In this document: positions 1 to 64,000 of the stretch, one piece after another
Position numbering within the stretch: position 1 is the stretch's first letter
Layout of the letters: the number at the start of each line of letters is the position of its first letter
Origin: a virus
Lineage: Duplodnaviria; Caudoviricetes
IMG/VR virus record: IMGVR_UViG_3300033463_000004
Location: 1 to 64,000 of that record
Reading direction: 5' to 3' (one strand)
Length of the DNA: 64,000 bases
The notes under the pieces: model-generated
Told to the model about the DNA's origin: nothing
Seen by the model: only the letters and a program-made list of their open reading frames with translations
Database searches by the model: none
Position numbers and translations under genes: made by a program

Positions 1-664
1 TGACAAACGGAATATGATTGCATTATTGCGTTATGTGTTGCAGACAGAATTTACAGACGTTAATATTTATTCATATGAAAACAAACGACTTCGTCTGAAT
101 GAAGTCATCTCAACAATTGTAACTGCTGAAGTATCTGAAAAACTGAAGAAGATGTTTAAGTTTGGATTACTTCTGAAGATGACAGATATGCAACCAGCAG
201 TAAAATTCCGTCCAGAATTGATTTTGAAAAATATCTATAAGCTTGGTACAGTACATGTTACTGACTTTGCAAATGATTTGGATTATCCTCAGCATTTACG
301 CTGGACGAAGAAAGGTCCGAATTCGTTGGGGCGTCTTGATAATCATAAGATTAATTTCGTTCATAGACAACTTCATCCATCTATGATTGGACTTGTTGAT
401 CTTTTGGATTATTCTAAGGATGTTGGGCAATCTGGTATGATTTCACCTTGGGCAGATATTTCGACAATATCAGATGTCAATATCAATAAATATCCGAATG
501 TGAAATATGACTTATTCAGATTTATCCAAGATCATTTCCCGAATCCTGCGATTCGTTTCAACTGTAACAGCATTGAAGAATACAATAAGCTGTTAGATAA
601 ACTCGTTCTGAGTACATATATGAATATCAAGTATCATGTACCAGAAGGGGGCGAAAGTAAATAA
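1..664 (+). CDS. Phage multisubunit RNA polymerase beta N-terminal subunit (5'-truncated by window)
   Basis: [24 protein letters not shown] resembles RpoB [31 protein letters not shown] resembles RpoB NRRIR; frame is open to the window edge. Confidence 0.8.
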   Translation, partial: [220 protein letters not shown]

Positions 665-1212
665 TGCAAAGAATCAATTATAAATTATTTAGAGGATCAC
701 TTGATAAACGTCTGAATGTATTGTATGTTTATACATTTGAATCTGAAGGTGATTTCCGAACAATTTATCAGCGAGAAGGAAGTACATCAACAACAGTGTC
801 ACCATCATATGCTATATCGGTGACACATGGTTATGGTGAAGATAGTATCTATATCACATCATCACAATATTTCTCATTTATATCAATGCTTGAGAAATGC
901 GTTAAACTAATATCAGATAATTTATATGAACTATTTCCAAATGTTGGTCGTTCTGAATTCGAAATCAATGCAAAAGCGTTGGAACGTTTTCAAACAGAAA
1001 AAGCAATGGCATCTGATGGAATTACAATGGTTCCGTCTGTATTTGTTGACGAAACGAATCAATGTTTTCCTGGGATTCAAATTAGTACATTAAAACTCGG
1101 ATCAATTCGTATACCATTACAAGATGCAATTCCAATGAGTAAAATGTTTTCAACATTTGATCCTCACCTGATGTCATTATCAATGTTAAGAATTCTTGGA
1201 AAGATCGAATAA
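664..1212 (+). CDS. Hypothetical protein
   Basis: 182-aa ORF coupled to the upstream stop (TAATG); followed by a terminator. Confidence 0.75.
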   Translation: MQRINYKLFRGSLDKRLNVLYVYTFESEGDFRTIYQREGSTSTTVSPSYAISVTHGYGEDSIYITSSQYFSFISMLEKCVKLISDNLYELFPNVGRSEFEINAKALERFQTEKAMASDGITMVPSVFVDETNQCFPGIQISTLKLGSIRIPLQDAIPMSKMFSTFDPHLMSLSMLRILGKIE

Positions 1213-1240
1213 AGAGTGGGGCATTGCCCCACTCTTTTTT
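1211..1240. terminator. Bidirectional intrinsic terminator
   Basis: aaagagtggggc-att-gccccactcttt plus T run, between convergent genes. Confidence 0.85.
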
Positions 1241-2995
1241 TTATTGTATTCTGCTTGTATTTAAGAAACGATTTGCCCAAGAATAAAAGTCGGATTTCAA
1301 TGCAGAACCAAGATTGTATGACAAATTCTTTCCATCTGATGCTGCAAGAATCGCTTTCGTAATTATTCGCATTGAACCATTCATACGATATTTATCAACT
1401 GCACAACACTGTGCAATGTAATCAAACATCGTATGATTATTCAACATAACAGACAACTTATCCATCGGAGATGTCATTAGTGTATGTTGTAAATCAGTCA
1501 CATTAATTGTCATGTCAACGGATGTAGGATATCCGTAAACAGATACATCAGTACCATCTGGATTCTTCGTTATTGACAAACTTGTTACCATGCCAAGTCT
1601 TGTTCCAAATATACCTGGAATATTACATTGCACAAGCGGTGGATAACTATACGATGCTGCAGAATTCTTTGACATCTGCGGTAGTACTAAACCTAATGCA
1701 AAGAACATTGGTACAAGTATTTCCGTCAAATAAGAATAAGCATCTCCGCCAGATGCACGAAGTTTTACTGTCATCGATATTTCAGAACCATTCGAAGTGT
1801 GCTGTTGGAAAATCAGTGGATAAATGTTATGATCGCCTTTGAATGAACGGAACATGGATGATGCCAATGATGCTGTGAATCGTCCAGCACCGCCAAGATT
1901 AGACATGATCGATTCTGCTGCGCTAACGACATCGTCAGTCAATTTCAAAATGGCGTCATCAAGTCCAGTTGCTGTTGATGATGTAATGAACGCGATTTCA
2001 TTACCGTATTCACTACCCATATTCAAAACAGATGAATATATTTTGGATTCACCAACAGAATTCTGATATGATTCCGAAATACCCTTTGGATCAATCATAA
2101 ATGATACATATTGTGATGTATCACCATTCTGTGAGTCAAGCTGTTGTACTTGACCTACACCGGATGTTGGTGTGATGTAACGATAATTTGCCCAGACATC
2201 ATTCGAGCCATCTGATTCAATCTTTGTTGTTGGTGCAATTGGATACATAATATCTCCAATTCGAACTGTGGCATCTTGTAATCCAAGCATAACAATTGCA
2301 GAATTAATCATCATTTTAACATTATTGATGTATGAAGACCAGTCACTATCAAATGTGTAGAATGGTTGTTGTACTGCCATTGATGTTAAGAACGGTGCTG
2401 CCAATTTTCCACCGAACCATGTACCGACGCTATCATTCAATAAATCGCGAATTGTAGTTAAATCGGAAGAAACATCCAAATCTTCATCGACATCTGATAA
2501 TAAACCCAATTCTTTTGCTTTGATTGTTGTATACGTATCTGTACCTTTACTTGATGAATCTTCTTCTTCTTTTTTGTTTGAAGTTGCTGACTGATATGTC
2601 TCATATTCATCAGCTTTTGCGATTAAATCCGTATATGATGTTTCTTCGATATTACCAACTGATGTTCCGCCATATTTTGATAATGCATGCATATATTGCG
2701 CAGCAACCGTTACTGCTTGACGAACAGACGACATACCACCTGTAAAACGAGCACGACCAACAACAAAGTTTGCAACTTGTGCATCACGTAATACATGATT
2801 CAAATAAAAATCACCTACAGGTCCTTCATGAGAACCATCATAAGAACTCATTGAACGGATGTCGTTTAAACTTGTTAACTGTGGAGGAGAACCAAATAAT
2901 CTCGGAGAATAACAATAAAGCATCGCCGCTGCTTGTTGTGGATTCGGTGTTTCACTTTGCGTTGACGCAGAAACGCCTGGAATCAGAAATCCCAT
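1241..2995 (-). CDS. Probable virion structural (baseplate/tail) protein
   Basis: AAAGGAGG SD before MGFLIPG (2995); S/T/G-rich; C-terminal PPLVQCNIPG..GMVTSLSITK..VDMTINVTDL pattern resembles jumbo-phage tube-fold baseplate proteins. Confidence 0.55.
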   Translation of the reverse strand: MGFLIPGVSASTQSETPNPQQAAAMLYCYSPRLFGSPPQLTSLNDIRSMSSYDGSHEGPVGDFYLNHVLRDAQVANFVVGRARFTGGMSSVRQAVTVAAQYMHALSKYGGTSVGNIEETSYTDLIAKADEYETYQSATSNKKEEEDSSSKGTDTYTTIKAKELGLLSDVDEDLDVSSDLTTIRDLLNDSVGTWFGGKLAAPFLTSMAVQQPFYTFDSDWSSYINNVKMMINSAIVMLGLQDATVRIGDIMYPIAPTTKIESDGSNDVWANYRYITPTSGVGQVQQLDSQNGDTSQYVSFMIDPKGISESYQNSVGESKIYSSVLNMGSEYGNEIAFITSSTATGLDDAILKLTDDVVSAAESIMSNLGGAGRFTASLASSMFRSFKGDHNIYPLIFQQHTSNGSEISMTVKLRASGGDAYSYLTEILVPMFFALGLVLPQMSKNSAASYSYPPLVQCNIPGIFGTRLGMVTSLSITKNPDGTDVSVYGYPTSVDMTINVTDLQHTLMTSPMDKLSVMLNNHTMFDYIAQCCAVDKYRMNGSMRIITKAILAASDGKNLSYNLGSALKSDFYSWANRFLNTSRIQ

Positions 2996-3071
2996 GACGA
3001 TACCTCCTTTATTATAGATATTAATTTTGGGTCTACAAAATAAAAACTTATTCATTAGGAGCGTGAATGAT

Positions 3072-3911
3072 ATGAAATTTATTAAACTTGGAAAGATTAT
3101 TGCTGGAGAAGAAATAAAAAAATTTGCAAATTTGTTGCTTGAAAAACATATTCAAAATGATAAATTATTTGAATCACTTTATTTTCCATTGACTATTCGT
3201 CCAGACTCAATGGTCCAGATGTTTTACAGAACATTTTGGACCGATACATATCTTCGTCGTGGTGAGCATACATACCCAGATATTGTCGATATTCATGAAC
3301 ATGATGATTTGTTTAATGAGCTTCCGCCAGAAGATGAAAGTGTCGTATACATGTCAATTTCAGAATGCATCAATTATATTCATATGGCAACACCATCGAC
3401 TTTGCAAGACAAGATTCCAGAAAACATAAACTCGATTGAAAGTATATGGAAGTTGATGCATTTCTTTTTATTTGAGGAAGATAATCCTCAAAGAAAGATG
3501 TATAATATATCGACTTTCTATAGTGTATTTCATATGGAAATATTCGATACAAACTACAAACCTGATTTCAAGAAATTTGCAATGCTTCGCAAAATGATTC
3601 AGACATATGATATTGAAAACTATGGGACGATGCTTGGTATTGTTGATACATCAACACGTTCGATATCAGACATCATGGAAAAAGTACCAGATCAACGAGG
3701 TATGATGTATGGACGTATTCAGATGTCATTTCATGTTGACACAGAAGAAGATTTTCAAATATTATATGATTTTCTAAGATCCAACTTTTTTACGATTAAC
3801 GGTTTACACTGTGAAGATATCGGTTTGTTTGTATCGGCATCAACAGATACGATACAATATGATGTTGCAACATATATTACATCAATTTATTCTCAATTAA
3901 TGAAAAAATAA
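3072..3911 (+). CDS. Hypothetical protein
   Basis: AGGAG SD upstream of MKFIKLG; ends at a terminator. Confidence 0.7.
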   Translation: MKFIKLGKIIAGEEIKKFANLLLEKHIQNDKLFESLYFPLTIRPDSMVQMFYRTFWTDTYLRRGEHTYPDIVDIHEHDDLFNELPPEDESVVYMSISECINYIHMATPSTLQDKIPENINSIESIWKLMHFFLFEEDNPQRKMYNISTFYSVFHMEIFDTNYKPDFKKFAMLRKMIQTYDIENYGTMLGIVDTSTRSISDIMEKVPDQRGMMYGRIQMSFHVDTEEDFQILYDFLRSNFFTINGLHCEDIGLFVSASTDTIQYDVATYITSIYSQLMKK

Positions 3912-3913
3912 AA

Positions 3914-3936
3914 TATGGGGGCTTCATGCCCCCATA
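3914..3936 (+). terminator. Intrinsic terminator
   Basis: tatgggggc-ttcat-gcccccata followed by a T-rich tract. Confidence 0.8.
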
Positions 3937-3957
3937 GAAATTTTTTTATTTTTAAAC

Positions 3958-3969
3958 ACATATATACTT
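3958..3969 (+). promoter_or_regulatory. Early-type phage promoter motif (A[CG]ATATATnnTT), representative copy
   Basis: Recurs at operon starts: 10968, 12571, 16427, 24862, 26898, 36701, 45323, 53665, 55738, 61307 (+) and ~21870, 24827 (-); resembles phiKZ/AR9 early TATATT-type motifs. Confidence 0.65.
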
Positions 3970-3973
3970 TATC

Positions 3974-4140
3974 TGGAATCCGGAGGAAGTATACTTTAGA
4001 TATACAAGTCCACCGCATAAATTTTAAAGATTATATGTAAGAGCCAATAAGCTGTAGATTGGTCGTGTCTCTATGAGTATATGTTTAGTAGCGATAAACA
4101 TCCGACTCATGTAGCGTTTATATAATCTTGAAAGATTCCA
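3974..4140 (+). ncRNA. Multi-branched structured leader RNA / ncRNA candidate
   Basis: Nested stems: 3974-3980/4134-4140, 3981-3993/4001-4015, 4027-4036/4120-4129, 4043-4048/4058-4063, 4073-4078/4105-4110, 4081-4087/4095-4101. Confidence 0.6.
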
Positions 4141-4181
4141 AATGTATCAAATTAATATTAAAAAGAAAGGATGAATAATCT

Positions 4182-5849
4182 ATGCTTGATCCTTCGTTGA
4201 TCATTACGGGGATTGCAGGGATCTGTGTTGCCATCAGTACTATCATTGATAGATTATCTGGTAATACAAATATGGGTTACTATTATACATACCCTTATAC
4301 GTATCCCACATATCAGTATTATCCCCAACAGCAAATGATACAACAACCAATGCAGCAATGCACATATGACTTTTCACGTCGTGCAATTGGCATGCCTGTT
4401 GCTCAGATGTATCAGCCGCAGATGATGCAGCCGATAATGATTCCAATGCAACAACCGGTTCAGTATCAATCAACTTATCCGTGGGCGAGTAATAATCAGG
4501 TTATGAATTACCCGCCGCAATATGTACAAAATTACCCTAATTATCCAATGCAACAGCAAATGGGCGGTTGCTATGTATATCCGAAAGTGTATGATTATGA
4601 TTTCGACAAAAGAAATCGAATGATCACACAGCAGCAACAAATGAATACGATGATGATGGGTAATGGATATAATGGGATGACTGCTGACGCAATGTATGAG
4701 AATGCTATGCGTGAGAACGTGAAACGTGCTTGGCAGAATTGGGATACGAGAAGATATTCCATGCCAATCAATCCTCCTGTTATGCCACAACAAATGATGA
4801 ATGTTCCACAGCCTCAAATGCAACAGCCGATGATGAATCAACCAATGATGAATCAGCCGATGCAACAGCCCCCTGCATGGGCACATAATATGGCTGTAAA
4901 CACAAATCATTATCCTGATATGAGCAGGCGTGATATGGGCCAGCCTGATCAGTATCCTTGGTCGTCTAATAATATGAATAATTATCAGACAAGCGGTTGG
5001 AAACCGTATGACCAATTGAGAGAATGGCAGGCTAAAGAGATGAGAAATGCGCTGACTGATAATGGTGCATTCTATCATACCAATCCGAATGGTGGATTTA
5101 ACCCGTACATGGTTCATCAATCACAAACGCCGTGCACAGATCCAAACTTTCCGGCACTGACAGCTTTAAGTAATACGGGAACTCCGCCAGAACTGAGATT
5201 TGCAAACCCACCAACTGAGTCTGCTTTGGTGGAACATGCAAGACGGCATACAGATCCGTTAGGGCGTTTTTTTAAGGAAGCTCCGGAATCTTTTAACAGT
5301 GGCGAATCAACGAAAACAAATGACGTGATAATCGATGATACAGACTATAGTCATGTTACATTCGATATGCTTCTTCGCAATCAGGCATTGACACATCCGA
5401 AATTGTCTAAAGAGGAATTTGAACGGGTGAAAAAGGAAGTTGAAAATCCTCGTCCATTTGCACCTGGTGAAGCACCTACAATTCACATAGGTGGTCCTCA
5501 GCCTGTTATACCGTTGACACCTGAAGAAGAAAGAGATAAGTATGAGCGAGAATATAAACGGCCACAGATTACGGAGTGGGTTGTTCATCCGGAAAATGAT
5601 CCGGATCCAGAAGTTAGAAAAGACTGGTATAGAAGACATGACAAGTATATCATGAGTTTAGCAGAAACTTCTGCCGAACCTTTAGACGTAAGCGGAGTTT
5701 GGTCAGATGATGACCCAACTGATAATGTATCGACACCAATCGAAACAGACAATTCAATTCAAAACAATTCAGTTCAGACAGAAACAACAGAAGAAGCAGT
5801 TGAATATACACGTGAAACGTGTCCGTATAAAATAACTGCAGATCCATAA
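4182..5849 (+). CDS. Gln/Pro/Met/Tyr-rich low-complexity protein with N-terminal hydrophobic segment
   Basis: N-terminal LIITGIAGICVAISTII; about 250 aa of Q/P/M/Y/N; repeated SRR/TRR and YPW motifs; acidic C-terminus. Confidence 0.8.
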   Translation: MLDPSLIITGIAGICVAISTIIDRLSGNTNMGYYYTYPYTYPTYQYYPQQQMIQQPMQQCTYDFSRRAIGMPVAQMYQPQMMQPIMIPMQQPVQYQSTYPWASNNQVMNYPPQYVQNYPNYPMQQQMGGCYVYPKVYDYDFDKRNRMITQQQQMNTMMMGNGYNGMTADAMYENAMRENVKRAWQNWDTRRYSMPINPPVMPQQMMNVPQPQMQQPMMNQPMMNQPMQQPPAWAHNMAVNTNHYPDMSRRDMGQPDQYPWSSNNMNNYQTSGWKPYDQLREWQAKEMRNALTDNGAFYHTNPNGGFNPYMVHQSQTPCTDPNFPALTALSNTGTPPELRFANPPTESALVEHARRHTDPLGRFFKEAPESFNSGESTKTNDVIIDDTDYSHVTFDMLLRNQALTHPKLSKEEFERVKKEVENPRPFAPGEAPTIHIGGPQPVIPLTPEEERDKYEREYKRPQITEWVVHPENDPDPEVRKDWYRRHDKYIMSLAETSAEPLDVSGVWSDDDPTDNVSTPIETDNSIQNNSVQTETTEEAVEYTRETCPYKITADP

Positions 5850-5937
5850 ACAATATAAAGAGTGACACAATCATTTACATCAATTTGAGTAGAGAGTCAG
5901 GCTCTATTCAAAAATACAGCAAAAGGAGGTTAGATCC

Positions 5938-6321
5938 ATGTCAAATCCTACTGTATCAGCAGTATTCGATGGAGTGAATTCTGTTTGTAATCAAGCAAAT
6001 TCGATCATCGATACAGGTCGAGCATTTGCAAATACTGCAATGTCTGCATTTGATTCTTTGTCAAATATCTCCAGAAGAGATTTCAATTATCAGATGCGAC
6101 CAATGACATATCAGCCGACGACATATCCGTGGGCATCACAGCAATATGGTTCGCCATATGGTCAGCAGCAAGGCATTACTGGTTATCCGGGTATCTCAAA
6201 TCCGAATTATGGAAGACCTGGATATTTCGGTAGCGGTTTCATCAATACCTCAGCATTCTCCCAACCGCAATCGCAATGGAATATTCCGTCATGGGTTGAA
6301 CAGTCTATTTGGGGGTCATAA
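5938..6321 (+). CDS. Small Gln/Tyr/Gly/Pro-rich protein (SRR/YPWA motif)
   Basis: AAGGAGG SD; NISRRDFNY...TYPWASQ. Confidence 0.8.
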   Translation: MSNPTVSAVFDGVNSVCNQANSIIDTGRAFANTAMSAFDSLSNISRRDFNYQMRPMTYQPTTYPWASQQYGSPYGQQQGITGYPGISNPNYGRPGYFGSGFINTSAFSQPQSQWNIPSWVEQSIWGS

Positions 6322-6324
6322 GAA

Positions 6325-6696
6325 ATGATATTCGATCAATTCTGTAAACAAATTGCTTCGAATGAATTGTTAACCGATCCGATCGTTTGTTCAGAAGATG
6401 ATGCCGATGATATTCTCAAGGAGCGCGCACAAGCTCTTTGTGGTATTATGCGTTTGAAAATGAATAAACTTGATCGGATCGAGATTCCATTCATTGAAGA
6501 AAAGCTCAAAGATCTGAATCGAGTTGAACAATTGCTCTCCGAATATAATCAAGGAGAAATTCCGGACTATCTGTTGATGACATTTTCAGAGAAACTCTAT
6601 GGTATTCCATTTAATGAGTTAAATATTGACCAACAATCTGTAATTAAAACGCTGAGTATATACATCTGCGTATCTATTCAGAGTTCTAATAAATAA
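6325..6696 (+). CDS. Hypothetical protein
   Basis: 123-aa ORF in operon. Confidence 0.7.
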   Translation: MIFDQFCKQIASNELLTDPIVCSEDDADDILKERAQALCGIMRLKMNKLDRIEIPFIEEKLKDLNRVEQLLSEYNQGEIPDYLLMTFSEKLYGIPFNELNIDQQSVIKTLSIYICVSIQSSNK

Positions 6697-6716
6697 TTTC
6701 AAGGAGGAATAATCCT

Positions 6717-7379
6717 ATGGCAACAAAGGGTAATCTCAAGACACTTCCCGTTGATCATCACATCGTAAGCTCTTCCGATATCGTCGAGTATCTTCAGAAT
6801 CAGTTGGGCTTCCGGTTTGACTGTGATTTCCAGCTTTGGGATAACAGAGCTGATTGGGAAAAGCCGATGACAACAAACAAATGTTATGTTGTCATGCGTG
6901 TCATCTTCCGTCCGGAAGACATCCGTATTGTTGAACCGATTCAGACTTATGTTGACAAAGTCATGGAAGAGAATGCGTCTGGCATTCGTTTCAAGGATGA
7001 TGTTGTCGAAGTTCTGAAACAGTTCATGTTCCCGAGTAACATTGCACTGGTTCGTCAGCAACCGGACACTCTGCAGCGTCTTGCTGAACAGGGTATCTAT
7101 GGTGATCGTCTGGAAAGACTGATTCGTCGTCCTGATATCTTCTATGATCAGGTAAACAAGCGTTTCGGTGTTTACCTGCGTCCGGAGCTGATCATCAAGG
7201 ATATGTGTAAAGATGCTGACACGGACAAGATTGATGGTGTGATGGCATTCGGTTACGTGTCTGATGCAGGAAATAATGCTGCTGCAATCACATGGGGTGT
7301 TAACGTATATCACAACATCCGTTCTGTAAGCTCCAGCGGTGTTTCCATCGACGCTGTGTTCAACAGCATTCGTGCGTAA
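6717..7379 (+). CDS. Hypothetical protein, probably highly expressed
   Basis: AAGGAGG SD; CGT/CTG/TTC/AAC/ATC codon bias like the sheath and tube genes; own terminator. Confidence 0.8.
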   Translation: MATKGNLKTLPVDHHIVSSSDIVEYLQNQLGFRFDCDFQLWDNRADWEKPMTTNKCYVVMRVIFRPEDIRIVEPIQTYVDKVMEENASGIRFKDDVVEVLKQFMFPSNIALVRQQPDTLQRLAEQGIYGDRLERLIRRPDIFYDQVNKRFGVYLRPELIIKDMCKDADTDKIDGVMAFGYVSDAGNNAAAITWGVNVYHNIRSVSSSGVSIDAVFNSIRA

Positions 7380-7410
7380 TTTGTTTGCGCAAACAAATTC
7401 ATATTATGGA

Positions 7411-7438
7411 AAAGCGGTGGGATTCGTCCCACCGCTTT
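7411..7438 (+). terminator. Intrinsic terminator
   Basis: aaagcggtggga-ttcg-tcccaccgcttt. Confidence 0.75.
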
Positions 7439-7465
7439 CATCCATATCATATGGAGGTGTTTTTT

Positions 7466-8527
7466 TTGTCTACTTTAGAAATTTCACAAATGATTGATTT
7501 AATGGAAGATCATTTTGCACCGTTATGGAATCGCAATCATGTATTAACAGTTGGCGGTGTCATTGGAACTTCAATATTCAAATATGCAATGGATGCATGT
7601 ATGAAATATTATGAATTAAATCAAATCCTTGTAATAGATGGATGTCAAGATTATATTGGTTTATTAAAGAAACCAATGCACAATTATATGTATTATATGG
7701 ATTTATTTGTATCCATTCGAATCCCATCTATTGAAGAACAAATGAATCCATATCATAAATTTCCGATGGAATTAAAATCCGGATACCGAATGGTGTTAGT
7801 TAATCAAAAACTTACAATGTATGAAGCAATCATTATTCAAAATGCGCATTTGATTCCGGAGAATTGTTTAAAATCAATTCATGAAAACTTTAATGGACAA
7901 ATCCTTCAAATTGTTGATCCTTTAGATTTCAATGGGATTGATTTTCATACAATACCAACATTATATGATTCTTTATCAAAACAATCTCCTATGACAGCAT
8001 TAGCACGATCAATGTTTGGGATTGATTCAAGATGTATTGATAGAAAAATCCATACTGAATTTAAGAAAATGAAAATGTCAAAACGTAGTATTGGTAAAAT
8101 CGATACAAATCAATATGTCACCAATTCTCAAGAGGTTTTGAATATAATTCAACGTAAACAAATACAATCTCAATTTCGAAAAAATCAAAAATTCATTGTT
8201 GGTTCTGAAGAGATTCGTTTATATAATGATCAGAATAGAGAACCAGTTACAGTTGGACCTGGTACGATGTTAACATTATCATCTGTAACAAAACCTTTGA
8301 TGCAGCTTCGTGTTCATTCATCACTGAAACATATTTATTCGACATTGTCATATAAATATACCGAGAAATCATTATATGTAAAACCTGCAAATATAATAAC
8401 CATTGATGATGCCGTATACCATAGATTTAATTCGTTGGTGGTCGTATTATCTGACGAACCTATGACGAATAGACTGTGGTATTCTCTCATGAAAATCGCG
8501 AATACTATAACAGTTGTAGACTTCTGA
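7466..8527 (+). CDS. Degenerate Dda/RecD-like SF1B helicase homologue (probably inactive)
   Basis: GGAGG SD then TTG; motif order preserved but altered: VLTVGGVIGTS, IIIQNAHLI, QIVDPLDF, ANIITIDDA..RFNSLVVV, LWYSLMKIA. Confidence 0.5.
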   Translation: MSTLEISQMIDLMEDHFAPLWNRNHVLTVGGVIGTSIFKYAMDACMKYYELNQILVIDGCQDYIGLLKKPMHNYMYYMDLFVSIRIPSIEEQMNPYHKFPMELKSGYRMVLVNQKLTMYEAIIIQNAHLIPENCLKSIHENFNGQILQIVDPLDFNGIDFHTIPTLYDSLSKQSPMTALARSMFGIDSRCIDRKIHTEFKKMKMSKRSIGKIDTNQYVTNSQEVLNIIQRKQIQSQFRKNQKFIVGSEEIRLYNDQNREPVTVGPGTMLTLSSVTKPLMQLRVHSSLKHIYSTLSYKYTEKSLYVKPANIITIDDAVYHRFNSLVVVLSDEPMTNRLWYSLMKIANTITVVDF

Positions 8528-8542
8528 TAGGGAGGTAGACAT

Positions 8543-9229
8543 ATGTTATTTTTTTCTAAACGAAAAGAAGCAAAGAGGAGAAAAGCACAACTTGAATCTG
8601 ATGTGAACGAATTCAAAACTATTGTCAAAAACATTATGACAGGAATATATAAATTTGATGAATGTATGCAAAGGATTATTGATGTCGGTGATGTATCTTT
8701 ACATACGGCTATGTTCATCACACGTTCAGCAGATGATTTATTTGTATTATTTCAATTATACCGTAACAATCGATTTTTTCATATTTCAAATAATAAAATA
8801 ATAAGTGAAAAGCTTGACACATTGAAAGAGATTGGAACTCGTATAAAAAATAATGCAGAAGATTTACAAATTATGATCGAAAATCATAAAATGACAATCA
8901 AAGGTTTGAAGGCGTGTGACAATGCAGATGTTGAAATCAGTGGTGATACAGTTGCAGAAGTACATGGAAAAATTCTTGAATTGACTTTAATGATTAATAA
9001 GAAAATGTTTGATATACGTACAGATCATGTCGTATTTCGATCTACATTGATTTCATTGAGAGGTATTGTATCACGTGATTATATACCAATCATAAGCGGT
9101 GTTGATATTCTATTATTATATGAAGATTATGAATCCGAAGTTAATCAGTATTTGACTAACGAGATTCTTTTTGATAAAGTAGAGATCGAAAAGATCTCTT
9201 CAAATAAAGGAGGAACTAAAGATGAATGA
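8543..9229 (+). CDS. Hypothetical helical protein
   Basis: GGAGG SD; 228 aa; overlaps the chaperonin start. Confidence 0.75.
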   Translation: MLFFSKRKEAKRRKAQLESDVNEFKTIVKNIMTGIYKFDECMQRIIDVGDVSLHTAMFITRSADDLFVLFQLYRNNRFFHISNNKIISEKLDTLKEIGTRIKNNAEDLQIMIENHKMTIKGLKACDNADVEISGDTVAEVHGKILELTLMINKKMFDIRTDHVVFRSTLISLRGIVSRDYIPIISGVDILLLYEDYESEVNQYLTNEILFDKVEIEKISSNKGGTKDE

Positions 9230-10952
9230 CGCAATTGCAGAAGAACTTGGTTATTCTAAACATTATGATTTTACCCAGTATGCACATGATAACAATGTGA
9301 ATGTTATCCCAGAAGAAGATTTCAAACGTCTTGTTCAAGAAACATTCAAATGCATCGCGGATAATCTGCGGAAAACTTATGGTCCATATGCATCTGCAGT
9401 TTTAATTTCTGATCAAAATGAAACATATGCAACGAAAGATGGATACAATGTTTTCAATGCATTGGGATTCTCACATACATACAAAAGAATGGTTTATCTT
9501 GCAATCAAGAAAATCATTGATCGTGTAAATCGAAATGTTGGTGATGGTACAACATCTTGCATTCTGATTGCTGAAAAACTGTTTAATGAGTTGAATCAGA
9601 TTCTGAAAACAGTTGATGATAAACGAAACATCATGGATGTTCTCGGTGATATCGAAGCATACCTGCTTGATCAACAGATATTACAGAATGACAACCAAGA
9701 ATGTGAATGTGTCAAACCGTTGACGATTGATTCATTATATGGGTTAATTGATATGGCTGGCAATTATGATTCAAAATTGACAGACATCATAATTGAAGCA
9801 TTGGAACCTGTATATGATGAATTCGAACGAGTCACATTAATTCGAAATGTTATTGTTGATTCTAAGCTCGAAAGCGACAGTGATACGATTTCATATGAAA
9901 TCGATTATCTTCCGGGTGATTTCCGCACAAGAGTCAATATGGATCAAACATTTGCATTACTTTTTGAAGAACCTCGCAAGATAAGAATTGCATTGTATGA
10001 TCATGTGTTTGGACCCGATGATTGGAATTTCTTCATGAGAAATTATGACAAACAGACTGAGACATTAATCATTGCAAGAGATTTCAACCGTTCATTCCTT
10101 GATAATGAATTTGTTCGTTATCTCAGACAACTGGAAATTGCAAAAACACCGGTTCCGATTATTCTTGCACAAATTAAATGTGAATATGTCCGTGATGAAA
10201 TCAAGGATCTTGGTGCTGTTATTGGCATGGATCCAATTGGAATGCATGCACAAGCGGTTGATCATGAGAATCTTCCTGTTGTACCAGTACAGGTGTACAA
10301 AGGAAATTGCATGTGCTTCCATGGTGTTTCTGCACCTGAAGATTATATCAAGACAGTTGAGATGGAAGCAAACGCTGATCTGTCTGGAAGTCTGACAAAA
10401 GGTCAATGGTACAAAGACAGACTGAAAGCACTAAAGAATGTTGCAAAAGATACACTTGTGACAGTAAAAGCAACATCATCACTTGAACAGAAAATGGTTG
10501 CTGATAAAATTGATGATTGTATTTCAATCGTTAATTCTGCAATGACATATGGTGTTATACCGAATCTTTTCGTGTATGGATATTATCGTTTGGAGGAATA
10601 TACAGATAATGATATTCCTTCATTAAATGCGGATGCTGCAAATGCAATTATGAAATCAATCAAAGGACTGTTCATGGATATATGGGCATCCAAGCATGGT
10701 GACTCATTTGAAGAAAAACGTGATAACATCATGGATCAATTATATCAAAATGAATCAAGTTATGATTCATTTGATATTATAAAAGAAGCATTGGTTGATG
10801 CAGAGAATCTTCCAACATCAGCACAATATGATTTGGAAGTTATTGCAGCAGCGATCTCTATTGTCAAATATTTATTGACAGGACGTGCGTTGATTTTTGA
10901 TGCATTCATCATGAAACCAGTTGATGATACTGGTTCATATTCCCGTAATTAA
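9222..10952 (+). CDS. groEL: GroEL-like (Cpn60) phage chaperonin
   Basis: KTYGP, TKDGYNV and VGDGTTS nucleotide-binding motifs; 576 aa. Confidence 0.9.
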   Translation: MNDAIAEELGYSKHYDFTQYAHDNNVNVIPEEDFKRLVQETFKCIADNLRKTYGPYASAVLISDQNETYATKDGYNVFNALGFSHTYKRMVYLAIKKIIDRVNRNVGDGTTSCILIAEKLFNELNQILKTVDDKRNIMDVLGDIEAYLLDQQILQNDNQECECVKPLTIDSLYGLIDMAGNYDSKLTDIIIEALEPVYDEFERVTLIRNVIVDSKLESDSDTISYEIDYLPGDFRTRVNMDQTFALLFEEPRKIRIALYDHVFGPDDWNFFMRNYDKQTETLIIARDFNRSFLDNEFVRYLRQLEIAKTPVPIILAQIKCEYVRDEIKDLGAVIGMDPIGMHAQAVDHENLPVVPVQVYKGNCMCFHGVSAPEDYIKTVEMEANADLSGSLTKGQWYKDRLKALKNVAKDTLVTVKATSSLEQKMVADKIDDCISIVNSAMTYGVIPNLFVYGYYRLEEYTDNDIPSLNADAANAIMKSIKGLFMDIWASKHGDSFEEKRDNIMDQLYQNESSYDSFDIIKEALVDAENLPTSAQYDLEVIAAAISIVKYLLTGRALIFDAFIMKPVDDTGSYSRN

Positions 10953-11068
10953 TTTTTTATTTCAGAGAGATATATCATTAAGCAGATTAGAGGGGCATTT
11001 TGCCCCTCTATCTACTTTTTGAAATCTCTGAACCAAAATATACAAATTTGATTACAGGCGGTGATGTT

Positions 11069-12559
11069 GTGAAGACATTAAAACCTTCGATGTGGAAAAA
11101 TATTGCATCGATATTATTATCAAATCATGATGAATGGAAATCATCTCGCAATATGGTTTTATTTGCACGCGCATTGACAACATATCCTAGTAGATCCGAA
11201 TATTATCTGGCATGCCAACGTATCATTCATTATATGGAACAAAACATTTTATCTGTATCAATGATTGTTGAAACAATGCATGCTGAAGGTGAATCTGAAG
11301 ATGTGTTATCCGCGATTGAAGTATTGCAAGATAATCCAACAATCAAAACACTTGCAGAAGTACAGAGACTTTGTGCTGTATTAGCAGAATATGTCAAATA
11401 TGCAAATGTTTTAAAAGTGAAAGAATCATTCTTAAAAGCGATTGATTTGATTGATGATGATGAATCAAATATAAAGAACACAGTTGACAATCTTTATCAA
11501 ATATCAAATAAGATTGTGACCGCATATAATGCAGCGGCTTTTACACAAGCAACTTCTTCATTTGATTCTGATAATCCAGAAGAAATGAAGAATGGAATTG
11601 CAGAAGCAAAAGATGCACGTTCTTCTGATAAAACAATTATCACTGGAATTCGTGGTTTAAATAATCTATTATCACCAGGATATTTGTCTGGTTGTTTATA
11701 TATTTATGCAGCATTACCAGGCTGCTATAAAAGTGGTATTTTGTTACAATCACATATTGACACCTGTAAATTTAATGAACATATAAAACACACAACAAAT
11801 GGAAAGACTCCTATATCTATTTATATTTCCATGGAAAATACAATGGCACAAACCATTCGACGTGTTTGGTCATTACTGTTTCCATCTGCAGATTTATCAA
11901 TGTTTACTGTTGATGAAGCCATGGAAATGATTAATAACGAATTAACACAAAAGGGATTTCGTTCTGTTATTCTATATTATGGATATCGAGAGAAATCTAC
12001 AGCTGATCTTTATGATATCATTCGTGGATATAATGATGACACCCATCAAGTTGTCGCATTATATCTTGACTATATTAAACGAATTCGTTCTGCACGTACA
12101 GATGCTGCTGCAACAAATTCTGAGAAATCTGAACTTCATGCAATCATGAATGAATTGAAAACGTTGGCATCACAATTTGACATACCGGTTGTATCTGGAC
12201 ATCAGTTGAATAGAGCTGCAGCGGCCGCGGTTGATGCCGTTGTTCAGTCTGGTGGTTATGCAAAAACTGCAGAAGTTCTTGGAAGATCTCATATCGGAAC
12301 TGCGTGGGAAATAATGGAAGTTGCAGACTGGCTTGCTGAAATGAATATTGAGAATGATGGTGAGAACAAGATGCTTATGATTAAAGCTGTAAAACAAAGA
12401 GATCTTGATAACAAGTCTGATGTACAAATTACAGCAATTAGACATCCATTTCTATCGCCAGAATCGTTTGCACTTCGCCAGGATATCATGGAGAATTGTT
12501 CTATATCAACTCCGATATATACTGGCAAACATCAATTGAATTATATGGCGAATATTTAA
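11069..12559 (+). CDS. DnaB-like replicative helicase
   Basis: Walker A AALPGCYKSG, YISMEN, LYLDYIKRI, VVSGHQLNR; GTG start after AGGCGGTG. Confidence 0.85.
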   Translation: MKTLKPSMWKNIASILLSNHDEWKSSRNMVLFARALTTYPSRSEYYLACQRIIHYMEQNILSVSMIVETMHAEGESEDVLSAIEVLQDNPTIKTLAEVQRLCAVLAEYVKYANVLKVKESFLKAIDLIDDDESNIKNTVDNLYQISNKIVTAYNAAAFTQATSSFDSDNPEEMKNGIAEAKDARSSDKTIITGIRGLNNLLSPGYLSGCLYIYAALPGCYKSGILLQSHIDTCKFNEHIKHTTNGKTPISIYISMENTMAQTIRRVWSLLFPSADLSMFTVDEAMEMINNELTQKGFRSVILYYGYREKSTADLYDIIRGYNDDTHQVVALYLDYIKRIRSARTDAAATNSEKSELHAIMNELKTLASQFDIPVVSGHQLNRAAAAAVDAVVQSGGYAKTAEVLGRSHIGTAWEIMEVADWLAEMNIENDGENKMLMIKAVKQRDLDNKSDVQITAIRHPFLSPESFALRQDIMENCSISTPIYTGKHQLNYMANI

Positions 12560-12646
12560 TTATTTTTCGCACATATATAATTTATTCGATTACGGGTGAC
12601 ACAATGTTACTCCGTGATTGAAAATATTCGAGGAGGTTTACACATC

Positions 12647-13279
12647 ATGATTGAGAATTATCAATCACACATTCTCAAACCAGCAGAAGTGGTCGACTAT
12701 TCCGCTGAGTTGATCCATGGTTTGAGACCGGAAATCATTCAGATGGAACCGATGATCGGATTCAAAGTGATGGTAAGAGACATGAATGCATACACAACAC
12801 CTTCTCAGGCAGCGAGATTCCAATTCATTGAAATGAATCTCGGATTCCTGAAAGATAGTGGTTGTATCATTCGTGAAACTCAAACCACTGAATCACCTGA
12901 TGGATTTTGGGTCATCACGTTCCCGGTTCCGCAATCACAGCTTTCGGCACAAATGTCAAAATTGACGATTGTGCTGGACTTCCTGACATCTAATTTCGGT
13001 ATCATTCCTGTTGATGTTGTTGAGATTAATGTATCAGGAAGATGCCCTGTTGGTGAAAGTGAATGGCGTCTTGCAAACGTTAATATCCCGAGTGCAATTC
13101 GTCAGTATTCAGTTGAACCGACAAATACCCCGTATAAACTTGGACATATCATCAGAATTAATGATGAATTTGCAATGCTTCGCACAATGTGGGATTGGCG
13201 CAATAGCGGTATGCCGTCAAGTTCTCATTTAAGCGATATGCTTGTAATTCCTCAGTTGATCAGTGGTATGTTCCGGTAA
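12647..13279 (+). CDS. Hypothetical protein
   Basis: GAGGAGG SD; first gene after an early-type promoter and 5' hairpin. Confidence 0.75.
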   Translation: MIENYQSHILKPAEVVDYSAELIHGLRPEIIQMEPMIGFKVMVRDMNAYTTPSQAARFQFIEMNLGFLKDSGCIIRETQTTESPDGFWVITFPVPQSQLSAQMSKLTIVLDFLTSNFGIIPVDVVEINVSGRCPVGESEWRLANVNIPSAIRQYSVEPTNTPYKLGHIIRINDEFAMLRTMWDWRNSGMPSSSHLSDMLVIPQLISGMFR

Positions 13280-13303
13280 TATTCCAAAGGAGGAAAACTA
13301 CTC

Positions 13304-13984
13304 ATGAGTATCTTCAACACCAATCCCGATCCCGATTATCCGGTTCTGAATGGTCCGGGATTCATTCAGGCCACCTATCAGCAGTACAACAACCCTTATA
13401 TGCAGGCTGCAGGTGCACAGCAGTACTACTATAATGGTCAGTATCTCCAGCCCATGTATCAGCCGATGCATCAGCCTGGTTTCCCCGCTGATTCCAGAAG
13501 ATATGATGCACCGACGACTCCGATGCCGACACAGCAGCCGCAACAGACATTCGGTTTCAATCAGTTTGCTGAAAGCAGACGGAACCAGGTAAATCCGCCT
13601 GCAACAAGTCCGTGGGCTGTTCAGACAATTCAGCAACCGCAACCTGTTATGCCGGTAATGCAGATGCAACAATTTGCAGCACCACAAACACAGGTGACAA
13701 CTGTGACATATCCGTCTGCATATCTCACAACAAACAATCCATATCCCGCATTGACAACTTGTCATCCGTCAATCGACAAGACAAATGCATGGGGTGATCC
13801 GAAGGTGTACAACCCAATGCCTGCTCCGATGGTGAATTGGGGCAATGTTGGTATGCAGCCTGTACAGGTGGCACCTCAGCAGTGTGGATATGCACTTCAG
13901 ACAATGACATATCCTCAGCCGGTTATGACACAGCCGATTCAGCAGAACTGGGAAGAAATTGCGAAGCAGAACTTCCCGAAGTAA
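13304..13984 (+). CDS. Gln/Pro-rich low-complexity protein (two SRR motifs, SPWA)
   Basis: AAAGGAGG SD; ADSRRYD and AESRRNQ..SPWAVQ; high-expression codon bias. Confidence 0.85.
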   Translation: MSIFNTNPDPDYPVLNGPGFIQATYQQYNNPYMQAAGAQQYYYNGQYLQPMYQPMHQPGFPADSRRYDAPTTPMPTQQPQQTFGFNQFAESRRNQVNPPATSPWAVQTIQQPQPVMPVMQMQQFAAPQTQVTTVTYPSAYLTTNNPYPALTTCHPSIDKTNAWGDPKVYNPMPAPMVNWGNVGMQPVQVAPQQCGYALQTMTYPQPVMTQPIQQNWEEIAKQNFPK

Positions 13985-13997
13985 GGAGTGAAAGCCG

Positions 13998-14843
13998 ATG
14001 ATCTTCACGTATAGATCAAGATTGGCACAAATTCCTATTGAAGTACGAGAGGCGTTAGGTGAGGTGTCATATCAAATTGGTATGACACCTTCAGCCAGAA
14101 GAGAACGGTGCATAAAAGCTTTAAAAGAACATAATATCCCATTCAAAGATATTGGTACTGGAACAAATCGATTCATCATCCGATATGACGGATATGCGGT
14201 TAAAATCGCATTGGATGCTGAAGGGATTGCAGACAATAAACAAGAATGGGTTATGTCATCAAGGTTATCGCCTGATGTTGCTAAAGCTCATGAAATAAGT
14301 AAAGGAGGCCACCTGTTGGTGGCCTCATATGCACCAGCCTTTTCAAATTATCAGGAATTTTTGTCATATAGGCCACAAATAACGGCGATACTCAAACGAT
14401 GGTCAAAACAATATTTGTTGGGTGATGTTGGTATCACATCTGTAAATTATGCAAACTGGGGACTTCTTGAAAGTAAACCTGTTTGTATAGATTACGCGTA
14501 TATATTTCCTGTTGCAATGAGAACATTCACATGTGTTTGTGGTTGTGAAGAAATGAATTTTGCAGATGAACAATTCACAATATACAAATGTGGTAATCCT
14601 GATTGTAATATGACGTATACCGACAGAGAGCTTCGTTCGAGAATCTCGCAAGAAGAACGTTTACGTTTATTCAAAAATGTTTCTGATAAAGCCATTGAAA
14701 TGTTTGCACCAGAACAGGATGTCGAAATCGAAGATGGTTTATTGAAACGAGATATTGATCCGGATTTACCTGATCCTCTGGAAGTAACTGAAGGTGTGCA
14801 GTTATATGAAAGCTATAAACCACTCACAAAAATTATCAGATGA
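13998..14843 (+). CDS. Ser/Thr protein-kinase-like protein with C-terminal Cys (Zn) cluster
   Basis: G-loop IGTGTNR, YAVK lysine, alphaC Glu (NKQEW), catalytic LGDV....NWG, IDY (DFG equivalent); CVCGC..CGNPDC. Confidence 0.75.
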   Translation: MIFTYRSRLAQIPIEVREALGEVSYQIGMTPSARRERCIKALKEHNIPFKDIGTGTNRFIIRYDGYAVKIALDAEGIADNKQEWVMSSRLSPDVAKAHEISKGGHLLVASYAPAFSNYQEFLSYRPQITAILKRWSKQYLLGDVGITSVNYANWGLLESKPVCIDYAYIFPVAMRTFTCVCGCEEMNFADEQFTIYKCGNPDCNMTYTDRELRSRISQEERLRLFKNVSDKAIEMFAPEQDVEIEDGLLKRDIDPDLPDPLEVTEGVQLYESYKPLTKIIR

Positions 14844-14857
14844 AAGGAGTTTGAATC

Positions 14858-15406
14858 ATGCATTATTCAAGAATATTTCGATCTGCAAATGGGACAGCAC
14901 AACTTGTCCCACAAACATCTGAATCAAAAGAAGACCGTTTAATCAAACTGGTTGAAAAGCTTGCAAAGAATACCCAACAGATTCCACAAGCTTTGCAAGA
15001 ATCCAAAACAGCATTGACAGATGATGACGTCAGTATCATGTTGGAATTTGCGTGTAAATTCCAAAAGGAATATTTTAGTGATATTCCTTTGGCACAAGAT
15101 CTTGGTGAATTGAAATTATTTATTTTCAATTTACCAAAAAGCATTGTTTCCGGTATGAAATATGCTCGTAATCATCCAGAACTTCCTGATGTATTGAATC
15201 CGGTTATGTTTATTTATCCACTTCTCACAGTGAATCCCGAATGCTCAATTGGATTATATTGGATGAAGTTGATGCAATTGCTCGATGGCAATCGCGAAGC
15301 CATCGAACAGGACGCATCTTCATATATTGCTGATATGATGCCATACGATGATGAGGATGAATCTGAAGAAGAATATGAGGAGGATAATGATAATGGCGAA
15401 TATTGA
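14858..15406 (+). CDS. Hypothetical protein with acidic tail
   Basis: AAAGGAG SD; 182 aa. Confidence 0.75.
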   Translation: MHYSRIFRSANGTAQLVPQTSESKEDRLIKLVEKLAKNTQQIPQALQESKTALTDDDVSIMLEFACKFQKEYFSDIPLAQDLGELKLFIFNLPKSIVSGMKYARNHPELPDVLNPVMFIYPLLTVNPECSIGLYWMKLMQLLDGNREAIEQDASSYIADMMPYDDEDESEEEYEEDNDNGEY

Positions 15407-16427
15407 TAATAAGGACATCAAGTTCACCGGAGATCCCGTCGCATTTGACGGGGTCGAAGGCAAGCGTGATCCGAAGACTGGAAAAGGTCGTTTTGATTTG
15501 ATTCCGGAAGAAGTATACTATCCGCTGTTCTCGAAAGCGGATCATGATTGGTTGCTCGACTGCCATCCCGCATCCATTCTGATGTCAATCGCGGATGAAA
15601 AATTCGTTGAAGCAATCATCAAAATGACTATCTATTCATATGCTGAACATAATGAAGATTATGCTGCTTCGAGTTCGGAGTTCTGGAATGGTGTATGGCC
15701 GATGCTTCAGGATCTAGCTATTCACTTCCAGAAGGGGGCCGAACACTACGGTGAGAGAAACTGTCAGAAGGGTATCCCGCTCTGGAGCTTTAAGGATTCC
15801 GCAATGCGTCATGCAGCACAGACGTTTGCTGGAAAGACAGATGAACCACATATGATTTCGGTTATCTGGAACTGCTGGATGGCAGAGTGGACCGTACTTC
15901 ATGAGAAGACTAAGGAAAAGATCGGTCCTTATACCGTTAAAGTTCTGAAGGCCCGAACTCCGGAAGAGATCGAAGCAGCCAAATCAGCAGCATCTACACC
16001 GGAACTCAAGGCAATGAAACTGCAGTCGGCGCTGAAAGAAGTTCGGGAAGCTGGTTATGTTGTCATACAACCGACGGCGTCTCTTGATACCAATGATCTG
16101 ATCAATTATGTTTCAGAGCTTCTTATAAGGAGACGCAAGGCACTTAAGACGAATATGTATAAGTATCCAACCTGGTCGCCGGAATATGATGCTTTCTACC
16201 GGGAACAAAAGCGTCTGAAAAGTGTCATCAATGCGATTCATGCAGCATCTGATGATGCTGAAACGAAAACTGATAATGCGAAAGACGATCTCGAAGAGAT
16301 GAGAAGCTTCATCGATAAACTGAAGAAATGGGCAGAAGAACAGGAATTTCCGATCGTCACAGCCATTCAGCATTTCTATACTCGTGAGGAAGCCGAGTTC
16401 TTAGATAATAACAAAACCGAAGAGTGA
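15393..16427 (+). CDS. dATP/dGTP diphosphohydrolase-domain (DUF5664-like) protein with C-terminal extension
   Basis: GKGRFDLIP...KGAEHYGERNCQKGIP....DSAMRH...DEPH....WN. Confidence 0.75.
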   Translation: MANIDNKDIKFTGDPVAFDGVEGKRDPKTGKGRFDLIPEEVYYPLFSKADHDWLLDCHPASILMSIADEKFVEAIIKMTIYSYAEHNEDYAASSSEFWNGVWPMLQDLAIHFQKGAEHYGERNCQKGIPLWSFKDSAMRHAAQTFAGKTDEPHMISVIWNCWMAEWTVLHEKTKEKIGPYTVKVLKARTPEEIEAAKSAASTPELKAMKLQSALKEVREAGYVVIQPTASLDTNDLINYVSELLIRRRKALKTNMYKYPTWSPEYDAFYREQKRLKSVINAIHAASDDAETKTDNAKDDLEEMRSFIDKLKKWAEEQEFPIVTAIQHFYTREEAEFLDNNKTEE

Positions 16428-16463
16428 CATATATATCATTATCCAGAAAGGAGATGGTATACA

Positions 16464-17378
16464 ATGATTTTCTGTTCTCGTCGTGTGTTTCTGAATGTAG
16501 TAACTCAGCTATATGATTTGGAAACATTGGTCAATGCGAACTATTTTCTGGTAGATCAGATTAAACCAACAGGATTTGCAAACATCGTTGATGAACCTCA
16601 TATCGGAAGTGATGGTGAAGTCACATATTCACCGAGTTTAGATTTCTCATCGTTTCAACAGCAAGCAATGCATCGGTTCTTTATCAACTATTCGAAAGTG
16701 CTAGATGTCATGCCGTATTTCGGTGCAATAACAGCGTCATTTCGAAATGATTTCTCATCACCGGTTGAACGCGTCATTTCGCATTTAAATAATCCTGAAT
16801 GTCAGATATCGATCTATCAGGAATTATTCCAAAAGAAACTTCAAGGAAATGGTGTTCAAATTGTTATTATGCAATCGGATACAGGTGTACAAGAATGTGG
16901 ACATATCATATGCCAATTTTTGTCCGAAGAATTCGGTGCGGATGTAACATTCGTTGATCCAATGTATCGTCCCAAAACAAAAGGTCAATTACAATATGCT
17001 GGAAACAAAACACGTGGACAACAACATGTACAAGAACTTCGTGATATGATTTTCAGAATGGCTATTCAAACCGCATTGGATAGTGCACAATTTGGAAATG
17101 GTATTGCAAATTTAGAAGCATTCTTTGACAATGATGATTTGACAATTCAAGACATGTTCCACGCATATCAGTTGTTATTCCCGAATGATCAACTTCCACC
17201 CGGAAATTATTCCATTCCTCATATGAAACAAATGATCATTGGTAGATTATTGGATGCAACAGGTAAACGTGCAGAAAATAAAAAGATCAGTGATCTTGGA
17301 ATCAATTTCTATGCCTTTGATCAAATGATCGGAGAATATGACGATAAAATTGAAGAGGATTTTTCTGATATATCATGA
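16464..17378 (+). CDS. Hypothetical protein
   Basis: Early-type promoter at 16427, AAGGAG SD, downstream terminator. Confidence 0.75.
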   Translation: MIFCSRRVFLNVVTQLYDLETLVNANYFLVDQIKPTGFANIVDEPHIGSDGEVTYSPSLDFSSFQQQAMHRFFINYSKVLDVMPYFGAITASFRNDFSSPVERVISHLNNPECQISIYQELFQKKLQGNGVQIVIMQSDTGVQECGHIICQFLSEEFGADVTFVDPMYRPKTKGQLQYAGNKTRGQQHVQELRDMIFRMAIQTALDSAQFGNGIANLEAFFDNDDLTIQDMFHAYQLLFPNDQLPPGNYSIPHMKQMIIGRLLDATGKRAENKKISDLGINFYAFDQMIGEYDDKIEEDFSDIS

Positions 17379-17412
17379 ATAAAGAGGGGGATGATCCCCC
17401 TCTTTATTTTTT
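17378..17412 (+). terminator. Intrinsic terminator
   Basis: aataaagaggggga-tga-tccccctctttatt plus T run. Confidence 0.85.
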
Positions 17413-17420
17413 CCTTTGAA

Positions 17421-17432
17421 AACGAATTCGTA
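17421..17432 (+). promoter_or_regulatory. Late/middle-type promoter motif (AAC[ACG]-N6-TA), representative copy
   Basis: AACG-AATTCG-TA; matches at 11031, 36503, 45318 (+) and 42115, 53601, 55532 (-); variants at 5866, 25672 (+) and 3022, 39737, 52538, 55718 (-); resembles the AR9 nvRNAP consensus AACA-N6-TA. Confidence 0.55.
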
Positions 17433-17461
17433 ATACTTTTACGAAAGGAGCTGCTTCTGTT

Positions 17462-20404
17462 ATGAAAAATTTCCAAGTGGAAAAAAATCAGAAACGGAAC
17501 CCAATGGCAGAATATTTATTCAAATTGCAACTCATCGTAACGAATACGGAGTTTAAGAATAAAGAAGAAGCAGATAAATATGATACATTGGAGATGAAAC
17601 TAAACGGCGAAAAATATTGCCGTGCAGTTAAGCATACTGATATATTTGAATCATACGAATATGATGACATAAGAACATATCAAATGTTATTGGAATCTGG
17701 TATTGATGAAGAAAAGATCCCATTGTATATTCAAAATAAAAGTATGATTCCAATGCCAATCAAAAAGAAAATGATGGAAGATGCACGTGAGCAATTCATC
17801 ATGACATATCAAGAAGAGAATCCATACTATGTTATGTTGACAGGTAAACCATATCCTGGTTCAATTAACATTCCACCTGAAAACGTATTAACAATTCCGG
17901 ATGGATTCTTCCAAATTTATCAAAATGCAAATGCGATTGAACGTAATCAAGCTGTACATGAAATGCCTTTAAAATATCAGGAACTTTTCATGAATACACC
18001 TTACTACGAACAGATGTTGAAAGATTATCCAGAGAATCGTTATTTAAGATACATTGGAACACATTCTATTCCGTATGAAGTTTCACGTCCTGCACATGAT
18101 GGTGATATATTAAAAATCAACGCAAATTCATTGTCAACATCACATCCAGTATTTGGAAATGTATCCGTCGAAACGTCATTGATTCATTTATTTACAAATA
18201 CTTACAATGAAACACATAGCTATGTATATGGTGCCTTACGTGGTGACTTCGGTGATATTTATGCAAACTATAATTCATTCATCCGTTTATTGACAATCTA
18301 TATGTCAATTGGTGGATGTTTGAATGAATTGATGAAAAAGTCATCATCAATGATTTACATCAACCAATCAACGGCAAATGATTTCTTCATGTTATATGGA
18401 TTACCTTCATGCATAATGGAAGGTGCATCTATGATTTCTTTTTTGAAACAATTCCGTATGCTGTTGATGGATAAAGGTACAAATATCGTATATCGTGTAA
18501 AAGATTTAATCGGTTATGAATACACAGATATCTACACACTCGTCATGATTAAACAACAAGTGTTTGAAAATGGTCAACCAAAATACACAACAGATGAAGA
18601 TGGAAATCGTGTTCCCGTACAAGAAATTGTATTCAGACGTTTGGGTACAACTGATGAGAATACTTCATATTTTAAATTCCGTGATTCTCGAGAAACATAT
18701 ACGCTTGAACAAATTACATCAGGTGATCCACGATGGTGGAATTCTCCTGAAGTTGATGAAATGTTGACTGACATGAATTATACTTTATCCAATTCAAAGT
18801 ATATTCAACTATCAACACATCTTTCGATGACTGATATTTATTGGCAATGCGTTATTTTGATTCGCGGTTTATTAGATAATCGGTATGAAACAGAACACAT
18901 CAAACTTGCAACCAATTTGAATATGATTGGTGGAACTGAAATCTCTGTATTTGAAGCAGTATTGATTCTTGAGATTCTGATGAATTGGCACATAACAACT
19001 GTTCGTGGTGATTCATTACATGGTAATATGTATTTGCCAAATGGCGAGTATGAAGGAATGTCTGCGTGTGTTGATATGCTATTCAACGGATTGGATCTTG
19101 ATGGATCTCCATTGCCGTTGAAACAGGGCCTTCCATTTAAAGTATCATCATTCAATTTTGATTTCATGGAGCAATATCCTGCATATTATCAGGCATTAAA
19201 AGAAATGGATTATATGGAACCCGATACATTTTTACCAATGCTCGATCGTGTATTTATGCGTGAAGAAAATAATATCGGTGAAGTGTTAATGGGTGATGTG
19301 AAGAAGATATATCATTTCTTGGAAATGAAATTGATGAATTGTGTAAACATCCATCAATTCCGTCAAGTAACCGATACATTTGCAAAATTATTCCTTGTAG
19401 ATCCACAGAGAAATTGGTATGATGCTGGAATGATTGATGTTGATGCATATTTGTGTGATACATATCATTTATCGTACTATGAATTGTCTTCATTAAAAAC
19501 ATTCTTTACAGATGATTTTGAAACAACTCCTGCTGATATCATTGTTGGTTATAATGGTATATGGCCAGTATATTTGTATAAAGTAATGAATGAAGATGTC
19601 ACCCATATTGTGATTAATGGAGAAACACCATTCCAAGATACCGGATTTGTTGATGCTTTCATGAAAGCTTTGGATTCATATCGTTCCGAAGCATTGGAAC
19701 AATCAAATCTCTCAATCAATATTAAAACTACATACAAGAGTATCATTGCGGATAAAGTTGTACTCGATGTTGGTAATGGTTTGAATGGACCGAAAACATT
19801 CGAAGCATTGTTATTCCGTAATGATCCTGAAATGTATAAACAACTTATTTCATTCAGAAATAATAATGAAACATTAACATTGATGATGCGTTCAATCGTT
19901 AAGTCGCTTGAAACATATACGAATGCTGTATTACCAGGTTTGGAATTTACTGCAACAGGACAAAAAGAATACTTTAAGATTTTGAAACAAGTTATCGGAT
20001 ATTTCAAATCATATATGGTTGAATATGCAAAAGATGAATTTGTATATGTATTTGATGGATTATTCGATAATGGTGGAAATTCTAACATGTTAAATCTGTA
20101 TGATGAAATTTCACATTTGACTGTTAGAATGATACCAAAAGATTCGTTAACATTACATGATGCATCCCATGCATTCAATCTGTATAAGATGTCAAATACC
20201 GGTTTGATGTCAATGTATGATGAAATGCAAGTTCACCGTCGCGCAGCATACAAAAAAATCAAAGAATTGGGATATGACATTTTATTCGACACTGGAACTC
20301 ATGTGACACAATTTCCGATTAATGTACCGGATGATGATGACAAAATTGAATTTTCTATTTACGTTAAAGACGGAAGCTATCAAGTTCGGATATTCTTAAA
20401 ATAA
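17462..20404 (+). CDS. Large probable virion structural protein
   Basis: 980 aa, late-type promoter, own terminator; no enzymatic motif recognised. Confidence 0.5.
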   Translation: MKNFQVEKNQKRNPMAEYLFKLQLIVTNTEFKNKEEADKYDTLEMKLNGEKYCRAVKHTDIFESYEYDDIRTYQMLLESGIDEEKIPLYIQNKSMIPMPIKKKMMEDAREQFIMTYQEENPYYVMLTGKPYPGSINIPPENVLTIPDGFFQIYQNANAIERNQAVHEMPLKYQELFMNTPYYEQMLKDYPENRYLRYIGTHSIPYEVSRPAHDGDILKINANSLSTSHPVFGNVSVETSLIHLFTNTYNETHSYVYGALRGDFGDIYANYNSFIRLLTIYMSIGGCLNELMKKSSSMIYINQSTANDFFMLYGLPSCIMEGASMISFLKQFRMLLMDKGTNIVYRVKDLIGYEYTDIYTLVMIKQQVFENGQPKYTTDEDGNRVPVQEIVFRRLGTTDENTSYFKFRDSRETYTLEQITSGDPRWWNSPEVDEMLTDMNYTLSNSKYIQLSTHLSMTDIYWQCVILIRGLLDNRYETEHIKLATNLNMIGGTEISVFEAVLILEILMNWHITTVRGDSLHGNMYLPNGEYEGMSACVDMLFNGLDLDGSPLPLKQGLPFKVSSFNFDFMEQYPAYYQALKEMDYMEPDTFLPMLDRVFMREENNIGEVLMGDVKKIYHFLEMKLMNCVNIHQFRQVTDTFAKLFLVDPQRNWYDAGMIDVDAYLCDTYHLSYYELSSLKTFFTDDFETTPADIIVGYNGIWPVYLYKVMNEDVTHIVINGETPFQDTGFVDAFMKALDSYRSEALEQSNLSINIKTTYKSIIADKVVLDVGNGLNGPKTFEALLFRNDPEMYKQLISFRNNNETLTLMMRSIVKSLETYTNAVLPGLEFTATGQKEYFKILKQVIGYFKSYMVEYAKDEFVYVFDGLFDNGGNSNMLNLYDEISHLTVRMIPKDSLTLHDASHAFNLYKMSNTGLMSMYDEMQVHRRAAYKKIKELGYDILFDTGTHVTQFPINVPDDDDKIEFSIYVKDGSYQVRIFLK

Positions 20405-20407
20405 ACA

Positions 20408-20443
20408 AAAAAAAAGAAGCGCGGGATAATCCCGCGCTTCTTT
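20408..20443. terminator. Bidirectional terminator
   Basis: aaaagaagcgcggga-taa-tcccgcgcttctttt. Confidence 0.85.
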
Positions 20444-20446
20444 TAT

Positions 20447-21175
20447 TTATGCCGGCGTAACGACATCGGCAGGAACCTTGTGGTTCTTACTGCCGATGTT
20501 ACCACCGTAGGACACTGTAACAACGGCGACTTTGCCGTCGTTCTCGTATCCTCTGAAAATCCCCTTAAATCGTGTCAGGGTTTCTCCTTCAATTGTCTTG
20601 GCGTCAGACGCCAAAACTACTTTCTGACCAGGCTTCAACTGAAGCCCGGTATTTCCGACATCTTCTGCCGGGGGAATGATCTCAACAACCGGCTGCTGTG
20701 CCTGCTGCTGCGCCTGCTGCTGTGCATATGCATCCATGCGATCAGACAAAATCTTGAGAGCACGAGGATCACCCATGCTCGCAGCAAACTCCAACTCCGT
20801 TTCGCTGGGGTTATCCCAGTTGATAACGGATGCCGGCTGCTGAGCAGGCTGCTGCACCTGCTGCTGCCGTTGTGCCATTACAGCAGCAGCTTGTTCATAG
20901 AGACGGTTTGCCATCTCCATGGCTTGCTGCTGTTGTGCCTGCTGCTCAGCTGCCATCTGAATAGCTTGCTGTTGCTGTGCCTGCTGTTCAGCAGCCATCT
21001 GAATTGCCTGCTGCTGATACAGCAACGCCTGCTGGCGCTGCGCTTCTGCGATGGCTTTTTTATTTTTATTATTAACAATCTTATTGGTGATAGCGTTGTC
21101 CAATTTGGACAACACGCAATAAGATACGGTAAATGCCGCAACGCCTGCGGCTCCGGCGATCAGTTTGACTGCCAT
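20447..21175 (-). CDS. Gln-rich protein: N-terminal hydrophobic segment, tandem Q/A repeats, C-terminal KOW/SH3-like domain
   Basis: GGAGG SD; (QQQAIQMAAEQQAQ) x~2.5; LKPGQKVV..FKGIF......VAVVTVSYGG. Confidence 0.75.
   Translation of the reverse strand: MAVKLIAGAAGVAAFTVSYCVLSKLDNAITNKIVNNKNKKAIAEAQRQQALLYQQQAIQMAAEQQAQQQQAIQMAAEQQAQQQQAMEMANRLYEQAAAVMAQRQQQVQQPAQQPASVINWDNPSETELEFAASMGDPRALKILSDRMDAYAQQQAQQQAQQPVVEIIPPAEDVGNTGLQLKPGQKVVLASDAKTIEGETLTRFKGIFRGYENDGKVAVVTVSYGGNIGSKNHKVPADVVTPA
20915..21015 (-). repeat. 42-bp coding tandem repeat
   Basis: About 2.5 copies encoding QQQAIQMAAEQQAQ. Confidence 0.75.
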
Positions 21176-21287
21176 AACAATCCTCCATTTCTGTGAGTTT
21201 TAACATATAAAGAATCTCTCTGGATAACTCACAAACCAGAGCCTTATATATTACGATAGATTTCATTGTGTCCTTCTCTTAAATGTC

Positions 21288-21341
21288 TGGAGTTGCTGAT
21301 TGATTATATTATAACGATCAACCATTCAATCAGCAACTCCA
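21288..21341. repeat. Perfect 16-bp inverted repeat
   Basis: tggagttgctgattga (21288-21303) / tcaatcagcaactcca (21326-21341). Confidence 0.85.
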
Positions 21342-21356
21342 AGATTGGATCCGTCA

Positions 21357-21734
21357 TTAGAACATGCCAGATCCGGTAGCAGCAAATGCCGCTACAGTGG
21401 TATCGCCGTATCCGGTGTTATCCGGAACCGGTACTGTCGGAATAACCGGCTGTTCGCTGGTGCAACCACAGTACCGGTTGTCAATCCATCTGTAAACCAA
21501 GATACCGGCCGCGGCAGAAAGTGCGATAATAAACACAGTTTTACCTATTTTAATTGCTTTCTGCTTGACGATATCCTTGCGTTCGGCTTCAATCTGTGCC
21601 TGCATCTCAGGTGTGATGAAGCCGGGAACAGGAGCAGCCATCATCGGCTGCGGAATTGCAGCTGCCTGCGGAATTGCGGTTGCCTGCGGAATCTGCTGCG
21701 GAATGGCAGTTGCCTGCGGAATCTGATTCATCAT
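21357..21734 (-). CDS. Small membrane protein with IPQ(ATA) repeats
   Basis: AAAGGAG SD; five IPQ repeats; TM-like segment VFIIALSAAAGILVY. Confidence 0.75.
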   Translation of the reverse strand: MMNQIPQATAIPQQIPQATAIPQAAAIPQPMMAAPVPGFITPEMQAQIEAERKDIVKQKAIKIGKTVFIIALSAAAGILVYRWIDNRYCGCTSEQPVIPTVPVPDNTGYGDTTVAAFAATGSGMF

Positions 21735-21898
21735 GATAATTCTCCTTTTCTGTAGATTACTCTTTGGCGTTTCTCCATGATGAACCTACAAACTCATGGT
21801 GCCGCTTATAATGAATTTCGATAATGATGTTGTGAGATTACATCATTACCTTTTATTCATAATAATAATATATATATGAAAATCCAAAAAAATAGGAT

Positions 21899-21925
21899 TT
21901 ATATGGGGGCATATGCCCCCATATA
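21899..21925 (-). terminator. Intrinsic terminator
   Basis: ttatatgggggc-atat-gcccccatataa. Confidence 0.8.
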
Positions 21926-21928
21926 ATT

Positions 21929-22156
21929 TCATATTGCAGGTTTTGAACTCATCAGATCGATTGCTTTTGCGTAATATGATGATGGATCTTGTGACATCTT
22001 ATACGCTTCCTGTGGTGTTAAATCACCAAGACGGATTGTCATTCCATCTGGACTTCGTAAGAGATAATCGTTTAACCTACCATAACTTGATGAACTTATG
22101 AAGGAAAAAGAATACCCATCTTTTTCTCCTTCATATGGAATAGGCATAGATCCCAT
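21929..22156 (-). CDS. Small hypothetical protein
   Basis: AAGGAG SD; starts just after the sbcC stop. Confidence 0.6.
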   Translation of the reverse strand: MGSMPIPYEGEKDGYSFSFISSSSYGRLNDYLLRSPDGMTIRLGDLTPQEAYKMSQDPSSYYAKAIDLMSSKPAI

Positions 22157-22157
22157 A

Positions 22158-24713
22158 TCATTCAACTCCTTTCTGTTTATCGATAATCTCGGATATATCA
22201 ATCGTTTTGACTATATGTCCGAATTGTCCTTTCTGTAGATTATGAGATATCAAAAACATCTGTTCCATGCCGAGTTTTCCCATCATTGATTCTAACATCA
22301 AGATGAAATCATCTCGTATAGATATATCAAGATATGCATCAATCTCATCTACAAGAGGAATGTTAAATTGGGTCAATGATGATGCAAGAGATAAGGATAA
22401 AGCCAACGATAATAATGTTGACTCCGATTGCGAACCATACCGAATATCAGATGATTGATTATTCCCACAGCGGAATGGTAACGCAAAATTACTTTCATCA
22501 ATTATTGGGTGTAATAATTCAATCTCATGATCGTACATCACATCCAATAATTGATTTGCCATGTGGATGGCACGTTCAACTGTATCGCGAATTGCAATAA
22601 CAGGAATGCCTTTTGTAGATGAAGTCGCTTCTGCAATCGCTTTATACGTTGAATCTTGGGTTGTGTTTTGTTCGATTTCGGTTGATGTTTTAACATATTG
22701 ATCAAATGCTTTTTCGAGTACATCCAACTCTGAAACCAGAGTTTTGTGCTGTGCGACACACAGATTATACTGATTTACAAAATCCTGATATGTTAATTCA
22801 TCGAGTTGTTGTTTATCAATAATGGCTTTCAGCTGGATTCTTCTTTGCTGAAGTGTACCAATATCAATACGTTTTATATTAGACAACATCAAACGTTTTT
22901 CATCCGATGTTGATATTTGTTCAGATAAACTTTGAATCAATTGATCCAACTCTGATAATTTGTCGTTCATTTTACCGATCATTTGTTCAATATTATCTGT
23001 ATCAGATATATCAATATTCATAGATAATCTTTCTTCTATAATTCGAAGTGATTGTTCAGAGTCATGAATTTGCGAAATGTATTGATTTCGTTGTTCCATC
23101 TTAGTTGCTTCTTCTGCTAAATGTTTGATCTCATCAACATTTACACCAAATCCAAATTGTAATATATTATTACAAATAGATTTCATTGAGAACATCTCAT
23201 GAATCAATTGATTGGGTATTTCAATATTGATTAATCTTTTAATTGTTAATATATTTTTATATGCATGATCCATTTGTTCCAAATCATATTGTGTGTAGGT
23301 TCCTTCTTTTGTTGATTGAAATGATTTGAAGTATGAATCAAATGCATCATAAGCCTTTCGATACAGACAATTTTGTATGCTACACTCCGAATTTGATGGG
23401 ATCTCACCATCAATCGAATTCATCATTGAACGAATATATGAAATGATTGATTTTTCCTTTTCTGAATCCAGTATATCTGCACCAGCTTTCATTAAAAATG
23501 CGGATACGTCAATACCATGCTGAATCATTTCGATCATAAATTCCAGATGTTCACGTTTCAAAGACGAAATAATTTCTTTACATGTTGAATTGATTGCTTG
23601 TGCCATTGATAACATTGACATCAAATATCCAGATGTCAAATCATTCACAATCGGATCCGGATTTAACAACGACACCTTTTGATTCAGTATACGGATTGTT
23701 TCTTCTAACGATGTTTTATCATCAATTGATTGTTTATGGACCCTTTTGATTTCTTCGAGTTTATGTTGTTTATCATATAAATCATCGATGTCTTTTAATA
23801 GTATTTCTCTTTGCGCTTTCGTTTCAGATAATTGTTGATTCAATTTTATTTGCTCTTCAACCAATCTATCAGGCAGATCTGCATCAACTGATCCACCGAA
23901 TTGAGAAAGGATACGTTGATATTCCGCGATTGAATTTTCAATATTATATAATTCACCAGATGGATTTTGTTGACGAATTGTTTGAATCTTTCCATTCAAT
24001 TTATCCATTTCTGATTTTGTTTGCTGTATCTCACATTCCAATTTCTCTCGTTCAGAACGTTTTTTATCAACGTTTGCAAATAGTGATTCATAGGAACCAT
24101 ATGTGGAAAGAAGATATTCCTTGGTATGATTTAATGACGCAATCAGTTTATTTGTAAATCGATAATCATCCGTTGCAAGTTTATGAATCTTATCGTAAAT
24201 ATCAATTCCCATTGCTTTGTTCAATAATGTTTTGCGTTGTGTGGAACCCATTCCTGCGAATGATGTTAAGTTTGTTCCATTGATAATAAACTGAAATTTA
24301 TATTTATTTATGTTGAGATGTTTTTCAATTAATGCAATACCGGAGTTTACACCACCAGAAGAGTTTAATTCTTCACCATTCATTTTGAATGATGTTGATA
24401 CAGTATGGGATTTGCCGGTTGCACGATATGTATGTGTAATATTAAACACATTACCATTTGCTTCATATACTATATTTTTTATTCCAGTTTCTCCTGGCAA
24501 AACTAAATCCAAATCATTTCGTTCATCACCTGTTAAATTGATTGATGAGAATGGGTGATGTTGTTGTATCATAACAGTTTTTCCACAACGATTGCGTCCA
24601 TACAATTGAATGATTGGTTGTTCGATGTTATCATATTTGAATTCAATTTCATTCAAACCGGTTGCTGCTTTTACACCAATGAAATTGACAAGTTTTAAAT
24701 ATACGATTTTCAT
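22158..24713 (-). CDS. SbcC/Rad50-like SMC ATPase
   Basis: Walker A GRNRCGKT, long coiled coils, central CSIQNC hook, signature-like GSQSE, Walker B LVDEIDAYLD, LISH. Confidence 0.9.
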   Translation of the reverse strand: MKIVYLKLVNFIGVKAATGLNEIEFKYDNIEQPIIQLYGRNRCGKTVMIQQHHPFSSINLTGDERNDLDLVLPGETGIKNIVYEANGNVFNITHTYRATGKSHTVSTSFKMNGEELNSSGGVNSGIALIEKHLNINKYKFQFIINGTNLTSFAGMGSTQRKTLLNKAMGIDIYDKIHKLATDDYRFTNKLIASLNHTKEYLLSTYGSYESLFANVDKKRSEREKLECEIQQTKSEMDKLNGKIQTIRQQNPSGELYNIENSIAEYQRILSQFGGSVDADLPDRLVEEQIKLNQQLSETKAQREILLKDIDDLYDKQHKLEEIKRVHKQSIDDKTSLEETIRILNQKVSLLNPDPIVNDLTSGYLMSMLSMAQAINSTCKEIISSLKREHLEFMIEMIQHGIDVSAFLMKAGADILDSEKEKSIISYIRSMMNSIDGEIPSNSECSIQNCLYRKAYDAFDSYFKSFQSTKEGTYTQYDLEQMDHAYKNILTIKRLINIEIPNQLIHEMFSMKSICNNILQFGFGVNVDEIKHLAEEATKMEQRNQYISQIHDSEQSLRIIEERLSMNIDISDTDNIEQMIGKMNDKLSELDQLIQSLSEQISTSDEKRLMLSNIKRIDIGTLQQRRIQLKAIIDKQQLDELTYQDFVNQYNLCVAQHKTLVSELDVLEKAFDQYVKTSTEIEQNTTQDSTYKAIAEATSSTKGIPVIAIRDTVERAIHMANQLLDVMYDHEIELLHPIIDESNFALPFRCGNNQSSDIRYGSQSESTLLSLALSLSLASSLTQFNIPLVDEIDAYLDISIRDDFILMLESMMGKLGMEQMFLISHNLQKGQFGHIVKTIDISEIIDKQKGVE

Positions 24714-24936
24714 GCTATCGTCCTTTCAAATTGAGATTAACAGATGAGTCATCTGGGATATAATTTTCAACGTGTTGATACATTTCAATACATCAAATTC
24801 ATAAAGAATCATCTCTCATTCAGTATAATAATATATCTTTGAATAAAAAATATTTTTAAACACATATATGATTGAAATGGTAAACGGGAGCATGTTGCTT
24901 CTAAACCGATATCAAAAAGAAAGAAGGAGTTCATTT

Positions 24937-25611
24937 ATGACCGAAAAAGTCAACTATGCTGAACGTCGTCAGAGATTCATGGAAACGTTCAAGGAAGATC
25001 CGGTTCTTACAAAACAATTGCCGGAACTTGCAGTCGAGCTTTTCTACAAAGAGTTCGGTATCTCCATTGAAGACCTGACAATCATCCCTGTTGTGTGGGC
25101 TTCTGTGTGGATGAAATTAATGGAATTCATTCATCAACAGAAGAGCGATTCGTTCTCTGTATCTGTTGCAGGTTTCACAGTTGAGTATATGACAGAATAT
25201 TCTGAATCTGATAAAGCTCGGAATATCGTTCCGGAACTGTATCATGATTACATTCCGACATTTTCACAGAGACATCATTCCACGGTTCCTGGTTGTGATT
25301 TCAACAGTGACCTCGTTTCGAAGTATAATGACTGGAGAACAAATAATCTGACAGAAACTGTTGACAAAGTTGAAAGAGAAGCTTTTGATGATGTTGCGAA
25401 AAAGTTCGGTGTACATCTGATGGTTTCTGCAACTGTTATTCCGCTTGCTGCTGCAATTTATTCTGCAGGTGTACAGATTGCATTGGAAACCAAAAAGCCG
25501 GTGAACATGTATAATTGGTTTACAATTAATGCACGTGCCGATGATAAGATTATTCTGACACCGCTTGCGTCAATTAAGCAAGGTCTGAAAGATGATGCAA
25601 AACGCGCATGA
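24937..25611 (+). CDS. Hypothetical protein
   Basis: AAGGAG SD; early-type promoter at 24862; terminator at 25614-25641. Confidence 0.75.
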   Translation: MTEKVNYAERRQRFMETFKEDPVLTKQLPELAVELFYKEFGISIEDLTIIPVVWASVWMKLMEFIHQQKSDSFSVSVAGFTVEYMTEYSESDKARNIVPELYHDYIPTFSQRHHSTVPGCDFNSDLVSKYNDWRTNNLTETVDKVEREAFDDVAKKFGVHLMVSATVIPLAAAIYSAGVQIALETKKPVNMYNWFTINARADDKIILTPLASIKQGLKDDAKRA

Positions 25612-25734
25612 TAAAATGGGCGGAGTAATCCGCCCCTATTTATCATAATTCAGAAAAAGCAAACTTTCGAACACAATACGGTAGCAATCACCAAACGATT
25701 GCAATTATTATTGTATACAGAAAGGATGAGTCAA

Positions 25735-26877
25735 ATGTCATTCAATCTGATTATCGGTATGGGAAATACCGGTTGTCAAATCGTAAAAATTGCGGCTGAA
25801 TCAGAAAAGTTGACGGAGTGCAAATTCTTCACAGTTGATTCTGTGACATCTTCAGTTGATATGGATTCTATTCAGAATATCAAATCAATCTCGTTAATTT
25901 CTGATGATAAAGCTGGAAGTGGTAGATCACGTGAACGTGGTGCCGCAATGTTTGAATTCCATGATTCAAACGGAACATTCAATGAGCTTTATTCTGAAGC
26001 AGAAAAAGCAAAGACTCCAATCATTGTAATCACATCTTCTGCTGGTGGTACAGGTTCCGGTTCAACGCCTGTCCTTTGTAAGAAATTAATCAATGCGGGT
26101 ATTCAGGTGATTCCAATCATTATTTGTCCTGCAATGGACGATCCGATTGCATTCCATATGAATACCGCAGATCTTATGATGGAGCTCGGTCAAGCGAATA
26201 TTTCAACATACTGTGTATTCCGTAATGAATATGGAAAAGCAGATTATGATGAAATCAATAAAGAAGTTGTTTCTGCAATTGAAATCATTCTTGGGAAACG
26301 TTATGATCCAACTGATAAGGATTCCATTGATGATTCTGATCTTGATGTGATTCTGTCAACACCTGGACGTTTCATTGCAGTCGAAGCTTCTGCACAGACA
26401 CCGTCACATCTGAAACGTATTATCACTGAACGTGTTCTGAATGGTCATCAGCCATGTTGGAACATGAGTGATGCTGAGTCAGGAACTTTGATGACTGCAT
26501 TCGCATTGTCATCACCGTTTGCTTCTGGTGACTTTGAAGAAGTGTTTTCCGAACTGAATTCTCGTATCAAGAATAGATACGATGAATATCGTAATATCTG
26601 TAACAAAGATGGAAATGGTCTTTGTAGAGCATCAATCATTGTTGCAGGTCTCCCACGAGTTGAATTGAAAGAGATCGACGGTGAATTCCACATGGCATCT
26701 GGTATTGCTGATGGTATTCAGGCAAAATCAAGTCGTCCTGCTTTCATGCAGAAGAAAGGTACGATTCGTTCTGTAAATATTCCAAAAGCAAAAGATGTTA
26801 ACAAGGTGACATCGACACAAGCTGGTTTAACCGATGAAGGAAAGACTATGCTTGAACAATTCAATCTCAATAAATAA
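25735..26877 (+). CDS. Tubulin/FtsZ-family protein (PhuZ/TubZ-like)
   Basis: IIGMGNTGCQI, GSGRSRERG, SSAGGTGSG tubulin signature, IDDSDL T7 loop, basic flexible C-tail. Confidence 0.88.
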   Translation: MSFNLIIGMGNTGCQIVKIAAESEKLTECKFFTVDSVTSSVDMDSIQNIKSISLISDDKAGSGRSRERGAAMFEFHDSNGTFNELYSEAEKAKTPIIVITSSAGGTGSGSTPVLCKKLINAGIQVIPIIICPAMDDPIAFHMNTADLMMELGQANISTYCVFRNEYGKADYDEINKEVVSAIEIILGKRYDPTDKDSIDDSDLDVILSTPGRFIAVEASAQTPSHLKRIITERVLNGHQPCWNMSDAESGTLMTAFALSSPFASGDFEEVFSELNSRIKNRYDEYRNICNKDGNGLCRASIIVAGLPRVELKEIDGEFHMASGIADGIQAKSSRPAFMQKKGTIRSVNIPKAKDVNKVTSTQAGLTDEGKTMLEQFNLNK

Positions 26878-26967
26878 GAAATATTTTTGTATTGTGGATA
26901 TGTACATAATTCATGGGATATTCACTACACAAGAATATCTAAATTATTCCAAAGGAGGAAAACACTT

Positions 26968-27873
26968 ATGGTCTACTCGCAAATGTATCCTGGTGATGTC
27001 AATTTCCTGACTTCATTGGAGACGTATCTGAAGAATGAGATTCGTATCTCGTCTGCAGCAACTCCACAGGAAAGACTCACCCTCACTGAACAGGCTCGTG
27101 CAAGTTTATACTCGTATGATGTTCAGTGTCTCCCGAGAGTCTCTGATAAGATTCTGACATCTGACATGGAATCTGATCAAGAAGCTCGTGCACTCTGGCG
27201 TGCATTCAGTAATCATGTAATGGATCCGTTCTTCATCTCAATCATGATGCAGTTCCTTGGAACCAGAAATGATCCAACCTTGAATGGACAGATCGGTGCA
27301 CTTCTTTCAAAGGTTGTTGAGAATCATATCAGCGCAAATTGGAAGAGAGATGAAAAGAAAAAGGATAAGGGTGAAGAGAAGCTTCCGACGTTTGATGAGA
27401 TCAAACATATCCAAGCAGCAATCGAAGAACTTCTGGGACCGACTGCAAATGCTATTCAGGTCAGATGTGGTAATCTTACCCATCCGGAAGCACTGTTTAT
27501 TGCAGCATGTGTTGCAATGAATTCTCAGAAGACGTTGAAAGAGATTCTTTCAAGTGATCTTCCGATCACCGCAGATGTATTCGGAAACCTGGTTGATCCT
27601 GATCCGATCATTCGTGGTTCACTGACACTTCTGAAAGCTGACATCCCAACAAAACCCACGACAAATCAGGCTGCATTCCTGGAATCACTGAAGCGTTGGA
27701 TTTACACAATGCTCGATAAGATTCCGGGCGGCACAAATGTATGCTACCAGTATCTTGTTGGAGTATATGGTAGCGTAACTCCGGATGTGTCACCGTACTA
27801 TATCCAGATTAAGGATTGCGGTACAATGTATGCAAATCTGCTCACTGTTGCAAAGCAGATTGTAAATAAATAA
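26968..27873 (+). CDS. Hypothetical protein
   Basis: AAAGGAGG SD; high-expression codon bias. Confidence 0.75.
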   Translation: MVYSQMYPGDVNFLTSLETYLKNEIRISSAATPQERLTLTEQARASLYSYDVQCLPRVSDKILTSDMESDQEARALWRAFSNHVMDPFFISIMMQFLGTRNDPTLNGQIGALLSKVVENHISANWKRDEKKKDKGEEKLPTFDEIKHIQAAIEELLGPTANAIQVRCGNLTHPEALFIAACVAMNSQKTLKEILSSDLPITADVFGNLVDPDPIIRGSLTLLKADIPTKPTTNQAAFLESLKRWIYTMLDKIPGGTNVCYQYLVGVYGSVTPDVSPYYIQIKDCGTMYANLLTVAKQIVNK

Positions 27874-27891
27874 TCAAGGAGGAACCCGACT

Positions 27892-28395
27892 ATGTCTATG
27901 TTAGAGCAAATTCATCCTGATGTACAGAGAATTCTTACACCGATCATTTCCCGCATGACTGCTATCTATATCACGGAGCATAATACTCCTGTGATTGGTG
28001 GTAATCACAATGATCAGTACAAGCGTGAAAAGCAGGAATGTGTTCACATCATCTTCGACGGAAATTCTCCAAAGTCGATGCTTGTGAAGTCGCCTGATGG
28101 AAAACTGAAGTGTGCTGTGTGTGGTCGTGAGATTTGCACAAAGTTCGATGGTAGTTCCATTCAGACTCTGCTTGAAGCACGCAAGGTTGTCGAACAGCTG
28201 CTGTACTTCGGTATGGTAAACCACATGAAAGCTGATCTCATCATGACATGTATTGACATCAAGAAATGCTTGCCGGAACTCGCAACACTTCTGGCTCAGC
28301 TGAATGAATTCGTCAAGCGTGAAGAATCCAACATGGATACTGTCTCCAACATTGGTGATGAGTATCGTTTCCGTGGCATTACGAGCGCGTTCTAA
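27892..28395 (+). CDS. Hypothetical protein with putative Zn-binding CxH..CxxC
   Basis: AAGGAGG SD; ECVH...KCAVCGREIC. Confidence 0.75.
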   Translation: MSMLEQIHPDVQRILTPIISRMTAIYITEHNTPVIGGNHNDQYKREKQECVHIIFDGNSPKSMLVKSPDGKLKCAVCGREICTKFDGSSIQTLLEARKVVEQLLYFGMVNHMKADLIMTCIDIKKCLPELATLLAQLNEFVKREESNMDTVSNIGDEYRFRGITSAF

Positions 28396-28429
28396 AGTGC
28401 TGATTGATCGATCAATGAACATTTGAAGT

Positions 28430-28466
28430 GAATGTGAGGGGCTTCTGCCCCTCACATTCATTTTTT
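28430..28466. terminator. Bidirectional terminator
   Basis: gaatgtgaggggc-ttct-gcccctcacattc plus T run. Confidence 0.85.
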
Positions 28467-29722
28467 TAATTTGTACATAATTTCATTACGGTTTGAGGTG
28501 AGAATAATTCTCCAGATGTATTTGACAATACATGTGTTGCATAACATATACGATATGCATCCGCAATTTTTAATCCACGAATAGGTGATTCAAATACAAG
28601 ATTTACACGTGAATTAGGTTTGAACAATGATACATCGATACCAGCACACGATACATCGACACGTGTAATCCTTTCATCCAATCGTGCAGCTTCTTGTATT
28701 GTGAGTGTTGATCGATCTGTCTTATGTAAAATATTTTTTTGTTCTATTGGAGAAATGTATCTTGAGATATTAGAGCTATCTTTCAATCTATTTAAATCTG
28801 TATAATTCATTTGTAATGTATTTAAATTAATCGAAGATAATCTTTCTGGATTTAAAACACGTTCAATATCAGATTCTGTTAATACTGACACATTGATTGC
28901 TTGTGTTTGAATTTGATATATTCCACCAGAATAAAACATTCCTGATTCTGTCATACCGTCATTCTTTTCTGATCTAACATAAATCGGAATTGTCGTTGTT
29001 CCATTATATGCAGATGTATCAGATAAATATATTTGATTTTGATGATCCATGTACAATAATCCACCATGAGGATATAAACCATACATATGATCAAAATAAG
29101 AGAATGCATCTATAGCCGTTAAATTCGGGATTAGTATTTGATCATATCGTTTTTGATTTTGAATTGGGTCAATCGTTATCTTGTTTTCTGGCAATCCAAC
29201 AAGATTCATCAGAATATCTTCACACACTGTTCCAACTGTAGAATCTCTATAAACAGCATGTGTTTTTGAACGCATTGCATGAATGATTTCTGGCCAAAAA
29301 ATATAAATTTCAAATGGCACCTTTGAATCAACGTTCAAATCTGTTGAATCACGGAGACCCATTTTAAATTGATCAAATTTTGATACTGGTATATTCTTAT
29401 TTTCAATATAGCCATAACCAGATATAGAAATTTCATCAGTTGGATAAACCAAAGATGTTGTATTAGTATCTTTATCTGTTTTATACACGCCGCCAGTTAA
29501 TGTCATTCCAATCGTTGTATCATCTGGATTTTCATTTAAATTCTCGATCAAGTTCATATCGGCATAAACTCTGACACGAATAATTGGATATGTTGCAGTA
29601 TCATATTGATTGATAATTGCAATTGATACAATATCTGAACCGGATAATTTCTGTTTGAATGATGTACCTGATGCGATCCATCCATTCAATTTATACATGA
29701 CATTATATACAGCATTTCCCAT
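28466..29722 (-). CDS. Probable virion (baseplate hub-like) protein
   Basis: 418 aa, beta-rich; YDQILIPNL and C-terminal FKPNSRVNLVF..YRI...THV pattern resemble hub proteins. Confidence 0.45.
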   Translation of the reverse strand: MGNAVYNVMYKLNGWIASGTSFKQKLSGSDIVSIAIINQYDTATYPIIRVRVYADMNLIENLNENPDDTTIGMTLTGGVYKTDKDTNTTSLVYPTDEISISGYGYIENKNIPVSKFDQFKMGLRDSTDLNVDSKVPFEIYIFWPEIIHAMRSKTHAVYRDSTVGTVCEDILMNLVGLPENKITIDPIQNQKRYDQILIPNLTAIDAFSYFDHMYGLYPHGGLLYMDHQNQIYLSDTSAYNGTTTIPIYVRSEKNDGMTESGMFYSGGIYQIQTQAINVSVLTESDIERVLNPERLSSINLNTLQMNYTDLNRLKDSSNISRYISPIEQKNILHKTDRSTLTIQEAARLDERITRVDVSCAGIDVSLFKPNSRVNLVFESPIRGLKIADAYRICYATHVLSNTSGELFSPQTVMKLCTN

Positions 29723-29825
29723 AATATCACCTCATTCAATTTATAAAGTCCTTCGACTTTTTTATAAGCCCGTATACTATATTACGGATTATTTTTTTTT
29801 ATTTTAATAGAAAGGAACAAAGATT

Positions 29826-30782
29826 ATGGCGATTATATTTCAAGAAGCGGCAGTAAATCTGCCGCGGCTTTCTCAATCATCTCTTTATAATAAATTTGAT
29901 CAGCAATCCAAAATCACTCAGATTTGGCGTGAGGCTATCGCAAATAAAGAGAATTATGTTACTCCAGATACTCTGAAGGAAATCATGTCTTTGATTCGTT
30001 TAAATGGTTCTCCAAATGCAAAGAAAGCAACCAAAATGTTTGAAGACGGTAGAATGAAAATTATCTTTGATAAAGATCGGTCAAAGATTCCCGCAGTTCT
30101 TCCTTACATTATTACACAAGGAAAAGACGGACGATCAACTGCATATGTATTTGCAGACAGAGTCGTTACCAATATTACATCAACGGCGGAATATCCGAAC
30201 TTGATGGCAACTATGGAAGCAGCGTATCTCGCAGCTGCATTGGTTGAATCACCTTCACAGTTCTTATTGAACAGACAGCTAGTTCTCAATCTGTGTGCAT
30301 TATACAATTATCTGTGGCTGATGCCTCTTGAACAGAAATTGTACATCAAAGGTGAAAACCTCACAAAAGTTCAGATGTATGTTTCAGCTTATTTCTATCG
30401 CATGATTGATGGTGATAAGATGGGACCAACAACAATACCATTCAATCGTCTTCTGAAAGATAAAGTGAGTGGCGAACAAATCAAGCAGATTACAACCGAA
30501 GTGTCTATGATGCCATCCATGAATATCGGAAATCTGATCTCATTAATCAAACAGATCAATCCGGTCAGATACAAAGATTTGGATGCAACATTCATGAATT
30601 ACTTTGTTCAATCTTGTGGTACACCTTTGATTTTTGCTTTGGAGAATCTTCAGTATTTATTCTTACTGGTGACTTCTGCGAATTATAAAACAAAGGTTAC
30701 TGCATATGCTCTGAATAAGAGTGCTTCCGATACTGTCAAGAGATGTATGTCTAATTTGAACGGTATGGATATCAAAGTCTGA
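29826..30782 (+). CDS. Hypothetical protein (portal operon)
   Basis: AAAGGA SD; 318 aa. Confidence 0.7.
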   Translation: MAIIFQEAAVNLPRLSQSSLYNKFDQQSKITQIWREAIANKENYVTPDTLKEIMSLIRLNGSPNAKKATKMFEDGRMKIIFDKDRSKIPAVLPYIITQGKDGRSTAYVFADRVVTNITSTAEYPNLMATMEAAYLAAALVESPSQFLLNRQLVLNLCALYNYLWLMPLEQKLYIKGENLTKVQMYVSAYFYRMIDGDKMGPTTIPFNRLLKDKVSGEQIKQITTEVSMMPSMNIGNLISLIKQINPVRYKDLDATFMNYFVQSCGTPLIFALENLQYLFLLVTSANYKTKVTAYALNKSASDTVKRCMSNLNGMDIKV

Positions 30783-30796
30783 AAGGATGATGTTCA

Positions 30797-32659
30797 ATGC
30801 CCATCTCAACATATCCGGATCCAATCAATGCAGTAGATGCTATAGGTAAAGTAATCACTGCATTGGATGCGGTCAATACTGTGTATCGGGCAGTTCGTGA
30901 TCAAACAACATCTGGTCCTTCTCGCAAAACATCAAGTACACACACTGACAATCCTTATCCACGGAATGGTAGTGATAGTGCAGAAACTCATGCATATTAT
31001 TTAAATGGAACATATACAGCTCGATCGAATTTTCCAATTGGTGGTCCTTTATATACTTCCATTAATCCACGTGATATTTATCCTTGGATGCATACTGTAG
31101 GTGCTGCACAGAATAGTGTACTTGAAGCCAAATATAATGGTAATATGATATATGCAATTCAAAAAGACAATCATATTACTTCGAATTCATCGTTTGATCC
31201 GATATATGATCCCGAAACTTTAAAACAGATTTCTGCCGGTAATTTTGGAGTCGGTATTTATCCAATTGAAGAAATTGTTCCCGGTGTTGATTCACCGTTT
31301 GCAAAATGGAATTTGCAATATCGTCAATCAAATGTTTTCCAATTCCAAGGATCTGTTACTCCTATAAACCCTGAAGGTGATCCTGAAAAGCATTATATTA
31401 TGACACAGGGATTGGAAAACTCTGACAAACGAAATGCGAATGTCACATTGAGTGCAACCAATGAAGCAATGGCTTCACCAGAAACACCAACATCCCCACT
31501 TCATCCATTTTTACGTTCATATTCTGAACGTTCGCATGATGCGATTGTTACAATGTATAATCGCACACGTTTACCAATTGCAGATATTGAACATCGTAAA
31601 GCATTTCGATATATTTTTATCACTCGACCAGAATGTTATTTATTATCGACTGACGGTGATTTATCTGTACAAGCTGCACAGGATGAAGATACTGCAACAT
31701 GTTGGATGAGGATGCCTCATGTTCTTCGTGCATTATCACCAGTCTATGTTTGTCCTGCTCCAGGAAATCCAAAATATGCAAACTGGAATTATCTGTTATG
31801 CAACCGAGTATTAGGTATGTCAACAGCTGGTCAGACTTTGAGTGTATTGGATTCTATCACAAAAGGTGTTCGTGGCGCAACTGTTACACCTGGAAAGATC
31901 ATGACATCAAATCTTGGTGGTACATTGGAATTATCTTTCCGAGATACAAAATATATGGATGTATATGAAATGATTCGTATGTGGATGTGGTACATTCATA
32001 AACGAAGAACCGGACAATTCTTTCCATCGTTTAATGGATATCAAAAAACGAATGATGGTTTTGCAACAGGAATTGCCCGTCAACATATGCATCCATATGA
32101 TCGTGCATTGGAATACTGTGCATCGATTTATGACATCATTACAAATGAAACTGGTACAAAGATTTTGTATTGGTGTAAATATTATGGTGTATATCCTGTT
32201 AGCTGCCAGAATGGTATGTTATCAAGTGACAATGCTACTGCTATTACTGGTGATGCTCGTATATCTGCGTCATTCCAATATCAATATAAACAAGAAAATG
32301 TTTATAAGAACCTGATTGAATTCAATTATAATGCGGGCATTTTCGATAACATGGGTCATATGTATTCTGATGTACAAGCACATTTGCAAAATGCAGTACC
32401 GTTCTTATATCGTGAGAATTATTCTGGCGGTGGAGATACTACATCAAATGTGTTACGTAATTATATCGGTGCATCAAGTATGATGACGGGATCTCCTTTC
32501 ATCATATCAGAATCCAGTAGTCAACATGATCCATGGAAATGGAGTAATGATGACATTGTTCAAAATAATCTGTGCTTCTTACCAGCACAAGTAGTTGATA
32601 CAAAATTGGCATCTAAGATGACACTTGGTATCACGAATGAAATGTCAGTTAGATTATAA
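30797..32659 (+). CDS. Probable baseplate / tail-tube-fold virion protein
   Basis: YIFITRPE, LELSFRDT..DVYEMIRMW..YI, YYGVYPVS resemble tube/baseplate-junction proteins. Confidence 0.55.
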   Translation: MPISTYPDPINAVDAIGKVITALDAVNTVYRAVRDQTTSGPSRKTSSTHTDNPYPRNGSDSAETHAYYLNGTYTARSNFPIGGPLYTSINPRDIYPWMHTVGAAQNSVLEAKYNGNMIYAIQKDNHITSNSSFDPIYDPETLKQISAGNFGVGIYPIEEIVPGVDSPFAKWNLQYRQSNVFQFQGSVTPINPEGDPEKHYIMTQGLENSDKRNANVTLSATNEAMASPETPTSPLHPFLRSYSERSHDAIVTMYNRTRLPIADIEHRKAFRYIFITRPECYLLSTDGDLSVQAAQDEDTATCWMRMPHVLRALSPVYVCPAPGNPKYANWNYLLCNRVLGMSTAGQTLSVLDSITKGVRGATVTPGKIMTSNLGGTLELSFRDTKYMDVYEMIRMWMWYIHKRRTGQFFPSFNGYQKTNDGFATGIARQHMHPYDRALEYCASIYDIITNETGTKILYWCKYYGVYPVSCQNGMLSSDNATAITGDARISASFQYQYKQENVYKNLIEFNYNAGIFDNMGHMYSDVQAHLQNAVPFLYRENYSGGGDTTSNVLRNYIGASSMMTGSPFIISESSSQHDPWKWSNDDIVQNNLCFLPAQVVDTKLASKMTLGITNEMSVRL

Positions 32660-32676
32660 TAAAAGGAGGTGAGCAT

Positions 32677-35058
32677 ATGGCACAGCAAAAAGAATCCAAT
32701 GAGGAACGTCTGATACATGGCTTGATGAATGATATTACCGGTGGAGATATTGTAATGTCAAAGGATGAATTGTCCACGACAATTTCCAATATTCTCCGCA
32801 AGTATAATCTGTCAACAGATTTATCATTCATCGAAAAGATTGCAACAATGAAGTTCCCTGATTCTAATGAGAAGATATCAATTGATATGCTTCCAAAAGA
32901 ATTAACCGATGCTGCATTCTTACCTGTAACAACAATCGCAGATATCGCATTGCGTCAAGATCTCGATATGGTTGTATCACAGATTCCTGAATGGTACAAT
33001 GCGTTGATTGTTACACGTGATGCAATATGTGAATCTGATATTGTCGATGGTACATTAGCACGTACAATCAATTTTGATAAAACGAAATTGATTGATGTCG
33101 CTGAGCAGACTGTTATGGCGAAGATTGAAGCAACTGAAGAAAAGCTTCGTCTTCATTCTATCATCAAGAATCATATTGTATACAATACATTGTTCTATGG
33201 TGAAGGATATGTTTATTGCGTACCATATGCAAAAGTATTTGAGGACCTGTATAAGTACAGACTGCAACAGAGTGAACGAAAAGATCCTCGAAATACTGTC
33301 GCAAGCATGTTCGAAACTTCATCTTCCTTAACTGGATATGGTTATGGATATGGCGAATCCGCTGTTGAAAAATCATTGAAAGATACATATGGAAAAGTTG
33401 TTCAAGAACAATCTGCAAATGGAAAACAAGTAACACAGGAAGCTTCGTTGTTTTCTGAACAAGAAATCATTGAGATTATTCCTGGTTATCATGGCAAAAC
33501 TTTAACCGAAGAACAAAAAGAAGACATTGTTCCAGATGAGAGTCGTGATAAGTTGTTCGATGAATATGTTGATGATATCGCACGTAATATCAGATACATA
33601 GAAAAGGATATCGCACTTCCGGTTATTGAAGAATCTGCTCTTGACTTAAAACGTGCTTATGACGTAAAATATCAAGACAGAGGATTTGTTCAAGAGACTA
33701 ATAAAGTCTTCGAAACTGTCATGACAGACGGTGTGATTGGTGATGATATCTCAAAAGAATTCCAGAATGTTAAAGGTGTTTATCTCAAGATATTACCTGC
33801 AACAAAATTGATTCCAATCCGTATTGATCGAACTGTTATTGGTTATTATTATATTTCCGATTTAACACGTCCTGATGATGCGGGCGAACGTCGTAACTCT
33901 GGATTATCTGGATATACATTGAGAACACCTTCTATTGGACATGATACATTTTCTCCGGATAAAATGTTATGTGAAAGACTTGCTTCAAAGATTATCAGTA
34001 ATTTCAATTTGAAATTTATGCGTGATAATACCGCATTGCATCAACAAATCGTTGCAATTCTAGAATCACATAAATTCAATGAAGCAATGATGCGTTTCAT
34101 CTATATTCCTGCAGAAAATGTTTGTCAATGCACAATTAATGAAGATGGTGCAGGCAAAGGTCATTCGATGCTTGAAGGTGGTTTGATTACTGCAAGAATG
34201 TATATGTTCTTGAAGATGTATTCCATTCTGTGGCAAATCAATAATTCAGCAATTCGTGTGTATAATTTGCGTTCATCTGGAATTGATAAGAACTACAAAC
34301 AGTTCATTCAACAGTTGATTCGTAAATTCTCTGCACGTCGTGTTACATCAAATGATATTTTCAATTACAGATCTTCATTAACCAAAGTCTCTGGTGGTTC
34401 AGAACTTGTTCTTCCTATGGGACCAAACAATGAGGCACCTGTTACAATTGAAAATATTCCTGCTGCAGAAGCACCATTGAATACAGATCTGTTGGATAAA
34501 CTTCATGAAGAAGCAATCAATTCAACACCAGTTCCCGCAATCATGGTTAAGAATGGTGGAGTGACGGAAGTTGAATTCTCTAAAGAAGTTGAATTATCTA
34601 ATACACGATTTGTTTCATTTATTTCTTCATGTAAGATTGATTTCAATCGTGATATCACAATGCTGTATCGTAAGATACTTCGTTGGGAGACGGATATTGA
34701 TCCAGAGATTATTCATGATTTGAAATTTGTATTCCATATGCCTGCGGCAAAAACGCTGTCGGTTACATCAGATATGATTTCAAATTTTGAAGCTGTCTTC
34801 CAATTGGCATATACAACATTCTTGACGAAGAAAGAACAACAAAATGAAGATGGTAATGATGATCCGATTTCTGATATCATGCGGAATTACAAGAAACTGA
34901 TGATTGGCAAATATTTGCCACAAATCGACGTTGAAGAACTCGAGAAGATGGCAAATGAAGCTCGCGAAGAAACCAATAAGATGAAACTTGATAAAACTGC
35001 TCCTGAACAGAATCTGATTGATAGTTCTAATTTACCAGAGGAAGGAGCTGAAGCATAA
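32677..35058 (+). CDS. Portal protein (jumbo-phage type)
   Basis: TLFYGEGYVY, LIPIRI...IGYYYI, AINSTPVP....EFSKEVELSNTRF; 793 aa; close to terminase. Confidence 0.7.
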   Translation: MAQQKESNEERLIHGLMNDITGGDIVMSKDELSTTISNILRKYNLSTDLSFIEKIATMKFPDSNEKISIDMLPKELTDAAFLPVTTIADIALRQDLDMVVSQIPEWYNALIVTRDAICESDIVDGTLARTINFDKTKLIDVAEQTVMAKIEATEEKLRLHSIIKNHIVYNTLFYGEGYVYCVPYAKVFEDLYKYRLQQSERKDPRNTVASMFETSSSLTGYGYGYGESAVEKSLKDTYGKVVQEQSANGKQVTQEASLFSEQEIIEIIPGYHGKTLTEEQKEDIVPDESRDKLFDEYVDDIARNIRYIEKDIALPVIEESALDLKRAYDVKYQDRGFVQETNKVFETVMTDGVIGDDISKEFQNVKGVYLKILPATKLIPIRIDRTVIGYYYISDLTRPDDAGERRNSGLSGYTLRTPSIGHDTFSPDKMLCERLASKIISNFNLKFMRDNTALHQQIVAILESHKFNEAMMRFIYIPAENVCQCTINEDGAGKGHSMLEGGLITARMYMFLKMYSILWQINNSAIRVYNLRSSGIDKNYKQFIQQLIRKFSARRVTSNDIFNYRSSLTKVSGGSELVLPMGPNNEAPVTIENIPAAEAPLNTDLLDKLHEEAINSTPVPAIMVKNGGVTEVEFSKEVELSNTRFVSFISSCKIDFNRDITMLYRKILRWETDIDPEIIHDLKFVFHMPAAKTLSVTSDMISNFEAVFQLAYTTFLTKKEQQNEDGNDDPISDIMRNYKKLMIGKYLPQIDVEELEKMANEAREETNKMKLDKTAPEQNLIDSSNLPEEGAEA

Positions 35059-36503
35059 TGCGAATTGAAAAGACTACAACAGGTGTTATTATCAAAGATC
35101 CAACAAATGAAGTCAAACGGAAATGTTTGCAATATTTCACGCTTCAGAACCCTACTCGTGAATTCTTTGTTTATTCAGGTAATGACCCAGATAACAAACC
35201 AATTCTGGGTCATGAACATGACGTAATCTATATTACGTCAGGATTTTTAAAAATCAATGATCCTGAAATTAAAAAACTCAAAATTGATTCAACCAAACAA
35301 TACTTGACACCAAAACAAATCACGTTGACAATGAATCGAACGCCGCGTTCAAAATTACAAGAAGATTGCATTCGAATGATTACAACTTCAGAAGCTTCAA
35401 AAATTACAATGGAGCTAAAACCTGGAGTCGGCAAAACCTTTATAGCATTATATGGTGCATCAAAACTTGGATTGAAACCTTTGATCGTTGCGCCAACATC
35501 ACTGTTGAAGAATCAATGGATTGATAATATCGTTGAACTCGGTATTGATAAATCCGATATTGCAACAAAGATTTGGGATGCACCCGAAAAGAAAGTTTGT
35601 GTTGTTACAATATCTTCACTTGAAGGTGCTGTTCGTGATGATTGGAATGGGCTTATGAAGACTTTGGATTCAGCAGGTTTTGGAATCAAAGTCATTGACG
35701 AAGCTCATCTTCATCTGAAAGGAATCTTAAAGTTTGATGCATTATGTAATATCAAACATAACTGGTATCTATCAGCAACACTCGGAAGATCTGATCCATC
35801 TGAAGACAGAATCCTAAATCGTGCTTTAGCAGATGCAAAACGATTCATTGGTAATTCTGCATATGAAGAATATCAAAAAGAATATGTCCAAGTATATCTG
35901 CAAGACATTTATTATTTCCCATCATCTAAGCTGTGTAATAAATGTTTCAAGTATGGTTCAAAAGGTTTGATACGTGCTTCATACTATCGTATGTTGATGG
36001 AATACAGGAACGGCCAACCCTTCATCAATAATGTTATCAATGTCATTAAACGTGCAAAAAGCATTATTAATTATGATGGAAAGATTCTTGTTCTTGTTCC
36101 ATTAATCGATATTATCGATAAGATTATTCTTGCAATGAAAGCCGATCCATACTTTAAGAATTATACGTTTGCAGGTGTTGATGGTTCAATGCCATTATCA
36201 AAACGACGTGATGCAATGGAATCAAATTTCATTTTATCAACATCATTGTCAATGGGAACCGGCGTTGACGTATCGAATCTTGGAGTTGTTGTTAATTTTG
36301 ACCAATATTCTTCATCAATTATCGGAGAACAAATCTTCGGACGTTTACGTGACAGAGGAAAAGAGACATACTATATCGACGTTTGTGACCATGTAAAACA
36401 AGCATCAATGCTTGCTCGATGGGGAAAGAAGCGTCGTTTATTGATTCCATATTATCCAGGTGCAAAACGTGACATGAAGAAATTTCCTGTTATATATTGC
36501 TAA
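35058..36503 (+). CDS. SF2 DExH helicase (UvsW-like)
   Basis: PGVGKT, IDEAH, LSAT, GTGVD, QIFGRLR. Confidence 0.88.
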   Translation: MRIEKTTTGVIIKDPTNEVKRKCLQYFTLQNPTREFFVYSGNDPDNKPILGHEHDVIYITSGFLKINDPEIKKLKIDSTKQYLTPKQITLTMNRTPRSKLQEDCIRMITTSEASKITMELKPGVGKTFIALYGASKLGLKPLIVAPTSLLKNQWIDNIVELGIDKSDIATKIWDAPEKKVCVVTISSLEGAVRDDWNGLMKTLDSAGFGIKVIDEAHLHLKGILKFDALCNIKHNWYLSATLGRSDPSEDRILNRALADAKRFIGNSAYEEYQKEYVQVYLQDIYYFPSSKLCNKCFKYGSKGLIRASYYRMLMEYRNGQPFINNVINVIKRAKSIINYDGKILVLVPLIDIIDKIILAMKADPYFKNYTFAGVDGSMPLSKRRDAMESNFILSTSLSMGTGVDVSNLGVVVNFDQYSSSIIGEQIFGRLRDRGKETYYIDVCDHVKQASMLARWGKKRRLLIPYYPGAKRDMKKFPVIYC

Positions 36504-36511
36504 ACGGAATG

Positions 36512-36682
36512 ATAATCCGGAATGTTCCTTCTCCGTTTTCATACAAGGTTTGGCCGCCTTGTTTTCGCCGTAAGCGGGACGGCGATTTGCTGTGTTTTCC
36601 TCCTTGAGAACAGTGCATAATACACCATTCGAAAACATTCCGGATTATTTGATAATTTATGTGGGGGCGAAAGCCCCCACAT
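36512..36682 (+). ncRNA. Structured small RNA candidate A
   Basis: 15-bp terminal stem 36512-36526/36634-36648 enclosing three hairpins; AACG-N6-TA at 36503-36514; GAAA-loop hairpin 36659-36682. Confidence 0.6.
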
Positions 36683-36696
36683 TATCAATATATCAT

Positions 36697-36727
36697 ATTT
36701 TCATATATATATTATTATTATGAATAA
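36697..36727 (+). promoter_or_regulatory. Extended early promoter, identical to an inverted copy at ~21853-21883
   Basis: attttcatatatatattattattatgaataa at both sites. Confidence 0.7.
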
Positions 36728-36839
36728 GAGATAATCTATACAAATGGATTGTTTCATATTCATAATAAGAAGGGTATTTATACCCTATAACAATTAAATC
36801 TCTCACGCCACGAGGGATAAAAATGAGGAGGATATAGTC

Positions 36840-37202
36840 ATGAAGAAATATTTTGATGAAATCTCGGAACTTGGCGAGAAATTTGAGAGAACAATCTCTC
36901 AAGCTGTAGACATCGTTGCTGACATGAAATCGGTAACGTCTGCATGGATTGCGGCAGCAGACGCAATCCGAGCAAAAGAAATGGTCGGACTGTTGTCCGG
37001 CGAGAAGCTGGAAAAAGCCAAAGACAATCTAATGCCGGCATTTTTGTCGACAGAAGATAAAACATCGTTTGATGAGGTATATGAAAATATGACCTCATCT
37101 ATCAAAGATTTGGACAAACTGATGTCCAAAGTATCGTTGATTCTCTTCGAAGAGAATCAAAATCATCAGGAAGAAAATCATCAGGAAAAGGAGGAAAACT
37201 AA
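36840..37202 (+). CDS. Hypothetical early protein
   Basis: GAGGAGG SD; structured leader. Confidence 0.75.
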   Translation: MKKYFDEISELGEKFERTISQAVDIVADMKSVTSAWIAAADAIRAKEMVGLLSGEKLEKAKDNLMPAFLSTEDKTSFDEVYENMTSSIKDLDKLMSKVSLILFEENQNHQEENHQEKEEN

Positions 37203-37203
37203 A

Positions 37204-37551
37204 ATGACACTTGACGACATCAAAGAGTCTCTCGAAAAGAGACTCGAAAATCTTCTTAACTCTGGTGGGGAGGTAGACTTCCCGAATGGGAAGGCCATCA
37301 AAATTGAGGGCCCGCGTGGAGCGGCAGTCCTCATTACAGGCCTGCTCGCAGGTGTTGGCACCGCGATCGCTGCTGCAATTGTGACTAAACCGGTTGCAGT
37401 CGCAGCCGATGCAGTCAACCGCCTTGTGCGGGACGGTACTGAACTCCGCAATGCAATCACGGATTATCGTGATTGCAAACGAGGAATCTATCCGTTTCCG
37501 GATCAAACGATTCCGGAACCGGAAACATCAGAAGAGGATGCGGGGGATTAA
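37204..37551 (+). CDS. Hypothetical protein with hydrophobic segment
   Basis: AAGGAGG SD; AAVLITGLLAGVGTAIAAAIV. Confidence 0.75.
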   Translation: MTLDDIKESLEKRLENLLNSGGEVDFPNGKAIKIEGPRGAAVLITGLLAGVGTAIAAAIVTKPVAVAADAVNRLVRDGTELRNAITDYRDCKRGIYPFPDQTIPEPETSEEDAGD

Positions 37552-37577
37552 CCCCCGCATCTCATCTTTTTTTTTTG

Positions 37578-39707
37578 TTAAAAGTTTTGATTTACACTTG
37601 TGAAATATGCATAATCAGATGCATCCAATAAATCAACAGGAGGATTATCTCCACCGTAATCTTGACGTTTATATCCATATACATCATATCCATTATTTGA
37701 AAATCCTGATGCACGGCTATTGTCCATGTTTTCTCGTAACAATTGATTTTCAAATCCATTTGGATCTTTGTATGGAATGATATTGTTGATTTGCTGCTCA
37801 GATAATTCTTTATCATATTCTGCAACTTCACGTCTTGCATTTTTAAATGTACATAAATCTTTATGTATGCCAAAGCGTTCCAATTTGAAACCAAAATAGA
37901 AAATATATAGCACATGGTTATATGCCATGACCAAGTCATCATGACAACCAGAAGCAGCTTCAATTTTTCCATTCTTTGCACGAACAAGATTCATGATATC
38001 AAATGATAAACACTTTGTTGTTAAAAGTTCTTTGTAATCATGAACATGTGATTTCAACAGAACAAACATCTTTTCACGAATCGCAGTTGTAAGATATGTA
38101 CCAATGTATCCTTTTTCAATTGCTTTCCGTTTTACAGTCATTTCATTTGTTTCATTTTTTGTAATTGCATTCTTAGATGCATCCAATTTTGGATCATGAT
38201 AGAAACGATGTTCCAAATTGGATTCTTGTACAAAGTCAACAATTGCAGTACCCAAATTATTTGTTTCAATAATAAAGATACATGATGGAATCAGCTTTGC
38301 AACCTCAATTATGACACGCATTAAATCCAATGGTCCTAAGAATGGGGATACCAATTCACCAACAACTTGGAACGTATATGGATGAACAACAATCAATGCT
38401 GTATTATCTCCATTCTTTCCAGATGCAGGGTCGATACCAACCATGTATGGAAGCTTGATATCATAATACGGTGTATTTGATGTCAGACTCTTATGAACAA
38501 TTTGATGTTCATAAACTAAGAAATGATATTTATTCAATATCATGATGTCATGATCCGGTTGACGTGTATGTTGTGCAATATAATCAATGTCAGCTTGCTC
38601 GAAAAGAACACCTTCATCACCACGATATCTTTGTAACAAAACACCACGACGATATTCGTTGATCGTTCCTTTTTTGACAGCTTCGTAGTATTGTTCTTTT
38701 AACCAGTTTTCATCTTTGCGTAATTGTTTATAATTAAACTCGATATAGAACATAGATACTGGTATACGATCTTTATCGTCATCGTCAGCTTGAGGAATAC
38801 TCTTCATATGTTCAATTTCAGCATCAGTTTTGTCATAAATATGTTCGTCAAATACAGGAAGATTGTCAATAATTTTCTGGAAGTCAATTCCTTCTTGTGT
38901 TTCGAGGTTTCCAGGTGTGGAAGCATACATGATACATGAACGTATACCCATTTCTCTAGCAGTGATACGTGCCTGAACGATTGTCGGGTTGGCACCATCG
39001 ATGAATTGTTTCATATAAGAAATAAACTCACATTCATCAAAGAAACCTGCATAAAGTGAAAGACCACGAGATTTATCTTCTGCAACAGATTCTGAACGTG
39101 CTGCAGAAACAGTTGCAATTGAGCAGTTGTGTGCTTCATACCGAAGTGACTGAAGACCTGGTAGATGTTTTGCATTTGCCCATGGATTCATGTATTTCGG
39201 TAGAGCTGTGATATAATCACGCAGAATACCAACATTGTCCATACATCGTTTTTCTGTACGATGCATGTATGGAATATCGACATTTCGATATTCAAATAAC
39301 ATCATATATGAAACAATTGATGTCAGTACTGTCGTCTTATAAGTTTGACGAGGTTGTACAAGTTCGAAATCGAAACTATGAATGAATGACCATATTGCGG
39401 CACAACCAGCTCTATGTAAATACAATGGAACCGCGCCTGCACCACGGATCGGTATTCTGACAACTTCTCTAAAATAAAACCATGGATTACTTTTACATTC
39501 AGCAACAATTCTTCCTATATTTTCTGCAGTAATATTTGGATCATATGGGTCGATGTCTTGTACACCTAAATGTGGAAAGGAAACTTCTAACATGAAATAC
39601 CAATTTTTGATACCAAGTGTTTTTAATTCTTGTGCTGTTAACAAAAAAGATTGGTTTTTTGTTCCAAAATCATAATATTTATTTCCAATTCGTTTGATAT
39701 CTGACAT
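37578..39707 (-). CDS. Terminase large subunit
   Basis: PRQTYKTT Walker A, FFDECEF Walker B, YASTPG, VGIDPASG and HDDLVMA nuclease motifs; start 39707-39719. Confidence 0.9.
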   Translation of the reverse strand: MSDIKRIGNKYYDFGTKNQSFLLTAQELKTLGIKNWYFMLEVSFPHLGVQDIDPYDPNITAENIGRIVAECKSNPWFYFREVVRIPIRGAGAVPLYLHRAGCAAIWSFIHSFDFELVQPRQTYKTTVLTSIVSYMMLFEYRNVDIPYMHRTEKRCMDNVGILRDYITALPKYMNPWANAKHLPGLQSLRYEAHNCSIATVSAARSESVAEDKSRGLSLYAGFFDECEFISYMKQFIDGANPTIVQARITAREMGIRSCIMYASTPGNLETQEGIDFQKIIDNLPVFDEHIYDKTDAEIEHMKSIPQADDDDKDRIPVSMFYIEFNYKQLRKDENWLKEQYYEAVKKGTINEYRRGVLLQRYRGDEGVLFEQADIDYIAQHTRQPDHDIMILNKYHFLVYEHQIVHKSLTSNTPYYDIKLPYMVGIDPASGKNGDNTALIVVHPYTFQVVGELVSPFLGPLDLMRVIIEVAKLIPSCIFIIETNNLGTAIVDFVQESNLEHRFYHDPKLDASKNAITKNETNEMTVKRKAIEKGYIGTYLTTAIREKMFVLLKSHVHDYKELLTTKCLSFDIMNLVRAKNGKIEAASGCHDDLVMAYNHVLYIFYFGFKLERFGIHKDLCTFKNARREVAEYDKELSEQQINNIIPYKDPNGFENQLLRENMDNSRASGFSNNGYDVYGYKRQDYGGDNPPVDLLDASDYAYFTSVNQNF

Positions 39708-39767
39708 CGAAACCATCACCTCCTATCAATAAGCGTTATAGTATCGGTATAAAAAAAATATAGAATA

Positions 39768-39789
39768 CATGGGGGCTTTCGCCCCCATG
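39768..39789 (-). terminator. Intrinsic terminator after RNAP beta-C
   Basis: catgggggc-gaaa-gcccccatg on the minus strand, then a T-rich tract. Confidence 0.8.
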
Positions 39790-39832
39790 CAAACATTAAG
39801 ATTGACGCACGGATCCTCACGGAGGAAATTTA

Positions 39833-42052
39833 TCAGACATATTGTTTCAATTGATTTAATGTTGGTAAAAGTTCGGTGAATCGCCCATACATGGATTCAA
39901 TATAATTGCGATCGCTACCTTCAAACAAGTCGGTTTCATCCATAAGTTTAAAGAATTCATCCAGATCAACAAACGGATGTGCATTCTGGTATTTCATGAA
40001 ATATGAATACATAATCAAGAATGCACGAAGTTCAGGAATTGATATTTGAACTTCAACGTTATTGATCAAAACATCATATAACTTATCGAATGTACCAATT
40101 GTCGAATAACCGAAGATATCAGGACGCAATTTGATACCCATAAATTTGAGCGTGTTCTTCAAGTTATCCAATTGTGGAAATTGGTTGTACTTTGAGAAAT
40201 CTAATCCCATATCATTTAATTGCGCCATGAGGATTGAATTTTCTTCATATTGAGAACCACGATAATATGTCGTAATCTTTGCGAAATCTTTTACACCAAC
40301 ACCCGCAAGGAAGTTATACGTGTCATATTCACCAAACTTCACAGGGTTATCAGAATAATGTCGTAAGTTCTTATTGAACTGATGTGTCTTGACAGGTTGA
40401 TCATATAATGTCGTACGTCCAGTTGAAATTGCAGATAATGCTTTTGATGGTTCTTGTTTCAATACCCACGTATATTGGTATCCAACAGGATAAGTTTCAT
40501 CCAATTTGATCCAACGTTTATGAAGCTTCGTAAATACATTATAATGGCGCATGATTGCAGGATATTTTTCATATGCTTCCAGTATTGCATCACGAACACA
40601 TACTTCGTTGAATGGTTTAATTTGAATATTAATACCATTCATAAGAATATCATCAACAACAATTTGTGGAGATTCTTTATATAAACGCCGTATCTCGTTA
40701 CCTTGATCCGGATTGAAGATTGAAACGAATTCAGATGTGATATTGATAATTTCATCATTTGATGCACCGTTCTGATACATCTTTCCGATATGCTGGTTCA
40801 TTCTGTCCATCATGAATGTCATGGAACCTTCATAAGTTGCAAATGCAATAATACGATTCGGAACCGCAAGTGCATTTGCTAACATATGAATCGGACGTCC
40901 ATCATCTGTTTTTGGCATATCTGCAGCTGGAATAATTTTGGAAATAACCGATTTATTTCCATAACGTCCAACAACCTTCTGTCCAACTTTGATTTCCATA
41001 GGTTGAAGCATTGTGAACTTAATAATTGTATCCGCAATATATTCCTTCGTAACCCATACGGATTGATTCAAATATTTTTGTGCTTTATGATAAATATCCA
41101 ACAATGATGTGTCATCCTGATATGGATCAACAATTACAGTTGATATATATGCGTATATATCAGAATACCATTGTTTGATTTGTGATAAATAGAAATTGAA
41201 TTGATCATTCTCAACATCAACATTCGTAAAGATATCAATGTCAGCAACAATACCATGTGAGAAAATCTTTGTATCATTGATATGAGGTATGGAAGCTTCT
41301 GCAACAGATGATACATATGAATTCTCTCTAATAGAACACAAGATATCATCTTGAACTTCTTCACCGATATTTGGAAATGGTTTGTATTCTCCATTTCGAC
41401 CATAACGATTCAGCAGAAATGATTTCTTTGAAACATTCACCGTTACAATATCAACGAAATCATATTCCAATGCTTTTGCACATTCATCAGAAATAATTAA
41501 TGAATCTTCTGTGAGTTCCGGTAGTACAGCATATGCCATACGAACATTTACACCCGCGCAATAATTGTCATTTACATAAGATGACGATTGTGCAATGGAA
41601 GCTCCTTTCGGAAGAACATCTCCTTCTTGAATATTGGGGATATTATTCTTCATACGAAAACCGTATTTTTCAACAAGATTCACTGCCGGGGTGAATATTT
41701 TACAAAGATATTTTCCCGTTTCAAGATTCTGAAATATATATGCAATTGGTGAATAAGGTGCATTCGGAAACTTTACAAACTTTCGCATTAAACGGTAATC
41801 TGCATGTGTTCTGATATCCCATGAAGAACGTTTTCCGAATTCGTTCTCTGCACCAGAAAATACCATGGGAAATTCAGGATTACGAACAACCAATCTTTGA
41901 GAAGTATGTTTTACCATCATTCCTCCACGTGTCGTGGAAATCTTCTCAGGGAATGCCATTGCAGACATACCAGTCAATGACAAAGGATTTACTTCAGCAC
42001 ATCTTCTTTCAATGTCCGAAGCATTGTTCATAACTTGAGATTTTTTGGACAT
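39833..42052 (-). CDS. Phage RNA polymerase beta C-terminal subunit
   Basis: STTRGGM..H..Q, TEDSLIIS, GQKVVGRYGNKSVISKI, DGRPIHMLANALAVPNR, PVKFGEYD. Confidence 0.9.
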   Translation of the reverse strand: MSKKSQVMNNASDIERRCAEVNPLSLTGMSAMAFPEKISTTRGGMMVKHTSQRLVVRNPEFPMVFSGAENEFGKRSSWDIRTHADYRLMRKFVKFPNAPYSPIAYIFQNLETGKYLCKIFTPAVNLVEKYGFRMKNNIPNIQEGDVLPKGASIAQSSSYVNDNYCAGVNVRMAYAVLPELTEDSLIISDECAKALEYDFVDIVTVNVSKKSFLLNRYGRNGEYKPFPNIGEEVQDDILCSIRENSYVSSVAEASIPHINDTKIFSHGIVADIDIFTNVDVENDQFNFYLSQIKQWYSDIYAYISTVIVDPYQDDTSLLDIYHKAQKYLNQSVWVTKEYIADTIIKFTMLQPMEIKVGQKVVGRYGNKSVISKIIPAADMPKTDDGRPIHMLANALAVPNRIIAFATYEGSMTFMMDRMNQHIGKMYQNGASNDEIINITSEFVSIFNPDQGNEIRRLYKESPQIVVDDILMNGINIQIKPFNEVCVRDAILEAYEKYPAIMRHYNVFTKLHKRWIKLDETYPVGYQYTWVLKQEPSKALSAISTGRTTLYDQPVKTHQFNKNLRHYSDNPVKFGEYDTYNFLAGVGVKDFAKITTYYRGSQYEENSILMAQLNDMGLDFSKYNQFPQLDNLKNTLKFMGIKLRPDIFGYSTIGTFDKLYDVLINNVEVQISIPELRAFLIMYSYFMKYQNAHPFVDLDEFFKLMDETDLFEGSDRNYIESMYGRFTELLPTLNQLKQYV

Positions 42053-42195
42053 GACAATCACCAATCCTTTCGATAAAGTGTATAAGTTAGTTGTAACCCC
42101 TTTATATTTAATCATACTTTTGGGTTACTTGAAAACGATATACTTCTCAAAATAAAAAAAAATATAATGCGGGGCATTGCCCCGCATTATATTCA

Positions 42196-43074
42196 TCACT
42201 GATCTTCAGGAGTTGGTGTTGGTACTTGTGAAAGAACATCAACAACGTACTGCTCACATGGTGATTTTTCTTCTGCATTCGACATGAAATCAGATATTGC
42301 AAAGTCTGCAATAAGATACATACCAAGTACAATATACTTGTCTCCAAGTATATCAACATTTGAAAGCATGATATCGATCAGATCCAACAGATTGAATGGA
42401 CACGGACATTTATCTGACAGATAAAATTCGCAAACCTTCTTTTCCATCGGAGCAAAGAATAACATATCTTCACGATATTTGTTAATCTTATTATCATTGA
42501 ATTTCTTCGTATGAAGATAATTCTTAATATCATTCAATGTGATATTTTCAACAATGTATTCAATCATTGGTGTCATATTCGAAAAGATTTGAATACGAAT
42601 CTTTTCAATTTGCTCAATGTATTTATACACTGCCCAATAGATGAACACGTCGTCAACAATATCATCCATTGTTGCCTCACCGTTTACCAATGCCATGATA
42701 ACCGGATGTGTTTCATTGAAATCTGACCGGATACGTTCTTCGGTAATACGATTCTTGATACGTTCATACTCGGGAACAATTCTGTTTACAACGAACAAAC
42801 GTTGTTTCATAAGATCAGCCGGGTCAATTTCGTCCGGTGTTTCTTTTGGTTCGATGTCACTCGGGATAAATGCATCGATTGGAGATGTTTCAAGTTCAAT
42901 ATCCGATGTAAATGTTTTGTATTCTTCATCAAACATCTTACGATCAAGAATATGATGGCGTCCATTCAACATTCTGACATTTTGAAAGAATACATTACAT
43001 GCAGAGATTTGAACTCGGTGTGTTTCAAAGAGTTTTGTGAACTCATTGATTTTCGATTGCGGGATTTTGAACAT
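42196..43074 (-). CDS. Hypothetical protein
   Basis: GGAAGGA SD before MFKIPQ (43074); terminator at 42163-42191. Confidence 0.7.
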   Translation of the reverse strand: MFKIPQSKINEFTKLFETHRVQISACNVFFQNVRMLNGRHHILDRKMFDEEYKTFTSDIELETSPIDAFIPSDIEPKETPDEIDPADLMKQRLFVVNRIVPEYERIKNRITEERIRSDFNETHPVIMALVNGEATMDDIVDDVFIYWAVYKYIEQIEKIRIQIFSNMTPMIEYIVENITLNDIKNYLHTKKFNDNKINKYREDMLFFAPMEKKVCEFYLSDKCPCPFNLLDLIDIMLSNVDILGDKYIVLGMYLIADFAISDFMSNAEEKSPCEQYVVDVLSQVPTPTPEDQ

Positions 43075-43249
43075 CCGAATCTTCCTTCCATTGTAGATTT
43101 TGCTGTGGATAACGTTGTGCATAGTATTGCTCTCTGATAGGTTGATAATTATCAACCACGAAAGCAATTCCATTTTTTTCTATATGCACATGAACGAACA
43201 AGTCCAGTCGTGTAAACTGGACTTGTCCGAAAGATGAAGCATTGATCAT
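43043..43249 (-). CDS. Small hypothetical protein (68 aa)
   Basis: AAAGGA SD plus ATG; fills the operon gap. Confidence 0.55.
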   Translation of the reverse strand: MINASSFGQVQFTRLDLFVHVHIEKNGIAFVVDNYQPIREQYYAQRYPQQNLQWKEDSDVQNPAIENQ

Positions 43250-43282
43250 TCTTTATTTAGTTCCTTTCATATGGATTTCCCA

Positions 43283-43596
43283 TTAAGAAAGTTCATCGAC
43301 CAAGTCATCAATTGCCGAAGTGTTCAAAACTTGATGGGCGTTACGAATGGAATCATTATAACTCATTTGAGAACCATGATTTGTATTCGTTGACGCCATC
43401 TGTTGTTGATGTTGTTCCATTTGGCGCCGTTTCTGGAACCGTCGGAGTTCTCGGAGTCTGTTTACAAACTTGCGCGGCATTTGTAAGAGCGTATCAATTG
43501 GGATACACCGATTGAACAATTCGCCGAGTTCAATCAGCTCTGCTCCATCTCTGTCAAGTTTATTGCGGTAGACGACAGCCTCTGAGATAGCTGGAA
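43283..43596 (-). CDS. Tail/baseplate assembly chaperone C-terminal extension (probable -1 frameshift product)
   Basis: -1 frame reads FPAISEAVVYRNKLDRDGAELIELGELFNRCIPIDTLLQMPRKF; no SD-ATG start. Confidence 0.55.
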
Positions 43597-45285
43597 AAGC
43601 AAGGACTGACCAACGTCAGGAATCATGATACGTTTTTCATGACGACCACACTTTTCACATGTGACATCCTCGATATAAAACTGAATCGGGTCACGAGTTT
43701 CTTCAGCAACTTGCTTGATTAATGAGAAGAGAATACCAGCATCATTCATGTCGAGTGATGTTGTGATGATTTTCTCAATATCTTCCCAGTTTGTATAACG
43801 GTATGTCTGACCATCAACAACCTTGGAGATTGCAGTAATGAACAATGCCTGGAACAACAGGTATCCATATTCTGCATTGTTGGATTCGTCGAAGTCTTCA
43901 TCACTCTGGTTTTCGCTCTTAAACCGCTCGCGAAGTTCATCCATTAACGGATATCTACGATTCAAGAAATCATATGCAGACGGACGTGCTTCAATCTCAA
44001 CAAGATACTTTGTATGCGGAAGTTCATACATTTTGATTGTTGAATTGATTTTATTAAAGTGCTCGATTGCAGGTTTACCAGGAGCAACAGAACCGGTCAC
44101 TTTGTATTCATGCTGGTTTGCAAGCTCATCATTGATGTGGATAATCTTCTGAGGAATATACTTGATCTCATGTGGTTCGCGACATTTCGGGTTACCACAA
44201 ACAACCGTTGCAGTTTCCACATCATCAGATGCAGAAAGCAGAATACCCCACATCAGCAATTCACGGTCAGCATACTTTGTTTTCTTCAGGAAGTCTTCAA
44301 AGTTTGCAAAATCACCGATTGATACATTCGTGATGTGCTTATAGATAATAGACCATTGTTTCTTATCCATATCAACACGATTTCCAGAAGTCGGTTCAGA
44401 AGACAACTGAATGAATTCCCAATAACTGAGAGGAGTCAAGCAGCATCTGTAACCAGACAACGGCAATGCCAACGGAACAGAATTTGCCGTCGACTTGAAA
44501 GGAGTGATAATGTCATTACGTTGTGAATTCAATACGACTTTTGCAGTACGCATTTCTTCTTGTGTGGTTTTAATCACACGGACATTCACACGTTGCTCTT
44601 CTGACATATCCTTCACAAGATTCTCATCAATGTTCACAGTGACATCACTTACACCTGCATCAACATGAATATTGATTTCAGGAGTCGGTTCTGGAGCAGC
44701 AATAGCCGTGTCAGTTGCCGCTTCAATTGCTTCCTGTGTTTCAGCTGCTTCTTTCGCAGCTTCTTGGTCGATATTATTACCGTCATCATATCGCCAATAC
44801 TTTTTGATGATAGCGCAGAATTCATCAGTAATTTCTTCGCCATTCATCTCATAGTATTCAATAAGATCACCCATCGCTTTGCGACGATAATTGACATCAT
44901 TACCAACTTCTTCAGGAATTCCACCACCAGTGATACCCATCTTGGCAATCGCTTTCTGAATCATGTCACCAACAATATCCAGTTTGTTACCTTGGAATTC
45001 AATTGCATCCTTTTGGAATTTTGGATCCAAAGATTGTGGAGGTAACTGGACAGTCGGTTTGATTGCTTCAGCTGCTTCAGCAAGTTCCTGTTGATGTGCC
45101 TTCCGTGCTTCTTCACGTGCAGCATCTTCCGCAGCCATTTCGTTTGCTTGATCATTTACACCGAATATATCCTCTTCTTCAGGGGCATCAGCCGGTGCAG
45201 CCGGTGTTTCATTGGGATTCATAATTGATTCATTGCGTGCCATCAGTTCCTCTAATGGATCAATGAACTGCTTGTCATCAGCCAT
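43534..45285 (-). CDS. Baseplate hub / tail assembly chaperone (T4 gp26-like C-terminal region)
   Basis: DRELLMWGIL......ATVVCGNPKC and terminal VTCEKCG Zn knuckles; acidic N-terminal extension. Confidence 0.55.
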   Translation of the reverse strand: MADDKQFIDPLEELMARNESIMNPNETPAAPADAPEEEDIFGVNDQANEMAAEDAAREEARKAHQQELAEAAEAIKPTVQLPPQSLDPKFQKDAIEFQGNKLDIVGDMIQKAIAKMGITGGGIPEEVGNDVNYRRKAMGDLIEYYEMNGEEITDEFCAIIKKYWRYDDGNNIDQEAAKEAAETQEAIEAATDTAIAAPEPTPEINIHVDAGVSDVTVNIDENLVKDMSEEQRVNVRVIKTTQEEMRTAKVVLNSQRNDIITPFKSTANSVPLALPLSGYRCCLTPLSYWEFIQLSSEPTSGNRVDMDKKQWSIIYKHITNVSIGDFANFEDFLKKTKYADRELLMWGILLSASDDVETATVVCGNPKCREPHEIKYIPQKIIHINDELANQHEYKVTGSVAPGKPAIEHFNKINSTIKMYELPHTKYLVEIEARPSAYDFLNRRYPLMDELRERFKSENQSDEDFDESNNAEYGYLLFQALFITAISKVVDGQTYRYTNWEDIEKIITTSLDMNDAGILFSLIKQVAEETRDPIQFYIEDVTCEKCGRHEKRIMIPDVGQSLLFQLSQRLSSTAINLTEMEQS

Positions 45286-45388
45286 TTTTCATACTCCTTT
45301 TTGAGAAAAATTTTTCAAACAGAAATGTATATCATTGAAATGACATACGGGAATAACTCTGTATGAAATTATAAAGGGAGTATATGAT

Positions 45389-46111
45389 ATGATTTTATTT
45401 AATCGAGAAAATCTTCCGGAAATGTATTCAAAAGCATTGTGGATGAATCCGGATATTGAATATGTGTTCCATAAAACTATTGTTGAATATGACATGCAGC
45501 AAGCATCTTTATCAGTATCACGTCGTTTCCATTTAATACCGGATAATGAATTAGATATTTTGGTTCGAATGCCAAAAGAAAAACGAACACGTGAAATTGG
45601 TTTACGCCAAAGAGACGATAAAGAATTTTCAGAAAATATGATCAATGGTGTTTTACAAACCAGAAAAGAATTCATCGATGAAAATCATTTAACCGAAAAT
45701 GAAATTGTTACATTACATTCAGATGCGTTAATGTTTATTCAAAAGCATAAAATAAAAGATAACATAGATGGTGTGCAATTCATTCATAAAAATACATGGA
45801 CATCATATATACGATATGGACGAGTCGAAATGTTCTACGTGGATGGTACGATTGAATATAAAGGTATACCGAAACAAATGTTACAACAGCATACATTGGG
45901 AATGAACCAATATTTGTTGACAATCTTTAAAATGGTTGAAGATTATAACGATGACGTGTATCGTTATATATCACATTTCCAAAAAATGTATTTACAGGAT
46001 AAATTACCGGAGTATTATTATATTCCATTTGGGAATACGGGTAAACAAAAAGTCGAGAATCTGAAATTATTATCATTCATTGCAAAAATTGTAATGCATG
46101 AAATGAGGTGA
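45389..46111 (+). CDS. Small protein with DNA-polymerase-palm-like motifs
   Basis: IVEYDMQQAS and VTLHSDALMF, followed by IEYKG. Confidence 0.4.
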   Translation: MILFNRENLPEMYSKALWMNPDIEYVFHKTIVEYDMQQASLSVSRRFHLIPDNELDILVRMPKEKRTREIGLRQRDDKEFSENMINGVLQTRKEFIDENHLTENEIVTLHSDALMFIQKHKIKDNIDGVQFIHKNTWTSYIRYGRVEMFYVDGTIEYKGIPKQMLQQHTLGMNQYLLTIFKMVEDYNDDVYRYISHFQKMYLQDKLPEYYYIPFGNTGKQKVENLKLLSFIAKIVMHEMR

Positions 46112-46118
46112 TGATATA

Positions 46119-46775
46119 ATGTATGAATTTTCATGGAGACCAATCAATTGGGGTCCCGAAGATGAAAAAACTGGTGTGAATGCACGAATATTTGTGCAAA
46201 CTCTTGACAAAAATATGATGGATTTATTTTTAATCCAACATGGATTTGATCCAAAAAATGCAGATGTTAAAATAACATCGGATGACGATTATTCGGATGA
46301 CGATATGATTACATTGAAGATATTTAGAGTTGGATCTAGAAAACGGGATAAGATATATCAGATTGCAACAACAACGGAGATTGTTATGGAAATTATATCC
46401 ACAATCAGTGTTGAGTTACTAGATACAATGTCATTTGGTGCATGTGCATTAAAAGGAGAAATCGAATTATTCAATCGCGTTCAATCATTGATTGAAAAGT
46501 TAGATTATGTTTATATCAGAGAAACAAATCCGGGATTCTTGGAAAATATGGATGAAGATGCATACGCATACAGATATCCCGGTTATCCTGGATATCCCTC
46601 ATCGTATGAGGAACTATCTCGAGATGATGATATTGATGCATTAACGGAATCATTATATAACGCAGCAAATTGGACAACAGATGGTATACAACCATTTACA
46701 ATAGAATCGTATATATCAATATTCACAAGTGATTATCTTTTAGGAAAGGTGACGAAAACACATGGCTACCAATAA
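46119..46775 (+). CDS. Hypothetical acidic protein
   Basis: GAGGTG SD; 218 aa. Confidence 0.7.
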   Translation: MYEFSWRPINWGPEDEKTGVNARIFVQTLDKNMMDLFLIQHGFDPKNADVKITSDDDYSDDDMITLKIFRVGSRKRDKIYQIATTTEIVMEIISTISVELLDTMSFGACALKGEIELFNRVQSLIEKLDYVYIRETNPGFLENMDEDAYAYRYPGYPGYPSSYEELSRDDDIDALTESLYNAANWTTDGIQPFTIESYISIFTSDYLLGKVTKTHGYQ

Positions 46776-47163
46776 AAAGGAATTATCATTACAGGAATTG
46801 GTCGAATCTCATCGACCAAAGAATTTTAAATATTATTTTTATTTTCATAATCCAGATGATGTTGTTGAATTAGAGAAGAATGGATTCGATGTGACATTAC
46901 TTGACACAATTTGCAATCCGGAATTAATTCAAGCAGCAAAACAAGCAACGTTTAAATATTATGAACGCGATATAGTCGCACATGCAAAAGAACCAACGAT
47001 ACTTGAAAAAGGTGTAATCATGACAAAACAAATGGCAACAAAAACAGACAAAAAATTATCACAAGTTGGTGTTGCATTTTTCTCATTGATGAATGTGGAA
47101 TATGTTGCTGTCAAATTATGCTATGATAAATTTGACATATATGAGATATTTATTTTGACATAA
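46762..47163 (+). CDS. Hypothetical protein
   Basis: Overlaps the upstream stop; terminator at 47166-47190. Confidence 0.7.
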   Translation: MATNKKELSLQELVESHRPKNFKYYFYFHNPDDVVELEKNGFDVTLLDTICNPELIQAAKQATFKYYERDIVAHAKEPTILEKGVIMTKQMATKTDKKLSQVGVAFFSLMNVEYVAVKLCYDKFDIYEIFILT

Positions 47164-47200
47164 TTAAGGTGGGGCAAACACCCCACCTTTTCTTTGTTCT

Positions 47201-47389
47201 TATAATGAATAAAATGAGACCCATGAAGAACTTACGTCACCACAGGAGGTGACGATCATGTCTGAAATCGTTATTATACGGATTCCTCAAGGAACAGAGA
47301 TCATTTGTGAGTAACGTTCACAAATAAAACACAAACCACCATCTACAACTTAGGTGATATACTTCATGGATCTCATTTTATTCATTGTA
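47201..47389. ncRNA. Structured RNA candidate B (28-bp terminal stem, internal 18-codon ORF)
   Basis: 47201-47228 pairs with 47362-47389 with two imperfect positions; internal hairpins; lies between terminators 47166-47190 and 47412-47452. Confidence 0.6.
47258..47314 (+). CDS. Possible micropeptide MSEIVIIRIPQGTEIICE
   Basis: Perfect AGGAGGTGA SD at normal spacing, partly sequestered in hairpin 47235-47254. Confidence 0.3.
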   Translation: MSEIVIIRIPQGTEIICE

Positions 47390-47459
47390 TCAAAGTTATT
47401 ACAATATAAAATATACATGGGGGCATATGCCCCCATGTATACTTCTTTTTTTTGTACAA

Positions 47460-48566
47460 TTAGCCCGGTGCAGCATCTGATGCATACGGATTCGAGATAT
47501 CCGTATAAGAACCTTCCGGAGTATTGTAGATCTTGGAGTGATCGCTCGGTGTAAGAACGGTCTCCGGTTTTGCCTGACGTGCGATGCGTTGATTGTTCGT
47601 ACGGAATACCGGAATGTTTCCGACTCCAGACTGAACAGCATCGAGGTCCGGTCTCTTGCCTTTGTTGAACATATCGGTGTTGATATCTCCATATGTGGTA
47701 GGATTCGTATCGGTGAAGAATGCGTCTCCAGCACCAGGGTTGTAGTTCATCTTGTTTCCGAAGACAGCGAACTGCTGTACATATCTGGTCGCAAGATCGT
47801 TAACATATGCAGACTCAACGAACTGGCAGTTGTACTGCAACGTCAGAGTTTGTAGCTGAGAAGTACCAGAAGCGTTGGAATTGTAGATATCATATCCAAC
47901 CTTGCCGGACGGAATGCATCCGAGAGCCATCATAGCACCCTCAACACGTGCACCAGATCTGTCAAGTGCAATGATGAGGAACTCAGCAACTTCCCATGCA
48001 GGGGACGGCTCCAAAGCAACCGTGGATCCACCACCAGATGCCGGAGTAAAGATTCTTTGCGGAATCTTCTGTGCATCAACAGAACCAGCAACCAAACCAT
48101 GATAATGTGTGAGACCAGTGATCTCATCAGCAATACCATCAATCCACATATTATGGAAGTTTGCAGCCGGACGACCAACCAATTCAGGAATGGTAATCTG
48201 AAGTGACTGGTTGTTGTTTGCATTCTGCTGTGTCGGAATCGGAATACTTCTAGAAGCGAAGCCACCCTGCAGGTTTGTTGTCGCCAGTGAATGGTCACCA
48301 GCATTCACCGTGATACCAGTGTTATAGCATTCGATGAGTTTCTTGTACGTTGCGAACTCTTTGTTCGTATACGCATTTGAACCATCACCGAAATAGTGCA
48401 TCAGGAAATAAGGTCCACGATACATGACACAGATAACACGGTTTGTAGTCTCGGGGTTAAGACTCCGGAGTGTGTGAACATCCGGAGTCAAGCCGCCGAG
48501 CATACCTGTGTATTGTGAAAGGTCACCATTATATTCACGGATACCAGTTTGCAAGCTAATCGGCAT
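47460..48566 (-). CDS. Tail tube protein
   Basis: Directly downstream of the sheath gene; ITIPELVG.P..NFHNMWIDGIAD..TGLTHYHG; strong codon bias. Confidence 0.7.
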   Translation of the reverse strand: MPISLQTGIREYNGDLSQYTGMLGGLTPDVHTLRSLNPETTNRVICVMYRGPYFLMHYFGDGSNAYTNKEFATYKKLIECYNTGITVNAGDHSLATTNLQGGFASRSIPIPTQQNANNNQSLQITIPELVGRPAANFHNMWIDGIADEITGLTHYHGLVAGSVDAQKIPQRIFTPASGGGSTVALEPSPAWEVAEFLIIALDRSGARVEGAMMALGCIPSGKVGYDIYNSNASGTSQLQTLTLQYNCQFVESAYVNDLATRYVQQFAVFGNKMNYNPGAGDAFFTDTNPTTYGDINTDMFNKGKRPDLDAVQSGVGNIPVFRTNNQRIARQAKPETVLTPSDHSKIYNTPEGSYTDISNPYASDAAPG

Positions 48567-48592
48567 AACTATTTCTCTCCTTTCTCAAAACA

Positions 48593-51500
48593 TTAGGTCG
48601 TTGTGACACGTCTGTTGACATTCACAATGACCGGGATACGGAGATTGATGCCACGGAATACAACGTCGACGTAGCAAACAATAAGTTCGCCACCATCAAG
48701 CGGATTGATGTCACGCTCGAAATGGATATCGAGACCATCAACAAGAGATCCAACCCAGTTGGTGAACATGTTTGTTACTTCATCCTGCATCGTTCTGAGG
48801 AAGGAATCATCGTTGTACTCGAAGAGCTTCTCATCGAGCTTGTTCTGGAGGATGTATACAAGCTGCGTGAGCGTTCTCATGTTGGACTCCTGAATCAGAT
48901 CGGAAGTATCCGAACCTCTCATCAGAGTTCTCTGAGAACGACGCATGATTGCACCATTCACATCCGGAATCCAAGCGTTACCGCCCGAATTGTACATAAG
49001 CTCACGATAATCCCAGTCAGTGGTGTCAATGTCCGGGAAGTAAGATACATACTCAGACCGATCAATCTTACTGTACGTGTTGACGAACGGCTTATTGACC
49101 GTGTAAGTCTGACAATGTCTGAAGAGATTGTCTGCAAGTCTCTTCACATAGGTGTACGGCAGTCCATCCACACTGGCGTACCAACCACCAATATCCCAAG
49201 AAGCATTCGGGTTATCGAAACGCTTGATGAAGGAATTGTTGATTGTCAATGCCATTTCAGCATCAGTAACACCAGAGTCAAGATGCAGCGACATGCCGGA
49301 ACCAGGACCAACTGGACGTTTATCCTCCGGAATACCAGAGTAGACACGGTAATCCATCAGATCATACATAGCCTGCTTAACATCGATTTCGCTGTTCTGT
49401 GCAGACCATCCAGCGGTCAGTTCAGGATTGAAGAGAACCTCATCCTTTTCATCTGCAGTGAAGATAGTTGAAGCAGCAATGAGATCAGCAGCACTGTAAG
49501 ACATCGACGGAAGTGCGGACTGACCAACAACAGTGTTCCAACCACCATCAAAGAGATACTTTGCAGGTACACGAGTCGGTGACATAATTCTCGGATCAAT
49601 CTGACCACGGAATGCCTTAACGAGCAGACGTGAGTATTCCCACTTGTACTCGATATCAGACATTTCAGCAGTACCATATTCATCAAAGAATCCAGTGTAA
49701 CCATCGTGAAGCTTCACATCAGAAGAAGAACTTGTCACGTTGATTCCATACGAAGACGAATAGTAATTCGCCGGAATCGTAACCTTGTTCATCTGAATAC
49801 GATACAGAGAACCAATCGTACCAGTTACAGTGTAACGGTTGATCAGAACTGCAGCACGTGCATCCTGTACCCAAGTGAAGTTTCCGGCAACGAAGTTCAA
49901 TGACAGACCACCAAGAACCCAACCATCTGCAACCTGAGGATCAGGAGCATCGGTCGGAACAGACGTATCAATCATCCATTCGCCGTTAGTATTTTGCTTA
50001 TACCAACGAAGAATCTGGTTCATGCCGGTGATACCTTCGAGCAGTGTGTATGCAGAACCATCACACTTATAGTACTTGATACTGGACGGATCAGTGAAGT
50101 CTCTGAAGACACTCCACTTAGATTCATCAGTTGTCTTGTCATACTTGTCATCCTCTGTCCAAGTATCCTTCGTGCGATAGAACTCACCTTCATGGAGATA
50201 ACCGTCATACACGTTCAATGCAACAAATGCTGCAAGACCACTGTTTTCGATTTCAGTTGCGTAGTAAGTTTTCGAAATCTCAGACTTTGTAATCTCAGAA
50301 AGTGTGATATCACCACCAGCAGATTGCTGAATCGGTGCGAAACGGAACCGGGTGCTTTCGGGAGTCCAACCAAGCGTGCGCTCCGGAGGAACGATTGTAC
50401 CAGTTGGTACATTCGAAATAGTAATAGCAACATATCCCTGTGCACTTGAATCAGTCTGAATACGATATGCTTCAGCCTTATCTTCAGAAACACAGAAAGC
50501 GTCATACTGCGTACCGACAACATCAGATGCAATAAGCGTCGTTGTAGTCGGCGGTGCACCGTACTTACGAATTGTAGTGAGGTTTCTATTCGCAACGGCA
50601 TAGGTGATTTCATGATCATCGGCATCTTTGTATCCAGAATTCACCCATACAGGTTCTGCTGTTGAAGTAGAGGAGATGTCAGCATCCAGATTGAAGCAAG
50701 TTGAACCAGCACGTTTGAATGCTTCACCCTTGGAACCACCCTCATATCTTTCAGAAGCAAGACCCACAACATTTCCAACATTATCCATGGTATCCCATGC
50801 GATGAAGTCGTATCTGTTGTTCTTGTTGTTCGCGATTGTTTCATCGAAATAGAGCATCAGCCACAGTTTGAAGTTAGCCTCACTCTCAAGATCAGAAACA
50901 TAAGTTCCAGCTTTTACCTTATCTGCAGATCCTTCCTTAACAAAGTACAGATCCCAAACGACAGTATCACCAGACGGGACAGCCCATGCAACGGTATCGC
51001 CATCTTTGACAAATCCCTTTGCAATCTTATCACGAACTTCTTTGACAAATGTCATCCGGTCTTTCGTTGCACATACAAATGCAAGCTTGGAGTCAACATC
51101 AGTACCAAGATCATTTCTGTAGAAATGCATCATGTTAGTTCTGACGGTTGTAACAGACTTGGTGTACTGGTTGATTCCAGTAACAATGTATACGAATGGA
51201 TTAGTATCAGAAGTGATACCAGCATACAGATACACATCACCAAGATATGTTGCTTTCGAATCAATGACACCAGATGCATCAGTACCAACCTTCTTAATAC
51301 CAGTTGTGATATTAATCAGGCTCTCAGAAACCTTTGCATCAACATTGATCGGATCTTCATTTGCATCAACCGGCTTACCTTCTGCATCAAGAGTTCCATT
51401 ATAGTATACTCTCTGAGATTCCGGAAGCTCCGGACGATCTGCCGTACGCATATCAACCTGGAAGAACGGAAGCAATGCGTTTGAATCCGTTCCGCCGTAG

Positions 51501-52444
51501 AGATACAGACCAAAGATCGGATCGAATGTATTGACGGTCAATGTCTTGAATACATCGGTTTCATAATCAGTGGTCAAGTTGCTGTTATCATTCAGCATCT
51601 CAGCAAAGTATCCACGATATACATTGTACAGTTCCTGAACAGCTTCCTCATTGAGGAACGGAACCACAACAGAAGAACCTGCTGCGCGTTTACCGACAAC
51701 AATGTTTACCGGATCAATTGCATCTTCACGATGATTGTTGACATTCACCAGAGATGCATGGAATTGCTCAACAGCAAGATTTGTCATCGTATTGATTGTG
51801 GTGAAGAGATAACGAACATTCGCCGGTCTCTTTGCTTGAACCGTTTGATTGATCGTAGTTGTGAAGTTGTTATATGCAGAACCACGACCTGCAGAAACAT
51901 TTACAATGAATGCACGACGGACCCAAGTTTCACCAGTGTCGTCAACATATGCATCGTTCTTTGCATGTTTCTTGATATACTCAGCAAGACGCTGTTTGTT
52001 CTGAAAGTTCACAAGATCCATATCGTTTTCAAGGCTGTAGTTGCCATACCGGACATGGAGTTTCTTGTTCTCTTTATCCCAACGCCACTCGATTGTGATG
52101 CAGGAATATGCATATGTTGCATCAGACGGAGTAATACGGAGCAACTGCACCGGTGCACCCTGATCGATAATGGACAGCGGATATGTAATCGTTTGACCAT
52201 ACTTCTTAATCTCAGAAGTGCCGATATTACCGAGACCATATGCAACATTGAGGATATCCGAACGCATGACCTGGATCACTTTGTTGTCTTCGCCCATGGG
52301 AAGGCCAGAAACAACAAGAGTTCCATACATGGACGGATCTTGTGCAACGACAACCGGGAGATCGCCAGTGTACGAAGAATTGTCCACAATGTGAACGAGC
52401 GTATGAGGAAATGGGTATTTCATGCCATACTTCGTATCAAGCAT
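48593..52444 (-). CDS. Contractile tail sheath protein with large insertion
   Basis: N-terminal PHTLVHIVDNS; C-terminal RSQRT..DLIQESNMRTL....FEYND...CYVDVVFRGI; 1283 aa. Confidence 0.8.
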   Translation of the reverse strand: MLDTKYGMKYPFPHTLVHIVDNSSYTGDLPVVVAQDPSMYGTLVVSGLPMGEDNKVIQVMRSDILNVAYGLGNIGTSEIKKYGQTITYPLSIIDQGAPVQLLRITPSDATYAYSCITIEWRWDKENKKLHVRYGNYSLENDMDLVNFQNKQRLAEYIKKHAKNDAYVDDTGETWVRRAFIVNVSAGRGSAYNNFTTTINQTVQAKRPANVRYLFTTINTMTNLAVEQFHASLVNVNNHREDAIDPVNIVVGKRAAGSSVVVPFLNEEAVQELYNVYRGYFAEMLNDNSNLTTDYETDVFKTLTVNTFDPIFGLYLYGGTDSNALLPFFQVDMRTADRPELPESQRVYYNGTLDAEGKPVDANEDPINVDAKVSESLINITTGIKKVGTDASGVIDSKATYLGDVYLYAGITSDTNPFVYIVTGINQYTKSVTTVRTNMMHFYRNDLGTDVDSKLAFVCATKDRMTFVKEVRDKIAKGFVKDGDTVAWAVPSGDTVVWDLYFVKEGSADKVKAGTYVSDLESEANFKLWLMLYFDETIANNKNNRYDFIAWDTMDNVGNVVGLASERYEGGSKGEAFKRAGSTCFNLDADISSTSTAEPVWVNSGYKDADDHEITYAVANRNLTTIRKYGAPPTTTTLIASDVVGTQYDAFCVSEDKAEAYRIQTDSSAQGYVAITISNVPTGTIVPPERTLGWTPESTRFRFAPIQQSAGGDITLSEITKSEISKTYYATEIENSGLAAFVALNVYDGYLHEGEFYRTKDTWTEDDKYDKTTDESKWSVFRDFTDPSSIKYYKCDGSAYTLLEGITGMNQILRWYKQNTNGEWMIDTSVPTDAPDPQVADGWVLGGLSLNFVAGNFTWVQDARAAVLINRYTVTGTIGSLYRIQMNKVTIPANYYSSSYGINVTSSSSDVKLHDGYTGFFDEYGTAEMSDIEYKWEYSRLLVKAFRGQIDPRIMSPTRVPAKYLFDGGWNTVVGQSALPSMSYSAADLIAASTIFTADEKDEVLFNPELTAGWSAQNSEIDVKQAMYDLMDYRVYSGIPEDKRPVGPGSGMSLHLDSGVTDAEMALTINNSFIKRFDNPNASWDIGGWYASVDGLPYTYVKRLADNLFRHCQTYTVNKPFVNTYSKIDRSEYVSYFPDIDTTDWDYRELMYNSGGNAWIPDVNGAIMRRSQRTLMRGSDTSDLIQESNMRTLTQLVYILQNKLDEKLFEYNDDSFLRTMQDEVTNMFTNWVGSLVDGLDIHFERDINPLDGGELIVCYVDVVFRGINLRIPVIVNVNRRVTTT

Positions 52445-52565
52445 TATATTCTCTCTCCTTTTCTATAGATTTTGGATTGTGTAATTACGAGGAAACAGCA
52501 TGAAGAATCGCGTTTCATGCGGGAATAACCTCACAATTATCATTTTGTGTGAGGTATATAAATAG

Positions 52566-52589
52566 TGGCGGGGGATTATCCCCCGCCAT
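52566..52589 (-). terminator. Intrinsic terminator
   Basis: tggcggggga-tta-tcccccgcca. Confidence 0.8.
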
Positions 52590-52594
52590 ACATT

Positions 52595-53554
52595 TTAAAG
52601 ATTTAATTCATCACGCCGAATTACCGGATATTCATTCATCAATTCATCAATTGCTGTATTTGTGTCATGATTGACCTTTGTAATACGTGCATCCGGATTC
52701 GGATACTCTTCGATGATTTCACCGGATTTTGATTTTGTGACGTATTCTGTATCAGAATCAGTATCACCGACAACGACATATGTCGTTGGTTTATCTGCTT
52801 CGAAAACTGTTGTTGCAGCAACATTACCTGCGTCGACAATACTATTCAAAACATCAGAAGCCTGATCAACATCAATCGTTGGATAATTTGCATTAATAGT
52901 CGTTTCAGTTTGTTGCGGTCCTATGTTGATATCAAACATATTATCCATTATGGAACGACCGATATCATACACATTTGTCTTTCCACCGGTTGAACCTTGT
53001 TGTGGACCAACTGCACCGGTTGCTTGTTGTTGCTTGATCTTCAATTCTGCAATTGCCTTTTTCACATTAATTTGTTTTTCTTGAATTGACATTAATGTTG
53101 AACGTGCCGATGTTAATGCTTGCATTGCTTCAATGTCATCTTCATTCAAACCAAATTTTCCTTTGTCGTTTAAACTTTCCATTGCTTTTCGTTCAAAGAC
53201 CTTAATGATTTTTGCTTGATCTGCAGCCATTGTTTTCAATGCAGCAATATCAGAAGTGAAGATTTTATTTGGTTCAACTTTCTCTTGGAGTGGACCAAGA
53301 TCTGCACTCAATTGAAATGCATTCATAAGATCTGTTGTGCCACCCCAATGTCCGGATGAATATGCGGAAATATATCCATCCATATTCGGATTGAATCTTG
53401 GACGTTCTACGAATCTTGTATAACGATCCAACCATGCATTTGGATCACCAAGATTCTTATCCCATTCGGATACTGGTTGTTGATGATATTCTTCGTTGAC
53501 TTGTTCAAATGAACGTACTTCATTCAGTTGGTTAAATGCATCAAGCATTCCCAT
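52595..53554 (-). CDS. Hypothetical late protein with coiled coil
   Basis: AAAGGAG SD; AACA-N6-TA at 53601-53612. Confidence 0.7.
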   Translation of the reverse strand: MGMLDAFNQLNEVRSFEQVNEEYHQQPVSEWDKNLGDPNAWLDRYTRFVERPRFNPNMDGYISAYSSGHWGGTTDLMNAFQLSADLGPLQEKVEPNKIFTSDIAALKTMAADQAKIIKVFERKAMESLNDKGKFGLNEDDIEAMQALTSARSTLMSIQEKQINVKKAIAELKIKQQQATGAVGPQQGSTGGKTNVYDIGRSIMDNMFDINIGPQQTETTINANYPTIDVDQASDVLNSIVDAGNVAATTVFEADKPTTYVVVGDTDSDTEYVTKSKSGEIIEEYPNPDARITKVNHDTNTAIDELMNEYPVIRRDELNL

Positions 53555-53731
53555 GGAATCATCTCCTTTAAAATAGTATATGAGATATTCTTCATCTCAA
53601 TACAGTAGTGTTTAAAATATAATCATGTTTTACGTGGGGCAATGCCCCACGTAAATGATTCTTCATATGTATATTATTATTTTGACAATAACCGGAGATA
53701 TTGTCTAAATCCTAGAAAGAAGGTGATTGTC

Positions 53732-53923
53732 ATGTCCTTTTGGACAAATGAGCTGAATCGTTTAGGGTTTTCCGCAAACGATTCAGCTCACAAGTCTGTG
53801 TCCAGACTTGTTGTTGATAACAAGCGATATGCATCAAATATCCAACAAATCAACAATCAAATCTGTGATGCAGTAAAAAGCGTTTTGAATAAATCCGAAA
53901 ATAGATTTGTCATAACGCTTTAA
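53732..53923 (+). CDS. Small early protein (63 aa)
   Basis: Early-type promoter at 53665, 5' hairpin, AAGGTG SD, terminator at 53928-53964. Confidence 0.65.
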   Translation: MSFWTNELNRLGFSANDSAHKSVSRLVVDNKRYASNIQQINNQICDAVKSVLNKSENRFVITL

Positions 53924-53998
53924 TCTTATAATGGGGGGAGATACCGGATGATCTCTCCCCATTATATATTCATGAGTATGTTTTTTTTGTAATAAATA

Positions 53999-55504
53999 TC
54001 ATTCAAGTTTCGTTAAACCGTATAAACCATTCAAACATTCTTTTTCAATTGGGAATGCTGCTGTAAGATCTGTGCGAACACAATAGATTTTTGAATACAT
54101 CATTTCTTCCGCTTGTTTGTTTGCTTCATCAGACCATACACCAGTACTCTTAACTGTATCACCATCATAGTCACCACCGAGATTCACAAGACGTGAATTC
54201 GACATTTGAAGTACGTCAATAAATTGTGTTGATACTTTTGCGTGTGACATTTCTGGATCAACAACTGGATATGTTTGATATGTTTCACCATTAAATTGAA
54301 TCGGGATTGTGGTGTTTGTTGATAATACATGCACCTTTGTAAAGAAAGCTCCATACAGATCACCGATTGGATATCGAACGGTGTAAACATGACGATCAGC
54401 TTTCACTGTTGCGTTGTAGCAGCATAGATAAATGACGTCAGTTAATGTCAATGGACGAGAGATAGATTCGTTTGTTTGAATATTTACTGCATTGAATATA
54501 ATCGGTGTTTTATTCTCAGGATCAGCATATAATATACGGAAACGAGAACCCGGATTCAACATGAAGATTTTAATTAAATCATCAATCTCTTTGTCATCAT
54601 AAATATTATCAATATCTGAACGTTTGATTTCATCTGGATTAGAATGGAAAGATGTTATATTATCATATGAAAGAAATTGTTTCATATTGAATTTAACAAA
54701 TGGACGGAACATGGATAAAATTGACATCAATGGATATCCTGTACGGAATATTCCAACTGGTGTATTATCTGTACGATATGATGGTGCAGAAATAACATTA
54801 CGGACTGTACCAATTGTATTCTTTGCCAATAAATTTCTCTGGAAGTATCCATTCTTTGTTCCACATAATTTATGAATGTATGAATAGATTTCAATAACGG
54901 TATCTTGGATTTGATTGTGTGCTTTGTGTACAGTCGTTGTGACATGAGACGTTACGGATTTAAATCCAAGCAGCTTCATATAAATAGTATTCAATTCGGA
55001 TTTAATCTGTCTACCATTTCTCATACCAGTTGGACGCATTGACGGTGGTAATACAAGAACCTTGTCAATGAATAATAAACGTTTTGGTGTCTTTGTAAGA
55101 ATTTTAATATTTTCATCACGTTTTGTTTTTAATGTTTTTACGATATCAATTTGATCCCATATATTATACAGATCAACAATACCACAATATTTTCCATTCT
55201 CATTTTCAACCAGTTGTCCATCAATCAAATCACATTTAATTTCAGCATATGCTAATTTACGAATGATTCCACCGGAACGAAGAATGATTGTTTTTGCAAT
55301 ATGTGGATTGAATACATGAATTGGTAATTTAATATATCCGCAACGATATTTTTGTTCTTCTTCAGTTTGTCCAAAGATTTCTTCTGAGAATAATCCATTT
55401 GGATTGAATTGATTCGTTGAACGATATATTTGAGGTGATGTAACTTCTTGCAGGTTATTCACCTTAATAGCTAAATCCATATCATATAAACCTTGAATTT
55501 GCAT
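53999..55504 (-). CDS. Phage RNA polymerase beta' N-terminal/catalytic subunit (probably virion RNAP)
   Basis: NGLFSEEIFG, GYIKLP, VLPPSMRP, VRYPI, catalytic LGGDYDGD. Confidence 0.9.
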   Translation of the reverse strand: MQIQGLYDMDLAIKVNNLQEVTSPQIYRSTNQFNPNGLFSEEIFGQTEEEQKYRCGYIKLPIHVFNPHIAKTIILRSGGIIRKLAYAEIKCDLIDGQLVENENGKYCGIVDLYNIWDQIDIVKTLKTKRDENIKILTKTPKRLLFIDKVLVLPPSMRPTGMRNGRQIKSELNTIYMKLLGFKSVTSHVTTTVHKAHNQIQDTVIEIYSYIHKLCGTKNGYFQRNLLAKNTIGTVRNVISAPSYRTDNTPVGIFRTGYPLMSILSMFRPFVKFNMKQFLSYDNITSFHSNPDEIKRSDIDNIYDDKEIDDLIKIFMLNPGSRFRILYADPENKTPIIFNAVNIQTNESISRPLTLTDVIYLCCYNATVKADRHVYTVRYPIGDLYGAFFTKVHVLSTNTTIPIQFNGETYQTYPVVDPEMSHAKVSTQFIDVLQMSNSRLVNLGGDYDGDTVKSTGVWSDEANKQAEEMMYSKIYCVRTDLTAAFPIEKECLNGLYGLTKLE

Positions 55505-55551
55505 ACGATTCCCTCCTTATCAGGATAAAGTTACAAAAACGTTTTTAATAT

Positions 55552-55718
55552 AAAAAATAAGTGTGCAGGGGCCGAAGCCCCTGCAAGAGAAAATGAGGAA
55601 GTCTGTCATGTCAAACCGAGAAAACATGACGAAATGGAGAATAATCCAGCGTGGATACAATGGATTGGAAGATTGTCTTTTCGGCAAAAGACAATCTGGT
55701 TCATCATACAATGAACTT
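55552..55718 (-). ncRNA. Structured small RNA candidate C
   Basis: GACA-N6-TA at 55729-55718; four consecutive hairpins; then GGGGC-UUCG-GCCCC terminator and U tract. Confidence 0.65.
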
Positions 55719-55829
55719 ATTTTTTTGTCATTTAAATAGATATATTATTTTTGCGTCATGAAGATGTTGTATAATCTTCAGCTTCTCAGAACAAACAAAT
55801 ACATTTTGGTTATGAAAGGCGGGTTTTTT

Positions 55830-58163
55830 ATGGCTGTCAAAATGAGAGACGACAAGATGGATATCATTACAAATGATATCGAACGAATCCGAAAAAGACC
55901 AACAATGATCGTTGGATTTGTTGGATCAAAAGGTATTCTGCATTTGTGTAAGGAGATTATAAATAATAACACAGATGAATGTTTTAAGAAAGAATCTCCC
56001 GGTAATACAATTCATATTGAGATTACCAGGGATTATATTATATCGGAAGATAACGGTAGAGGATTACCGACAAATTTATTACGCACAATTCACGAGACAT
56101 CTCAAGCTGGTTCAAACATGACACGTGCACATGGTGCTTCTGCGGGTGAAAACGGTATTGGTACAACTGCATTCACGGCATTATCCAGTGAATTAATTGT
56201 AACAACTTTCCGTCCACAAGAAAAGAAAAAGCTGACGATTCATTATAAAGAAGGAAAACTCATCGAAGAAGTATTGGAAGATTATAAAGGAAAAGAACAT
56301 GGTCTTCGAACATTTTTCAAGCCTTCTAAGAAAATCATGGGAGAATCTGAAATTCCTGTTGATGCACTGGTTGAATGGATTCGTGGATTTGAATATACCT
56401 TGGATCCATCTATCAAAGTATTTTATTCAGTGAATGGTGAGCAATTTAAATTAGAGCACAAGAACATTGATCAATATTTTCATGAAGTAATTCCGGATGA
56501 TAAATTCATGTCTGCGCCAGTTCGTATTGAATGTGAAGGAAAATTACAAGAGATTGTTCAAGATATCACCTATGATCGTATGTATAAAATTGATGCTGCG
56601 GTTATGTATGCTTCACCGGATTATCGTGGAGAAGACTTACGTGAATCATGGATGAATATGATTCATACTGCTGAAGGTGGTTCTCATATCAATGGTGTCG
56701 TGAATGGTTTATCGAAATATTTATCCGAACGCGTTCTTGCGAAAAAGAAAGGTTTGGAAGATGATGATTTACGACGTGATATTCTATTGCATTTAAATGT
56801 TGCAGTAAAAGCAGAATGTGATTTCGCTAATATATTTGCTTCACAAGAAAAATCAAAAGTTGATTCTCGTTCTTTGGCATTGGCTATTTCGAATGCGGTA
56901 TATCAGAAATTATGTGACATGAATCAAGCAAAATTGAATGAGCTTGTTGAAATTGTTATTCAGAATAACCGTGTACGAAAAGAAGGAGAAAAAGTTCGTA
57001 ACATTTCAGCAGAATCAAAAAAGAAGCAATGGTCAAAACCTGATTCATATTTACCATGCTCATCTGTAAAAACAGTACAACCGAAAGAGTTGTTTACTGT
57101 TGAGGGTAATTCTGCAGCAGGTGGTATTAATGCTGCACGAAATGCAACATTTCAAGCTGTTCTTATGTTTAGAGGTAAATCTCCAAATGTTTGGGAGATG
57201 ACAATTGATCAAGCTTTGAAGTCAAATGTTTGGTATGATCTTGTAAAAGTTCTTGGTTGTGGGATTGGTTCAACTTTCGATATTAAGAAATTAAACTTTG
57301 ACAAAATCATTATCACAACGGATGCCGATGTTGATGGATATCATATTCGTGTTGAAATTTGTACGTTCTTCTTACGGTTTTTGCCTGAGATTATTACAGC
57401 TGGAAAATTATATATTGCAGAACCGCCATTGTATAAACTTGCGGCAGGTAAACAAATCTCATATGTTGCAACACAAACGGAATACATCAAAGAATGTATT
57501 CGTTCAGTTGGTAATATTCAATTACAATTCCCTGAAGGTGTTGTACATGTTTCATCTGGAAAAACATTTATTGAAGAAGCTTTCACATATCTCACAGATT
57601 TAACAGAAGTATCAGAAGCATTATCTGTTAATCGTTATTTACTTGAACACATTGCACACGGAATGATGTGTGCAGAATCTGTTGATGGTTTTATTGATCA
57701 TATTGCAGACTGGTTACGTTCATTAACAAAGACTTATCCAGAACTTTGGTATGACGAGAAATCTCATCAAATATTTGCAACAATCGATCTTGTGGATCAA
57801 GTCGTTGTTGTTGATCAATCTCTGTATGATAGATTACTTCCGATTATTCAGATTCAACAGAAATATGGAATGCTTGTACAATTTGATTCTCATACATATA
57901 CAATTGGAAGATTCTTTGAAGAAGTACAAAGAAAATATCCTGTCATAAAAGATCGTTATAAAGGCCTTGCAACATCTGACCCGAAGGTTCTTCGTGAAAT
58001 CGTTACCGATCCCCGCACACGTCATATCTTCCGTGTTGATGCTTCCGATATTCATATTATGCAAACATATGATATGTTGGTTGGTAAGGGTAAAGAAGCT
58101 GTGAAAGCGCGTAAAGATATGATTATGAACTTCAAATGGAAGCCATCCGATATCGATACTTAA
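55830..58163 (+). CDS. gyrB: DNA gyrase / type IIA topoisomerase subunit B
   Basis: IRKRPTM, EIINN..DE, EDNGRGLP, GENGIG, VEGNSA, FRGK..NV, TDADVDGYHI, RYKGL. Confidence 0.9.
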   Translation: MAVKMRDDKMDIITNDIERIRKRPTMIVGFVGSKGILHLCKEIINNNTDECFKKESPGNTIHIEITRDYIISEDNGRGLPTNLLRTIHETSQAGSNMTRAHGASAGENGIGTTAFTALSSELIVTTFRPQEKKKLTIHYKEGKLIEEVLEDYKGKEHGLRTFFKPSKKIMGESEIPVDALVEWIRGFEYTLDPSIKVFYSVNGEQFKLEHKNIDQYFHEVIPDDKFMSAPVRIECEGKLQEIVQDITYDRMYKIDAAVMYASPDYRGEDLRESWMNMIHTAEGGSHINGVVNGLSKYLSERVLAKKKGLEDDDLRRDILLHLNVAVKAECDFANIFASQEKSKVDSRSLALAISNAVYQKLCDMNQAKLNELVEIVIQNNRVRKEGEKVRNISAESKKKQWSKPDSYLPCSSVKTVQPKELFTVEGNSAAGGINAARNATFQAVLMFRGKSPNVWEMTIDQALKSNVWYDLVKVLGCGIGSTFDIKKLNFDKIIITTDADVDGYHIRVEICTFFLRFLPEIITAGKLYIAEPPLYKLAAGKQISYVATQTEYIKECIRSVGNIQLQFPEGVVHVSSGKTFIEEAFTYLTDLTEVSEALSVNRYLLEHIAHGMMCAESVDGFIDHIADWLRSLTKTYPELWYDEKSHQIFATIDLVDQVVVVDQSLYDRLLPIIQIQQKYGMLVQFDSHTYTIGRFFEEVQRKYPVIKDRYKGLATSDPKVLREIVTDPRTRHIFRVDASDIHIMQTYDMLVGKGKEAVKARKDMIMNFKWKPSDIDT

Positions 58164-58176
58164 GGAGGAAACACGT

Positions 58177-60186
58177 ATGAGTGAACAGTATGATTGGATG
58201 CATGATCCAAAATATGAATTATTCGATGATCTTTCATCAATGGATGAAATCACAACGTCCCAGCAAGTAGTTGACTTGCTGGGCGATCCTGTTGTACTGG
58301 ATCGATATCGTAACAATTTCGATTATCTCATGAACAGAACTGTTGCAATCGCCGAATTGTGTTGGGGTAATTGTGATGAAAATGGAAACAAAATCCAGAA
58401 AACGAATATTCGAATGAAGAAATTCGTAGAAGATAACGAACATGAAATTCGTGTTCTTCCGTTGAACCGATTCATGTTCTGTTTATCGTTACTTCGTCCA
58501 ATTGTTGGATACTTGGAGGATATCAATCTGGATGATTTTCTGTTATCATCTTATTTGACACACAAGGAACGAGAAAAATTCCAAGATAAAATCGTTCGTG
58601 TTTTACAGAGACATGGTATTTCGATTGTCGAAATTCAAGAGAAAATGGCACGACTTTCATTGGATTGGAAAATGATGATGATTGATTTTGCCAAAGCAGA
58701 CATGCAGATTTATACTGCGGAGAATCTGTTCTTGGATCATTATCGTGATTCTGAAGAAATTCGTGAAATTAATAACACAGAATATCCAAATGATATGCAG
58801 ACTGCTGATATCGTCGAAGAGAACGCGAGACGTTATAAGATTCTGGAAGGAATAATGGTTGAACGTAATAACCCGTTCTTTGTTGGAAACAAGTATACAA
58901 AGCTTGTCAAAGACAAACAAATGGAGGAACTGTACATCAACTTCTCCCAGATTCCGGATGGAAGAAATATTATTCCTGTCATTATGAATGGTAATGGATT
59001 CCGCGCTGGTTATCATTCTTTACCAGTATTCTATACAGGTGCAATTGCCGCCCGTGTTCCAGATATCATGAATAAAGATTACATGGGCGCTGCCGGATAC
59101 TTTAACCGCAACCTTATGATGCTTGCATATGGTACGATTTCTCCGACAGTATATGATTGCGGATCAGTAAATCCGATTCCGATTACAGTCGATGAAACCA
59201 TCCTTGAAATGTTTGACGGAAGATACTATTATGAAGAAAAGAATGATGGTATATTGAAAGTCTTACATAAAGAGGATAAAGATAAACTCGGTAAAAAGTT
59301 CTGGTTCCGTTCACCATGCACATGTAATTTGAATGAAGATTGCTGTCATATATGCTATGGTCAACGTGCATTGAAGGTTGCTGATTTGACAGGTGGATTC
59401 ATTTATACAACAGAACTCATGACATCACGTGTTTCACAAAATATTTTATCTGCAAAGCATCTGCTGAAATCAAATGCAGAAAAGATTGTCTATTCTGATA
59501 ACTTTGACAAATATTTTGTCGTTGATATGTCAACAATCATTCCGAAAGACGAAAAACGTTTTGACATTTATATTCGGGAAGATTATATGGACAATATTTC
59601 CGAACAGTTTACATGTTATATCGGAAAAGATCTTGTACCTGTTACGATTTCGAATTATGCATCCATTTCGATTCCGGACAATATTCTGGATAAATGTAAG
59701 GATGTTGTCATTGATGATGTGACATATTACAAAATTACATCACATAAGATTCTAGATGCTGGAGGACAGTTTGCAGTTGTTATTCCAATCAATATCATGA
59801 TGACGAAACGTTATATGGATATCATGAAACTGTTTGAATCAGATATCACAAGATTTTCAACAATCGAAGATGCGGTTGTTGCATTGGCAAAAATGCTTCA
59901 TGGATTGATCCCAATCTTGTCAACACATGGCGAAATTCTGATTGGTCATTTAGTACGTAGGACTGATAATAAGTTACTGCGTCCTGATTGGACTGTTGAA
60001 AATCAAACATATCAAATCATGAGATTGAAAACGGTTCTTCAGAATATTGAAGCATTCTCAACAGCAATGTCGTTTGAGCAAACCAAACATCATCTGTATC
60101 ATTCGATATTTGATGAACGTAATGAAATCAATCGTGTTGGTGCACGTGGATTTGTCGACTATTTGTTTGGTTCAGAGACGATGTAA
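58177..60186 (+). CDS. Phage RNA polymerase beta' C-terminal subunit
   Basis: Bridge helix AAGYFNRNL, DCGS, RSPCTC....CCHICYG Zn site, trigger loop SQNILSAKH. Confidence 0.88.
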   Translation: MSEQYDWMHDPKYELFDDLSSMDEITTSQQVVDLLGDPVVLDRYRNNFDYLMNRTVAIAELCWGNCDENGNKIQKTNIRMKKFVEDNEHEIRVLPLNRFMFCLSLLRPIVGYLEDINLDDFLLSSYLTHKEREKFQDKIVRVLQRHGISIVEIQEKMARLSLDWKMMMIDFAKADMQIYTAENLFLDHYRDSEEIREINNTEYPNDMQTADIVEENARRYKILEGIMVERNNPFFVGNKYTKLVKDKQMEELYINFSQIPDGRNIIPVIMNGNGFRAGYHSLPVFYTGAIAARVPDIMNKDYMGAAGYFNRNLMMLAYGTISPTVYDCGSVNPIPITVDETILEMFDGRYYYEEKNDGILKVLHKEDKDKLGKKFWFRSPCTCNLNEDCCHICYGQRALKVADLTGGFIYTTELMTSRVSQNILSAKHLLKSNAEKIVYSDNFDKYFVVDMSTIIPKDEKRFDIYIREDYMDNISEQFTCYIGKDLVPVTISNYASISIPDNILDKCKDVVIDDVTYYKITSHKILDAGGQFAVVIPINIMMTKRYMDIMKLFESDITRFSTIEDAVVALAKMLHGLIPILSTHGEILIGHLVRRTDNKLLRPDWTVENQTYQIMRLKTVLQNIEAFSTAMSFEQTKHHLYHSIFDERNEINRVGARGFVDYLFGSETM

Positions 60187-60197
60187 GGAGTGATACT

Positions 60198-61247
60198 ATG
60201 AATCAAGTGTCAAGTGGTCCTATTACGGGAACATTGAAAGCACGATACAAAATTATTTCCACAATTCTTGGTGAATTATACGATGCACCAAAAGGTGTTG
60301 ACATCTTTATTGATTTCGATACATTTATCAAATCATTGGCTTCATATCAAAAGTATTTGAATTATCTTCCGTTTTCTGGTCCAGAAGTTGAAGTGGATTT
60401 AATGTCGTCTTTTCTGACGACATTAAATCACTGGAAGAACTTTGCAAAGAAATGGGATCATGTTCGAATTATCGGCATCATGAATTCATTTGAACCAAAG
60501 AATCTTGCAGAACGAAAACATTTGAAAACTTATCTGGTTCCGTATGAAAATAAAATGAAGAACGAAAAACTTACACAATTCAAATACTATATGGAAGAAG
60601 CAGTAAAGAAAACACAAGCAATATTGAAATATGTTCCAAACATGTATTTGATTTCATCATCTGAATTTGATTCATTGATGATTCCGAATATACTGGATGA
60701 CTATGAGAAGAGTGGACGAAAACGAATCATCATTACAGGTAATTCATTAATGACTGGATATCATATGTTACCAAATACAAAAGTGATTTATTCAAGATTC
60801 AAACGAAATGGTTCTCAACAAATATCAGATCCGATTCAGATTGTTCAGGCTATTACAAAGGTTGACGAAGATGATGTCGTGAGTGAATTTACAAAGAATA
60901 AAGTTTTCTATAACTTACTGAATGTAATCGTTGGAGATTTCGATCGTGCAATTCTTGGATTAACACAAATTGGGATTACAACATTTGCATATAATCTCTT
61001 AAGAGGTGTTGAACAAGGAAAGATCCGAAATGATCCGAAAAGCGTTGAATCGGTATTACCAATCATTGATAAAGTATATCATGATTATGTGATCAAGAAC
61101 TATCCACTTGTCGATATTGAATCACATACCAAGATGATACCACAATCAGCAATTCAAAATATGAAAGCTGATATGATTGATCTTGTCGATATTGACGGAT
61201 TGCAAAAATACAGTATCGATGGTTTGAATTTATTAGAATTATTATAA
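60198..61247 (+). CDS. Divergent FEN/T4-RNase-H-like 5' nuclease fold protein
   Basis: IFIDFD, SEFDSL, IIITGNS, VGDFDRAILGL in FEN/PIN motif order, with several acidic residues replaced. Confidence 0.45.
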   Translation: MNQVSSGPITGTLKARYKIISTILGELYDAPKGVDIFIDFDTFIKSLASYQKYLNYLPFSGPEVEVDLMSSFLTTLNHWKNFAKKWDHVRIIGIMNSFEPKNLAERKHLKTYLVPYENKMKNEKLTQFKYYMEEAVKKTQAILKYVPNMYLISSSEFDSLMIPNILDDYEKSGRKRIIITGNSLMTGYHMLPNTKVIYSRFKRNGSQQISDPIQIVQAITKVDEDDVVSEFTKNKVFYNLLNVIVGDFDRAILGLTQIGITTFAYNLLRGVEQGKIRNDPKSVESVLPIIDKVYHDYVIKNYPLVDIESHTKMIPQSAIQNMKADMIDLVDIDGLQKYSIDGLNLLELL

Positions 61248-61285
61248 TTAAACGGGGGCATATGCCCCCGTTTAATTATTTTTTA
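61244..61285 (+). terminator. Intrinsic terminator
   Basis: ataattaaacggggc-atat-gccccgtttaattat plus T run. Confidence 0.85.
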
Positions 61286-61403
61286 TATGAAGTTTTATTT
61301 ATTTTTCATATGTATATAATTAATATGCAAAGGGAGAAGTAAATTATCTTATCTTATCTTTTTCCCTTTACATATTACACTAGTAGAAAGGAAGATCTGA
61401 ATC

Positions 61404-62627
61404 ATGGATTTTACATCCGGTCGCATTATATCAAATGCGATAACATCGTTATTGCAGGAGCCGATCAATATGCTTCGGTCAACTACATCTGCATTAATGT
61501 GGTATACAGTTGACATTTCCGGCTTCCGATGGAGTATCGAACAAGATGCCGTTGTCGAATTCTTTCGACATGTACCAAGAAGCTTCAATCCTATTGCGGT
61601 TGAAGATCCTTGTGCATCACACGATTATGCCAAGATTCCTGGTAAATCGATTGATGCATATGTTCATAAAGGAACAGCCATATTTCTTGAATATGAGTGT
61701 GTCGACAATGCAACAAACAACGACGGCACTCAACTTCGTCTTACAATGAAGCTCAAGACATTATATACAAAGCGAAATATTGAAAATCTCAAAGACCTTA
61801 TCAAAATCATGATGAAACGGTCGAAAGAGATTGAATCAGAAAAATCTAAAAAGAGATACAAAATCATTGATAATGGGTGCTTTACAGAAGTACCCGCACG
61901 ACCAAACAGAACGTTCAATGATGTATTTTTACCACAAGTTCAGGAAGATTTGATTGTATCTTCCGTAAAAAAGTTCTGTGCAAGTCGGAAATGGTACCAG
62001 GAACACAAGATACCATATCATTTTGGTATCATGTTATACGGAAATCCTGGCACCGGTAAGTCGTCGGTTGTACAGGCTATCACAAATCTGATTGAGTGTG
62101 ATATCATGTATGTTAAAACAGACAGACTTGCACAGACAATTCAAAATCCTCATTGGTTAACATACGGAAACAACGGCAGAATGCGTATTGTTATCATTGA
62201 GGATATCGATACTTCGAAAATGACACGCGATAGACGTGTCTCAAATAAAGAGCTCGGTATTGCAAACACTGGCTCTTTCGTAATACAAGAAGAAGTCAGT
62301 ATCAATAGTCTTCTGAATGTATTAGATGGATTCAATTCCCCGGAGAACGTGATTTATATTTTCACAACGAATCATCTGGAAAAATTGGATCCGGCTTTGG
62401 TTCGACCCGGTCGTATCGATCTAAACGTGGAAATTGCATATCTGAACGAAGAAACGTTCGGAAAATTTATGCAATTCCATTATGGACGTAAACCGGATAC
62501 AACTATAAAAGTGCGTAATCAAATGACATGTGCTGAACTCCAAACAAGAGTTATGGAAGGTATGTCATTTGATGAAATTTGTAATTATGTCAAGGAGGAA
62601 AATTATGGCCAGACAGAAGAAAATTGA
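61404..62627 (+). CDS. BCS1-like AAA+ ATPase
   Basis: WY....IPY..GIMLYGNPGTGKSS, IIEDID, LLNVLDG, FTTNHLEKLDPALVRPGRID. Confidence 0.85.
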   Translation: MDFTSGRIISNAITSLLQEPINMLRSTTSALMWYTVDISGFRWSIEQDAVVEFFRHVPRSFNPIAVEDPCASHDYAKIPGKSIDAYVHKGTAIFLEYECVDNATNNDGTQLRLTMKLKTLYTKRNIENLKDLIKIMMKRSKEIESEKSKKRYKIIDNGCFTEVPARPNRTFNDVFLPQVQEDLIVSSVKKFCASRKWYQEHKIPYHFGIMLYGNPGTGKSSVVQAITNLIECDIMYVKTDRLAQTIQNPHWLTYGNNGRMRIVIIEDIDTSKMTRDRRVSNKELGIANTGSFVIQEEVSINSLLNVLDGFNSPENVIYIFTTNHLEKLDPALVRPGRIDLNVEIAYLNEETFGKFMQFHYGRKPDTTIKVRNQMTCAELQTRVMEGMSFDEICNYVKEENYGQTEEN

Positions 62628-63204
62628 TGTTGTGAATGATATGATCGCAACAAGTGAAACACCGATGAGTGTTTCAGTGGAAGATGTCTTCCGCAAAATG
62701 GACTATCCAGACGATCTGAAATCCGAATCACCGTTCAGATCATTGGATCAGATTTTCAAAGCTGATCCTACGAGAACTGAAGAGAAACCGGATGATCATC
62801 CATCAATCTGTGGTCCAAACATGCCAAGACCGACATCGATTGTACCACCGGTTACACAGATACAGCATAATGGTTTCTCACCGTATTGGGCCGAAGCAGC
62901 ACCCCTGCTTCAGTCTGTACAGACACCATTTCCGCCGACATGTTCGATGATTCCGACAGGATTTACATTTAATCCTGCGGCATTTCAGGTCGGTGATGCG
63001 TATCGCATCGAAATAATTGAAAGAATTTCTCCGGAATACAAATCGTATACCGGTCTTCTTTCGAAAGTGACAGATACAAATCTGACATTTGTTGTGACAA
63101 CAGAGGATGGAAACCATGCTGAAATTACGGTCAAATGTGATGACATGGTTTCTGATATAAACGACAGATTCAGTAAATTCATCAGAATTTACCATCTGCA
63201 TTAA
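62605..63204 (+). CDS. Hypothetical protein (Pro-rich linker plus small beta-barrel)
   Basis: AAGGAGG SD before MARQKK. Confidence 0.7.
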   Translation: MARQKKIDVVNDMIATSETPMSVSVEDVFRKMDYPDDLKSESPFRSLDQIFKADPTRTEEKPDDHPSICGPNMPRPTSIVPPVTQIQHNGFSPYWAEAAPLLQSVQTPFPPTCSMIPTGFTFNPAAFQVGDAYRIEIIERISPEYKSYTGLLSKVTDTNLTFVVTTEDGNHAEITVKCDDMVSDINDRFSKFIRIYHLH

Positions 63205-63230
63205 ATAAAATAAAGGAGAATACAAACAAA

Positions 63231-63965
63231 ATGAAATTCCAAAAACCTAACCGTCACACTCAGGAACTGTTAAAACGGTGGGGTGTACCGGTTATTCTTC
63301 GTCCAGATTATTGGGATGGACGCAACCGTTCAATCACAATAATTGTGGACGAAACAGTACCGTTCGGTGATGTCATCTTCGAAGACGGCATCACCTATCG
63401 GATGAACACTGATACACTTGATGACAATGTATCAAAGTTGTCTGAAAATGTGTATGATGATTTCATCATAGCGTTCGTTTACGGGGTGAACGCTTATGCG
63501 AAGTGGAATCAGGTGATCATTCGAAAAGAAGATGACGGATTGAAATGGCTGAAAGATGCTATCTCAAGAATCGAATGTGTATTCGATATGTATAAATTAG
63601 ATATCAAACATTTCGGCGCACTCGATTGGAAAAAATGTTGTGCCCATTTCGGTGGAGAGCACAACCTTAACCAAATAATTGCTGATGCAATTGCATATCG
63701 GAGTGAAGAACTGTTTTCACTTTGTATGATATGCAAAAATTGCAAATGCGAACCAAATAACCGCCGGTATTGTACGAGAGTATATGTACCGACAGACGAA
63801 TACGCAGAATCGGTGATCACATTACGTAGAATCACCGATGACCAACCACTGTCAAATGATATCATCGATATCATTCCAACGTTTAAGAATCGTGAACAAT
63901 GCTCGTGTTTCGAAAAGAATGAAACACGATTTATTGATCAAATGATCAAGTTCAGGGACAAATAA
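63231..63965 (+). CDS. Hypothetical protein with Cys cluster
   Basis: AAAGGAG SD; CMICKNCKC...C. Confidence 0.7.
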   Translation: MKFQKPNRHTQELLKRWGVPVILRPDYWDGRNRSITIIVDETVPFGDVIFEDGITYRMNTDTLDDNVSKLSENVYDDFIIAFVYGVNAYAKWNQVIIRKEDDGLKWLKDAISRIECVFDMYKLDIKHFGALDWKKCCAHFGGEHNLNQIIADAIAYRSEELFSLCMICKNCKCEPNNRRYCTRVYVPTDEYAESVITLRRITDDQPLSNDIIDIIPTFKNREQCSCFEKNETRFIDQMIKFRDK

Positions 63966-63970
63966 TGATG

Positions 63971-64000
63971 AAGTGGGGCATATAGCCCCACTTTATTTTT
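63971..64000 (+). terminator. Intrinsic terminator
   Basis: aagtggggc-atata-gccccactt followed by a T-rich tract. Confidence 0.8.

Follow-up and report, generated by a model that had tools for sequence, protein, structure and literature searches.

Stem–loops at the extreme 5′ end of a message, as well as 5′ elements resembling a Shine–Dalgarno (SD) sequence, are established mRNA stabilisers, as exemplified by the ompA and papA leaders of Escherichia coli and the aprE leader of Bacillus subtilis. Work on such elements reportedly includes that of Emory in 1992, Hue in 1995, Agaisse & Lereclus in 1996 and Hambraeus in 2002, with the polypurine 5′ stabiliser of Hue et al. said to originate from phage SP82. 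With regard to phage transcription, the units read by virion RNA polymerases (vRNAPs) of the AR9/PBS1 and phiKZ type are early and host-independent (PMC5312081). The early promoters of AR9, which have been mapped experimentally, comprise a 13-mer followed by six nucleotides of any sequence and then the initiating G, and those of phiKZ-related vRNAPs are in general described as extended elements rich in A and T, with initiation 6 nt further on (PMC5312081). A further point of reference is phage 201phi2-1, in which small RNAs (sRNAs) derived from 5′UTRs arise by premature termination (PMC11512511).

The leader described here lies near the start of a 64-kb stretch of phage DNA (hereafter, the window), which is the first part of a 262,694-bp IMG/VR virus record (37 % G+C). 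PHROG matches to split RNA polymerase (RNAP) beta subunits, a tail sheath and a topoisomerase identify its source as a jumbo phage, and the nearest relatives of an RNAP beta fragment are the Bacillus phages PBS1 and AR9 at just 29 % identity, so that on its gene content the phage is a jumbo phage with a distant AR9/PBS1 likeness. A Pfam search of nine neighbouring proteins returned no family, and no match was returned when the leader and its two flanking genes were compared with GenBank phage DNA and proteins, or when IMG/VR was scanned with single proteins. The product of the gene upstream of the leader has 14 homologues (31–96 % identity), and locus DNA was taken for these together with metagenome loci; the contigs appear to derive from rumen and gut metagenomes, as judged by sample and record names alone. 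Amongst them, L004 is the leader locus of a sister phage and L003 a contig whose upstream gene product is 96 % identical to that of the window and whose leader is identical over 3974–4140; the source phage's own genome is termed G000 and the sister genome G001. The upstream ORF (3027–3911) is listed from a TTG at 3027, but its homologues, at 253–281 aa, begin like MKFIK, so that translation probably starts at the ATG at 3072 instead.

Gene order is kept in all relatives, with a terminator, an AT-rich promoter, a structured leader, an AU-rich linker, GAAAGGAG and an orthologous gene following one another. In the window, where all of these elements lie on the + strand, the intrinsic terminator of the upstream gene (a 9-bp GC-rich stem and a T-run, 3914–3936) has an equivalent in all related loci, and is followed by an AT-rich, early-type promoter at 3940–3969, made up of a T-rich block and then ACACATATATACTT. 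The folded leader occupies 3974–4140 and gives way to an unstructured AU-rich linker (4141–4164), again with an equivalent in all relatives, and to the SD sequence GAAAGGA (4165–4171), which is located 10 nt before the ATG, is unpaired and free of the leader fold, and is conserved as GAAAGGAG. The downstream gene (4182–5849) encodes a protein of 555 aa with an N-terminal membrane anchor and then a Q/P/M/N/Y-rich low-complexity sequence. Its orthologues, of 200–380 aa, follow the leader in every relative, and likewise encode N-terminally anchored, Q/P/Y/N-rich proteins.

The promoter segment recurs elsewhere in the phage's own genome. A first-pass annotation of this DNA had singled out a 12-mer as the motif directly ahead of the leader. 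The exact 12-mer is not significantly repeated (two matches in the window at ≤1 mismatch, a number equalled in 19 of 100 shuffles). What does recur is a broader AT-rich motif followed by a G at constant spacing, with 17 occurrences in G000 and 13 in G001. Scanning with a pattern of an AT-rich block and xATATAT-NN-TT yielded 22 loosely defined sites in G000, 17 of which possess a G five bases on, whilst four of the five non-G sites are without an SD–start combination in range; in G001 all 13 sites have a G at that distance. Sites of this class, in which five nucleotides and the G follow the xATATAT-NN-TT element, include 10985, 12588, 24879, 36722 and 55755 within the window. At the leader itself, the 13-mer ending at 3968 matches the AR9 consensus at 9 of 13 positions when the ATATAT cores are aligned, and has the identical spacing of six nucleotides to a G. 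The layout is thus that of AR9/PBS1 and phiKZ-type vRNAP early promoters (an AT-rich consensus, approximately 6 nt and a G start), extending to an initial GA(A/U). By analogy with AR9, whose RNAP beta fragment is 29 % identical, this places the predicted start at G3975, and transcription should therefore begin with the first base of the closing helix, leaving T3974 probably untranscribed.

The first-pass annotation had described six nested helices and two multiway junctions, closed by TGGAATC/GATTCCA, and both the minimum free energy (MFE) and the centroid folds bear this out, the former containing six helices and two three-way junctions in 3974–4140 and the latter retaining all of them. In the predicted fold, closing helix P1 is formed by 3974–3980 and 4134–4140. 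It is followed by the P2 arm (3981–4015), consisting of a purine-rich, SD-like tract, GGAGGAAG, a hairpin at 3989–4005 and a pyrimidine-rich return strand. The remainder is taken up by the P3 domain (4027–4129), in which the P3 helix (4027–4037 with 4119–4129) encloses hairpin B (4043–4063) and the two-tier hairpin C (4072–4111), the latter with a GUAGCGA loop. The structure stops 41 nt upstream of the ATG at 4182, in agreement with the distance of about 40 nt given previously. Its MFE is −38.2 kcal/mol (z = −2.27; 3 of 200 shuffles as stable), such that the thermodynamic excess of the leader is modest; the comparative evidence for the fold is stronger.

This comparative evidence comes principally from 14 related leaders (L002, L005–L016 and L136, of which L013 and L014 are nearly identical), each a two-tier hairpin of 45–55 nt at the orthologous site. 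These short forms begin 0–2 nt from the predicted +1, with P1 at or next to +1 in 14 of 14, and run from P1 through a purine-rich internal loop on the 5′ side to P2, which carries an almost invariant apical loop with the consensus (A/G)AGAAUCCGCY. In a model-based alignment, P2 is 84.6 % paired, five of its seven pairs change on both sides, and its covariation score exceeds that of all 500 shuffles and of all slid registers. As junction length varies, P1 cannot be aligned in register, and it was therefore tested by swapping partners: P1 5′ strands pair with their own 3′ partner at a mean of −8.2 kcal/mol, and with swapped partners at −5.7 kcal/mol (permutation p = 0.0003, with the close relatives L002 and L005 included in the test). 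Both short-form helices hence show covariation, and the covariation that had been named as a check for homologous loci is indeed present in P1 and P2 of this form. Moreover, in 14 of 14 leaders (12 short, 2 long) the fold of the + strand is the more stable of the two strands.

These observations bear directly on the suggestion that there is no RNA function here at all, and that the locus is a neutral, palindrome-rich stretch of AT-rich spacer or a promoter-proximal element acting at the DNA level. The modest z-scores would suit such a reading, as would the conserved GGAAU at +1, which may reflect a preference in the initially transcribed sequence, given that many G000, G001 and AR9 units start with GAAU or GAUA. 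Covariation in both short-form helices, the uniform + strand bias and the retention of an insertion of ~105 nt with the same topology at near-saturated divergence (see below) all speak against it, and we regard it as very unlikely. Two related origins were also discarded: a coding region or uORF, as all six frames are broken and just promoter DNA is common to L004, and a repeat or MITE, as the genome contains no further copy except that of the promoter segment. The folded leader at 3974–4140 is a real, selected and cis-located RNA structure.

The long form of the leader (~150–165 nt) is found only in the source phage, L003 and L004, and its comparison hence rests on just two independent sequences. 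The window and L004 leaders show ~43 % aligned identity, which is near saturation. When the sequence from +1 as far as the last base ahead of the SD is folded blind, each nonetheless adopts the abstract shape [[][[][]]], which dinucleotide shuffles reach in just 1.0 % and 1.5 % of cases. By tree-edit distance, the two MFE structures lie 74 apart, compared with 133 ± 15 for shuffles, none of 500 being as close in either direction; with coarser representations of structure, 0–1 of 500 and 6 of 500 were as close. Differences between the two are spread across the stems, whilst islands of loop sequence are conserved. In hairpin B the 5′ strand is kept and a single compensatory swap, from C–G to G–C, is observed; in hairpin C both the lower and the upper stem are wholly different around a conserved GUWGCGA loop; and the P3 helix, of 11 bp in the window, is represented in L004 by 6 bp of unrelated sequence. 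The junction nucleotides also differ. The L004 fold shows no excess of stability over shuffles (z −0.9 to −1.4), and a covariance model built from the window sequence alone scores the L004 leader at 9.3 bits, which is not significant (E = 0.3). A MAFFT pairwise alignment placed the helices out of register, and RNAalifold run on it was therefore uninformative.

In relation to the short form, the long form retains the places of P1, the purine tract and a P2-like hairpin, with the P2 arm at 3981–4015 matching in position the purine-rich internal loop and P2, whilst the old apical loop is absent. In the upstream-protein tree, the window and L003 group with L004 (93/90), nested among short-form lineages, and L136 has the short form despite belonging to the same larger clade as the long-form phages. 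By parsimony, therefore, the long form would be a single derived enlargement in the common ancestor of the source phage and L004. It may have come about through insertion of the P3 domain, a two-hairpin unit of ~105 nt that lies after P2 and ahead of the P1 3′ strand, with loss of the old apical loop, and the 167-nt fold would accordingly represent a lineage-specific enlargement of an ancestral 5′-terminal hairpin of ~50 nt.

The downstream proteins differ between the two sets of phages as well. Most short-form phages encode a protein of 200–285 aa (353 aa in L007), ending for the most part with a conserved, Cys-containing motif, SFCKIPSCY...G.W; in the long-leader phages the proteins are of 555 and 379 aa, and do not have this ending. 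Enlargement of the leader and remodelling of the downstream protein thus go together.

As to identity, Rfam 15 at gathering thresholds returned no match in the window or in nine related loci, so that the Rfam/Infernal comparison put forward earlier assigns the leader to no described family; permissive scans gave just terminator-driven hits or noise at E ≥ 0.06, and ARAGORN found no tRNA, tmRNA or tRNA-like genes in the window. A covariance model of the short form detects no copy elsewhere in G000 or G001, both of which are complete genomes, and the element is therefore single-copy and gene-specific. A specific short-form pattern has no matches in IMG/VR and 52 in 185,579 prokaryote genomes, amongst which the short-form model finds no true member; from their sequence context, these 52 appear to be coincidental, in DNA that is unrelated and for the most part GC-rich. 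The leader, in its short and long forms, is a new structured-RNA family, structured 5′ leaders as such being already known.

Its position directly after an early promoter and its multi-junction architecture recall a riboswitch, or an RNA of the put or nut kind that mediates processive antitermination by acting on the phage RNA polymerase. Such a role is, in our estimation, highly improbable. For a riboswitch, junction nucleotides should not be those that vary between the two long forms, and there is no expression platform, since the structure is followed by no terminator and leaves the SD unpaired. An antitermination RNA resembling lambda nut or HK022 put was likewise rejected, on the basis that Rfam provides no match and that no + strand terminator in need of read-through is predicted in 3937–6500.

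The sRNAs of jumbo phages provide a closer parallel. The leader shares with those of 201phi2-1 and phiKZ a conserved, structured 5′UTR location and the property of being recognised by synteny and fold rather than by sequence; unlike them, it is without a following terminator, and there is no sequence relationship. A small RNA released from the 5′UTR, or processed from it, and acting in trans could be envisaged on the precedent of 201phi2-1, and of the 5′UTR sRNA reported upstream of the phiKZ tail gene gp182 (PMC11512511), with the AU-rich linker after P1 serving as a possible endonuclease site. The lack of a terminator downstream of the structure weighs against this, as does the fact that the leader always accompanies the same gene, with the intervening linker and SD conserved, and a search for target complementarity returned nothing convincing that is conserved, the one partial match, to the stem of a late sRNA, showing no covariation in G001. 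Consequently, the processed stand-alone ncRNA offered as one option by the first-pass annotation is unlikely, and we would give an sRNA role little credence. The reading as a cis-regulatory leader after an early-type promoter, offered alongside, fares well, given the AR9-like layout, the conserved site, the covariation and the favoured + strand. For its remaining option, a scaffold to which the downstream disordered protein might bind, the analysis yielded evidence in neither direction.

The late sRNA in question is encoded at 36500–36690 of the window, and both it and its closing stem are well conserved in G001 (~140320–140500). Pairing of the leader 5′ end with this closing stem (~36.5 kb) was treated as coincidence, because the sRNA stem is unchanged in G001 while the leader differs. 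A CUCCUU-containing loop of the same sRNA can pair over 8 bp with GGAGGAAG (3981–3990); any SD would pair with such a loop, and this is therefore not specific evidence. Duplex predictions over the whole length of both RNAs were uninformative.

The GGAGGAAG tract itself invites comparison with the STAB-SD/polypurine stabilisers, such as that of cryIIIA in Bacillus thuringiensis, which similarly place an SD-like tract without a start codon near the 5′ end. Against a Bacillota anti-SD, predicted pairing of the tract (−9.5 kcal/mol) is as strong as that of the gene's own SD (−9.8 kcal/mol), the family mean being −6.1 kcal/mol versus −1.8 kcal/mol for random 10-mers. The tract is weaker in most relatives. 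No start codon follows it, and in both long forms its bases are predicted to lie within helices, so that the case for a STAB-SD is a weak one.

Structure at the 5′ end is not peculiar to this leader. A stem lies within 0–2 nt of +1 at 15 of 22 sites of the promoter class in G000 and at 10 of 13 in G001, as compared with ~44 % of random positions, and the mean MFE of +1 to +50 is −9.8 and −11.1 kcal/mol, respectively, against −6.9 and −8.2 kcal/mol for random 50-mers. The hairpins are gene-specific and are kept between G000 and G001, e.g. in the units at 12588, 92582 and 165509 and their G001 counterparts; compensatory changes between the two genomes are observed within the +1 hairpins of this class. 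Within this setting, the predicted 5′UTR (207 nt) ranks second in length among 17 in G000, and its L004 counterpart (182 nt) ranks first in G001 amongst the 12 units, out of 13 sites, to which a gene could be assigned; this upholds the previous impression that this leader is more elaborate than others. Two further units deserve mention. At 10985–11025 (G001 ~114967), a GC-rich hairpin followed by a U-run forms a terminator-like structure at the extreme 5′ end, which the sister genome also retains and which could act as an attenuator or constitute a very short RNA. Outside of the window, at ~193280 of G000, a long predicted leader extends over 240 nt from +1 to the first SD–start combination (MFE −60 kcal/mol), and is possibly either another elaborate leader or a region in which a small gene is concealed.

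By contrast, the early leaders of AR9 are short (~20–35 nt) and unstructured: the 18 consensus early starts average −3.3 kcal/mol versus −4.1 kcal/mol for controls, and only four have a stem at +1. A general AR9-type trait is thereby rejected. As such, 5′-terminal hairpins are a trait of this rumen/gut clade and not of the polymerase family, which evidently does not require them.

Turning to function, known stabilisers likewise combine a paired 5′ terminus with a strong SD and, in between, an AU-rich linker that is left free, and 5′-end protection is therefore preferred as the primary role. As in the ompA, papA and aprE leaders, a helix lies at or within 1–2 nt of the predicted 5′ end, an unstructured region and then a strong ribosome-binding site follow, and the element is placed in cis on a single message; G3975, the predicted +1, would be the first base of P1. 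Unlike these leaders, the present example is far larger, with 167 nt and two three-way junctions, is transcribed by a phage multisubunit RNAP, and has conserved loops that suggest an extra partner, with stabilisation being a prediction in this case. On balance, we consider that the leader is probably a cis-acting 5′UTR of an early mRNA that sequesters the 5′ end and protects the message, with the involvement of a trans-factor. The AT-rich, vRNAP-type promoter would direct transcription from G3975 of the mRNA for the membrane-anchored, Q/P-rich protein, and the first transcribed bases would pair at once with 4134–4139, holding the 5′ end within a helix. This would shield the mRNA from 5′-end-dependent decay, of the RppH/RNase J1 or RNase E type, with a possible contribution from the SD-like purine tract, whilst the AU-rich linker and strong SD would remain accessible for translation. 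A trans-factor would probably bind the conserved loops and confer gene-specific control.

Stabilisation is not the whole story, as a hairpin that merely protects an end requires neither 167 nt nor an invariant 10-nt loop. Since end protection leaves the near-invariant apical loop of the short forms, and the conserved loops of the P3 domain, unexplained, an additional trans-acting partner is argued for. Taken further, the leader could be a gene-specific operator, through which a phage or host RNA-binding protein, or an RNA, times translation or decay, with 5′ protection being secondary. In its favour, the apical loop is near-invariant whilst the flanking protein of the short forms is just 31–53 % identical to that of the window, the loop islands of the long forms are conserved although the stems are fully different, and gene specificity, together with conservation from G000 to G001, is a property of other early leaders too. 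Nevertheless, no candidate for a binder emerged, the structure includes neither the SD nor the start codon, the invariant loop is lost in the long-form lineage, and the absence of a second copy of the motif in G000 or G001 means that there is no regulon. We thus view a primary operator function as possible but doubtful.

A more speculative proposal, to which we attach only a slight probability, is that every vRNAP transcript in the clade possesses a gene-specific 5′ hairpin serving as an address tag that phage factors read for sorting, timed decay or translation. The 167-nt example would then be an elaborated tag with a partner of its own to recruit, which might be the disordered membrane protein as it emerges from the ribosome, or its kinase network. 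If true, this would couple an mRNA to the assembly site of its own protein.

The leader family is absent from Rfam and is so far confined to uncultured, AR9-like jumbo phages of the rumen and gut. In it, a small 5′ hairpin would have been enlarged to a multi-junction domain with the closing helix still anchored at the predicted +1, and the near-invariant loops may point to an RNA-binding factor. Leaders of this kind could also provide compact, stabilising 5′UTR parts for Bacillota expression systems. Should 5′-end protection prove right, these phages would have solved the survival of early mRNA in a manner different from the short, unstructured leaders of AR9.

Follow-up and report, generated by a model that had tools for sequence, protein, structure and literature searches.

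The source of the sequence is an uncultured, 263-kb AR9-like jumbo phage whose relatives are mostly from the rumen. The window, that is, the whole stretch of 64,000 nucleotides that was analyzed, carries the following features.

3914-3936: terminator hairpin just 5' of the 3956 ACAYATATA motif
3956..3964, + strand: AT-rich ACAYATATA, a candidate promoter of the early (virion RNAP) type for the 4182 operon
4182..5849, + strand: protein A, 555 aa; anchor at aa 6-22, Q/P/M/Y/N region at 28-330, charged C-terminal part
5938..6321, + strand: protein B, 127 aa, strong Shine-Dalgarno
6325..7379, + strand: 6325 and 6717, two conserved proteins, candidate motif readers
7385..12559, + strand: intervening replication block (7385, 8543, GroEL-like chaperonin 9222, divergent DnaB helicase 11000)
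12571..12579, + strand: second ACAYATATA copy, about 80 nt before 12647
12647..13279, + strand: conserved 210-aa protein, candidate reader; its gene invariably sits immediately before that of protein C
13304..13984, + strand: protein C, 226 aa, disordered composition, strong Shine-Dalgarno
13998..14843, + strand: protein-kinase-like enzyme, 281 aa; C-terminal tail low-confidence
14757..14774, + strand: [ND]PDxPD motif, kinase tail aa 254-259, common to the protein C N terminus

The genes for A, B, and C are real and syntenic and lie behind one common upstream motif. Their positions are kept in about 30 divergent relatives, with synteny of the region seen at 40 loci (31 after dereplication), and among the 258 ORFs of the genome they rank first, second, and joint third for Q/P/N/M/Y/G content within a 60-aa stretch. 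ACAYATATA precedes the 4182 gene in 13 loci and the 12647-orthologous gene in 15 of 40; 11 of its 23 genome copies are noncoding, compared with 12% noncoding DNA. A scan for sigma-70 promoters gave a result at chance level. One bovine-gut RNA run yielded 13 short contigs on the region; contigs are no proof of transcription. Among the other genes, 6325 and 6717 are fused in some relatives, family and structure searches with 6717 and 12647 returned no match, and 7385 was rejected as a Dda-like helicase, the hint of a degenerate form being weak (E = 0.09 only).

The original prediction listed SRR, PWA/PWS, and PALT motifs in the three proteins, and all of them are present in the sequence. Protein A has SRR at 65 and 248, TRR at 189, YPW at 99 and 258, and PALT at 323. 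Protein B has SRR at 45, YPW at 63, G[FI]xNxxYG at 85, and evenly spaced aromatics, and its conserved N-terminal segment is likely an amphipathic helix. Protein C has [ND]PDYP at 9-13, SRR at 64 and 91, PW at 103, Px[VI]NW near 179, and a C-terminal WxxIAxxN[WF]. Together, the three proteins hold 5 of the 16 SRR and 6 of the 30 [ST]RR motifs in the proteome, and all of the YPW[AS]S (3/3) and [FY]PALT (2/2) motifs. Disorder and motif tests relied on composition and within-protein shuffles. Against such shuffles, the [ST]RR count gave P values of 0.0002 for A, 0.03 for B, and <0.00005 for C, and aromatic spacing was more even than in the shuffles in both B (P = 0.0004) and C (P = 0.024). The setting of the motifs had been described as charge poor; this is true of residues 28 to 330 of A but not of residues 331 to 555, where the fraction charged is 0.32. 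The N-terminal hydrophobic segment ascribed to A lies at residues 6 to 22 (mean hydropathy, 2.5), and this anchor is present in 24 of 37 proteins in the A slot, most of the others being cut by the locus edge.

Are the motifs themselves conserved? In C, [DE]x?[SA]RR occurs in 82 of 83 homologues (shuffle mean, 0.09) and PD[YAWF]P in 80 of 83 (shuffle mean, 2.3), and SRR is found in 24 of 31 homologues of B. The expectation of conservation failed, however, for A, which evolves fastest of the three and in which SRR is optional (6 of 30 orthologues), and for PALT, which was dropped as a shared motif because it is kept in only 1 of 83 relatives. The YPW site of B is YGYGY in most orthologues. The window's protein C contains only four Arg residues, all in two context-fixed SRR motifs, and across its family 340 of 475 Arg residues are in RR pairs. 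These Arg residues look like docking motifs, too few and too context-fixed for stickers of the FUS type.

The motifs are kept at the peptide level within fast-changing Q/P linkers, and they change together between proteins. SRR was present in both B and C in 31 cases, in neither in 7, and discordant in 1; it was jointly lost or changed in three lineages. Shared words were more frequent within one genome than between genomes (composition control, P = 0.009, 0.012, and 0.0007, values that are optimistic for related genomes), and the independent joint changes, only 3 to 4, are too few for a sign test. The Ser and Arg codons of the motifs mix both codon families, and SRR copies differ in family even within one genome. 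Hence, selection acts on the motif peptide, and a role for the motifs as DNA or RNA elements was discarded. One clade has Ala or Pro in place of the SRR Ser, so this Ser is not strictly required as a phosphosite. Whole-length paralogy of B and C was likewise rejected: a profile comparison of the two gave a common SRR block only. The Tat consensus is S-R-R-x-F-L-K near the N terminus, followed by a hydrophobic region; the motifs here are internal, are followed by polar Q/P sequence, and mostly have Asp as the second residue after RR, which rules out a Tat signal peptide. A search for an SRR reader by covariation among ten neighbors found none. In 12647, one column differs in 3 of the 4 PDxP-variant lineages, all of them long branches, and we treat this as a lead only.

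ORF 13998 has a kinase fold with the catalytic Lys, Glu, Asp, Asn, and Asp intact; K69, E83, D143, N153, and D165 are invariant, as are four Cys residues. It matches RIO2, JAK, and CDC7 (E of ~1e-4; TM of ~0.33), and tblastn against isolated phages returned no match. We regard it as a member of the protein-kinase-like superfamily; a protein substrate is putative, and the substrate may be a small molecule. The [ND]PDxP motif that opens C recurs in the disordered tail of this adjoining kinase, and of the only 3 to 4 such motifs per genome in three whole genomes, 2 are those of C and the kinase. Variants are matched in the two proteins: both have PEYP in L078 and L080, both have TSPDMP in L095, and both have lost PDxP in L084, L085, and L108. 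C has the canonical motif but the kinase does not in 11 of 59 loci. A complex prediction for kinase residues 1 to 246 with C residues 1 to 110 (score, 0.02; mark, 0.32) counts neither for nor against an interaction.

That the short motifs of three disordered proteins change together, one of them recurring in the tail of a kinase, suggests a shared docking network. We favor the view that A, B, C, and the kinase are a coexpressed, kinase-coupled, membrane-tethered scaffold built on short linear motifs, and we put the chance that this is correct at about even. The multivalent, motif-based assembly that was originally proposed gains support from motifs that are conserved and covary between proteins and from the conserved anchor of A. 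Each motif class ([DE]SRR; YPW or YGYGY; [ND]PDxP) would bind a common partner. Protein C, with about eight conserved motifs, would be the hub, and its N-terminal PDxP and the kinase tail would bind at one site, tying the kinase to the hub; B would be a small multivalent linker, and A would anchor the network at the membrane's inner face. More speculatively, the network could concentrate cotranscribed replication proteins, the helicase and chaperonin among them, in a possibly liquid-like focus on the membrane, and the kinase might regulate this network.

Perhaps A, B, and C instead phase separate by themselves through aromatic stickers, and the resulting condensate or gel takes the place of a chimallin shell around the phage DNA? 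We consider this unlikely. FUS is characterized by Gly/Ser-rich spacers, [GS]Y[GS] repeats, and many dispersed Arg residues (RGG) that pair with Tyr. The three proteins resemble the prion-like domains of FUS and hnRNPA1 in fraction charged (0.07 to 0.11), aromatics (12 to 19%), Q+N (18 to 25%), the even aromatic spacing of B and C, and the Gly-Tyr repeats of many orthologues; these YGYGY runs recall the FUS repeats but are absent from the window's three proteins. However, A and C are Pro rich (12 to 15%) with 4% Gly and 3% Ser, only B being Gly/Ser rich; Arg residues are few and fixed in [DE]SRR; and the proteins have ordered, conserved motifs and a membrane anchor, with no RNA-binding domain or other nucleic-acid-binding domain found in any of the three. 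The position- and context-specific conservation exceeds what generic stickers would need, and the FUS-type Tyr/Arg stickers of the original prediction are not borne out.

Phage precedents for condensates do exist. ChmC (phiKZ gp67, PhiPA3 gp61) forms condensates with RNA in vitro (10.1101/2023.09.22.559000) and, like B and C, is a protein of the jumbo-phage core nonvirion block with a disordered polar region, but it is an RNA-binding tetramer of the Whirly fold that ends in a short Asn/Gly tail, whereas B and C are of low complexity nearly throughout. SPO1 Gp27, a phage-encoded condensate former from a Bacillota host (PMC13401047), consists of one modular transcription factor, which concentrates the host RNAP, and no three-protein motif network or linked kinase is described in the abstract. 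The viral-factory scaffolds of Nucleocytoviricota (mimivirus OLS1, noumeavirus NMV_238, and vaccinia H5, the last heavily phosphorylated) are also disordered proteins, in which composition is kept more than sequence, with charge segregation and ~15% Glu (PMC12415211); the low-complexity regions of A, B, and C are nearly uncharged and lack this charge-segregated grammar.

The condensate reading also draws on the gene content of the clade. RNAP-encoding jumbo phages are described as being of two types, one with thymine DNA and a nucleus and the other with uracil DNA and no nucleus (PMC7598289). The original prediction had the assembly act alongside a PhuZ-like tubulin, and window ORF 25699 does match PF00091; tubulin and ThyX matches occur in 4 of 4 clade genomes. 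The nearest isolates by helicase, the AR9/PBS1-like multisubunit-RNAP phages (Takahashivirus), share a gp226-like promoter-specificity subunit, and no chimallin has been reported for them (10.1101/2023.02.24.529968). AR9 differs in having uracil DNA and no match to protein C, ThyX, or tubulin. HMM and family searches of the clade for ChmA, PicA, and ChmC gave no match (the phiKZ control was positive in the ChmC search), in keeping with the original remark that no chimallin is recognizable. A profile-profile search over 83 proteins was also negative, but its positive control failed as well, so a diverged chimallin may be present. At the usual chimallin slot, before nvRNAP beta'-N, the gene (genome 190173-191810) was excluded as a candidate, as it folds like AR9 gp226 and phiKZ gp68. 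Judging from these searches, the clade combines ThyX and tubulin with the lack of a recognizable chimallin. That this multisubunit-RNAP, tubulin/ThyX clade has replaced the chimallin nucleus with a membrane-tethered, kinase-regulated, three-protein condensate seems to us improbable.

The motifs might also be ligands or decoys for a host protein (a protease, a sensor, or a division or secretion factor), with the three proteins and the kinase serving host takeover or counterdefense and host change driving the joint change of the motifs, an explanation that we likewise doubt. It fits the early-type upstream motif, the hypervariability of A, the replacement of A in L096 and L105 by another type of small membrane protein, like that of window ORF 21357, and the lack of a phage reader covarying with SRR. 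Yet every relative has the genes at fixed places within its core replication block, in contrast to the variable cluster at 20.4 to 21.7 kb, and the motifs persist across kinases that are only 43 to 55% identical. Least probable, and by our estimate rather remote, is that the motifs came to be shared as a side effect of DNA copying among low-complexity genes of separate function with no common ligand: identical codons in shared words (152/247 versus 129 expected; z = 3.1) and one 8-residue word of L005 with 8/8 codons identical point that way, and copying may seed motifs in A, but it does not account for the motifs having been kept in B, C, and the kinase, given SRR copies of different codon families within one genome, a B-C likeness confined to the SRR block, and motifs at homologous places over deep divergence.

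In the motif scaffold that we favor, three disordered proteins whose motifs coevolve, together with a linked kinase, are reminiscent of scaffold signaling in eukaryotes; we found no such module in a phage in the literature. The motifs can be mutated precisely, and the modest size of B, C, and the kinase permits host-free testing. If the condensate were real, jumbo phages would have a third means of organizing and shielding the genome, alongside the protein shell and uracil DNA.

Proteins A (ORF 4182, 555 aa), B (ORF 5938, 127 aa) and C (ORF 13304, 226 aa), together with the kinase-like product of the gene adjoining C (ORF 13998, 281 aa), form a real, conserved and undescribed module. Each SRR, PWA/PWS and PALT word listed in the original prediction was found at its ORF. 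Among 258 ORFs, A ranks first, C second and B joint third in Q/P/N/M/Y/G content, and the three contain 5 of 16 SRR, 3 of 3 YPW[AS]S and 2 of 2 [FY]PALT occurrences. Compared with shuffles, [ST]RR counts gave p = 0.0002 (A), 0.03 (B) and <0.00005 (C). Neither Pfam nor PHROGs returned a match for A, B or C. Two further Q/P-rich proteins, with one hydrophobic segment each, lie in a variable cluster of the window:

20447-21175, minus strand: contains a Px[VI]NW-like word, as does protein C
21357-21734, plus strand: resembles occupants of the A slot in relatives L096 and L105

Homologous loci, gathered by searching with the kinase and with ORF 12647, keep one gene order: A, B, 6325, 6717, 7385, 8543 (ORFs named by start position), chaperonin, DnaB, 12647, C, kinase. 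B and C are both present in 40 loci; dereplicating at 80% kinase identity leaves 31.

12647-13279: ORF 12647, directly upstream of C, no library match

Motifs in ORF 12647 hint at an amidoligase (COOH-NH2 ligase) fold with an altered active site.

Are the motifs conserved in orthologues, as the original prediction would have it? For B and C they are; for A, only in part. Protein C reads as a series of fixed motifs within drifting linkers: of 83 homologues, gathered by a profile built on these same motifs, 82 carry [DE]x?[SA]RR (76 of them twice), 80 have PD[YAWF]P and 79 have [NS]PW, all far above shuffles. Homologues defined by synteny give the same picture ([SAP]RR in 28/31). B retains its N-terminal segment, SRR (24/31), a YPW or YGYGY block and G[FI]xNxxYG. 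PALT did not hold up (1/83 C homologues), and most A orthologues lack SRR (present in 6 of 30). A is hypervariable (109-575 aa in these loci) and keeps its low-complexity character. Its N-terminal hydrophobic segment is present in 24 of 37 cases, and 11 of the 13 proteins without it are possibly truncated, as they start at the edge of a locus. Basic residues often follow the segment, which suggests a cytoplasmic tail.

Words are shared within one genome more than between genomes, two- to fourfold by raw count; with composition controlled, p = 0.009 (A-B), 0.012 (A-C) and 0.0007 (B-C), values that are optimistic because the genomes are related. On the kinase-domain tree, SRR was lost or altered jointly in B and C three times, too few for sign-test significance: in L007 (its sister L011 keeps both), in L045/L047, and in the L006/L010/L058 clade, where the form is ARR or PRR. 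L009 is the single discordant locus. In L007, A and C share another motif found nowhere else in that genome. These few events suggest that the motifs of the proteins change jointly.

The motifs are kept as peptide, not as DNA, since their codons are mixed even within one genome (Ser as TCN and AGY, Arg as CGN and AGR). Identical codons in shared words are in modest excess (152/247 against 129 expected; 8/8 in one case), so DNA copying probably seeded some A motifs; that motif sharing as a whole is a copying artefact is very improbable.

The product of ORF 13998 adopts a protein-kinase-like fold with invariant K69, E83, D143, N153 and D165, and its active site is intact. Its PHROG match is to a group of unknown function, and tblastn found no isolated phage matching it. 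Its low-confidence tail bears [ND]PDxPD, a motif that also stands at the start of C; each of three whole genomes has only three to four copies, two of them in C and the kinase. The two change together to PEYP in L078/L080 and to TSPDMP in L095, and the motif is gone from both in L084/L085/L108 and L087/L100. Overall, 36 pairs have it in both, 11 in neither, 11 in C only and 1 in the kinase only. The simplest reading is that both peptides use one putative binding site, on the kinase or a third protein.

An AT-rich motif is common to the regions upstream of A (3956) and of 12647 (12571), and it is kept ahead of the A orthologue in 13 loci and of the 12647 orthologue in 15:

3956, 12571, 16427, 24860: ACAYATATA, candidate early promoter (23 copies genome-wide, of which 11 lie in non-coding DNA)

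Early promoters of such phages are marked by conserved ~10-base AT-rich motifs (PMC7598289), and hence the A and 12647 operons are both probably early.

The record (262,694 bp, 98% complete; the window is its bases 1-64000) encodes split multisubunit RNA polymerases and a gp226-like promoter-specificity subunit. Its divergent DnaB is closest, among isolates, to those of Bacillus phages BpSp, AR9 and PBS1 and staphylococcal jumbo phages (25-29% identity). Strong AGGAGG ribosome sites suggest a Bacillota host. Relatives come from metagenomes, most of them apparently of rumen, and the region was found in one RNA run of bovine gut origin. In L003 (5867-8533), L004, L005, L012 and L015 the DnaB gene is broken ~80 codons short of its end, with an ORF inserted in some; an intron carrying a homing endonuclease is the likely explanation. 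ORF 7385 (7385-8527) has a Dda/RecD-type helicase look with a degenerate Walker A motif; in a profile comparison with the Dda-like helicase of AR9 it reaches E = 0.09 only. ORFs 6325 and 6717 (6325-7379) are a single ~360-aa ORF in some relatives (L003:1136-2224; L040:2314-3420), and so probably act together.

Perhaps A, B and C self-assemble into a condensate in place of a nucleus? Their low charge, 12-19% aromatics and, in B and C, even aromatic spacing would fit, and ChmC and SPO1 Gp27 are phage precedents. However, the FUS-type Tyr/Arg stickers originally proposed do not suit them: C has only four Arg, all within fixed motifs, the spacers are Pro-rich and Gly/Ser-poor, and no nucleic-acid-binding domain was found. 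They also differ from the charge-based grammar of giant-virus scaffolds. We consider such a condensate unlikely. All four clade genomes carry tubulin and ThyX, unlike AR9, and ThyX suggests thymine DNA in the clade:

212419-213432 of the genome, beyond the window: ThyX, flavin-dependent thymidylate synthase

HMM searches of the clade found no match to ChmA, PicA or ChmC. The gp68 homologue escaped sequence methods as well and came to light by folding, so the clade may encode a diverged chimallin. That homologue (L019:7174-8811; genome 190173-191810), a highly conserved 545-aa protein, folds like the AR9 gp226/phiKZ gp68 promoter-specificity subunit, and its gene occupies chimallin's phiKZ position, immediately before nvRNAP beta'-N.

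The established parts of the module are the genes, their synteny, the peptide-level motifs, the anchor of A and the kinase, whose active site is intact. That A, B and C act as decoys directed at the host seems doubtful. We hold it an evenly poised reading that A, B and C have common binding partners and would form a kinase-coupled scaffold.

Follow-up and report, generated by a model that had tools for sequence, protein, structure and literature searches.

Organization of the locus

The locus lies in a window of 64,000 nucleotides, the whole stretch of DNA analysed here, taken from a phage genome of 263 kb that originates from ruminant-gut metagenomes. The window also codes for phiKZ/AR9-like split RNA-polymerase subunits, a PhuZ-like tubulin and a terminase, and the gene considered here is surrounded by helicase and dNTP-pyrophosphatase-like genes. 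Two genes on the plus strand are of primary interest. The first (positions 13304-13984) encodes P0002, a low-complexity protein of 226 residues rich in glutamine and proline (Q/P-rich), and the second (13998-14843) encodes P0001, a kinase-like protein of 281 residues. The TAA stop codon of the former occupies 13982-13984 and the ATG of the latter begins at 13998, leaving an intergenic spacer of 13 nt (13985-13997, plus strand) with a GGAG Shine-Dalgarno sequence, the ribosome binding site of the kinase gene. The initial annotation placed the kinase-like gene 13 nt after the Q/P-rich gene in one operon. The ORF list and the sequence confirm the positions and spacing of these two co-oriented open reading frames (ORFs), which probably share one transcription unit.

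The limits of that unit can be proposed. A promoter-like element, ACATATATAATT (12571-12582, plus strand), occupies the gap 3' of a DnaB-like helicase gene and probably marks the start of the unit holding the kinase gene. It has one mismatch to a motif at 3958, upstream of the ORF at 4182. A TATA(t/c)(a/g)TATAATT-like element is present at the same spot in all 14 related loci examined, with a hairpin-forming 5' leader after it. The bare 9-mer of the element shows no enrichment in the genome. At the other end a 15-bp GC-rich hairpin with a T-run (17377-17409, plus strand), a probable terminator, would close a unit that extends from 12571 to 17409.

The first gene of the unit (12647-13279, plus strand) encodes a conserved protein of 210 residues to which no function is assigned. 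The ORF lister placed its start at a GTG at 12596; the orthologues use an ATG, which gives the N-terminus MIENYQSHIL. This gene is present in every related locus that reaches that far and its product has no match in Pfam, PHROG or NCBIfam. The kinase gene is followed by a gene for a protein of 182 residues with an acidic tail (14858-15406, plus strand), syntenic in the clade and also without a family match in the same three collections. A correspondence between a downstream gene product of this clade, of about 300 residues, and one of about 230 residues in a distant kinase-bearing clade was considered and set aside, homology not being established (hhalign probability 13%).

Sequence motifs of P0001

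P0001 consists of an N-terminal strand and two helices (residues 1-48), a minimal kinase core (49-170), a zinc ribbon (about 176-208), and C-terminal helices ending in a tail that is modelled poorly (209-281). The order of the kinase motifs is the one first reported, namely G53-T-G55-T56-N57-R58, A-V-K69, E83, G142-D143...N150..N153, I-D165-Y and C179-x-C181...C198-x4-C203. Conservation was assessed in an alignment of 53 homologues, which are 26-72% identical to P0001. Gly53, Gly55, Asn57, Arg58, Lys69, Gly76, Glu83, Asp143, Gly145, Asn150, Asn153, Asp165, Tyr168, Cys198 and Cys203 are invariant, and Cys179 and Cys181 are at least 90% conserved. Strict regular expressions for five catalytic motifs are all matched in 237 of 266 family members. 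This count, together with the invariance in the 53 sequences, indicates that the motifs do not arise by chance.

The glycine-rich loop (14154-14171, plus strand), in which Thr56 is at least 90% conserved, lies between β1 (residues 50-54) and β2 (58-63). Lys69, the β3 lysine (14202-14204), is in the strand formed by residues 66-71 and Glu83, the αC glutamate (14244-14246), is in the helix 74-90; the stretch that they bound (14202-14246, plus strand) includes the family-specific residues Asp73, Gly76, Asp79 and Asn80. The catalytic loop, D143-V-G145-I-T-S-V-N150-Y-A-N153 (14424-14456, plus strand), connects helix 125-136 to strand 154-157 and is longer than the canonical D-x4-N, with asparagines at D+7 and D+10 rather than D+5. 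The DFG-equivalent, metal-binding aspartate begins the sequence D165-Y-A-Y168 (14490-14501, plus strand), directly after strand 160-163, and Ala167 is at least 90% conserved.

A Cys4 zinc-ribbon-like insert, C179-x-C181...C198-x4-C203 (14532-14606, plus strand), occupies the position of the activation segment. Three short strands within it (186-188, 195-198 and 206-208) have pLDDT values of 87-96 in the model, and 11-12 of the 53 members give weak matches to the Pfam families Zn_Ribbon_TF and DUF5817. Conserved cysteines, modelled strands and these weak matches together bear out the zinc-binding-like module suggested earlier. With two CxnC knuckles placed on β-hairpins, the module has the features of a Cys4 zinc ribbon and is predicted to bind metal.

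Structural model and fold

The AlphaFold2 model of P0001 has a mean pLDDT of 90.7 and a pTM of 0.84. A Foldseek search of the PDB gave 81 matches at E ≤ 1e-3, and all those listed are kinases of the protein-kinase-like (PKL) fold with TM scores of about 0.35, including RIO2, RIO1, PRPK, CaMKII, JAK, ROCK and POMK. Comparison with 48,161 chains in VIA-align placed ULK4 (Z 9.2), Rio2 (8.2), APH(2'') (8.1), Rio1 (8.1) and Bud32 (7.8) among the matches, and every one of the best 50 is a PKL-type enzyme. A second structural comparison returned CDKL1 (Z 8.9) and PRPK (8.6), with 125-165 residues aligned at 2.8-4.8 Å; Rio1, Rio2 and RIOK3, at Z 7.8-8.4, are tied with many other kinases. The BFVD search ranks two uncharacterised Myoviridae proteins first (E 1e-13), ahead of annotated kinases of phages and giant viruses. 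The scores are middling (Z 8-9, TM 0.35) and no PKL subfamily stands out. All the matches listed are nevertheless PKL folds. The kinase-like fold is upheld by Foldseek, the check suggested at the outset, and we place P0001, on the basis of moderate scores and a predicted structure, in the PKL superfamily, whose bilobal fold joins a five-stranded N-lobe sheet with αC, through a hinge, to a helical C-lobe core that bears the catalytic and metal-binding loops.

The equivalence of P0001 residues to those of kinases was assigned by position in the secondary structure. The invariant residues sit on the expected elements: Lys69 on β3, Glu83 on αC, Asp143, Asn150 and Asn153 in the loop that precedes β7, and Asp165 just past β8. 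The glycine loop, the β3 lysine and the αC glutamate that define the N-lobe of the PKL fold are represented by G53xG55 in β1-β2, Lys69 and Glu83. Asp143, Asn150, Asn153 and Asp165 then follow in PKL order and in the PKL loops, with the altered Asp-Asn spacing described above, and both Asn150 and Asn153 are candidates for the canonical asparagine. The model has no activation segment, P+1 loop or αG region.

Is such a protein active? It could be a scaffold or pseudokinase, with the fold preserved and catalysis lost, and we note that the top single VIA-align match, ULK4, is itself a pseudokinase and that the spacing in the catalytic loop is non-canonical. However, the glycine loop, Lys69, Glu83, Asp143, an asparagine and Asp165 are invariant in sequences with identity as low as 26% and retained in about 90% of the 266 members. 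Full retention of the phosphotransfer residues is a pattern typical of active enzymes, and loss of catalysis appears very improbable. The intact catalytic set claimed in the initial annotation is apparently complete, judged by motif conservation and position in the model.

A family found in large phages

Searches with P0001 and its homologues against Pfam, NCBIfam and the sequences of the PDB, using phmmer and profiles, failed to identify a kinase family. No kinase is among the Pfam families listed for P0001 or the 53 members, and the PF00069 profile finds nothing in the whole genome. The single match to the RIO1 profile in the genome, at 237003-237146 (E 0.008, under the cut-off), was dismissed as chance; it falls in an out-of-frame ORF of 58 codons. 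The sole family match of P0001 is PHROG 4301, which is labelled 'unknown function'. A PHROG scan of the 53 members detected phrog_4301 in 27 and phrog_5602 once, and nothing else.

The family is large, with at least 808 clusters at E ≤ 1e-3 and 371 at E ≤ 1e-10. Apart from two Bacteroidales MAG contigs, all the contigs on which it was found here are phage-sized, and the contigs that carry it reach 200-295 kb. Most members are proteins of 500-1200 residues; 108 of the 150 best representatives have at least 500 residues with the kinase module at the N-terminus, and these long forms bear long acidic linkers and extra domains. Searches (tblastn) of 50,697 GenBank phage records with P0001 and with the N-terminus of a long form (P0137:1-260) gave no match. 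The C-terminal domains of the long forms were not found in the genome from which the window derives, either by tblastn of 108 long homologues or with HMMs of domains B and C against six-frame ORFs. For one such region (P0144:367-767), modelled by AlphaFold2 with a pLDDT of 81.6, the best Foldseek E-value was 0.19, with winged-helix-like entries, and VIA Z did not exceed 5.9; these values are too weak and a fold assignment was dropped.

To our knowledge only a few families of phage kinases have been described. Here a family of at least 808 clusters is invisible to sequence searches of Pfam, NCBIfam and the PDB and carries no functional label in PHROGs. Naming it would provide a testable function for hundreds of 'hypothetical' genes in gut and rumen jumbo phages.

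The Q/P-rich neighbour

Glutamine and proline account for 31% of P0002, and the sequence SRR occurs at residues 64-66 and 91-93. Conservation is restricted to short motifs, NPDYP, FYYNG, [SA]RR (twice), NPW and, at the C-terminus, W..IA..NW. The family comprises 18 detectable clusters, every one on jumbo-phage-sized or short contigs, and a profile search that recovered the P0002 gene itself at 5e-54 detected no paralogue in its own genome. The earlier description of the protein as disordered receives indirect support from the low-complexity composition, from conservation confined to motifs and from a pLDDT below 50 for segment 40-125 in at least one of two complex-prediction runs. An interpretation of S-R-R as a Tat signal was rejected because no hydrophobic h-region is read after the motif.

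The initial annotation proposed that the serine (or threonine) of the repeated S/T-R-R motif may be the acceptor of phosphate from P0001. In this model the kinase would act on P0002 and on the SRR-bearing low-complexity proteins encoded at 4182 and 5938 and so switch their assembly in the manner of SRPK on RS domains. Several observations are in keeping with this. The two genes are 13 nt apart within one transcription unit, and a Q/P-rich gene is directly upstream of the kinase gene at 17 of 17 loci. SRR is a conserved short motif: across 15 orthologues the first position is Ser in 13 and Ala in two at motif 1, and Ser in 11, Thr in one, Ala in three and Asn in one at motif 2. Moreover the syntax SRR...PW[AS] is common to the three otherwise unrelated low-complexity ORFs of the window (4182, 5938 and 13304). 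BLASTP of P0002 against the other two gives short motif matches only (E > 0.1).

Other observations speak against the proposal. Serine is replaced by alanine or the motif is lost in five of the 17 orthologues: Ala is present at both motifs in phages L007, L011 and L014, motif 1 of L008 is degraded to SAR and its motif 2 is absent, and the L028 protein has no [STA]RR anywhere. Yet the four kinases checked, those of L007, L008, L011 and L014, keep all catalytic motifs. Conservation is stronger for the two arginines than for the serine, Arg66 being kept in 15 of 15 orthologues, and the alignment has no invariant Ser, Thr or Tyr column. In addition P0001 has neither the C-lobe of a classical kinase nor the docking groove on which SRPKs rely.

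Adjacency adds little as independent evidence because all 17 loci belong to one syntenic clade (kinases 44-76% identical) that has kept its entire gene order. In a distant kinase-bearing clade no Q/P-rich gene is found upstream or nearby at seven loci; two complete genomes of that clade contain no homologue detectable with the P0002 profile, and a scan of the whole of one of them, 289 kb long, revealed no Q/P-rich ORF. With at least 808 clusters the kinase family is far larger than the Q/P-rich family (18), and the co-occurrence is limited to one clade. When the kinase was modelled in complex with residues 40-125 of P0002 plus ATP and Mg, the prediction scored 0.00, which is evidence neither for nor against binding. 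P0002 is a clade-specific syntenic neighbour, neither a demonstrated nor a general partner of the kinase. We regard the phospho-switch as improbable, with specific evidence now against the form in which it was stated. In a looser version the kinase would, in this clade of jumbo phages, write a phage-encoded short-motif code, reading [S/A]RR...NPW/PW[AS] in the unrelated Q/P/Y-rich low-complexity proteins of ORFs 4182, 5938 and 13304, phosphorylating them, although not necessarily on the SRR serine, and so controlling how a condensate-like compartment for replication or assembly forms or dissolves in a bacterial virus. This is speculative and we consider it improbable.

Assessment of function

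On balance, and with appreciable doubt, we favour the view that P0001 is a catalytically competent, minimal PKL phosphotransferase of a large unnamed family essentially restricted to big phages, and that, like other phage kinases, it acts during infection on Ser/Thr residues of host or phage proteins. A small N-lobe (the GTGTNR loop, Lys69 and Glu83) and a truncated C-lobe (Asp143, Asn150/Asn153 and Asp165) would bind ATP-Mg as in kinases of the size of RIO and Bud32. The zinc ribbon stands in for the classical activation segment and substrate-binding helices and, with the conserved 48-residue N-terminal extension, may dock the enzyme on its target. The gene would be co-transcribed with replication-type genes from the phage-specific promoter-like element. 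Set against this interpretation are the failure of any sequence model of a kinase family to match (Pfam, NCBIfam, PDB phmmer and profiles), middling structural scores that favour no subfamily and the D+7/D+10 asparagines.

RIO and Bud32 proteins, the enzymes closest to P0001 in size, act mainly as ATPases or partner-bound regulators, and APH-type relatives phosphorylate small molecules. Protein-kinase activity of P0001 is therefore not assured. It may instead be a partner-bound ATPase or switch, as are RIO on pre-40S and Bud32 in KEOPS, or a kinase of small molecules or nucleic-acid ends such as APH and archaeal Ark1, with a role in nucleotide/DNA metabolism or in host takeover. The structural neighbours closest to it in size are indeed RIO1/2, Bud32/PRPK, APH(2'') and Ark1 (Z 7.5-8.6), the elements missing from the model fit such a role, and so does the placement of the gene among helicase and dNTP-pyrophosphatase-like genes; APH-bearing clusters are among the feature neighbours in the atlas, which we take as a lead only. 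However, classical protein kinases score equally well (ULK4 and CDKL1), the annotated viral neighbours are protein kinases, the acidic linkers and extra domains of the long forms suggest protein-protein targeting, and no small-molecule pathway genes are conserved beside the kinase across clades. We judge this alternative unlikely, if far from negligible, and still favour a protein kinase.

P0001 is of unusual design in that a zinc ribbon takes the place of the activation segment and the catalytic loop is extended. It offers a compact new scaffold with which to study substrate choice by minimal kinases. Recent work shows that phage kinases serve as anti-defence weapons of broad reach (T7K; PMC13645617).

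Comparison with known systems

P0001 is not a classical protein kinase: the PF00069 profile does not recognize it, and the APE-containing activation segment and the αF-αI lobe are absent. With the SRPK/CLK enzymes it shares only the idea of a kinase beside an Arg-Ser-containing low-complexity protein. SRPKs possess the complete classical kinase fold together with a spacer insert and a docking groove, and their substrates are long repeats of the RS dipeptide. P0001, in contrast, has a minimal fold; in its neighbour SRR occurs just twice, at isolated sites, rather than in a domain of RS repeats, and the serine is dispensable in several orthologues. The two proteins do not constitute an SRPK-type kinase and RS-substrate pair.

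The closest likeness in size and layout is to RIO (Rio1/Rio2; PDB codes 1ZP9, 1TQI and 1ZAO) and Bud32/PRPK (4WW5 and 6WQX). All appear to combine a complete N-lobe with a truncated C-lobe and an N-terminal helical extension, and to lack the activation segment and substrate-binding helices. These proteins are among the top structural matches (Z 7.8-8.6, 140-153 residues at 3.3-5.3 Å) and give the best Foldseek E-values. P0001 is nonetheless outside the RIO family as defined by PF01163 and matches no other Pfam kinase profile. Its loop reads GDVGxxxxNxxN where RIO and Bud32 have D-x4-N, and unlike them it carries a zinc ribbon inserted past the DFG-equivalent aspartate. RIO and Bud32 belong to cellular ribosome or tRNA-modification machinery, the P0001 family to phages.

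Small annotated phage kinases in BFVD, for example those from Xylella phage Cota, Bacillus phage Curly and the Ralstonia jumbo phage RP12, are similarly compact at 180-270 residues and match P0001 with Foldseek E-values of 1e-5 to 3e-5 and TM scores of 0.34-0.40. Over 150-198 aligned columns the identity is 13-15%, with no evident zinc ribbon and no relationship at the level of sequence.

The best-studied phage protein kinase is T7 gp0.7 (T7K; PHROG 2828), in which DFG is replaced by DPV (PMC13645617). Both it and P0001 are phage PKL enzymes with a divergent DFG-like motif, although that of P0001 is D-[YF]-A, and extra C-terminal modules for targeting are a further point in common. P0001 does not match PHROG 2828, has no shut-off domain and falls outside the T7 kinase family. 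The zinc ribbon and N-terminal extension are specific to the P0001 family. The alternative suggested at the outset, an action on host targets like that of gp0.7, is plausible. As a functional analogue, acting in host takeover or against host defences by means of phosphorylation, T7K is a plausible guide to what P0001 may do.

Sequence conservation of the kinase-like protein

The kinase-like protein P0001 is encoded on the plus strand at 13998-14843 by an ORF of 281 codons that starts 13 nt past the stop codon of the Q/P-rich protein P0002, on the same strand and with the spacing given in the initial annotation, and is preceded by a GGAG ribosome-binding site. The kinase elements listed in that annotation are all present and in the order given. 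In an alignment of 53 homologues, sharing 26-72% identity with P0001, 15 residues are invariant (Gly53, Gly55, Asn57, Arg58, Lys69, Gly76, Glu83, Asp143, Gly145, Asn150, Asn153, Asp165, Tyr168, Cys198 and Cys203), and a further ten are at least 90% conserved (Thr56, Asp73, Asp79, Asn80, Gly142, Trp154, Gly155, Ala167, Cys179 and Cys181). These include the four cysteines of the zinc-like module also noted earlier, C179-x-C181 ... C198-x4-C203. All five catalytic motifs are recovered by strict patterns in 237 of 266 family members, with the others missing one or two patterns. At the level of sequence the ordered motifs are real rather than a chance occurrence. A pseudokinase would be very improbable because the catalytic residues are invariant.

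Fold and active site

No match for P0001 was found in Pfam or NCBIfam; Pfam hits that recur across the 53 aligned proteins are to zinc ribbons, with weak scores. Phmmer and profile searches against all PDB sequences gave no relevant match, and the sole family match is PHROG 4301, annotated as 'unknown function'. An AlphaFold2 model calculated from the 53-row alignment is confident, with a mean pLDDT of 90.7 and a pTM of 0.84. Foldseek comparison of the model with the PDB gave 81 matches at E ≤ 1e-3, headed by RIO2, PRPK, RIO1, CaMKII, JAK and POMK; all the matches listed are protein-kinase-like enzymes, which bears out the fold initially proposed. VIA-align against 48,161 representative chains placed kinase-fold proteins in all 50 top rows (ULK4 Z 9.2, Rio2 8.2, APH(2'') 8.1, Rio1 8.1, Bud32 7.8), and a second structural alignment gave CDKL1 8.9, PRPK 8.6 and ULK1 8.6. 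The closest entries in BFVD are two uncharacterised Myoviridae proteins (E ~1e-13) followed by annotated phage and giant-virus kinases, and in the ESM Atlas three viral 'hypothetical protein' clusters with TM values of 0.72-0.77. The structural scores are moderate (TM approximately 0.35, with 125-165 residues aligned) and favour no single subfamily. The assignment of the modelled structure to the protein-kinase-like fold is secure, since the matches are unanimous and the invariant residues sit at the expected places.

In the model, residues 1-48 form a strand and two helices, with a nearly invariant Ser7 in an RSR context, and residues 49-170 constitute a minimal kinase core. Lys69 is located in strand 66-71 (β3) and Glu83 in helix 74-90 (αC). 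Asp143, Asn150 and Asn153 occupy the loop between helix 125-136 and strand 154-157, and Asp165 immediately follows strand 160-163. Lys69 would pair with Glu83, and either Asn150 or Asn153 may bind metal. The catalytic loop, GDVGxxxxNxxNWG, carries conserved asparagines at positions +7 and +10 from the aspartate as opposed to the usual +5, and the glycine loop is unusual in terminating with the invariant Asn57-Arg58. The Cys4 module, three short strands, comes directly after D165-Y-A-Y and so holds the position taken by the activation segment in classical kinases. One or two helices (209-231) follow, then a poorly modelled tail.

Distribution and architecture of the family

Exhaustive searching of 1.84 billion cluster representatives with HMMER identified 808 proteins at E ≤ 1e-3, of which 371 reach E ≤ 1e-10 and 90 reach E ≤ 1e-30. 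Of the best 150 members 108 have at least 500 residues (31 at 500-700 and 52 at 900-1100), each with the kinase-plus-ribbon module at its N-terminus. Most family members, as represented by the long homologues P0128-P0160, are 500-1200 residues in length. The long forms continue beyond the module with acidic low-complexity linkers and a pair of conserved domains, located at approximately 480-660 and 838-1012 (numbering of the long homologue P0137). The C-terminal end is a basic tail. The two domains, modelled with a pLDDT of 81.6, matched no known fold convincingly in structure searches and have no detected counterpart in this phage's genome. A split version, with a kinase gene of about 295 codons and a second gene of 530-650 codons, is present in some relatives (L020, L023 and L026).

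The source record is 262,694 bp in length, an estimated 98% complete, and begins with the 64 kb of the window. Encoded here are split RNA-polymerase β-type subunits, a PhuZ-like tubulin, large terminase, topoisomerase II, an SbcC-like protein, a GroEL-like chaperonin and a DnaB-like helicase, and on this gene content the phage is a phiKZ/AR9-style jumbo phage. Contigs with close homologues span 200-295 kb. Tblastn against 50,697 GenBank phage records detected no family member, hence no cultured phage in that set has a detectable one. Two homologues occur on MAG contigs, JAFYOM010000133.1 (L028) from a Parabacteroides bin of water-buffalo caecum and CAMJFV010000004.1 (L029) from an uncultured Bacteroidales bin; on both, the 210-aa gene, the Q/P-rich gene and the kinase gene occur together as a cassette. 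This is a weak hint of Bacteroidales hosts, or phage contigs have been mis-binned.

We found no description of the family in the literature, and every database that holds it uses the label hypothetical. It is a new, large, phage-restricted family of protein-kinase-like enzymes with a zinc ribbon in place of the activation segment, a solid addition from the dark matter.

A likely transcription unit

A promoter-like element, ACATATATAATT, is positioned at 12571-12582 in the gap past the helicase gene. It resembles an element at 3958 that precedes ORF 4182, which encodes a Q/P-rich protein of 555 aa; a further similar copy lies at 16427, ahead of a 304-aa gene. A TATA(t/c)(a/g)TATAATT-like element is found at this site in 14 of 14 related loci examined, each time approximately 65-75 nt upstream of the 210-aa gene and with a hairpin-forming leader behind it (gap 12560-12650 in the window, equivalents in L002-L016). 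Only this positional conservation carries weight, since the genome contains 13 copies of the bare 9-mer against an estimated nine or so expected by chance from base composition. Terminator-like hairpins are found at 10988-11010 and 17377-17409. As these elements bracket the genes, a six-gene unit is likely, comprising the 210-aa, Q/P-rich, kinase, 182-aa acidic-tail, MazG-like and 304-aa genes.

The MazG-like ORF (15348-16427; PHROG 801) matches a dATP/dGTP diphosphohydrolase N-terminal domain (PF18909, 2e-12). Orthologues point to an ATG at about 15393 (MANIDNK...) as its true start, which would give a 14-nt overlap with the end of the acidic-tail gene. A conserved gene of 230-300 codons lies shortly downstream of the kinase in both kinase-bearing clades, at 16464-17378 in the window (MIFCSRRVFLN...) and at 8068-8775 of L019 and equivalents in a more distant clade (MIYRIDxxHFLTH...). 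Profile-profile comparison of the two gives a probability of only 13%, too low to establish homology.

The Q/P-rich neighbour as a potential substrate

P0002 (13304-13984, plus strand) consists of 226 residues, 31% Gln plus Pro, with SRR at 64-66 and 91-93. Its orthologues retain short motifs (NPDYP, FYYNG, [SA]RR twice, NPW and a C-terminal W..IA..NW) amid variable low-complexity sequence, and by this pattern it is evidently a genuine gene under selection. An antisense ORF on the opposite strand (13298-13765, 155 codons, rich in Cys, Arg and Leu) was rejected as a gene; it is a shadow frame produced by the CAG/CCG richness of the coding strand.

It had been proposed that the kinase phosphorylates the SRR serines of this neighbour as an SRPK-like switch. 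The narrow 13 nt spacing, the selection acting on P0002 and the location of a Q/P-rich ORF directly upstream of the kinase in 15 of 15 IMG/VR loci and in the two MAG loci are all in keeping with this. However, the 17 loci form one clade (kinase identity 44-76%) that retains the whole gene order of helicase, 210-aa gene, Q/P-rich gene, kinase and acidic-tail gene, so adjacency is not independent evidence. The Q/P-rich family has 18 detectable clusters compared to at least 808 for the kinase. In seven loci of the distant clade Gln plus Pro reaches at most 7% in every upstream ORF; the P0002 profile, which recovers its own gene at 5e-54, has no match in two complete genomes of that clade (270 and 289 kb), and an ORF scan of the latter revealed no Q/P-rich ORF. 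Judged by genomic co-occurrence, the refuting test named in the initial annotation itself, the switch model fails beyond the immediate clade.

The serines themselves are not consistently maintained. Among 15 orthologues the first motif has Ser in 13 and Ala in two, with Arg66 invariant; in the orthologue alignment the second has Ser in 11, Thr in one, Ala in three and Asn in one. Both motifs carry Ala in L007, L011 and L014, the first is degraded to SAR and the second missing in L008, and the L028 protein lacks [STA]RR altogether. Yet the kinases of L007, L008, L011 and L014 keep every catalytic and zinc motif, which speaks against the SRR serine as phospho-acceptor. The Q/P-rich protein has no invariant Ser, Thr or Tyr column. 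A reversible switch would need a phosphatase. No PP2C match was found in the genome; a 225-aa calcineurin-like phosphoesterase (PHROG 547) is encoded at 193520-194197, approximately 180 kb from the kinase and adjoining a gene for an SbcD-like nuclease subunit (195653-196711). Apart from this small phosphoesterase, the genome showed no candidate for a protein phosphatase. The evidence against the phospho-switch currently outweighs that in favour, and we consider it improbable even as a clade-specific specialisation.

Three low-complexity ORFs (4182-5849, 5938-6321 and 13304-13984) share an SRR followed, after 8-17 residues, by PW[AS]. BLASTP detected no homology among them (E > 0.1), and the P0002 profile found no paralogue. 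ORF 4182 has a hydrophobic segment at the N-terminus.

Comparison with known kinases

P0001 is probably an active, minimal phosphotransferase. The conserved catalytic set would bind ATP-Mg, the zinc ribbon and N-terminal extension may stand in for the absent activation segment and C-lobe by engaging the target, and host or phage proteins would be the most probable acceptors during infection. RIO and Bud32 work as ATPases in association with partners, and the acceptors of APH and Ark1 are not proteins. Activity of either type, as in the structural neighbours nearest in size, is the main rival reading for P0001, and distinctly less likely. The layout of P0001, with truncated C-lobe, no activation loop and an N-terminal extension, is more like RIO and Bud32 than the classical kinases. 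Its best functional analogue is the T7 gp0.7 kinase. The T7 enzyme has a DPV motif, and its phosphorylation is promiscuous and directed against defence (PMC13645617). P0001 is placed outside the T7 family since it has no match to PHROG 2828 and displays D-[YF]-A rather than DPV.

Follow-up and report, generated by a model that had tools for sequence, protein, structure and literature searches.

Predicted late small RNAs and a micropeptide mRNA in the intergenic gaps of an AR9-like jumbo phage

Introduction

A window of 64,000 nucleotides (the whole stretch of DNA analysed here) from the genome of a 263-kb AR9-like rumen jumbo phage contains three strongly folded intergenic gaps, designated A, B and C. 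The original prediction had read them as one set of non-coding RNAs, made late in infection, that silence early or host mRNAs by pairing with Shine–Dalgarno (SD) sequences. This raises the question of whether the gaps form one system, and on what each of them may act. To our knowledge, the targets of small RNAs (sRNAs) of lytic phages are almost unknown. Studies of phiKZ and 201phi2-1 left the function of their sRNAs open (PMC8244752, PMC11512511), and a literature search for anti-SD RNAs of jumbo phages returned no paper.

Three folded gaps in an AR9-like genome

The nearest cultured relatives of the phage RNA polymerase are found in Listeria, Bacillus and Staphylococcus jumbo phages (28–33%), and the phage is apparently lytic. 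Its promoter classes agree with those of AR9, in which the late consensus is AACA-6N-TA/G and early promoters end in 6N-G (PMC5312081), but in this genome the late motif often reads AACG and varies at its first base. A text search of the AR9 paper found no non-coding RNA described for that phage. The motif (A/G)AC[AG]-N6-TA is frequent by itself, with 378 sites genome-wide; AAC[AG]-N6-TA is enriched upstream of genes (13/234 versus 2.8 expected), and syntenic homologues retain the late motif at their 5′ end.

The strong folding claimed for the gaps was borne out, as all three exceeded dinucleotide shuffles with z-scores from about −5 to −7.6 (A, −6.8; B, −7.6/−7.4; C, −4.9 on the plus strand and −6.8 on the minus strand), and structure was retained in homologues (z of −2.4 to −5.4 for those of A and −1.7 to −4.5 for those of C). 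As predicted, the gaps lack mutual sequence similarity, their sole common piece being the common terminator hairpin of this genome; the CU-rich segments quoted earlier were found in the gaps, and a start at the late motif with a terminator hairpin at the end was recovered for A (plus strand, 36503–36514) and C (minus strand, 55729–55718). An Rfam search of the window and five related loci, a check suggested at the outset, gave no match over A, B or C, and ARAGORN and Rfam detected no tRNA, tmRNA or other Rfam housekeeping RNA there. The non-coding status proposed for all three gaps was upheld for A and C and failed for B, which carries an SD-led 18-codon ORF; the presumed anti-SD on the minus strand of B is the complement of the SD of this very ORF. 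The gaps do not constitute one system. With a probability of roughly two in three, A, B and C are three unrelated units, namely a late antisense sRNA, an accessory early mini-mRNA and a second late sRNA family (Table 1).

Table 1. Positions in the window of the predicted features of units A, B and C and of the candidate targets of A
Feature	Position	Strand	Remark
Candidate second target RBS	13287–13306	+	12-nt match to A seed
Candidate second target gene, early operon	13304–13984	+	
Predicted main target region of A	26900–26970	+	RBS 26952–26965, ATG 26968, 50-nt leader
Target early promoter	26900–26910	+	+1 G at 26917
Target gene, 301-aa all-helical protein	26968–27873	+	Directly 3′ of PhuZ tubulin gene
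A late promoter, AACG-N6-TA	36503–36514	+	AR9-type; predicted +1 at 36514
A putative sRNA body, multibranch	36514–36649	+	From folds and unpaired probabilities
A closing helix P1	36514–36526 with about 36634–36646	+	
A helix P2	36543–36562	+	
A helix P3	36565–36585	+	Loop GCGGG
A helix P4	36588–36617	+	
A seed (P4 5′ strand and CCUCCUU loop)	36592–36605	+	Perfect 14-nt complement of 26952–26965
A invariant single strand	36621–36631	+	
A terminator-type hairpin	36659–36682	+	Closes A
B end-to-end stem around mini-gene	47201–47389	+	28 bp, 47201–47228 with 47362–47389
B strong SD	47244–47252	+	
B 18-codon ORF	47258–47314	+	Conserved β-hairpin-like peptide ending Cys-Glu
C terminator hairpin and U-tract	55553–55585	−	
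C putative sRNA body	55586–55718	−	About 19 homologues
C second hairpin	55670–55697	−	Loop YGCC
C late promoter, GACA-N6-TA	55718–55729	−	Predicted +1 at 55718

Unit A has the organization of a late small-RNA gene

Unit A has its own promoter and terminator, as judged from the sequence, and no conserved ORF was found on either strand. The promoter is kept in syntenic homologues with a variable N6, and promoter, fold and loops together are kept in 8 A-type and 4 variant copies. Across homologues, P1 is 96.6% paired with 3 compensatory pairs; the GCGGG loop of P3 is present in 8/8 A-type copies, the stems around it being different; and CCUCC is 75–100% unpaired in all homologues folded. The terminator loop reads GAAA or UUCG on the plus strand in 8 of 11 homologues, and a strand test based on G-U counts was uninformative on strand. 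As a whole, these features suggest that A is a conserved late small-RNA gene on the plus strand. BLAST of A against cultured phages gave no match, and a paralogue was not found in the same genome. Loop–loop pairings within A were not conserved among its homologues, nor were complements of the invariant single strand conserved. A loose sequence pattern for A returned mostly chance matches.

In one run of a bovine gut metatranscriptome, A was covered by a contig at 36378–36649 and B by a contig at 47136–47390; these are contigs only, possibly including DNA, and both start within the upstream gene, which fits read-through equally well. The contig over A extends from the helicase gene and ends at the end of P1, and A and C each abut genes, as would be expected if neither were a separate gene, A being a structured 3′ UTR that belongs to the helicase operon, either processed or functioning in cis, and C serving the RNA polymerase gene as its leader or attenuator. 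We regard this arrangement as improbable, given that the promoter motif of A is kept in relatives L003 and L009 although an extra unit and terminator displace A and separate it from the helicase gene, that C stays with the topoisomerase promoter in L027, L107, L132 and L170 despite genes between C and the polymerase, and that the polymerase gene downstream of C has its own late promoter. Processing would not preclude action of A in trans.

The seed of A mirrors the ribosome-binding site of an early gene

Pairing of the A seed with the ribosome-binding site (RBS) of gene 26968 had a net ΔG of −14.7 kcal/mol and ranked first among 310 start regions, and the seed outscored 25/25 shuffled seeds at this target. 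The same gene came first in an unbiased 30-gene screen (mean Z 3.0). The two genes are unlinked, lying 9.6 kb apart. The early motif of the target was present in 6 of 9 orthologues by a strict pattern, with near-matches in the others, and the target protein (model pLDDT 70) had no match in PHROG, Pfam, PDB or BFVD.

Outside the SD core, matching of the seed to the target spacer had a cognate mean of 8.1 versus 6.4 (p = 6.5e-4, 9 genomes). This co-change gave p = 0.003–0.006 over 6 lineages, a permutation p of about 1e-4 (8.5e-5) over 12 genomes, and p = 0.0014 in the 8 genomes examined after the idea had been formed. Spacer states private to a lineage were common to sRNA and target in L003, L108, L118, L120, L009 and L224, and in the sisters G004 and L118, which differ, the sRNA of each fits its own target. 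The cognate pair topped its own row in only 3/12 genomes, partly because close relatives cross-match. A motif fitting the sRNA of this genome had 5 sites here, 1 in G004 and 0 in G005 (Fisher p about 0.002), and a motif fitting the G004/G005 sRNAs had 0 sites here, 9 in G004 and 7 in G005 (Fisher p about 0.001); not all counted sites are start regions, as a start codon was lacking at 2 of the 11 that were checked in relatives. Early-promoter enrichment among the extended-motif genes was not significant (4/10, p = 0.22). The spacer of the candidate second target shifts along with the sRNA in G004 and G005; taken alone in the screen, this gene was not significant (p = 0.49).

Since A mirrors the RBS of an early gene and changes in step with it, A probably switches that gene off. 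Repression of early phage mRNAs late in infection is the most likely role of A suggested by these comparisons, and the early promoter of its phage target and the sRNA–target co-change favour, for A, the original proposal of silencing through the SD. By analogy with AR9, the phage non-virion RNA polymerase would initiate A at 36514, yielding a discrete, late, trans-acting antisense sRNA of about 135–170 nt. Its exposed CCUCCU loop would first pair with a phage early mRNA at the SD, after which the weak P4 helix would unzip, its 5′ strand would cover the SD-to-AUG spacer, and the duplex over both would block 30S loading in vivo. The main target would be the gene after tubulin, with a few other early genes sharing the extended RBS as probable co-targets, and stable early messages would thereby be shut off.

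The CCUCCU core suits any strong SD, CCUCC is kept with no spacer match in L223 and L225 (diverged units at the position of A), and C keeps CCUCC at shifting positions with no phage target; A and C might then be generic SD blockers directed mainly against host mRNAs, the 26968 match arising from lineage-wide spacer preferences. This is quite unlikely in view of the private spacer states seen in both sRNA and target, and late timing would be a poor fit for host shut-off. Repression is also not the only conceivable result of pairing with the same RBS family: as a scaffold or guide, A could cause mRNAs to be stabilised, localised or preferentially translated, its invariant loops binding a phage or host protein and its seed picking tagged phage mRNAs. 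Such a role would suit the genome-wide tracking of the RBS tag and the three invariant single-stranded motifs beyond the seed, for which phage start regions offered no conserved complement, and RoxS shows that C-rich pairing can stabilise mRNA too (PMC5419742). We nevertheless consider it unlikely, because a duplex over SD and spacer has the initiation-blocking geometry of RoxS and c4 and no partner protein was identified for A. Possible, if doubtful, is a broader reading in which a co-evolving late RNA of AR9-like jumbo phages reads a private, extended tag in the RBSs of a phage gene set and, through invariant protein-binding loops, forms an RNP that sorts or silences the tagged mRNAs at the early-to-late switch.

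Relation of A to known regulatory RNAs

In RoxS/RsaE of Bacillota, C-rich single-stranded seeds pair with the SD and inhibit initiation (PMC5419742). A likewise has an unpaired C-rich seed complementary to the SD, but it shows no sequence or Rfam match to these RNAs, is phage-encoded, is closed by an end-to-end helix, has a phage late promoter, and its pairing reaches into the lineage-specific spacer. The c4 antisense RNA of P1/P7 acts in temperate-phage immunity and targets an antirepressor operon (PMC12197685). As predicted for A, it is a structured, trans-acting phage RNA whose loops pair with a phage mRNA around its RBS and whose specificity differs among sister phages; unlike c4, A comes from a jumbo phage that is apparently lytic, its match is to an early gene that is unlinked and lies 9.6 kb away, and it has neither an Rfam match nor an antirepressor context, its neighbours being helicase and terminase genes. 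Transcript-end mapping in phiKZ-like phages has defined sRNAs (201phi2-1 sRNA005 and the phiKZ gp182 sRNA; PMC11512511) that, as A appears to do, run over a short distance from promoter to terminator and are conserved among giant phages. They are transcripts without a target, whereas A has a comparatively supported target and is known from sequence, and homology is not claimed. A offers a named sRNA–target pair for which about ten phages supply natural compensatory variants; whether a jumbo phage switches off early genes through RNAs of its own can therefore be tested in vitro with no phage culture.

Unit C probably represents a second late family

The predicted promoter of C and the early promoter that serves the topoisomerase II gene lie back to back, and syntenic homologues of C retain (G/A/T)ACA-N6-TA. 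The body comprises, in order, a conserved 5′ hairpin, a second hairpin, a CU-rich single strand, a variable third hairpin and a CU-rich linker, and a model search found matches in 10/14 genomes. CCUCC occurs in 9 of 15 homologues versus 1.3 in shuffles, and GGAGG in 0. By its sequence, C too has its own promoter and terminator, and a conserved ORF is absent from both strands; a 43-codon ORF opposite C proved private to this genome. No paralogue was found in the same genome. These data support C as a predicted conserved late sRNA gene on the minus strand with anti-SD-like tracts, and as a second late family it would probably be anti-RBS as well. The late sRNA gene proposed originally is retained for C, but a conserved target for silencing was not found: no target covaried, and the best screen match, 46119 (p = 0.006), was not significant after 32 tests. 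The 3′ linker matched the RBS of early gene 36840 with a score of −21.4 (1/25 shuffles as good). This pairing is a lead only, because gene 36840 had no orthologue in the relatives' loci compared and no tracking site was found for the equivalent linkers in relatives.

Unit B encodes a conserved micropeptide

The peptide of B occurs in 7 copies in 5 genomes: paralogues lie at genome positions 174582 and 193329, and 4 further genomes have homologues. The variable columns of the ORF comprise 14/16 third codon positions, 8 first and 6 second positions, and the peptide is kept through synonymous change in 7 copies with differing stems. Judged by this pattern, B is a micropeptide mRNA and not a non-coding RNA, and the sRNA reading of it was wrong. 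B is present at the same site and strand in L114–L117, where it has an early promoter, and is absent from the loci of about 28 other relatives; no canonical early or late promoter was found for the present copy. B is probably an accessory early mini-mRNA with its ends clamped by a long helix. The clamp would probably serve processing or protection against nucleases, and the peptide, of 18–21 residues, would most likely be a host-directed inhibitor.

Type I toxin mRNAs (hok, fst, aapA) likewise are tightly folded, have paired ends and carry a short ORF. The end-to-end pairing and hairpin-held SD of B, and the lack of a canonical promoter in this copy, resemble what might be expected of an RNA with an incidental ORF, whether akin to type I toxins or purely structural; this is highly improbable, since the peptide is conserved through synonymous change while the stems differ, and it is β-branched, contains Pro and Cys and is no hydrophobic membrane helix. 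Inspection of the minus strand of B revealed no canonical promoter and no antisense partner that could be an antitoxin RNA.

The peptide had no Pfam or PDB match. A strict peptide pattern gave 0 matches in viral contigs; of those obtained with a looser one, 1 was true and 4 were due to chance. B adds an unannotated micropeptide family missed by gene callers. Its stem, with 28-nt arms, is the longest inverted repeat in the window and is flanked by terminator hairpins at 47166–47189 and 47412–47441.

Three folded gaps in an AR9-like phage

Gaps A, B and C all folded far better than shuffled controls and, as originally noted, showed no sequence similarity to each other, a common terminator hairpin being the sole shared element; none had a match in Rfam. 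The original prediction of a single sRNA set does not hold: A and C appear to represent two new late sRNA families, whereas B, which holds a Shine–Dalgarno (SD)-led ORF of 18 codons, is, judging from its sequence, a micropeptide cassette. The finding is real, a variant of a known mechanism, and undescribed in the sources searched. Giant-phage sRNAs were previously mapped without targets (PMC11512511, PMC8244752). A would work like RoxS (PMC5419742) and c4 (PMC12197685), but is a member of neither family. The repertoire extends beyond these three gaps: further stem-enclosed intergenic units are present, and some of them carry a CCUCC loop.

The virus record (262,694 bp, the window being its first 64 kb) encodes split RNA polymerase subunits, PhuZ tubulin, terminase, topoisomerase II and a superfamily-2 helicase. 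Among cultured phages, its RNA polymerase is closest to that of Listeria phage LPJP1 and of jumbo phages of Bacillus and Staphylococcus (28–33% identity), which places it in the AR9 group; strong SD use points to a Bacillota host. The metatranscriptome run, like several related records, comes from bovine or sheep gut. The AR9 early and late promoters are AAATATATATTAT-6N-G and AACA-6N-TA/G, respectively (PMC5312081). Both types were found here, the late motif upstream of 13 of 234 genes (2.8 expected) and the early motif 32 times with 6N-G spacing, versus 11 (5N) and 8 (7N).

Coordinates of the features
Feature	Position	Strand
A	window 36512–36682	+
A segment complementary to target	window 36592–36605	+
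Target ribosome-binding site (RBS)	window 26952–26965	
B	window 47201–47389	+
B left flank	window 47197–47211	
C	window 55552–55718	−
Topoisomerase early promoter to C late promoter	window 55718–55751	
Topoisomerase II leader hairpin, AC-rich motif	window 55755–55830	
Same elements upstream of RNA polymerase subunit gene	L108 16535–16735; L109 16540–16830	
Post-helicase structured units	L003 4450–4600; L010 5119–5330; L011 3618–3740; L225 11470–11740	
Early-leader family	window 36700–36840; genome 174520–174790, 222130–222305	
Further stem-enclosed units	genome 76420–76640, 180352–180494; window 3974–4140	

A and its predicted target

Homologues of A were gathered from DNA downstream of the helicase gene in relatives, yielding eight A-type units and a variant form; more distant phages lack A. 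Every unit starts at xAC[AG]-N6-TA with variable N6, and since this motif is kept even when A is set apart from the helicase gene by another unit and a terminator, the promoter is A's own. In the closing helix, pairing reaches 96.6% and three pairs are compensatory; hairpin P3 carries an identical loop on differing stems, and the CCUCC loop of hairpin P4 and a single strand of 11 nt are both invariant, with no pairing predicted for either. The terminator loop, read on the + strand, is GAAA or UUCG in 8 of 11 copies, and no conserved ORF was found on either strand. Contigs of a near-identical phage in one bovine gut metatranscriptome span A and B and stop where the stems end on the 3′ side; as both begin within the upstream gene and may derive in part from DNA, they are a weak sign of expression and cannot show ends, strand or level.

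A 14-nt segment of A is exactly complementary to the RBS of the gene that follows tubulin, whose product is a predicted helical protein and whose orthologues have their own early promoter ~50 nt upstream. This pairing ranks first of 310 start regions (−14.7 kcal/mol, including the cost of opening P4), and the gene also ranks first in an unbiased screen of 30 genes. Co-change was first spotted in four genomes, and eight more were then added. Scored only on the SD-to-AUG spacer beyond GGAGG, cognate pairs exceeded non-cognate pairs in 9 genomes (p = 6.5e-4; 0.003–0.006 with the close clade collapsed), in 12 genomes (p = 8.5e-5) and in the 8 genomes added later (p = 0.0014), relatedness being partly corrected on a mostly unresolved tree. 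Private states common to sRNA and target included AACAUC (L009), AAAACCA (L120) and AACACCC (L224); the spacer match was absent in two diverged units, L223 and L225. Genome-wide counts of the extended RBS motif, which include some sites that are not start regions, switch along with the sRNA, as do orthologues of genes 13304 and 92659; early enrichment among extended-motif genes was not significant. A is, from comparison of sequences, a putative sRNA family with a comparatively supported target.

In L118 and L171 the tubulin–target block is inverted and placed across the helicase gene, and A nonetheless matches the target RBS. Other structured units, often bearing CCUCC, occupy the post-helicase site in relatives, apparently a hotspot of sRNA genes. 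Many helicase orthologues (L017, L171, L224) are ~840 aa with a LAGLIDADG domain absent in this phage, consistent with an intein.

C, beside topoisomerase II

C has about 19 same-strand homologues, which adjoin the topoisomerase early promoter back to back; a model that takes in the promoter and several training sequences found a copy in 10 of 14 genomes. Their layout is constant: a late promoter is followed by a short 5′ hairpin, a second hairpin whose loop reads YGCC, a CU-rich strand, a variable third hairpin and a terminator with U-tract. A role as leader of the RNA polymerase gene was ruled out, because C remains beside the topoisomerase gene where the polymerase gene has moved away. CCUCC occurs in 9 of 15 copies versus 1.3 in shuffles, and is absent from the copy in this genome. 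No covarying target emerged in searches; early gene 36840 is a candidate lead.

The constant 13 nt between the two promoters in the relatives inspected suggests coupled divergent promoters. The topoisomerase II gene truly starts at ~55830; the conserved hairpin and AC-rich motif in its 5′ leader, also found upstream of an RNA polymerase subunit gene in relatives, are possibly a shared cis-regulatory site.

The B micropeptide cassette

The B ORF has two paralogues in this genome and homologues in four others, with third codon positions the most variable. The other six copies lie downstream of an early promoter, clamped by a long stem of differing sequence; the window copy has no canonical promoter and may depend on read-through. 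The cassette is patchy, occupying this site in L114–L117 only, and the closest complete relative yielded no copy. The peptide had no match in Pfam or PDB; our guess is a host-directed early inhibitor.

The 15 nt of B's left flank match exactly, in reverse complement, the right flank of the paralogue at 174582, and the segment between the inverted arms of B may have undergone inversion. Members of an early-leader family have a promoter, long 5′ stem and downstream hairpins in common, with the micropeptide inside the stem of the 174520 copy and none in the 36700 copy. A cassette with a phage early promoter also lies in a sheep-colon contig binned in a Clostridia MAG (L202, JAFVPU010000230.1), probably a misbinned phage contig and at most a weak host hint.
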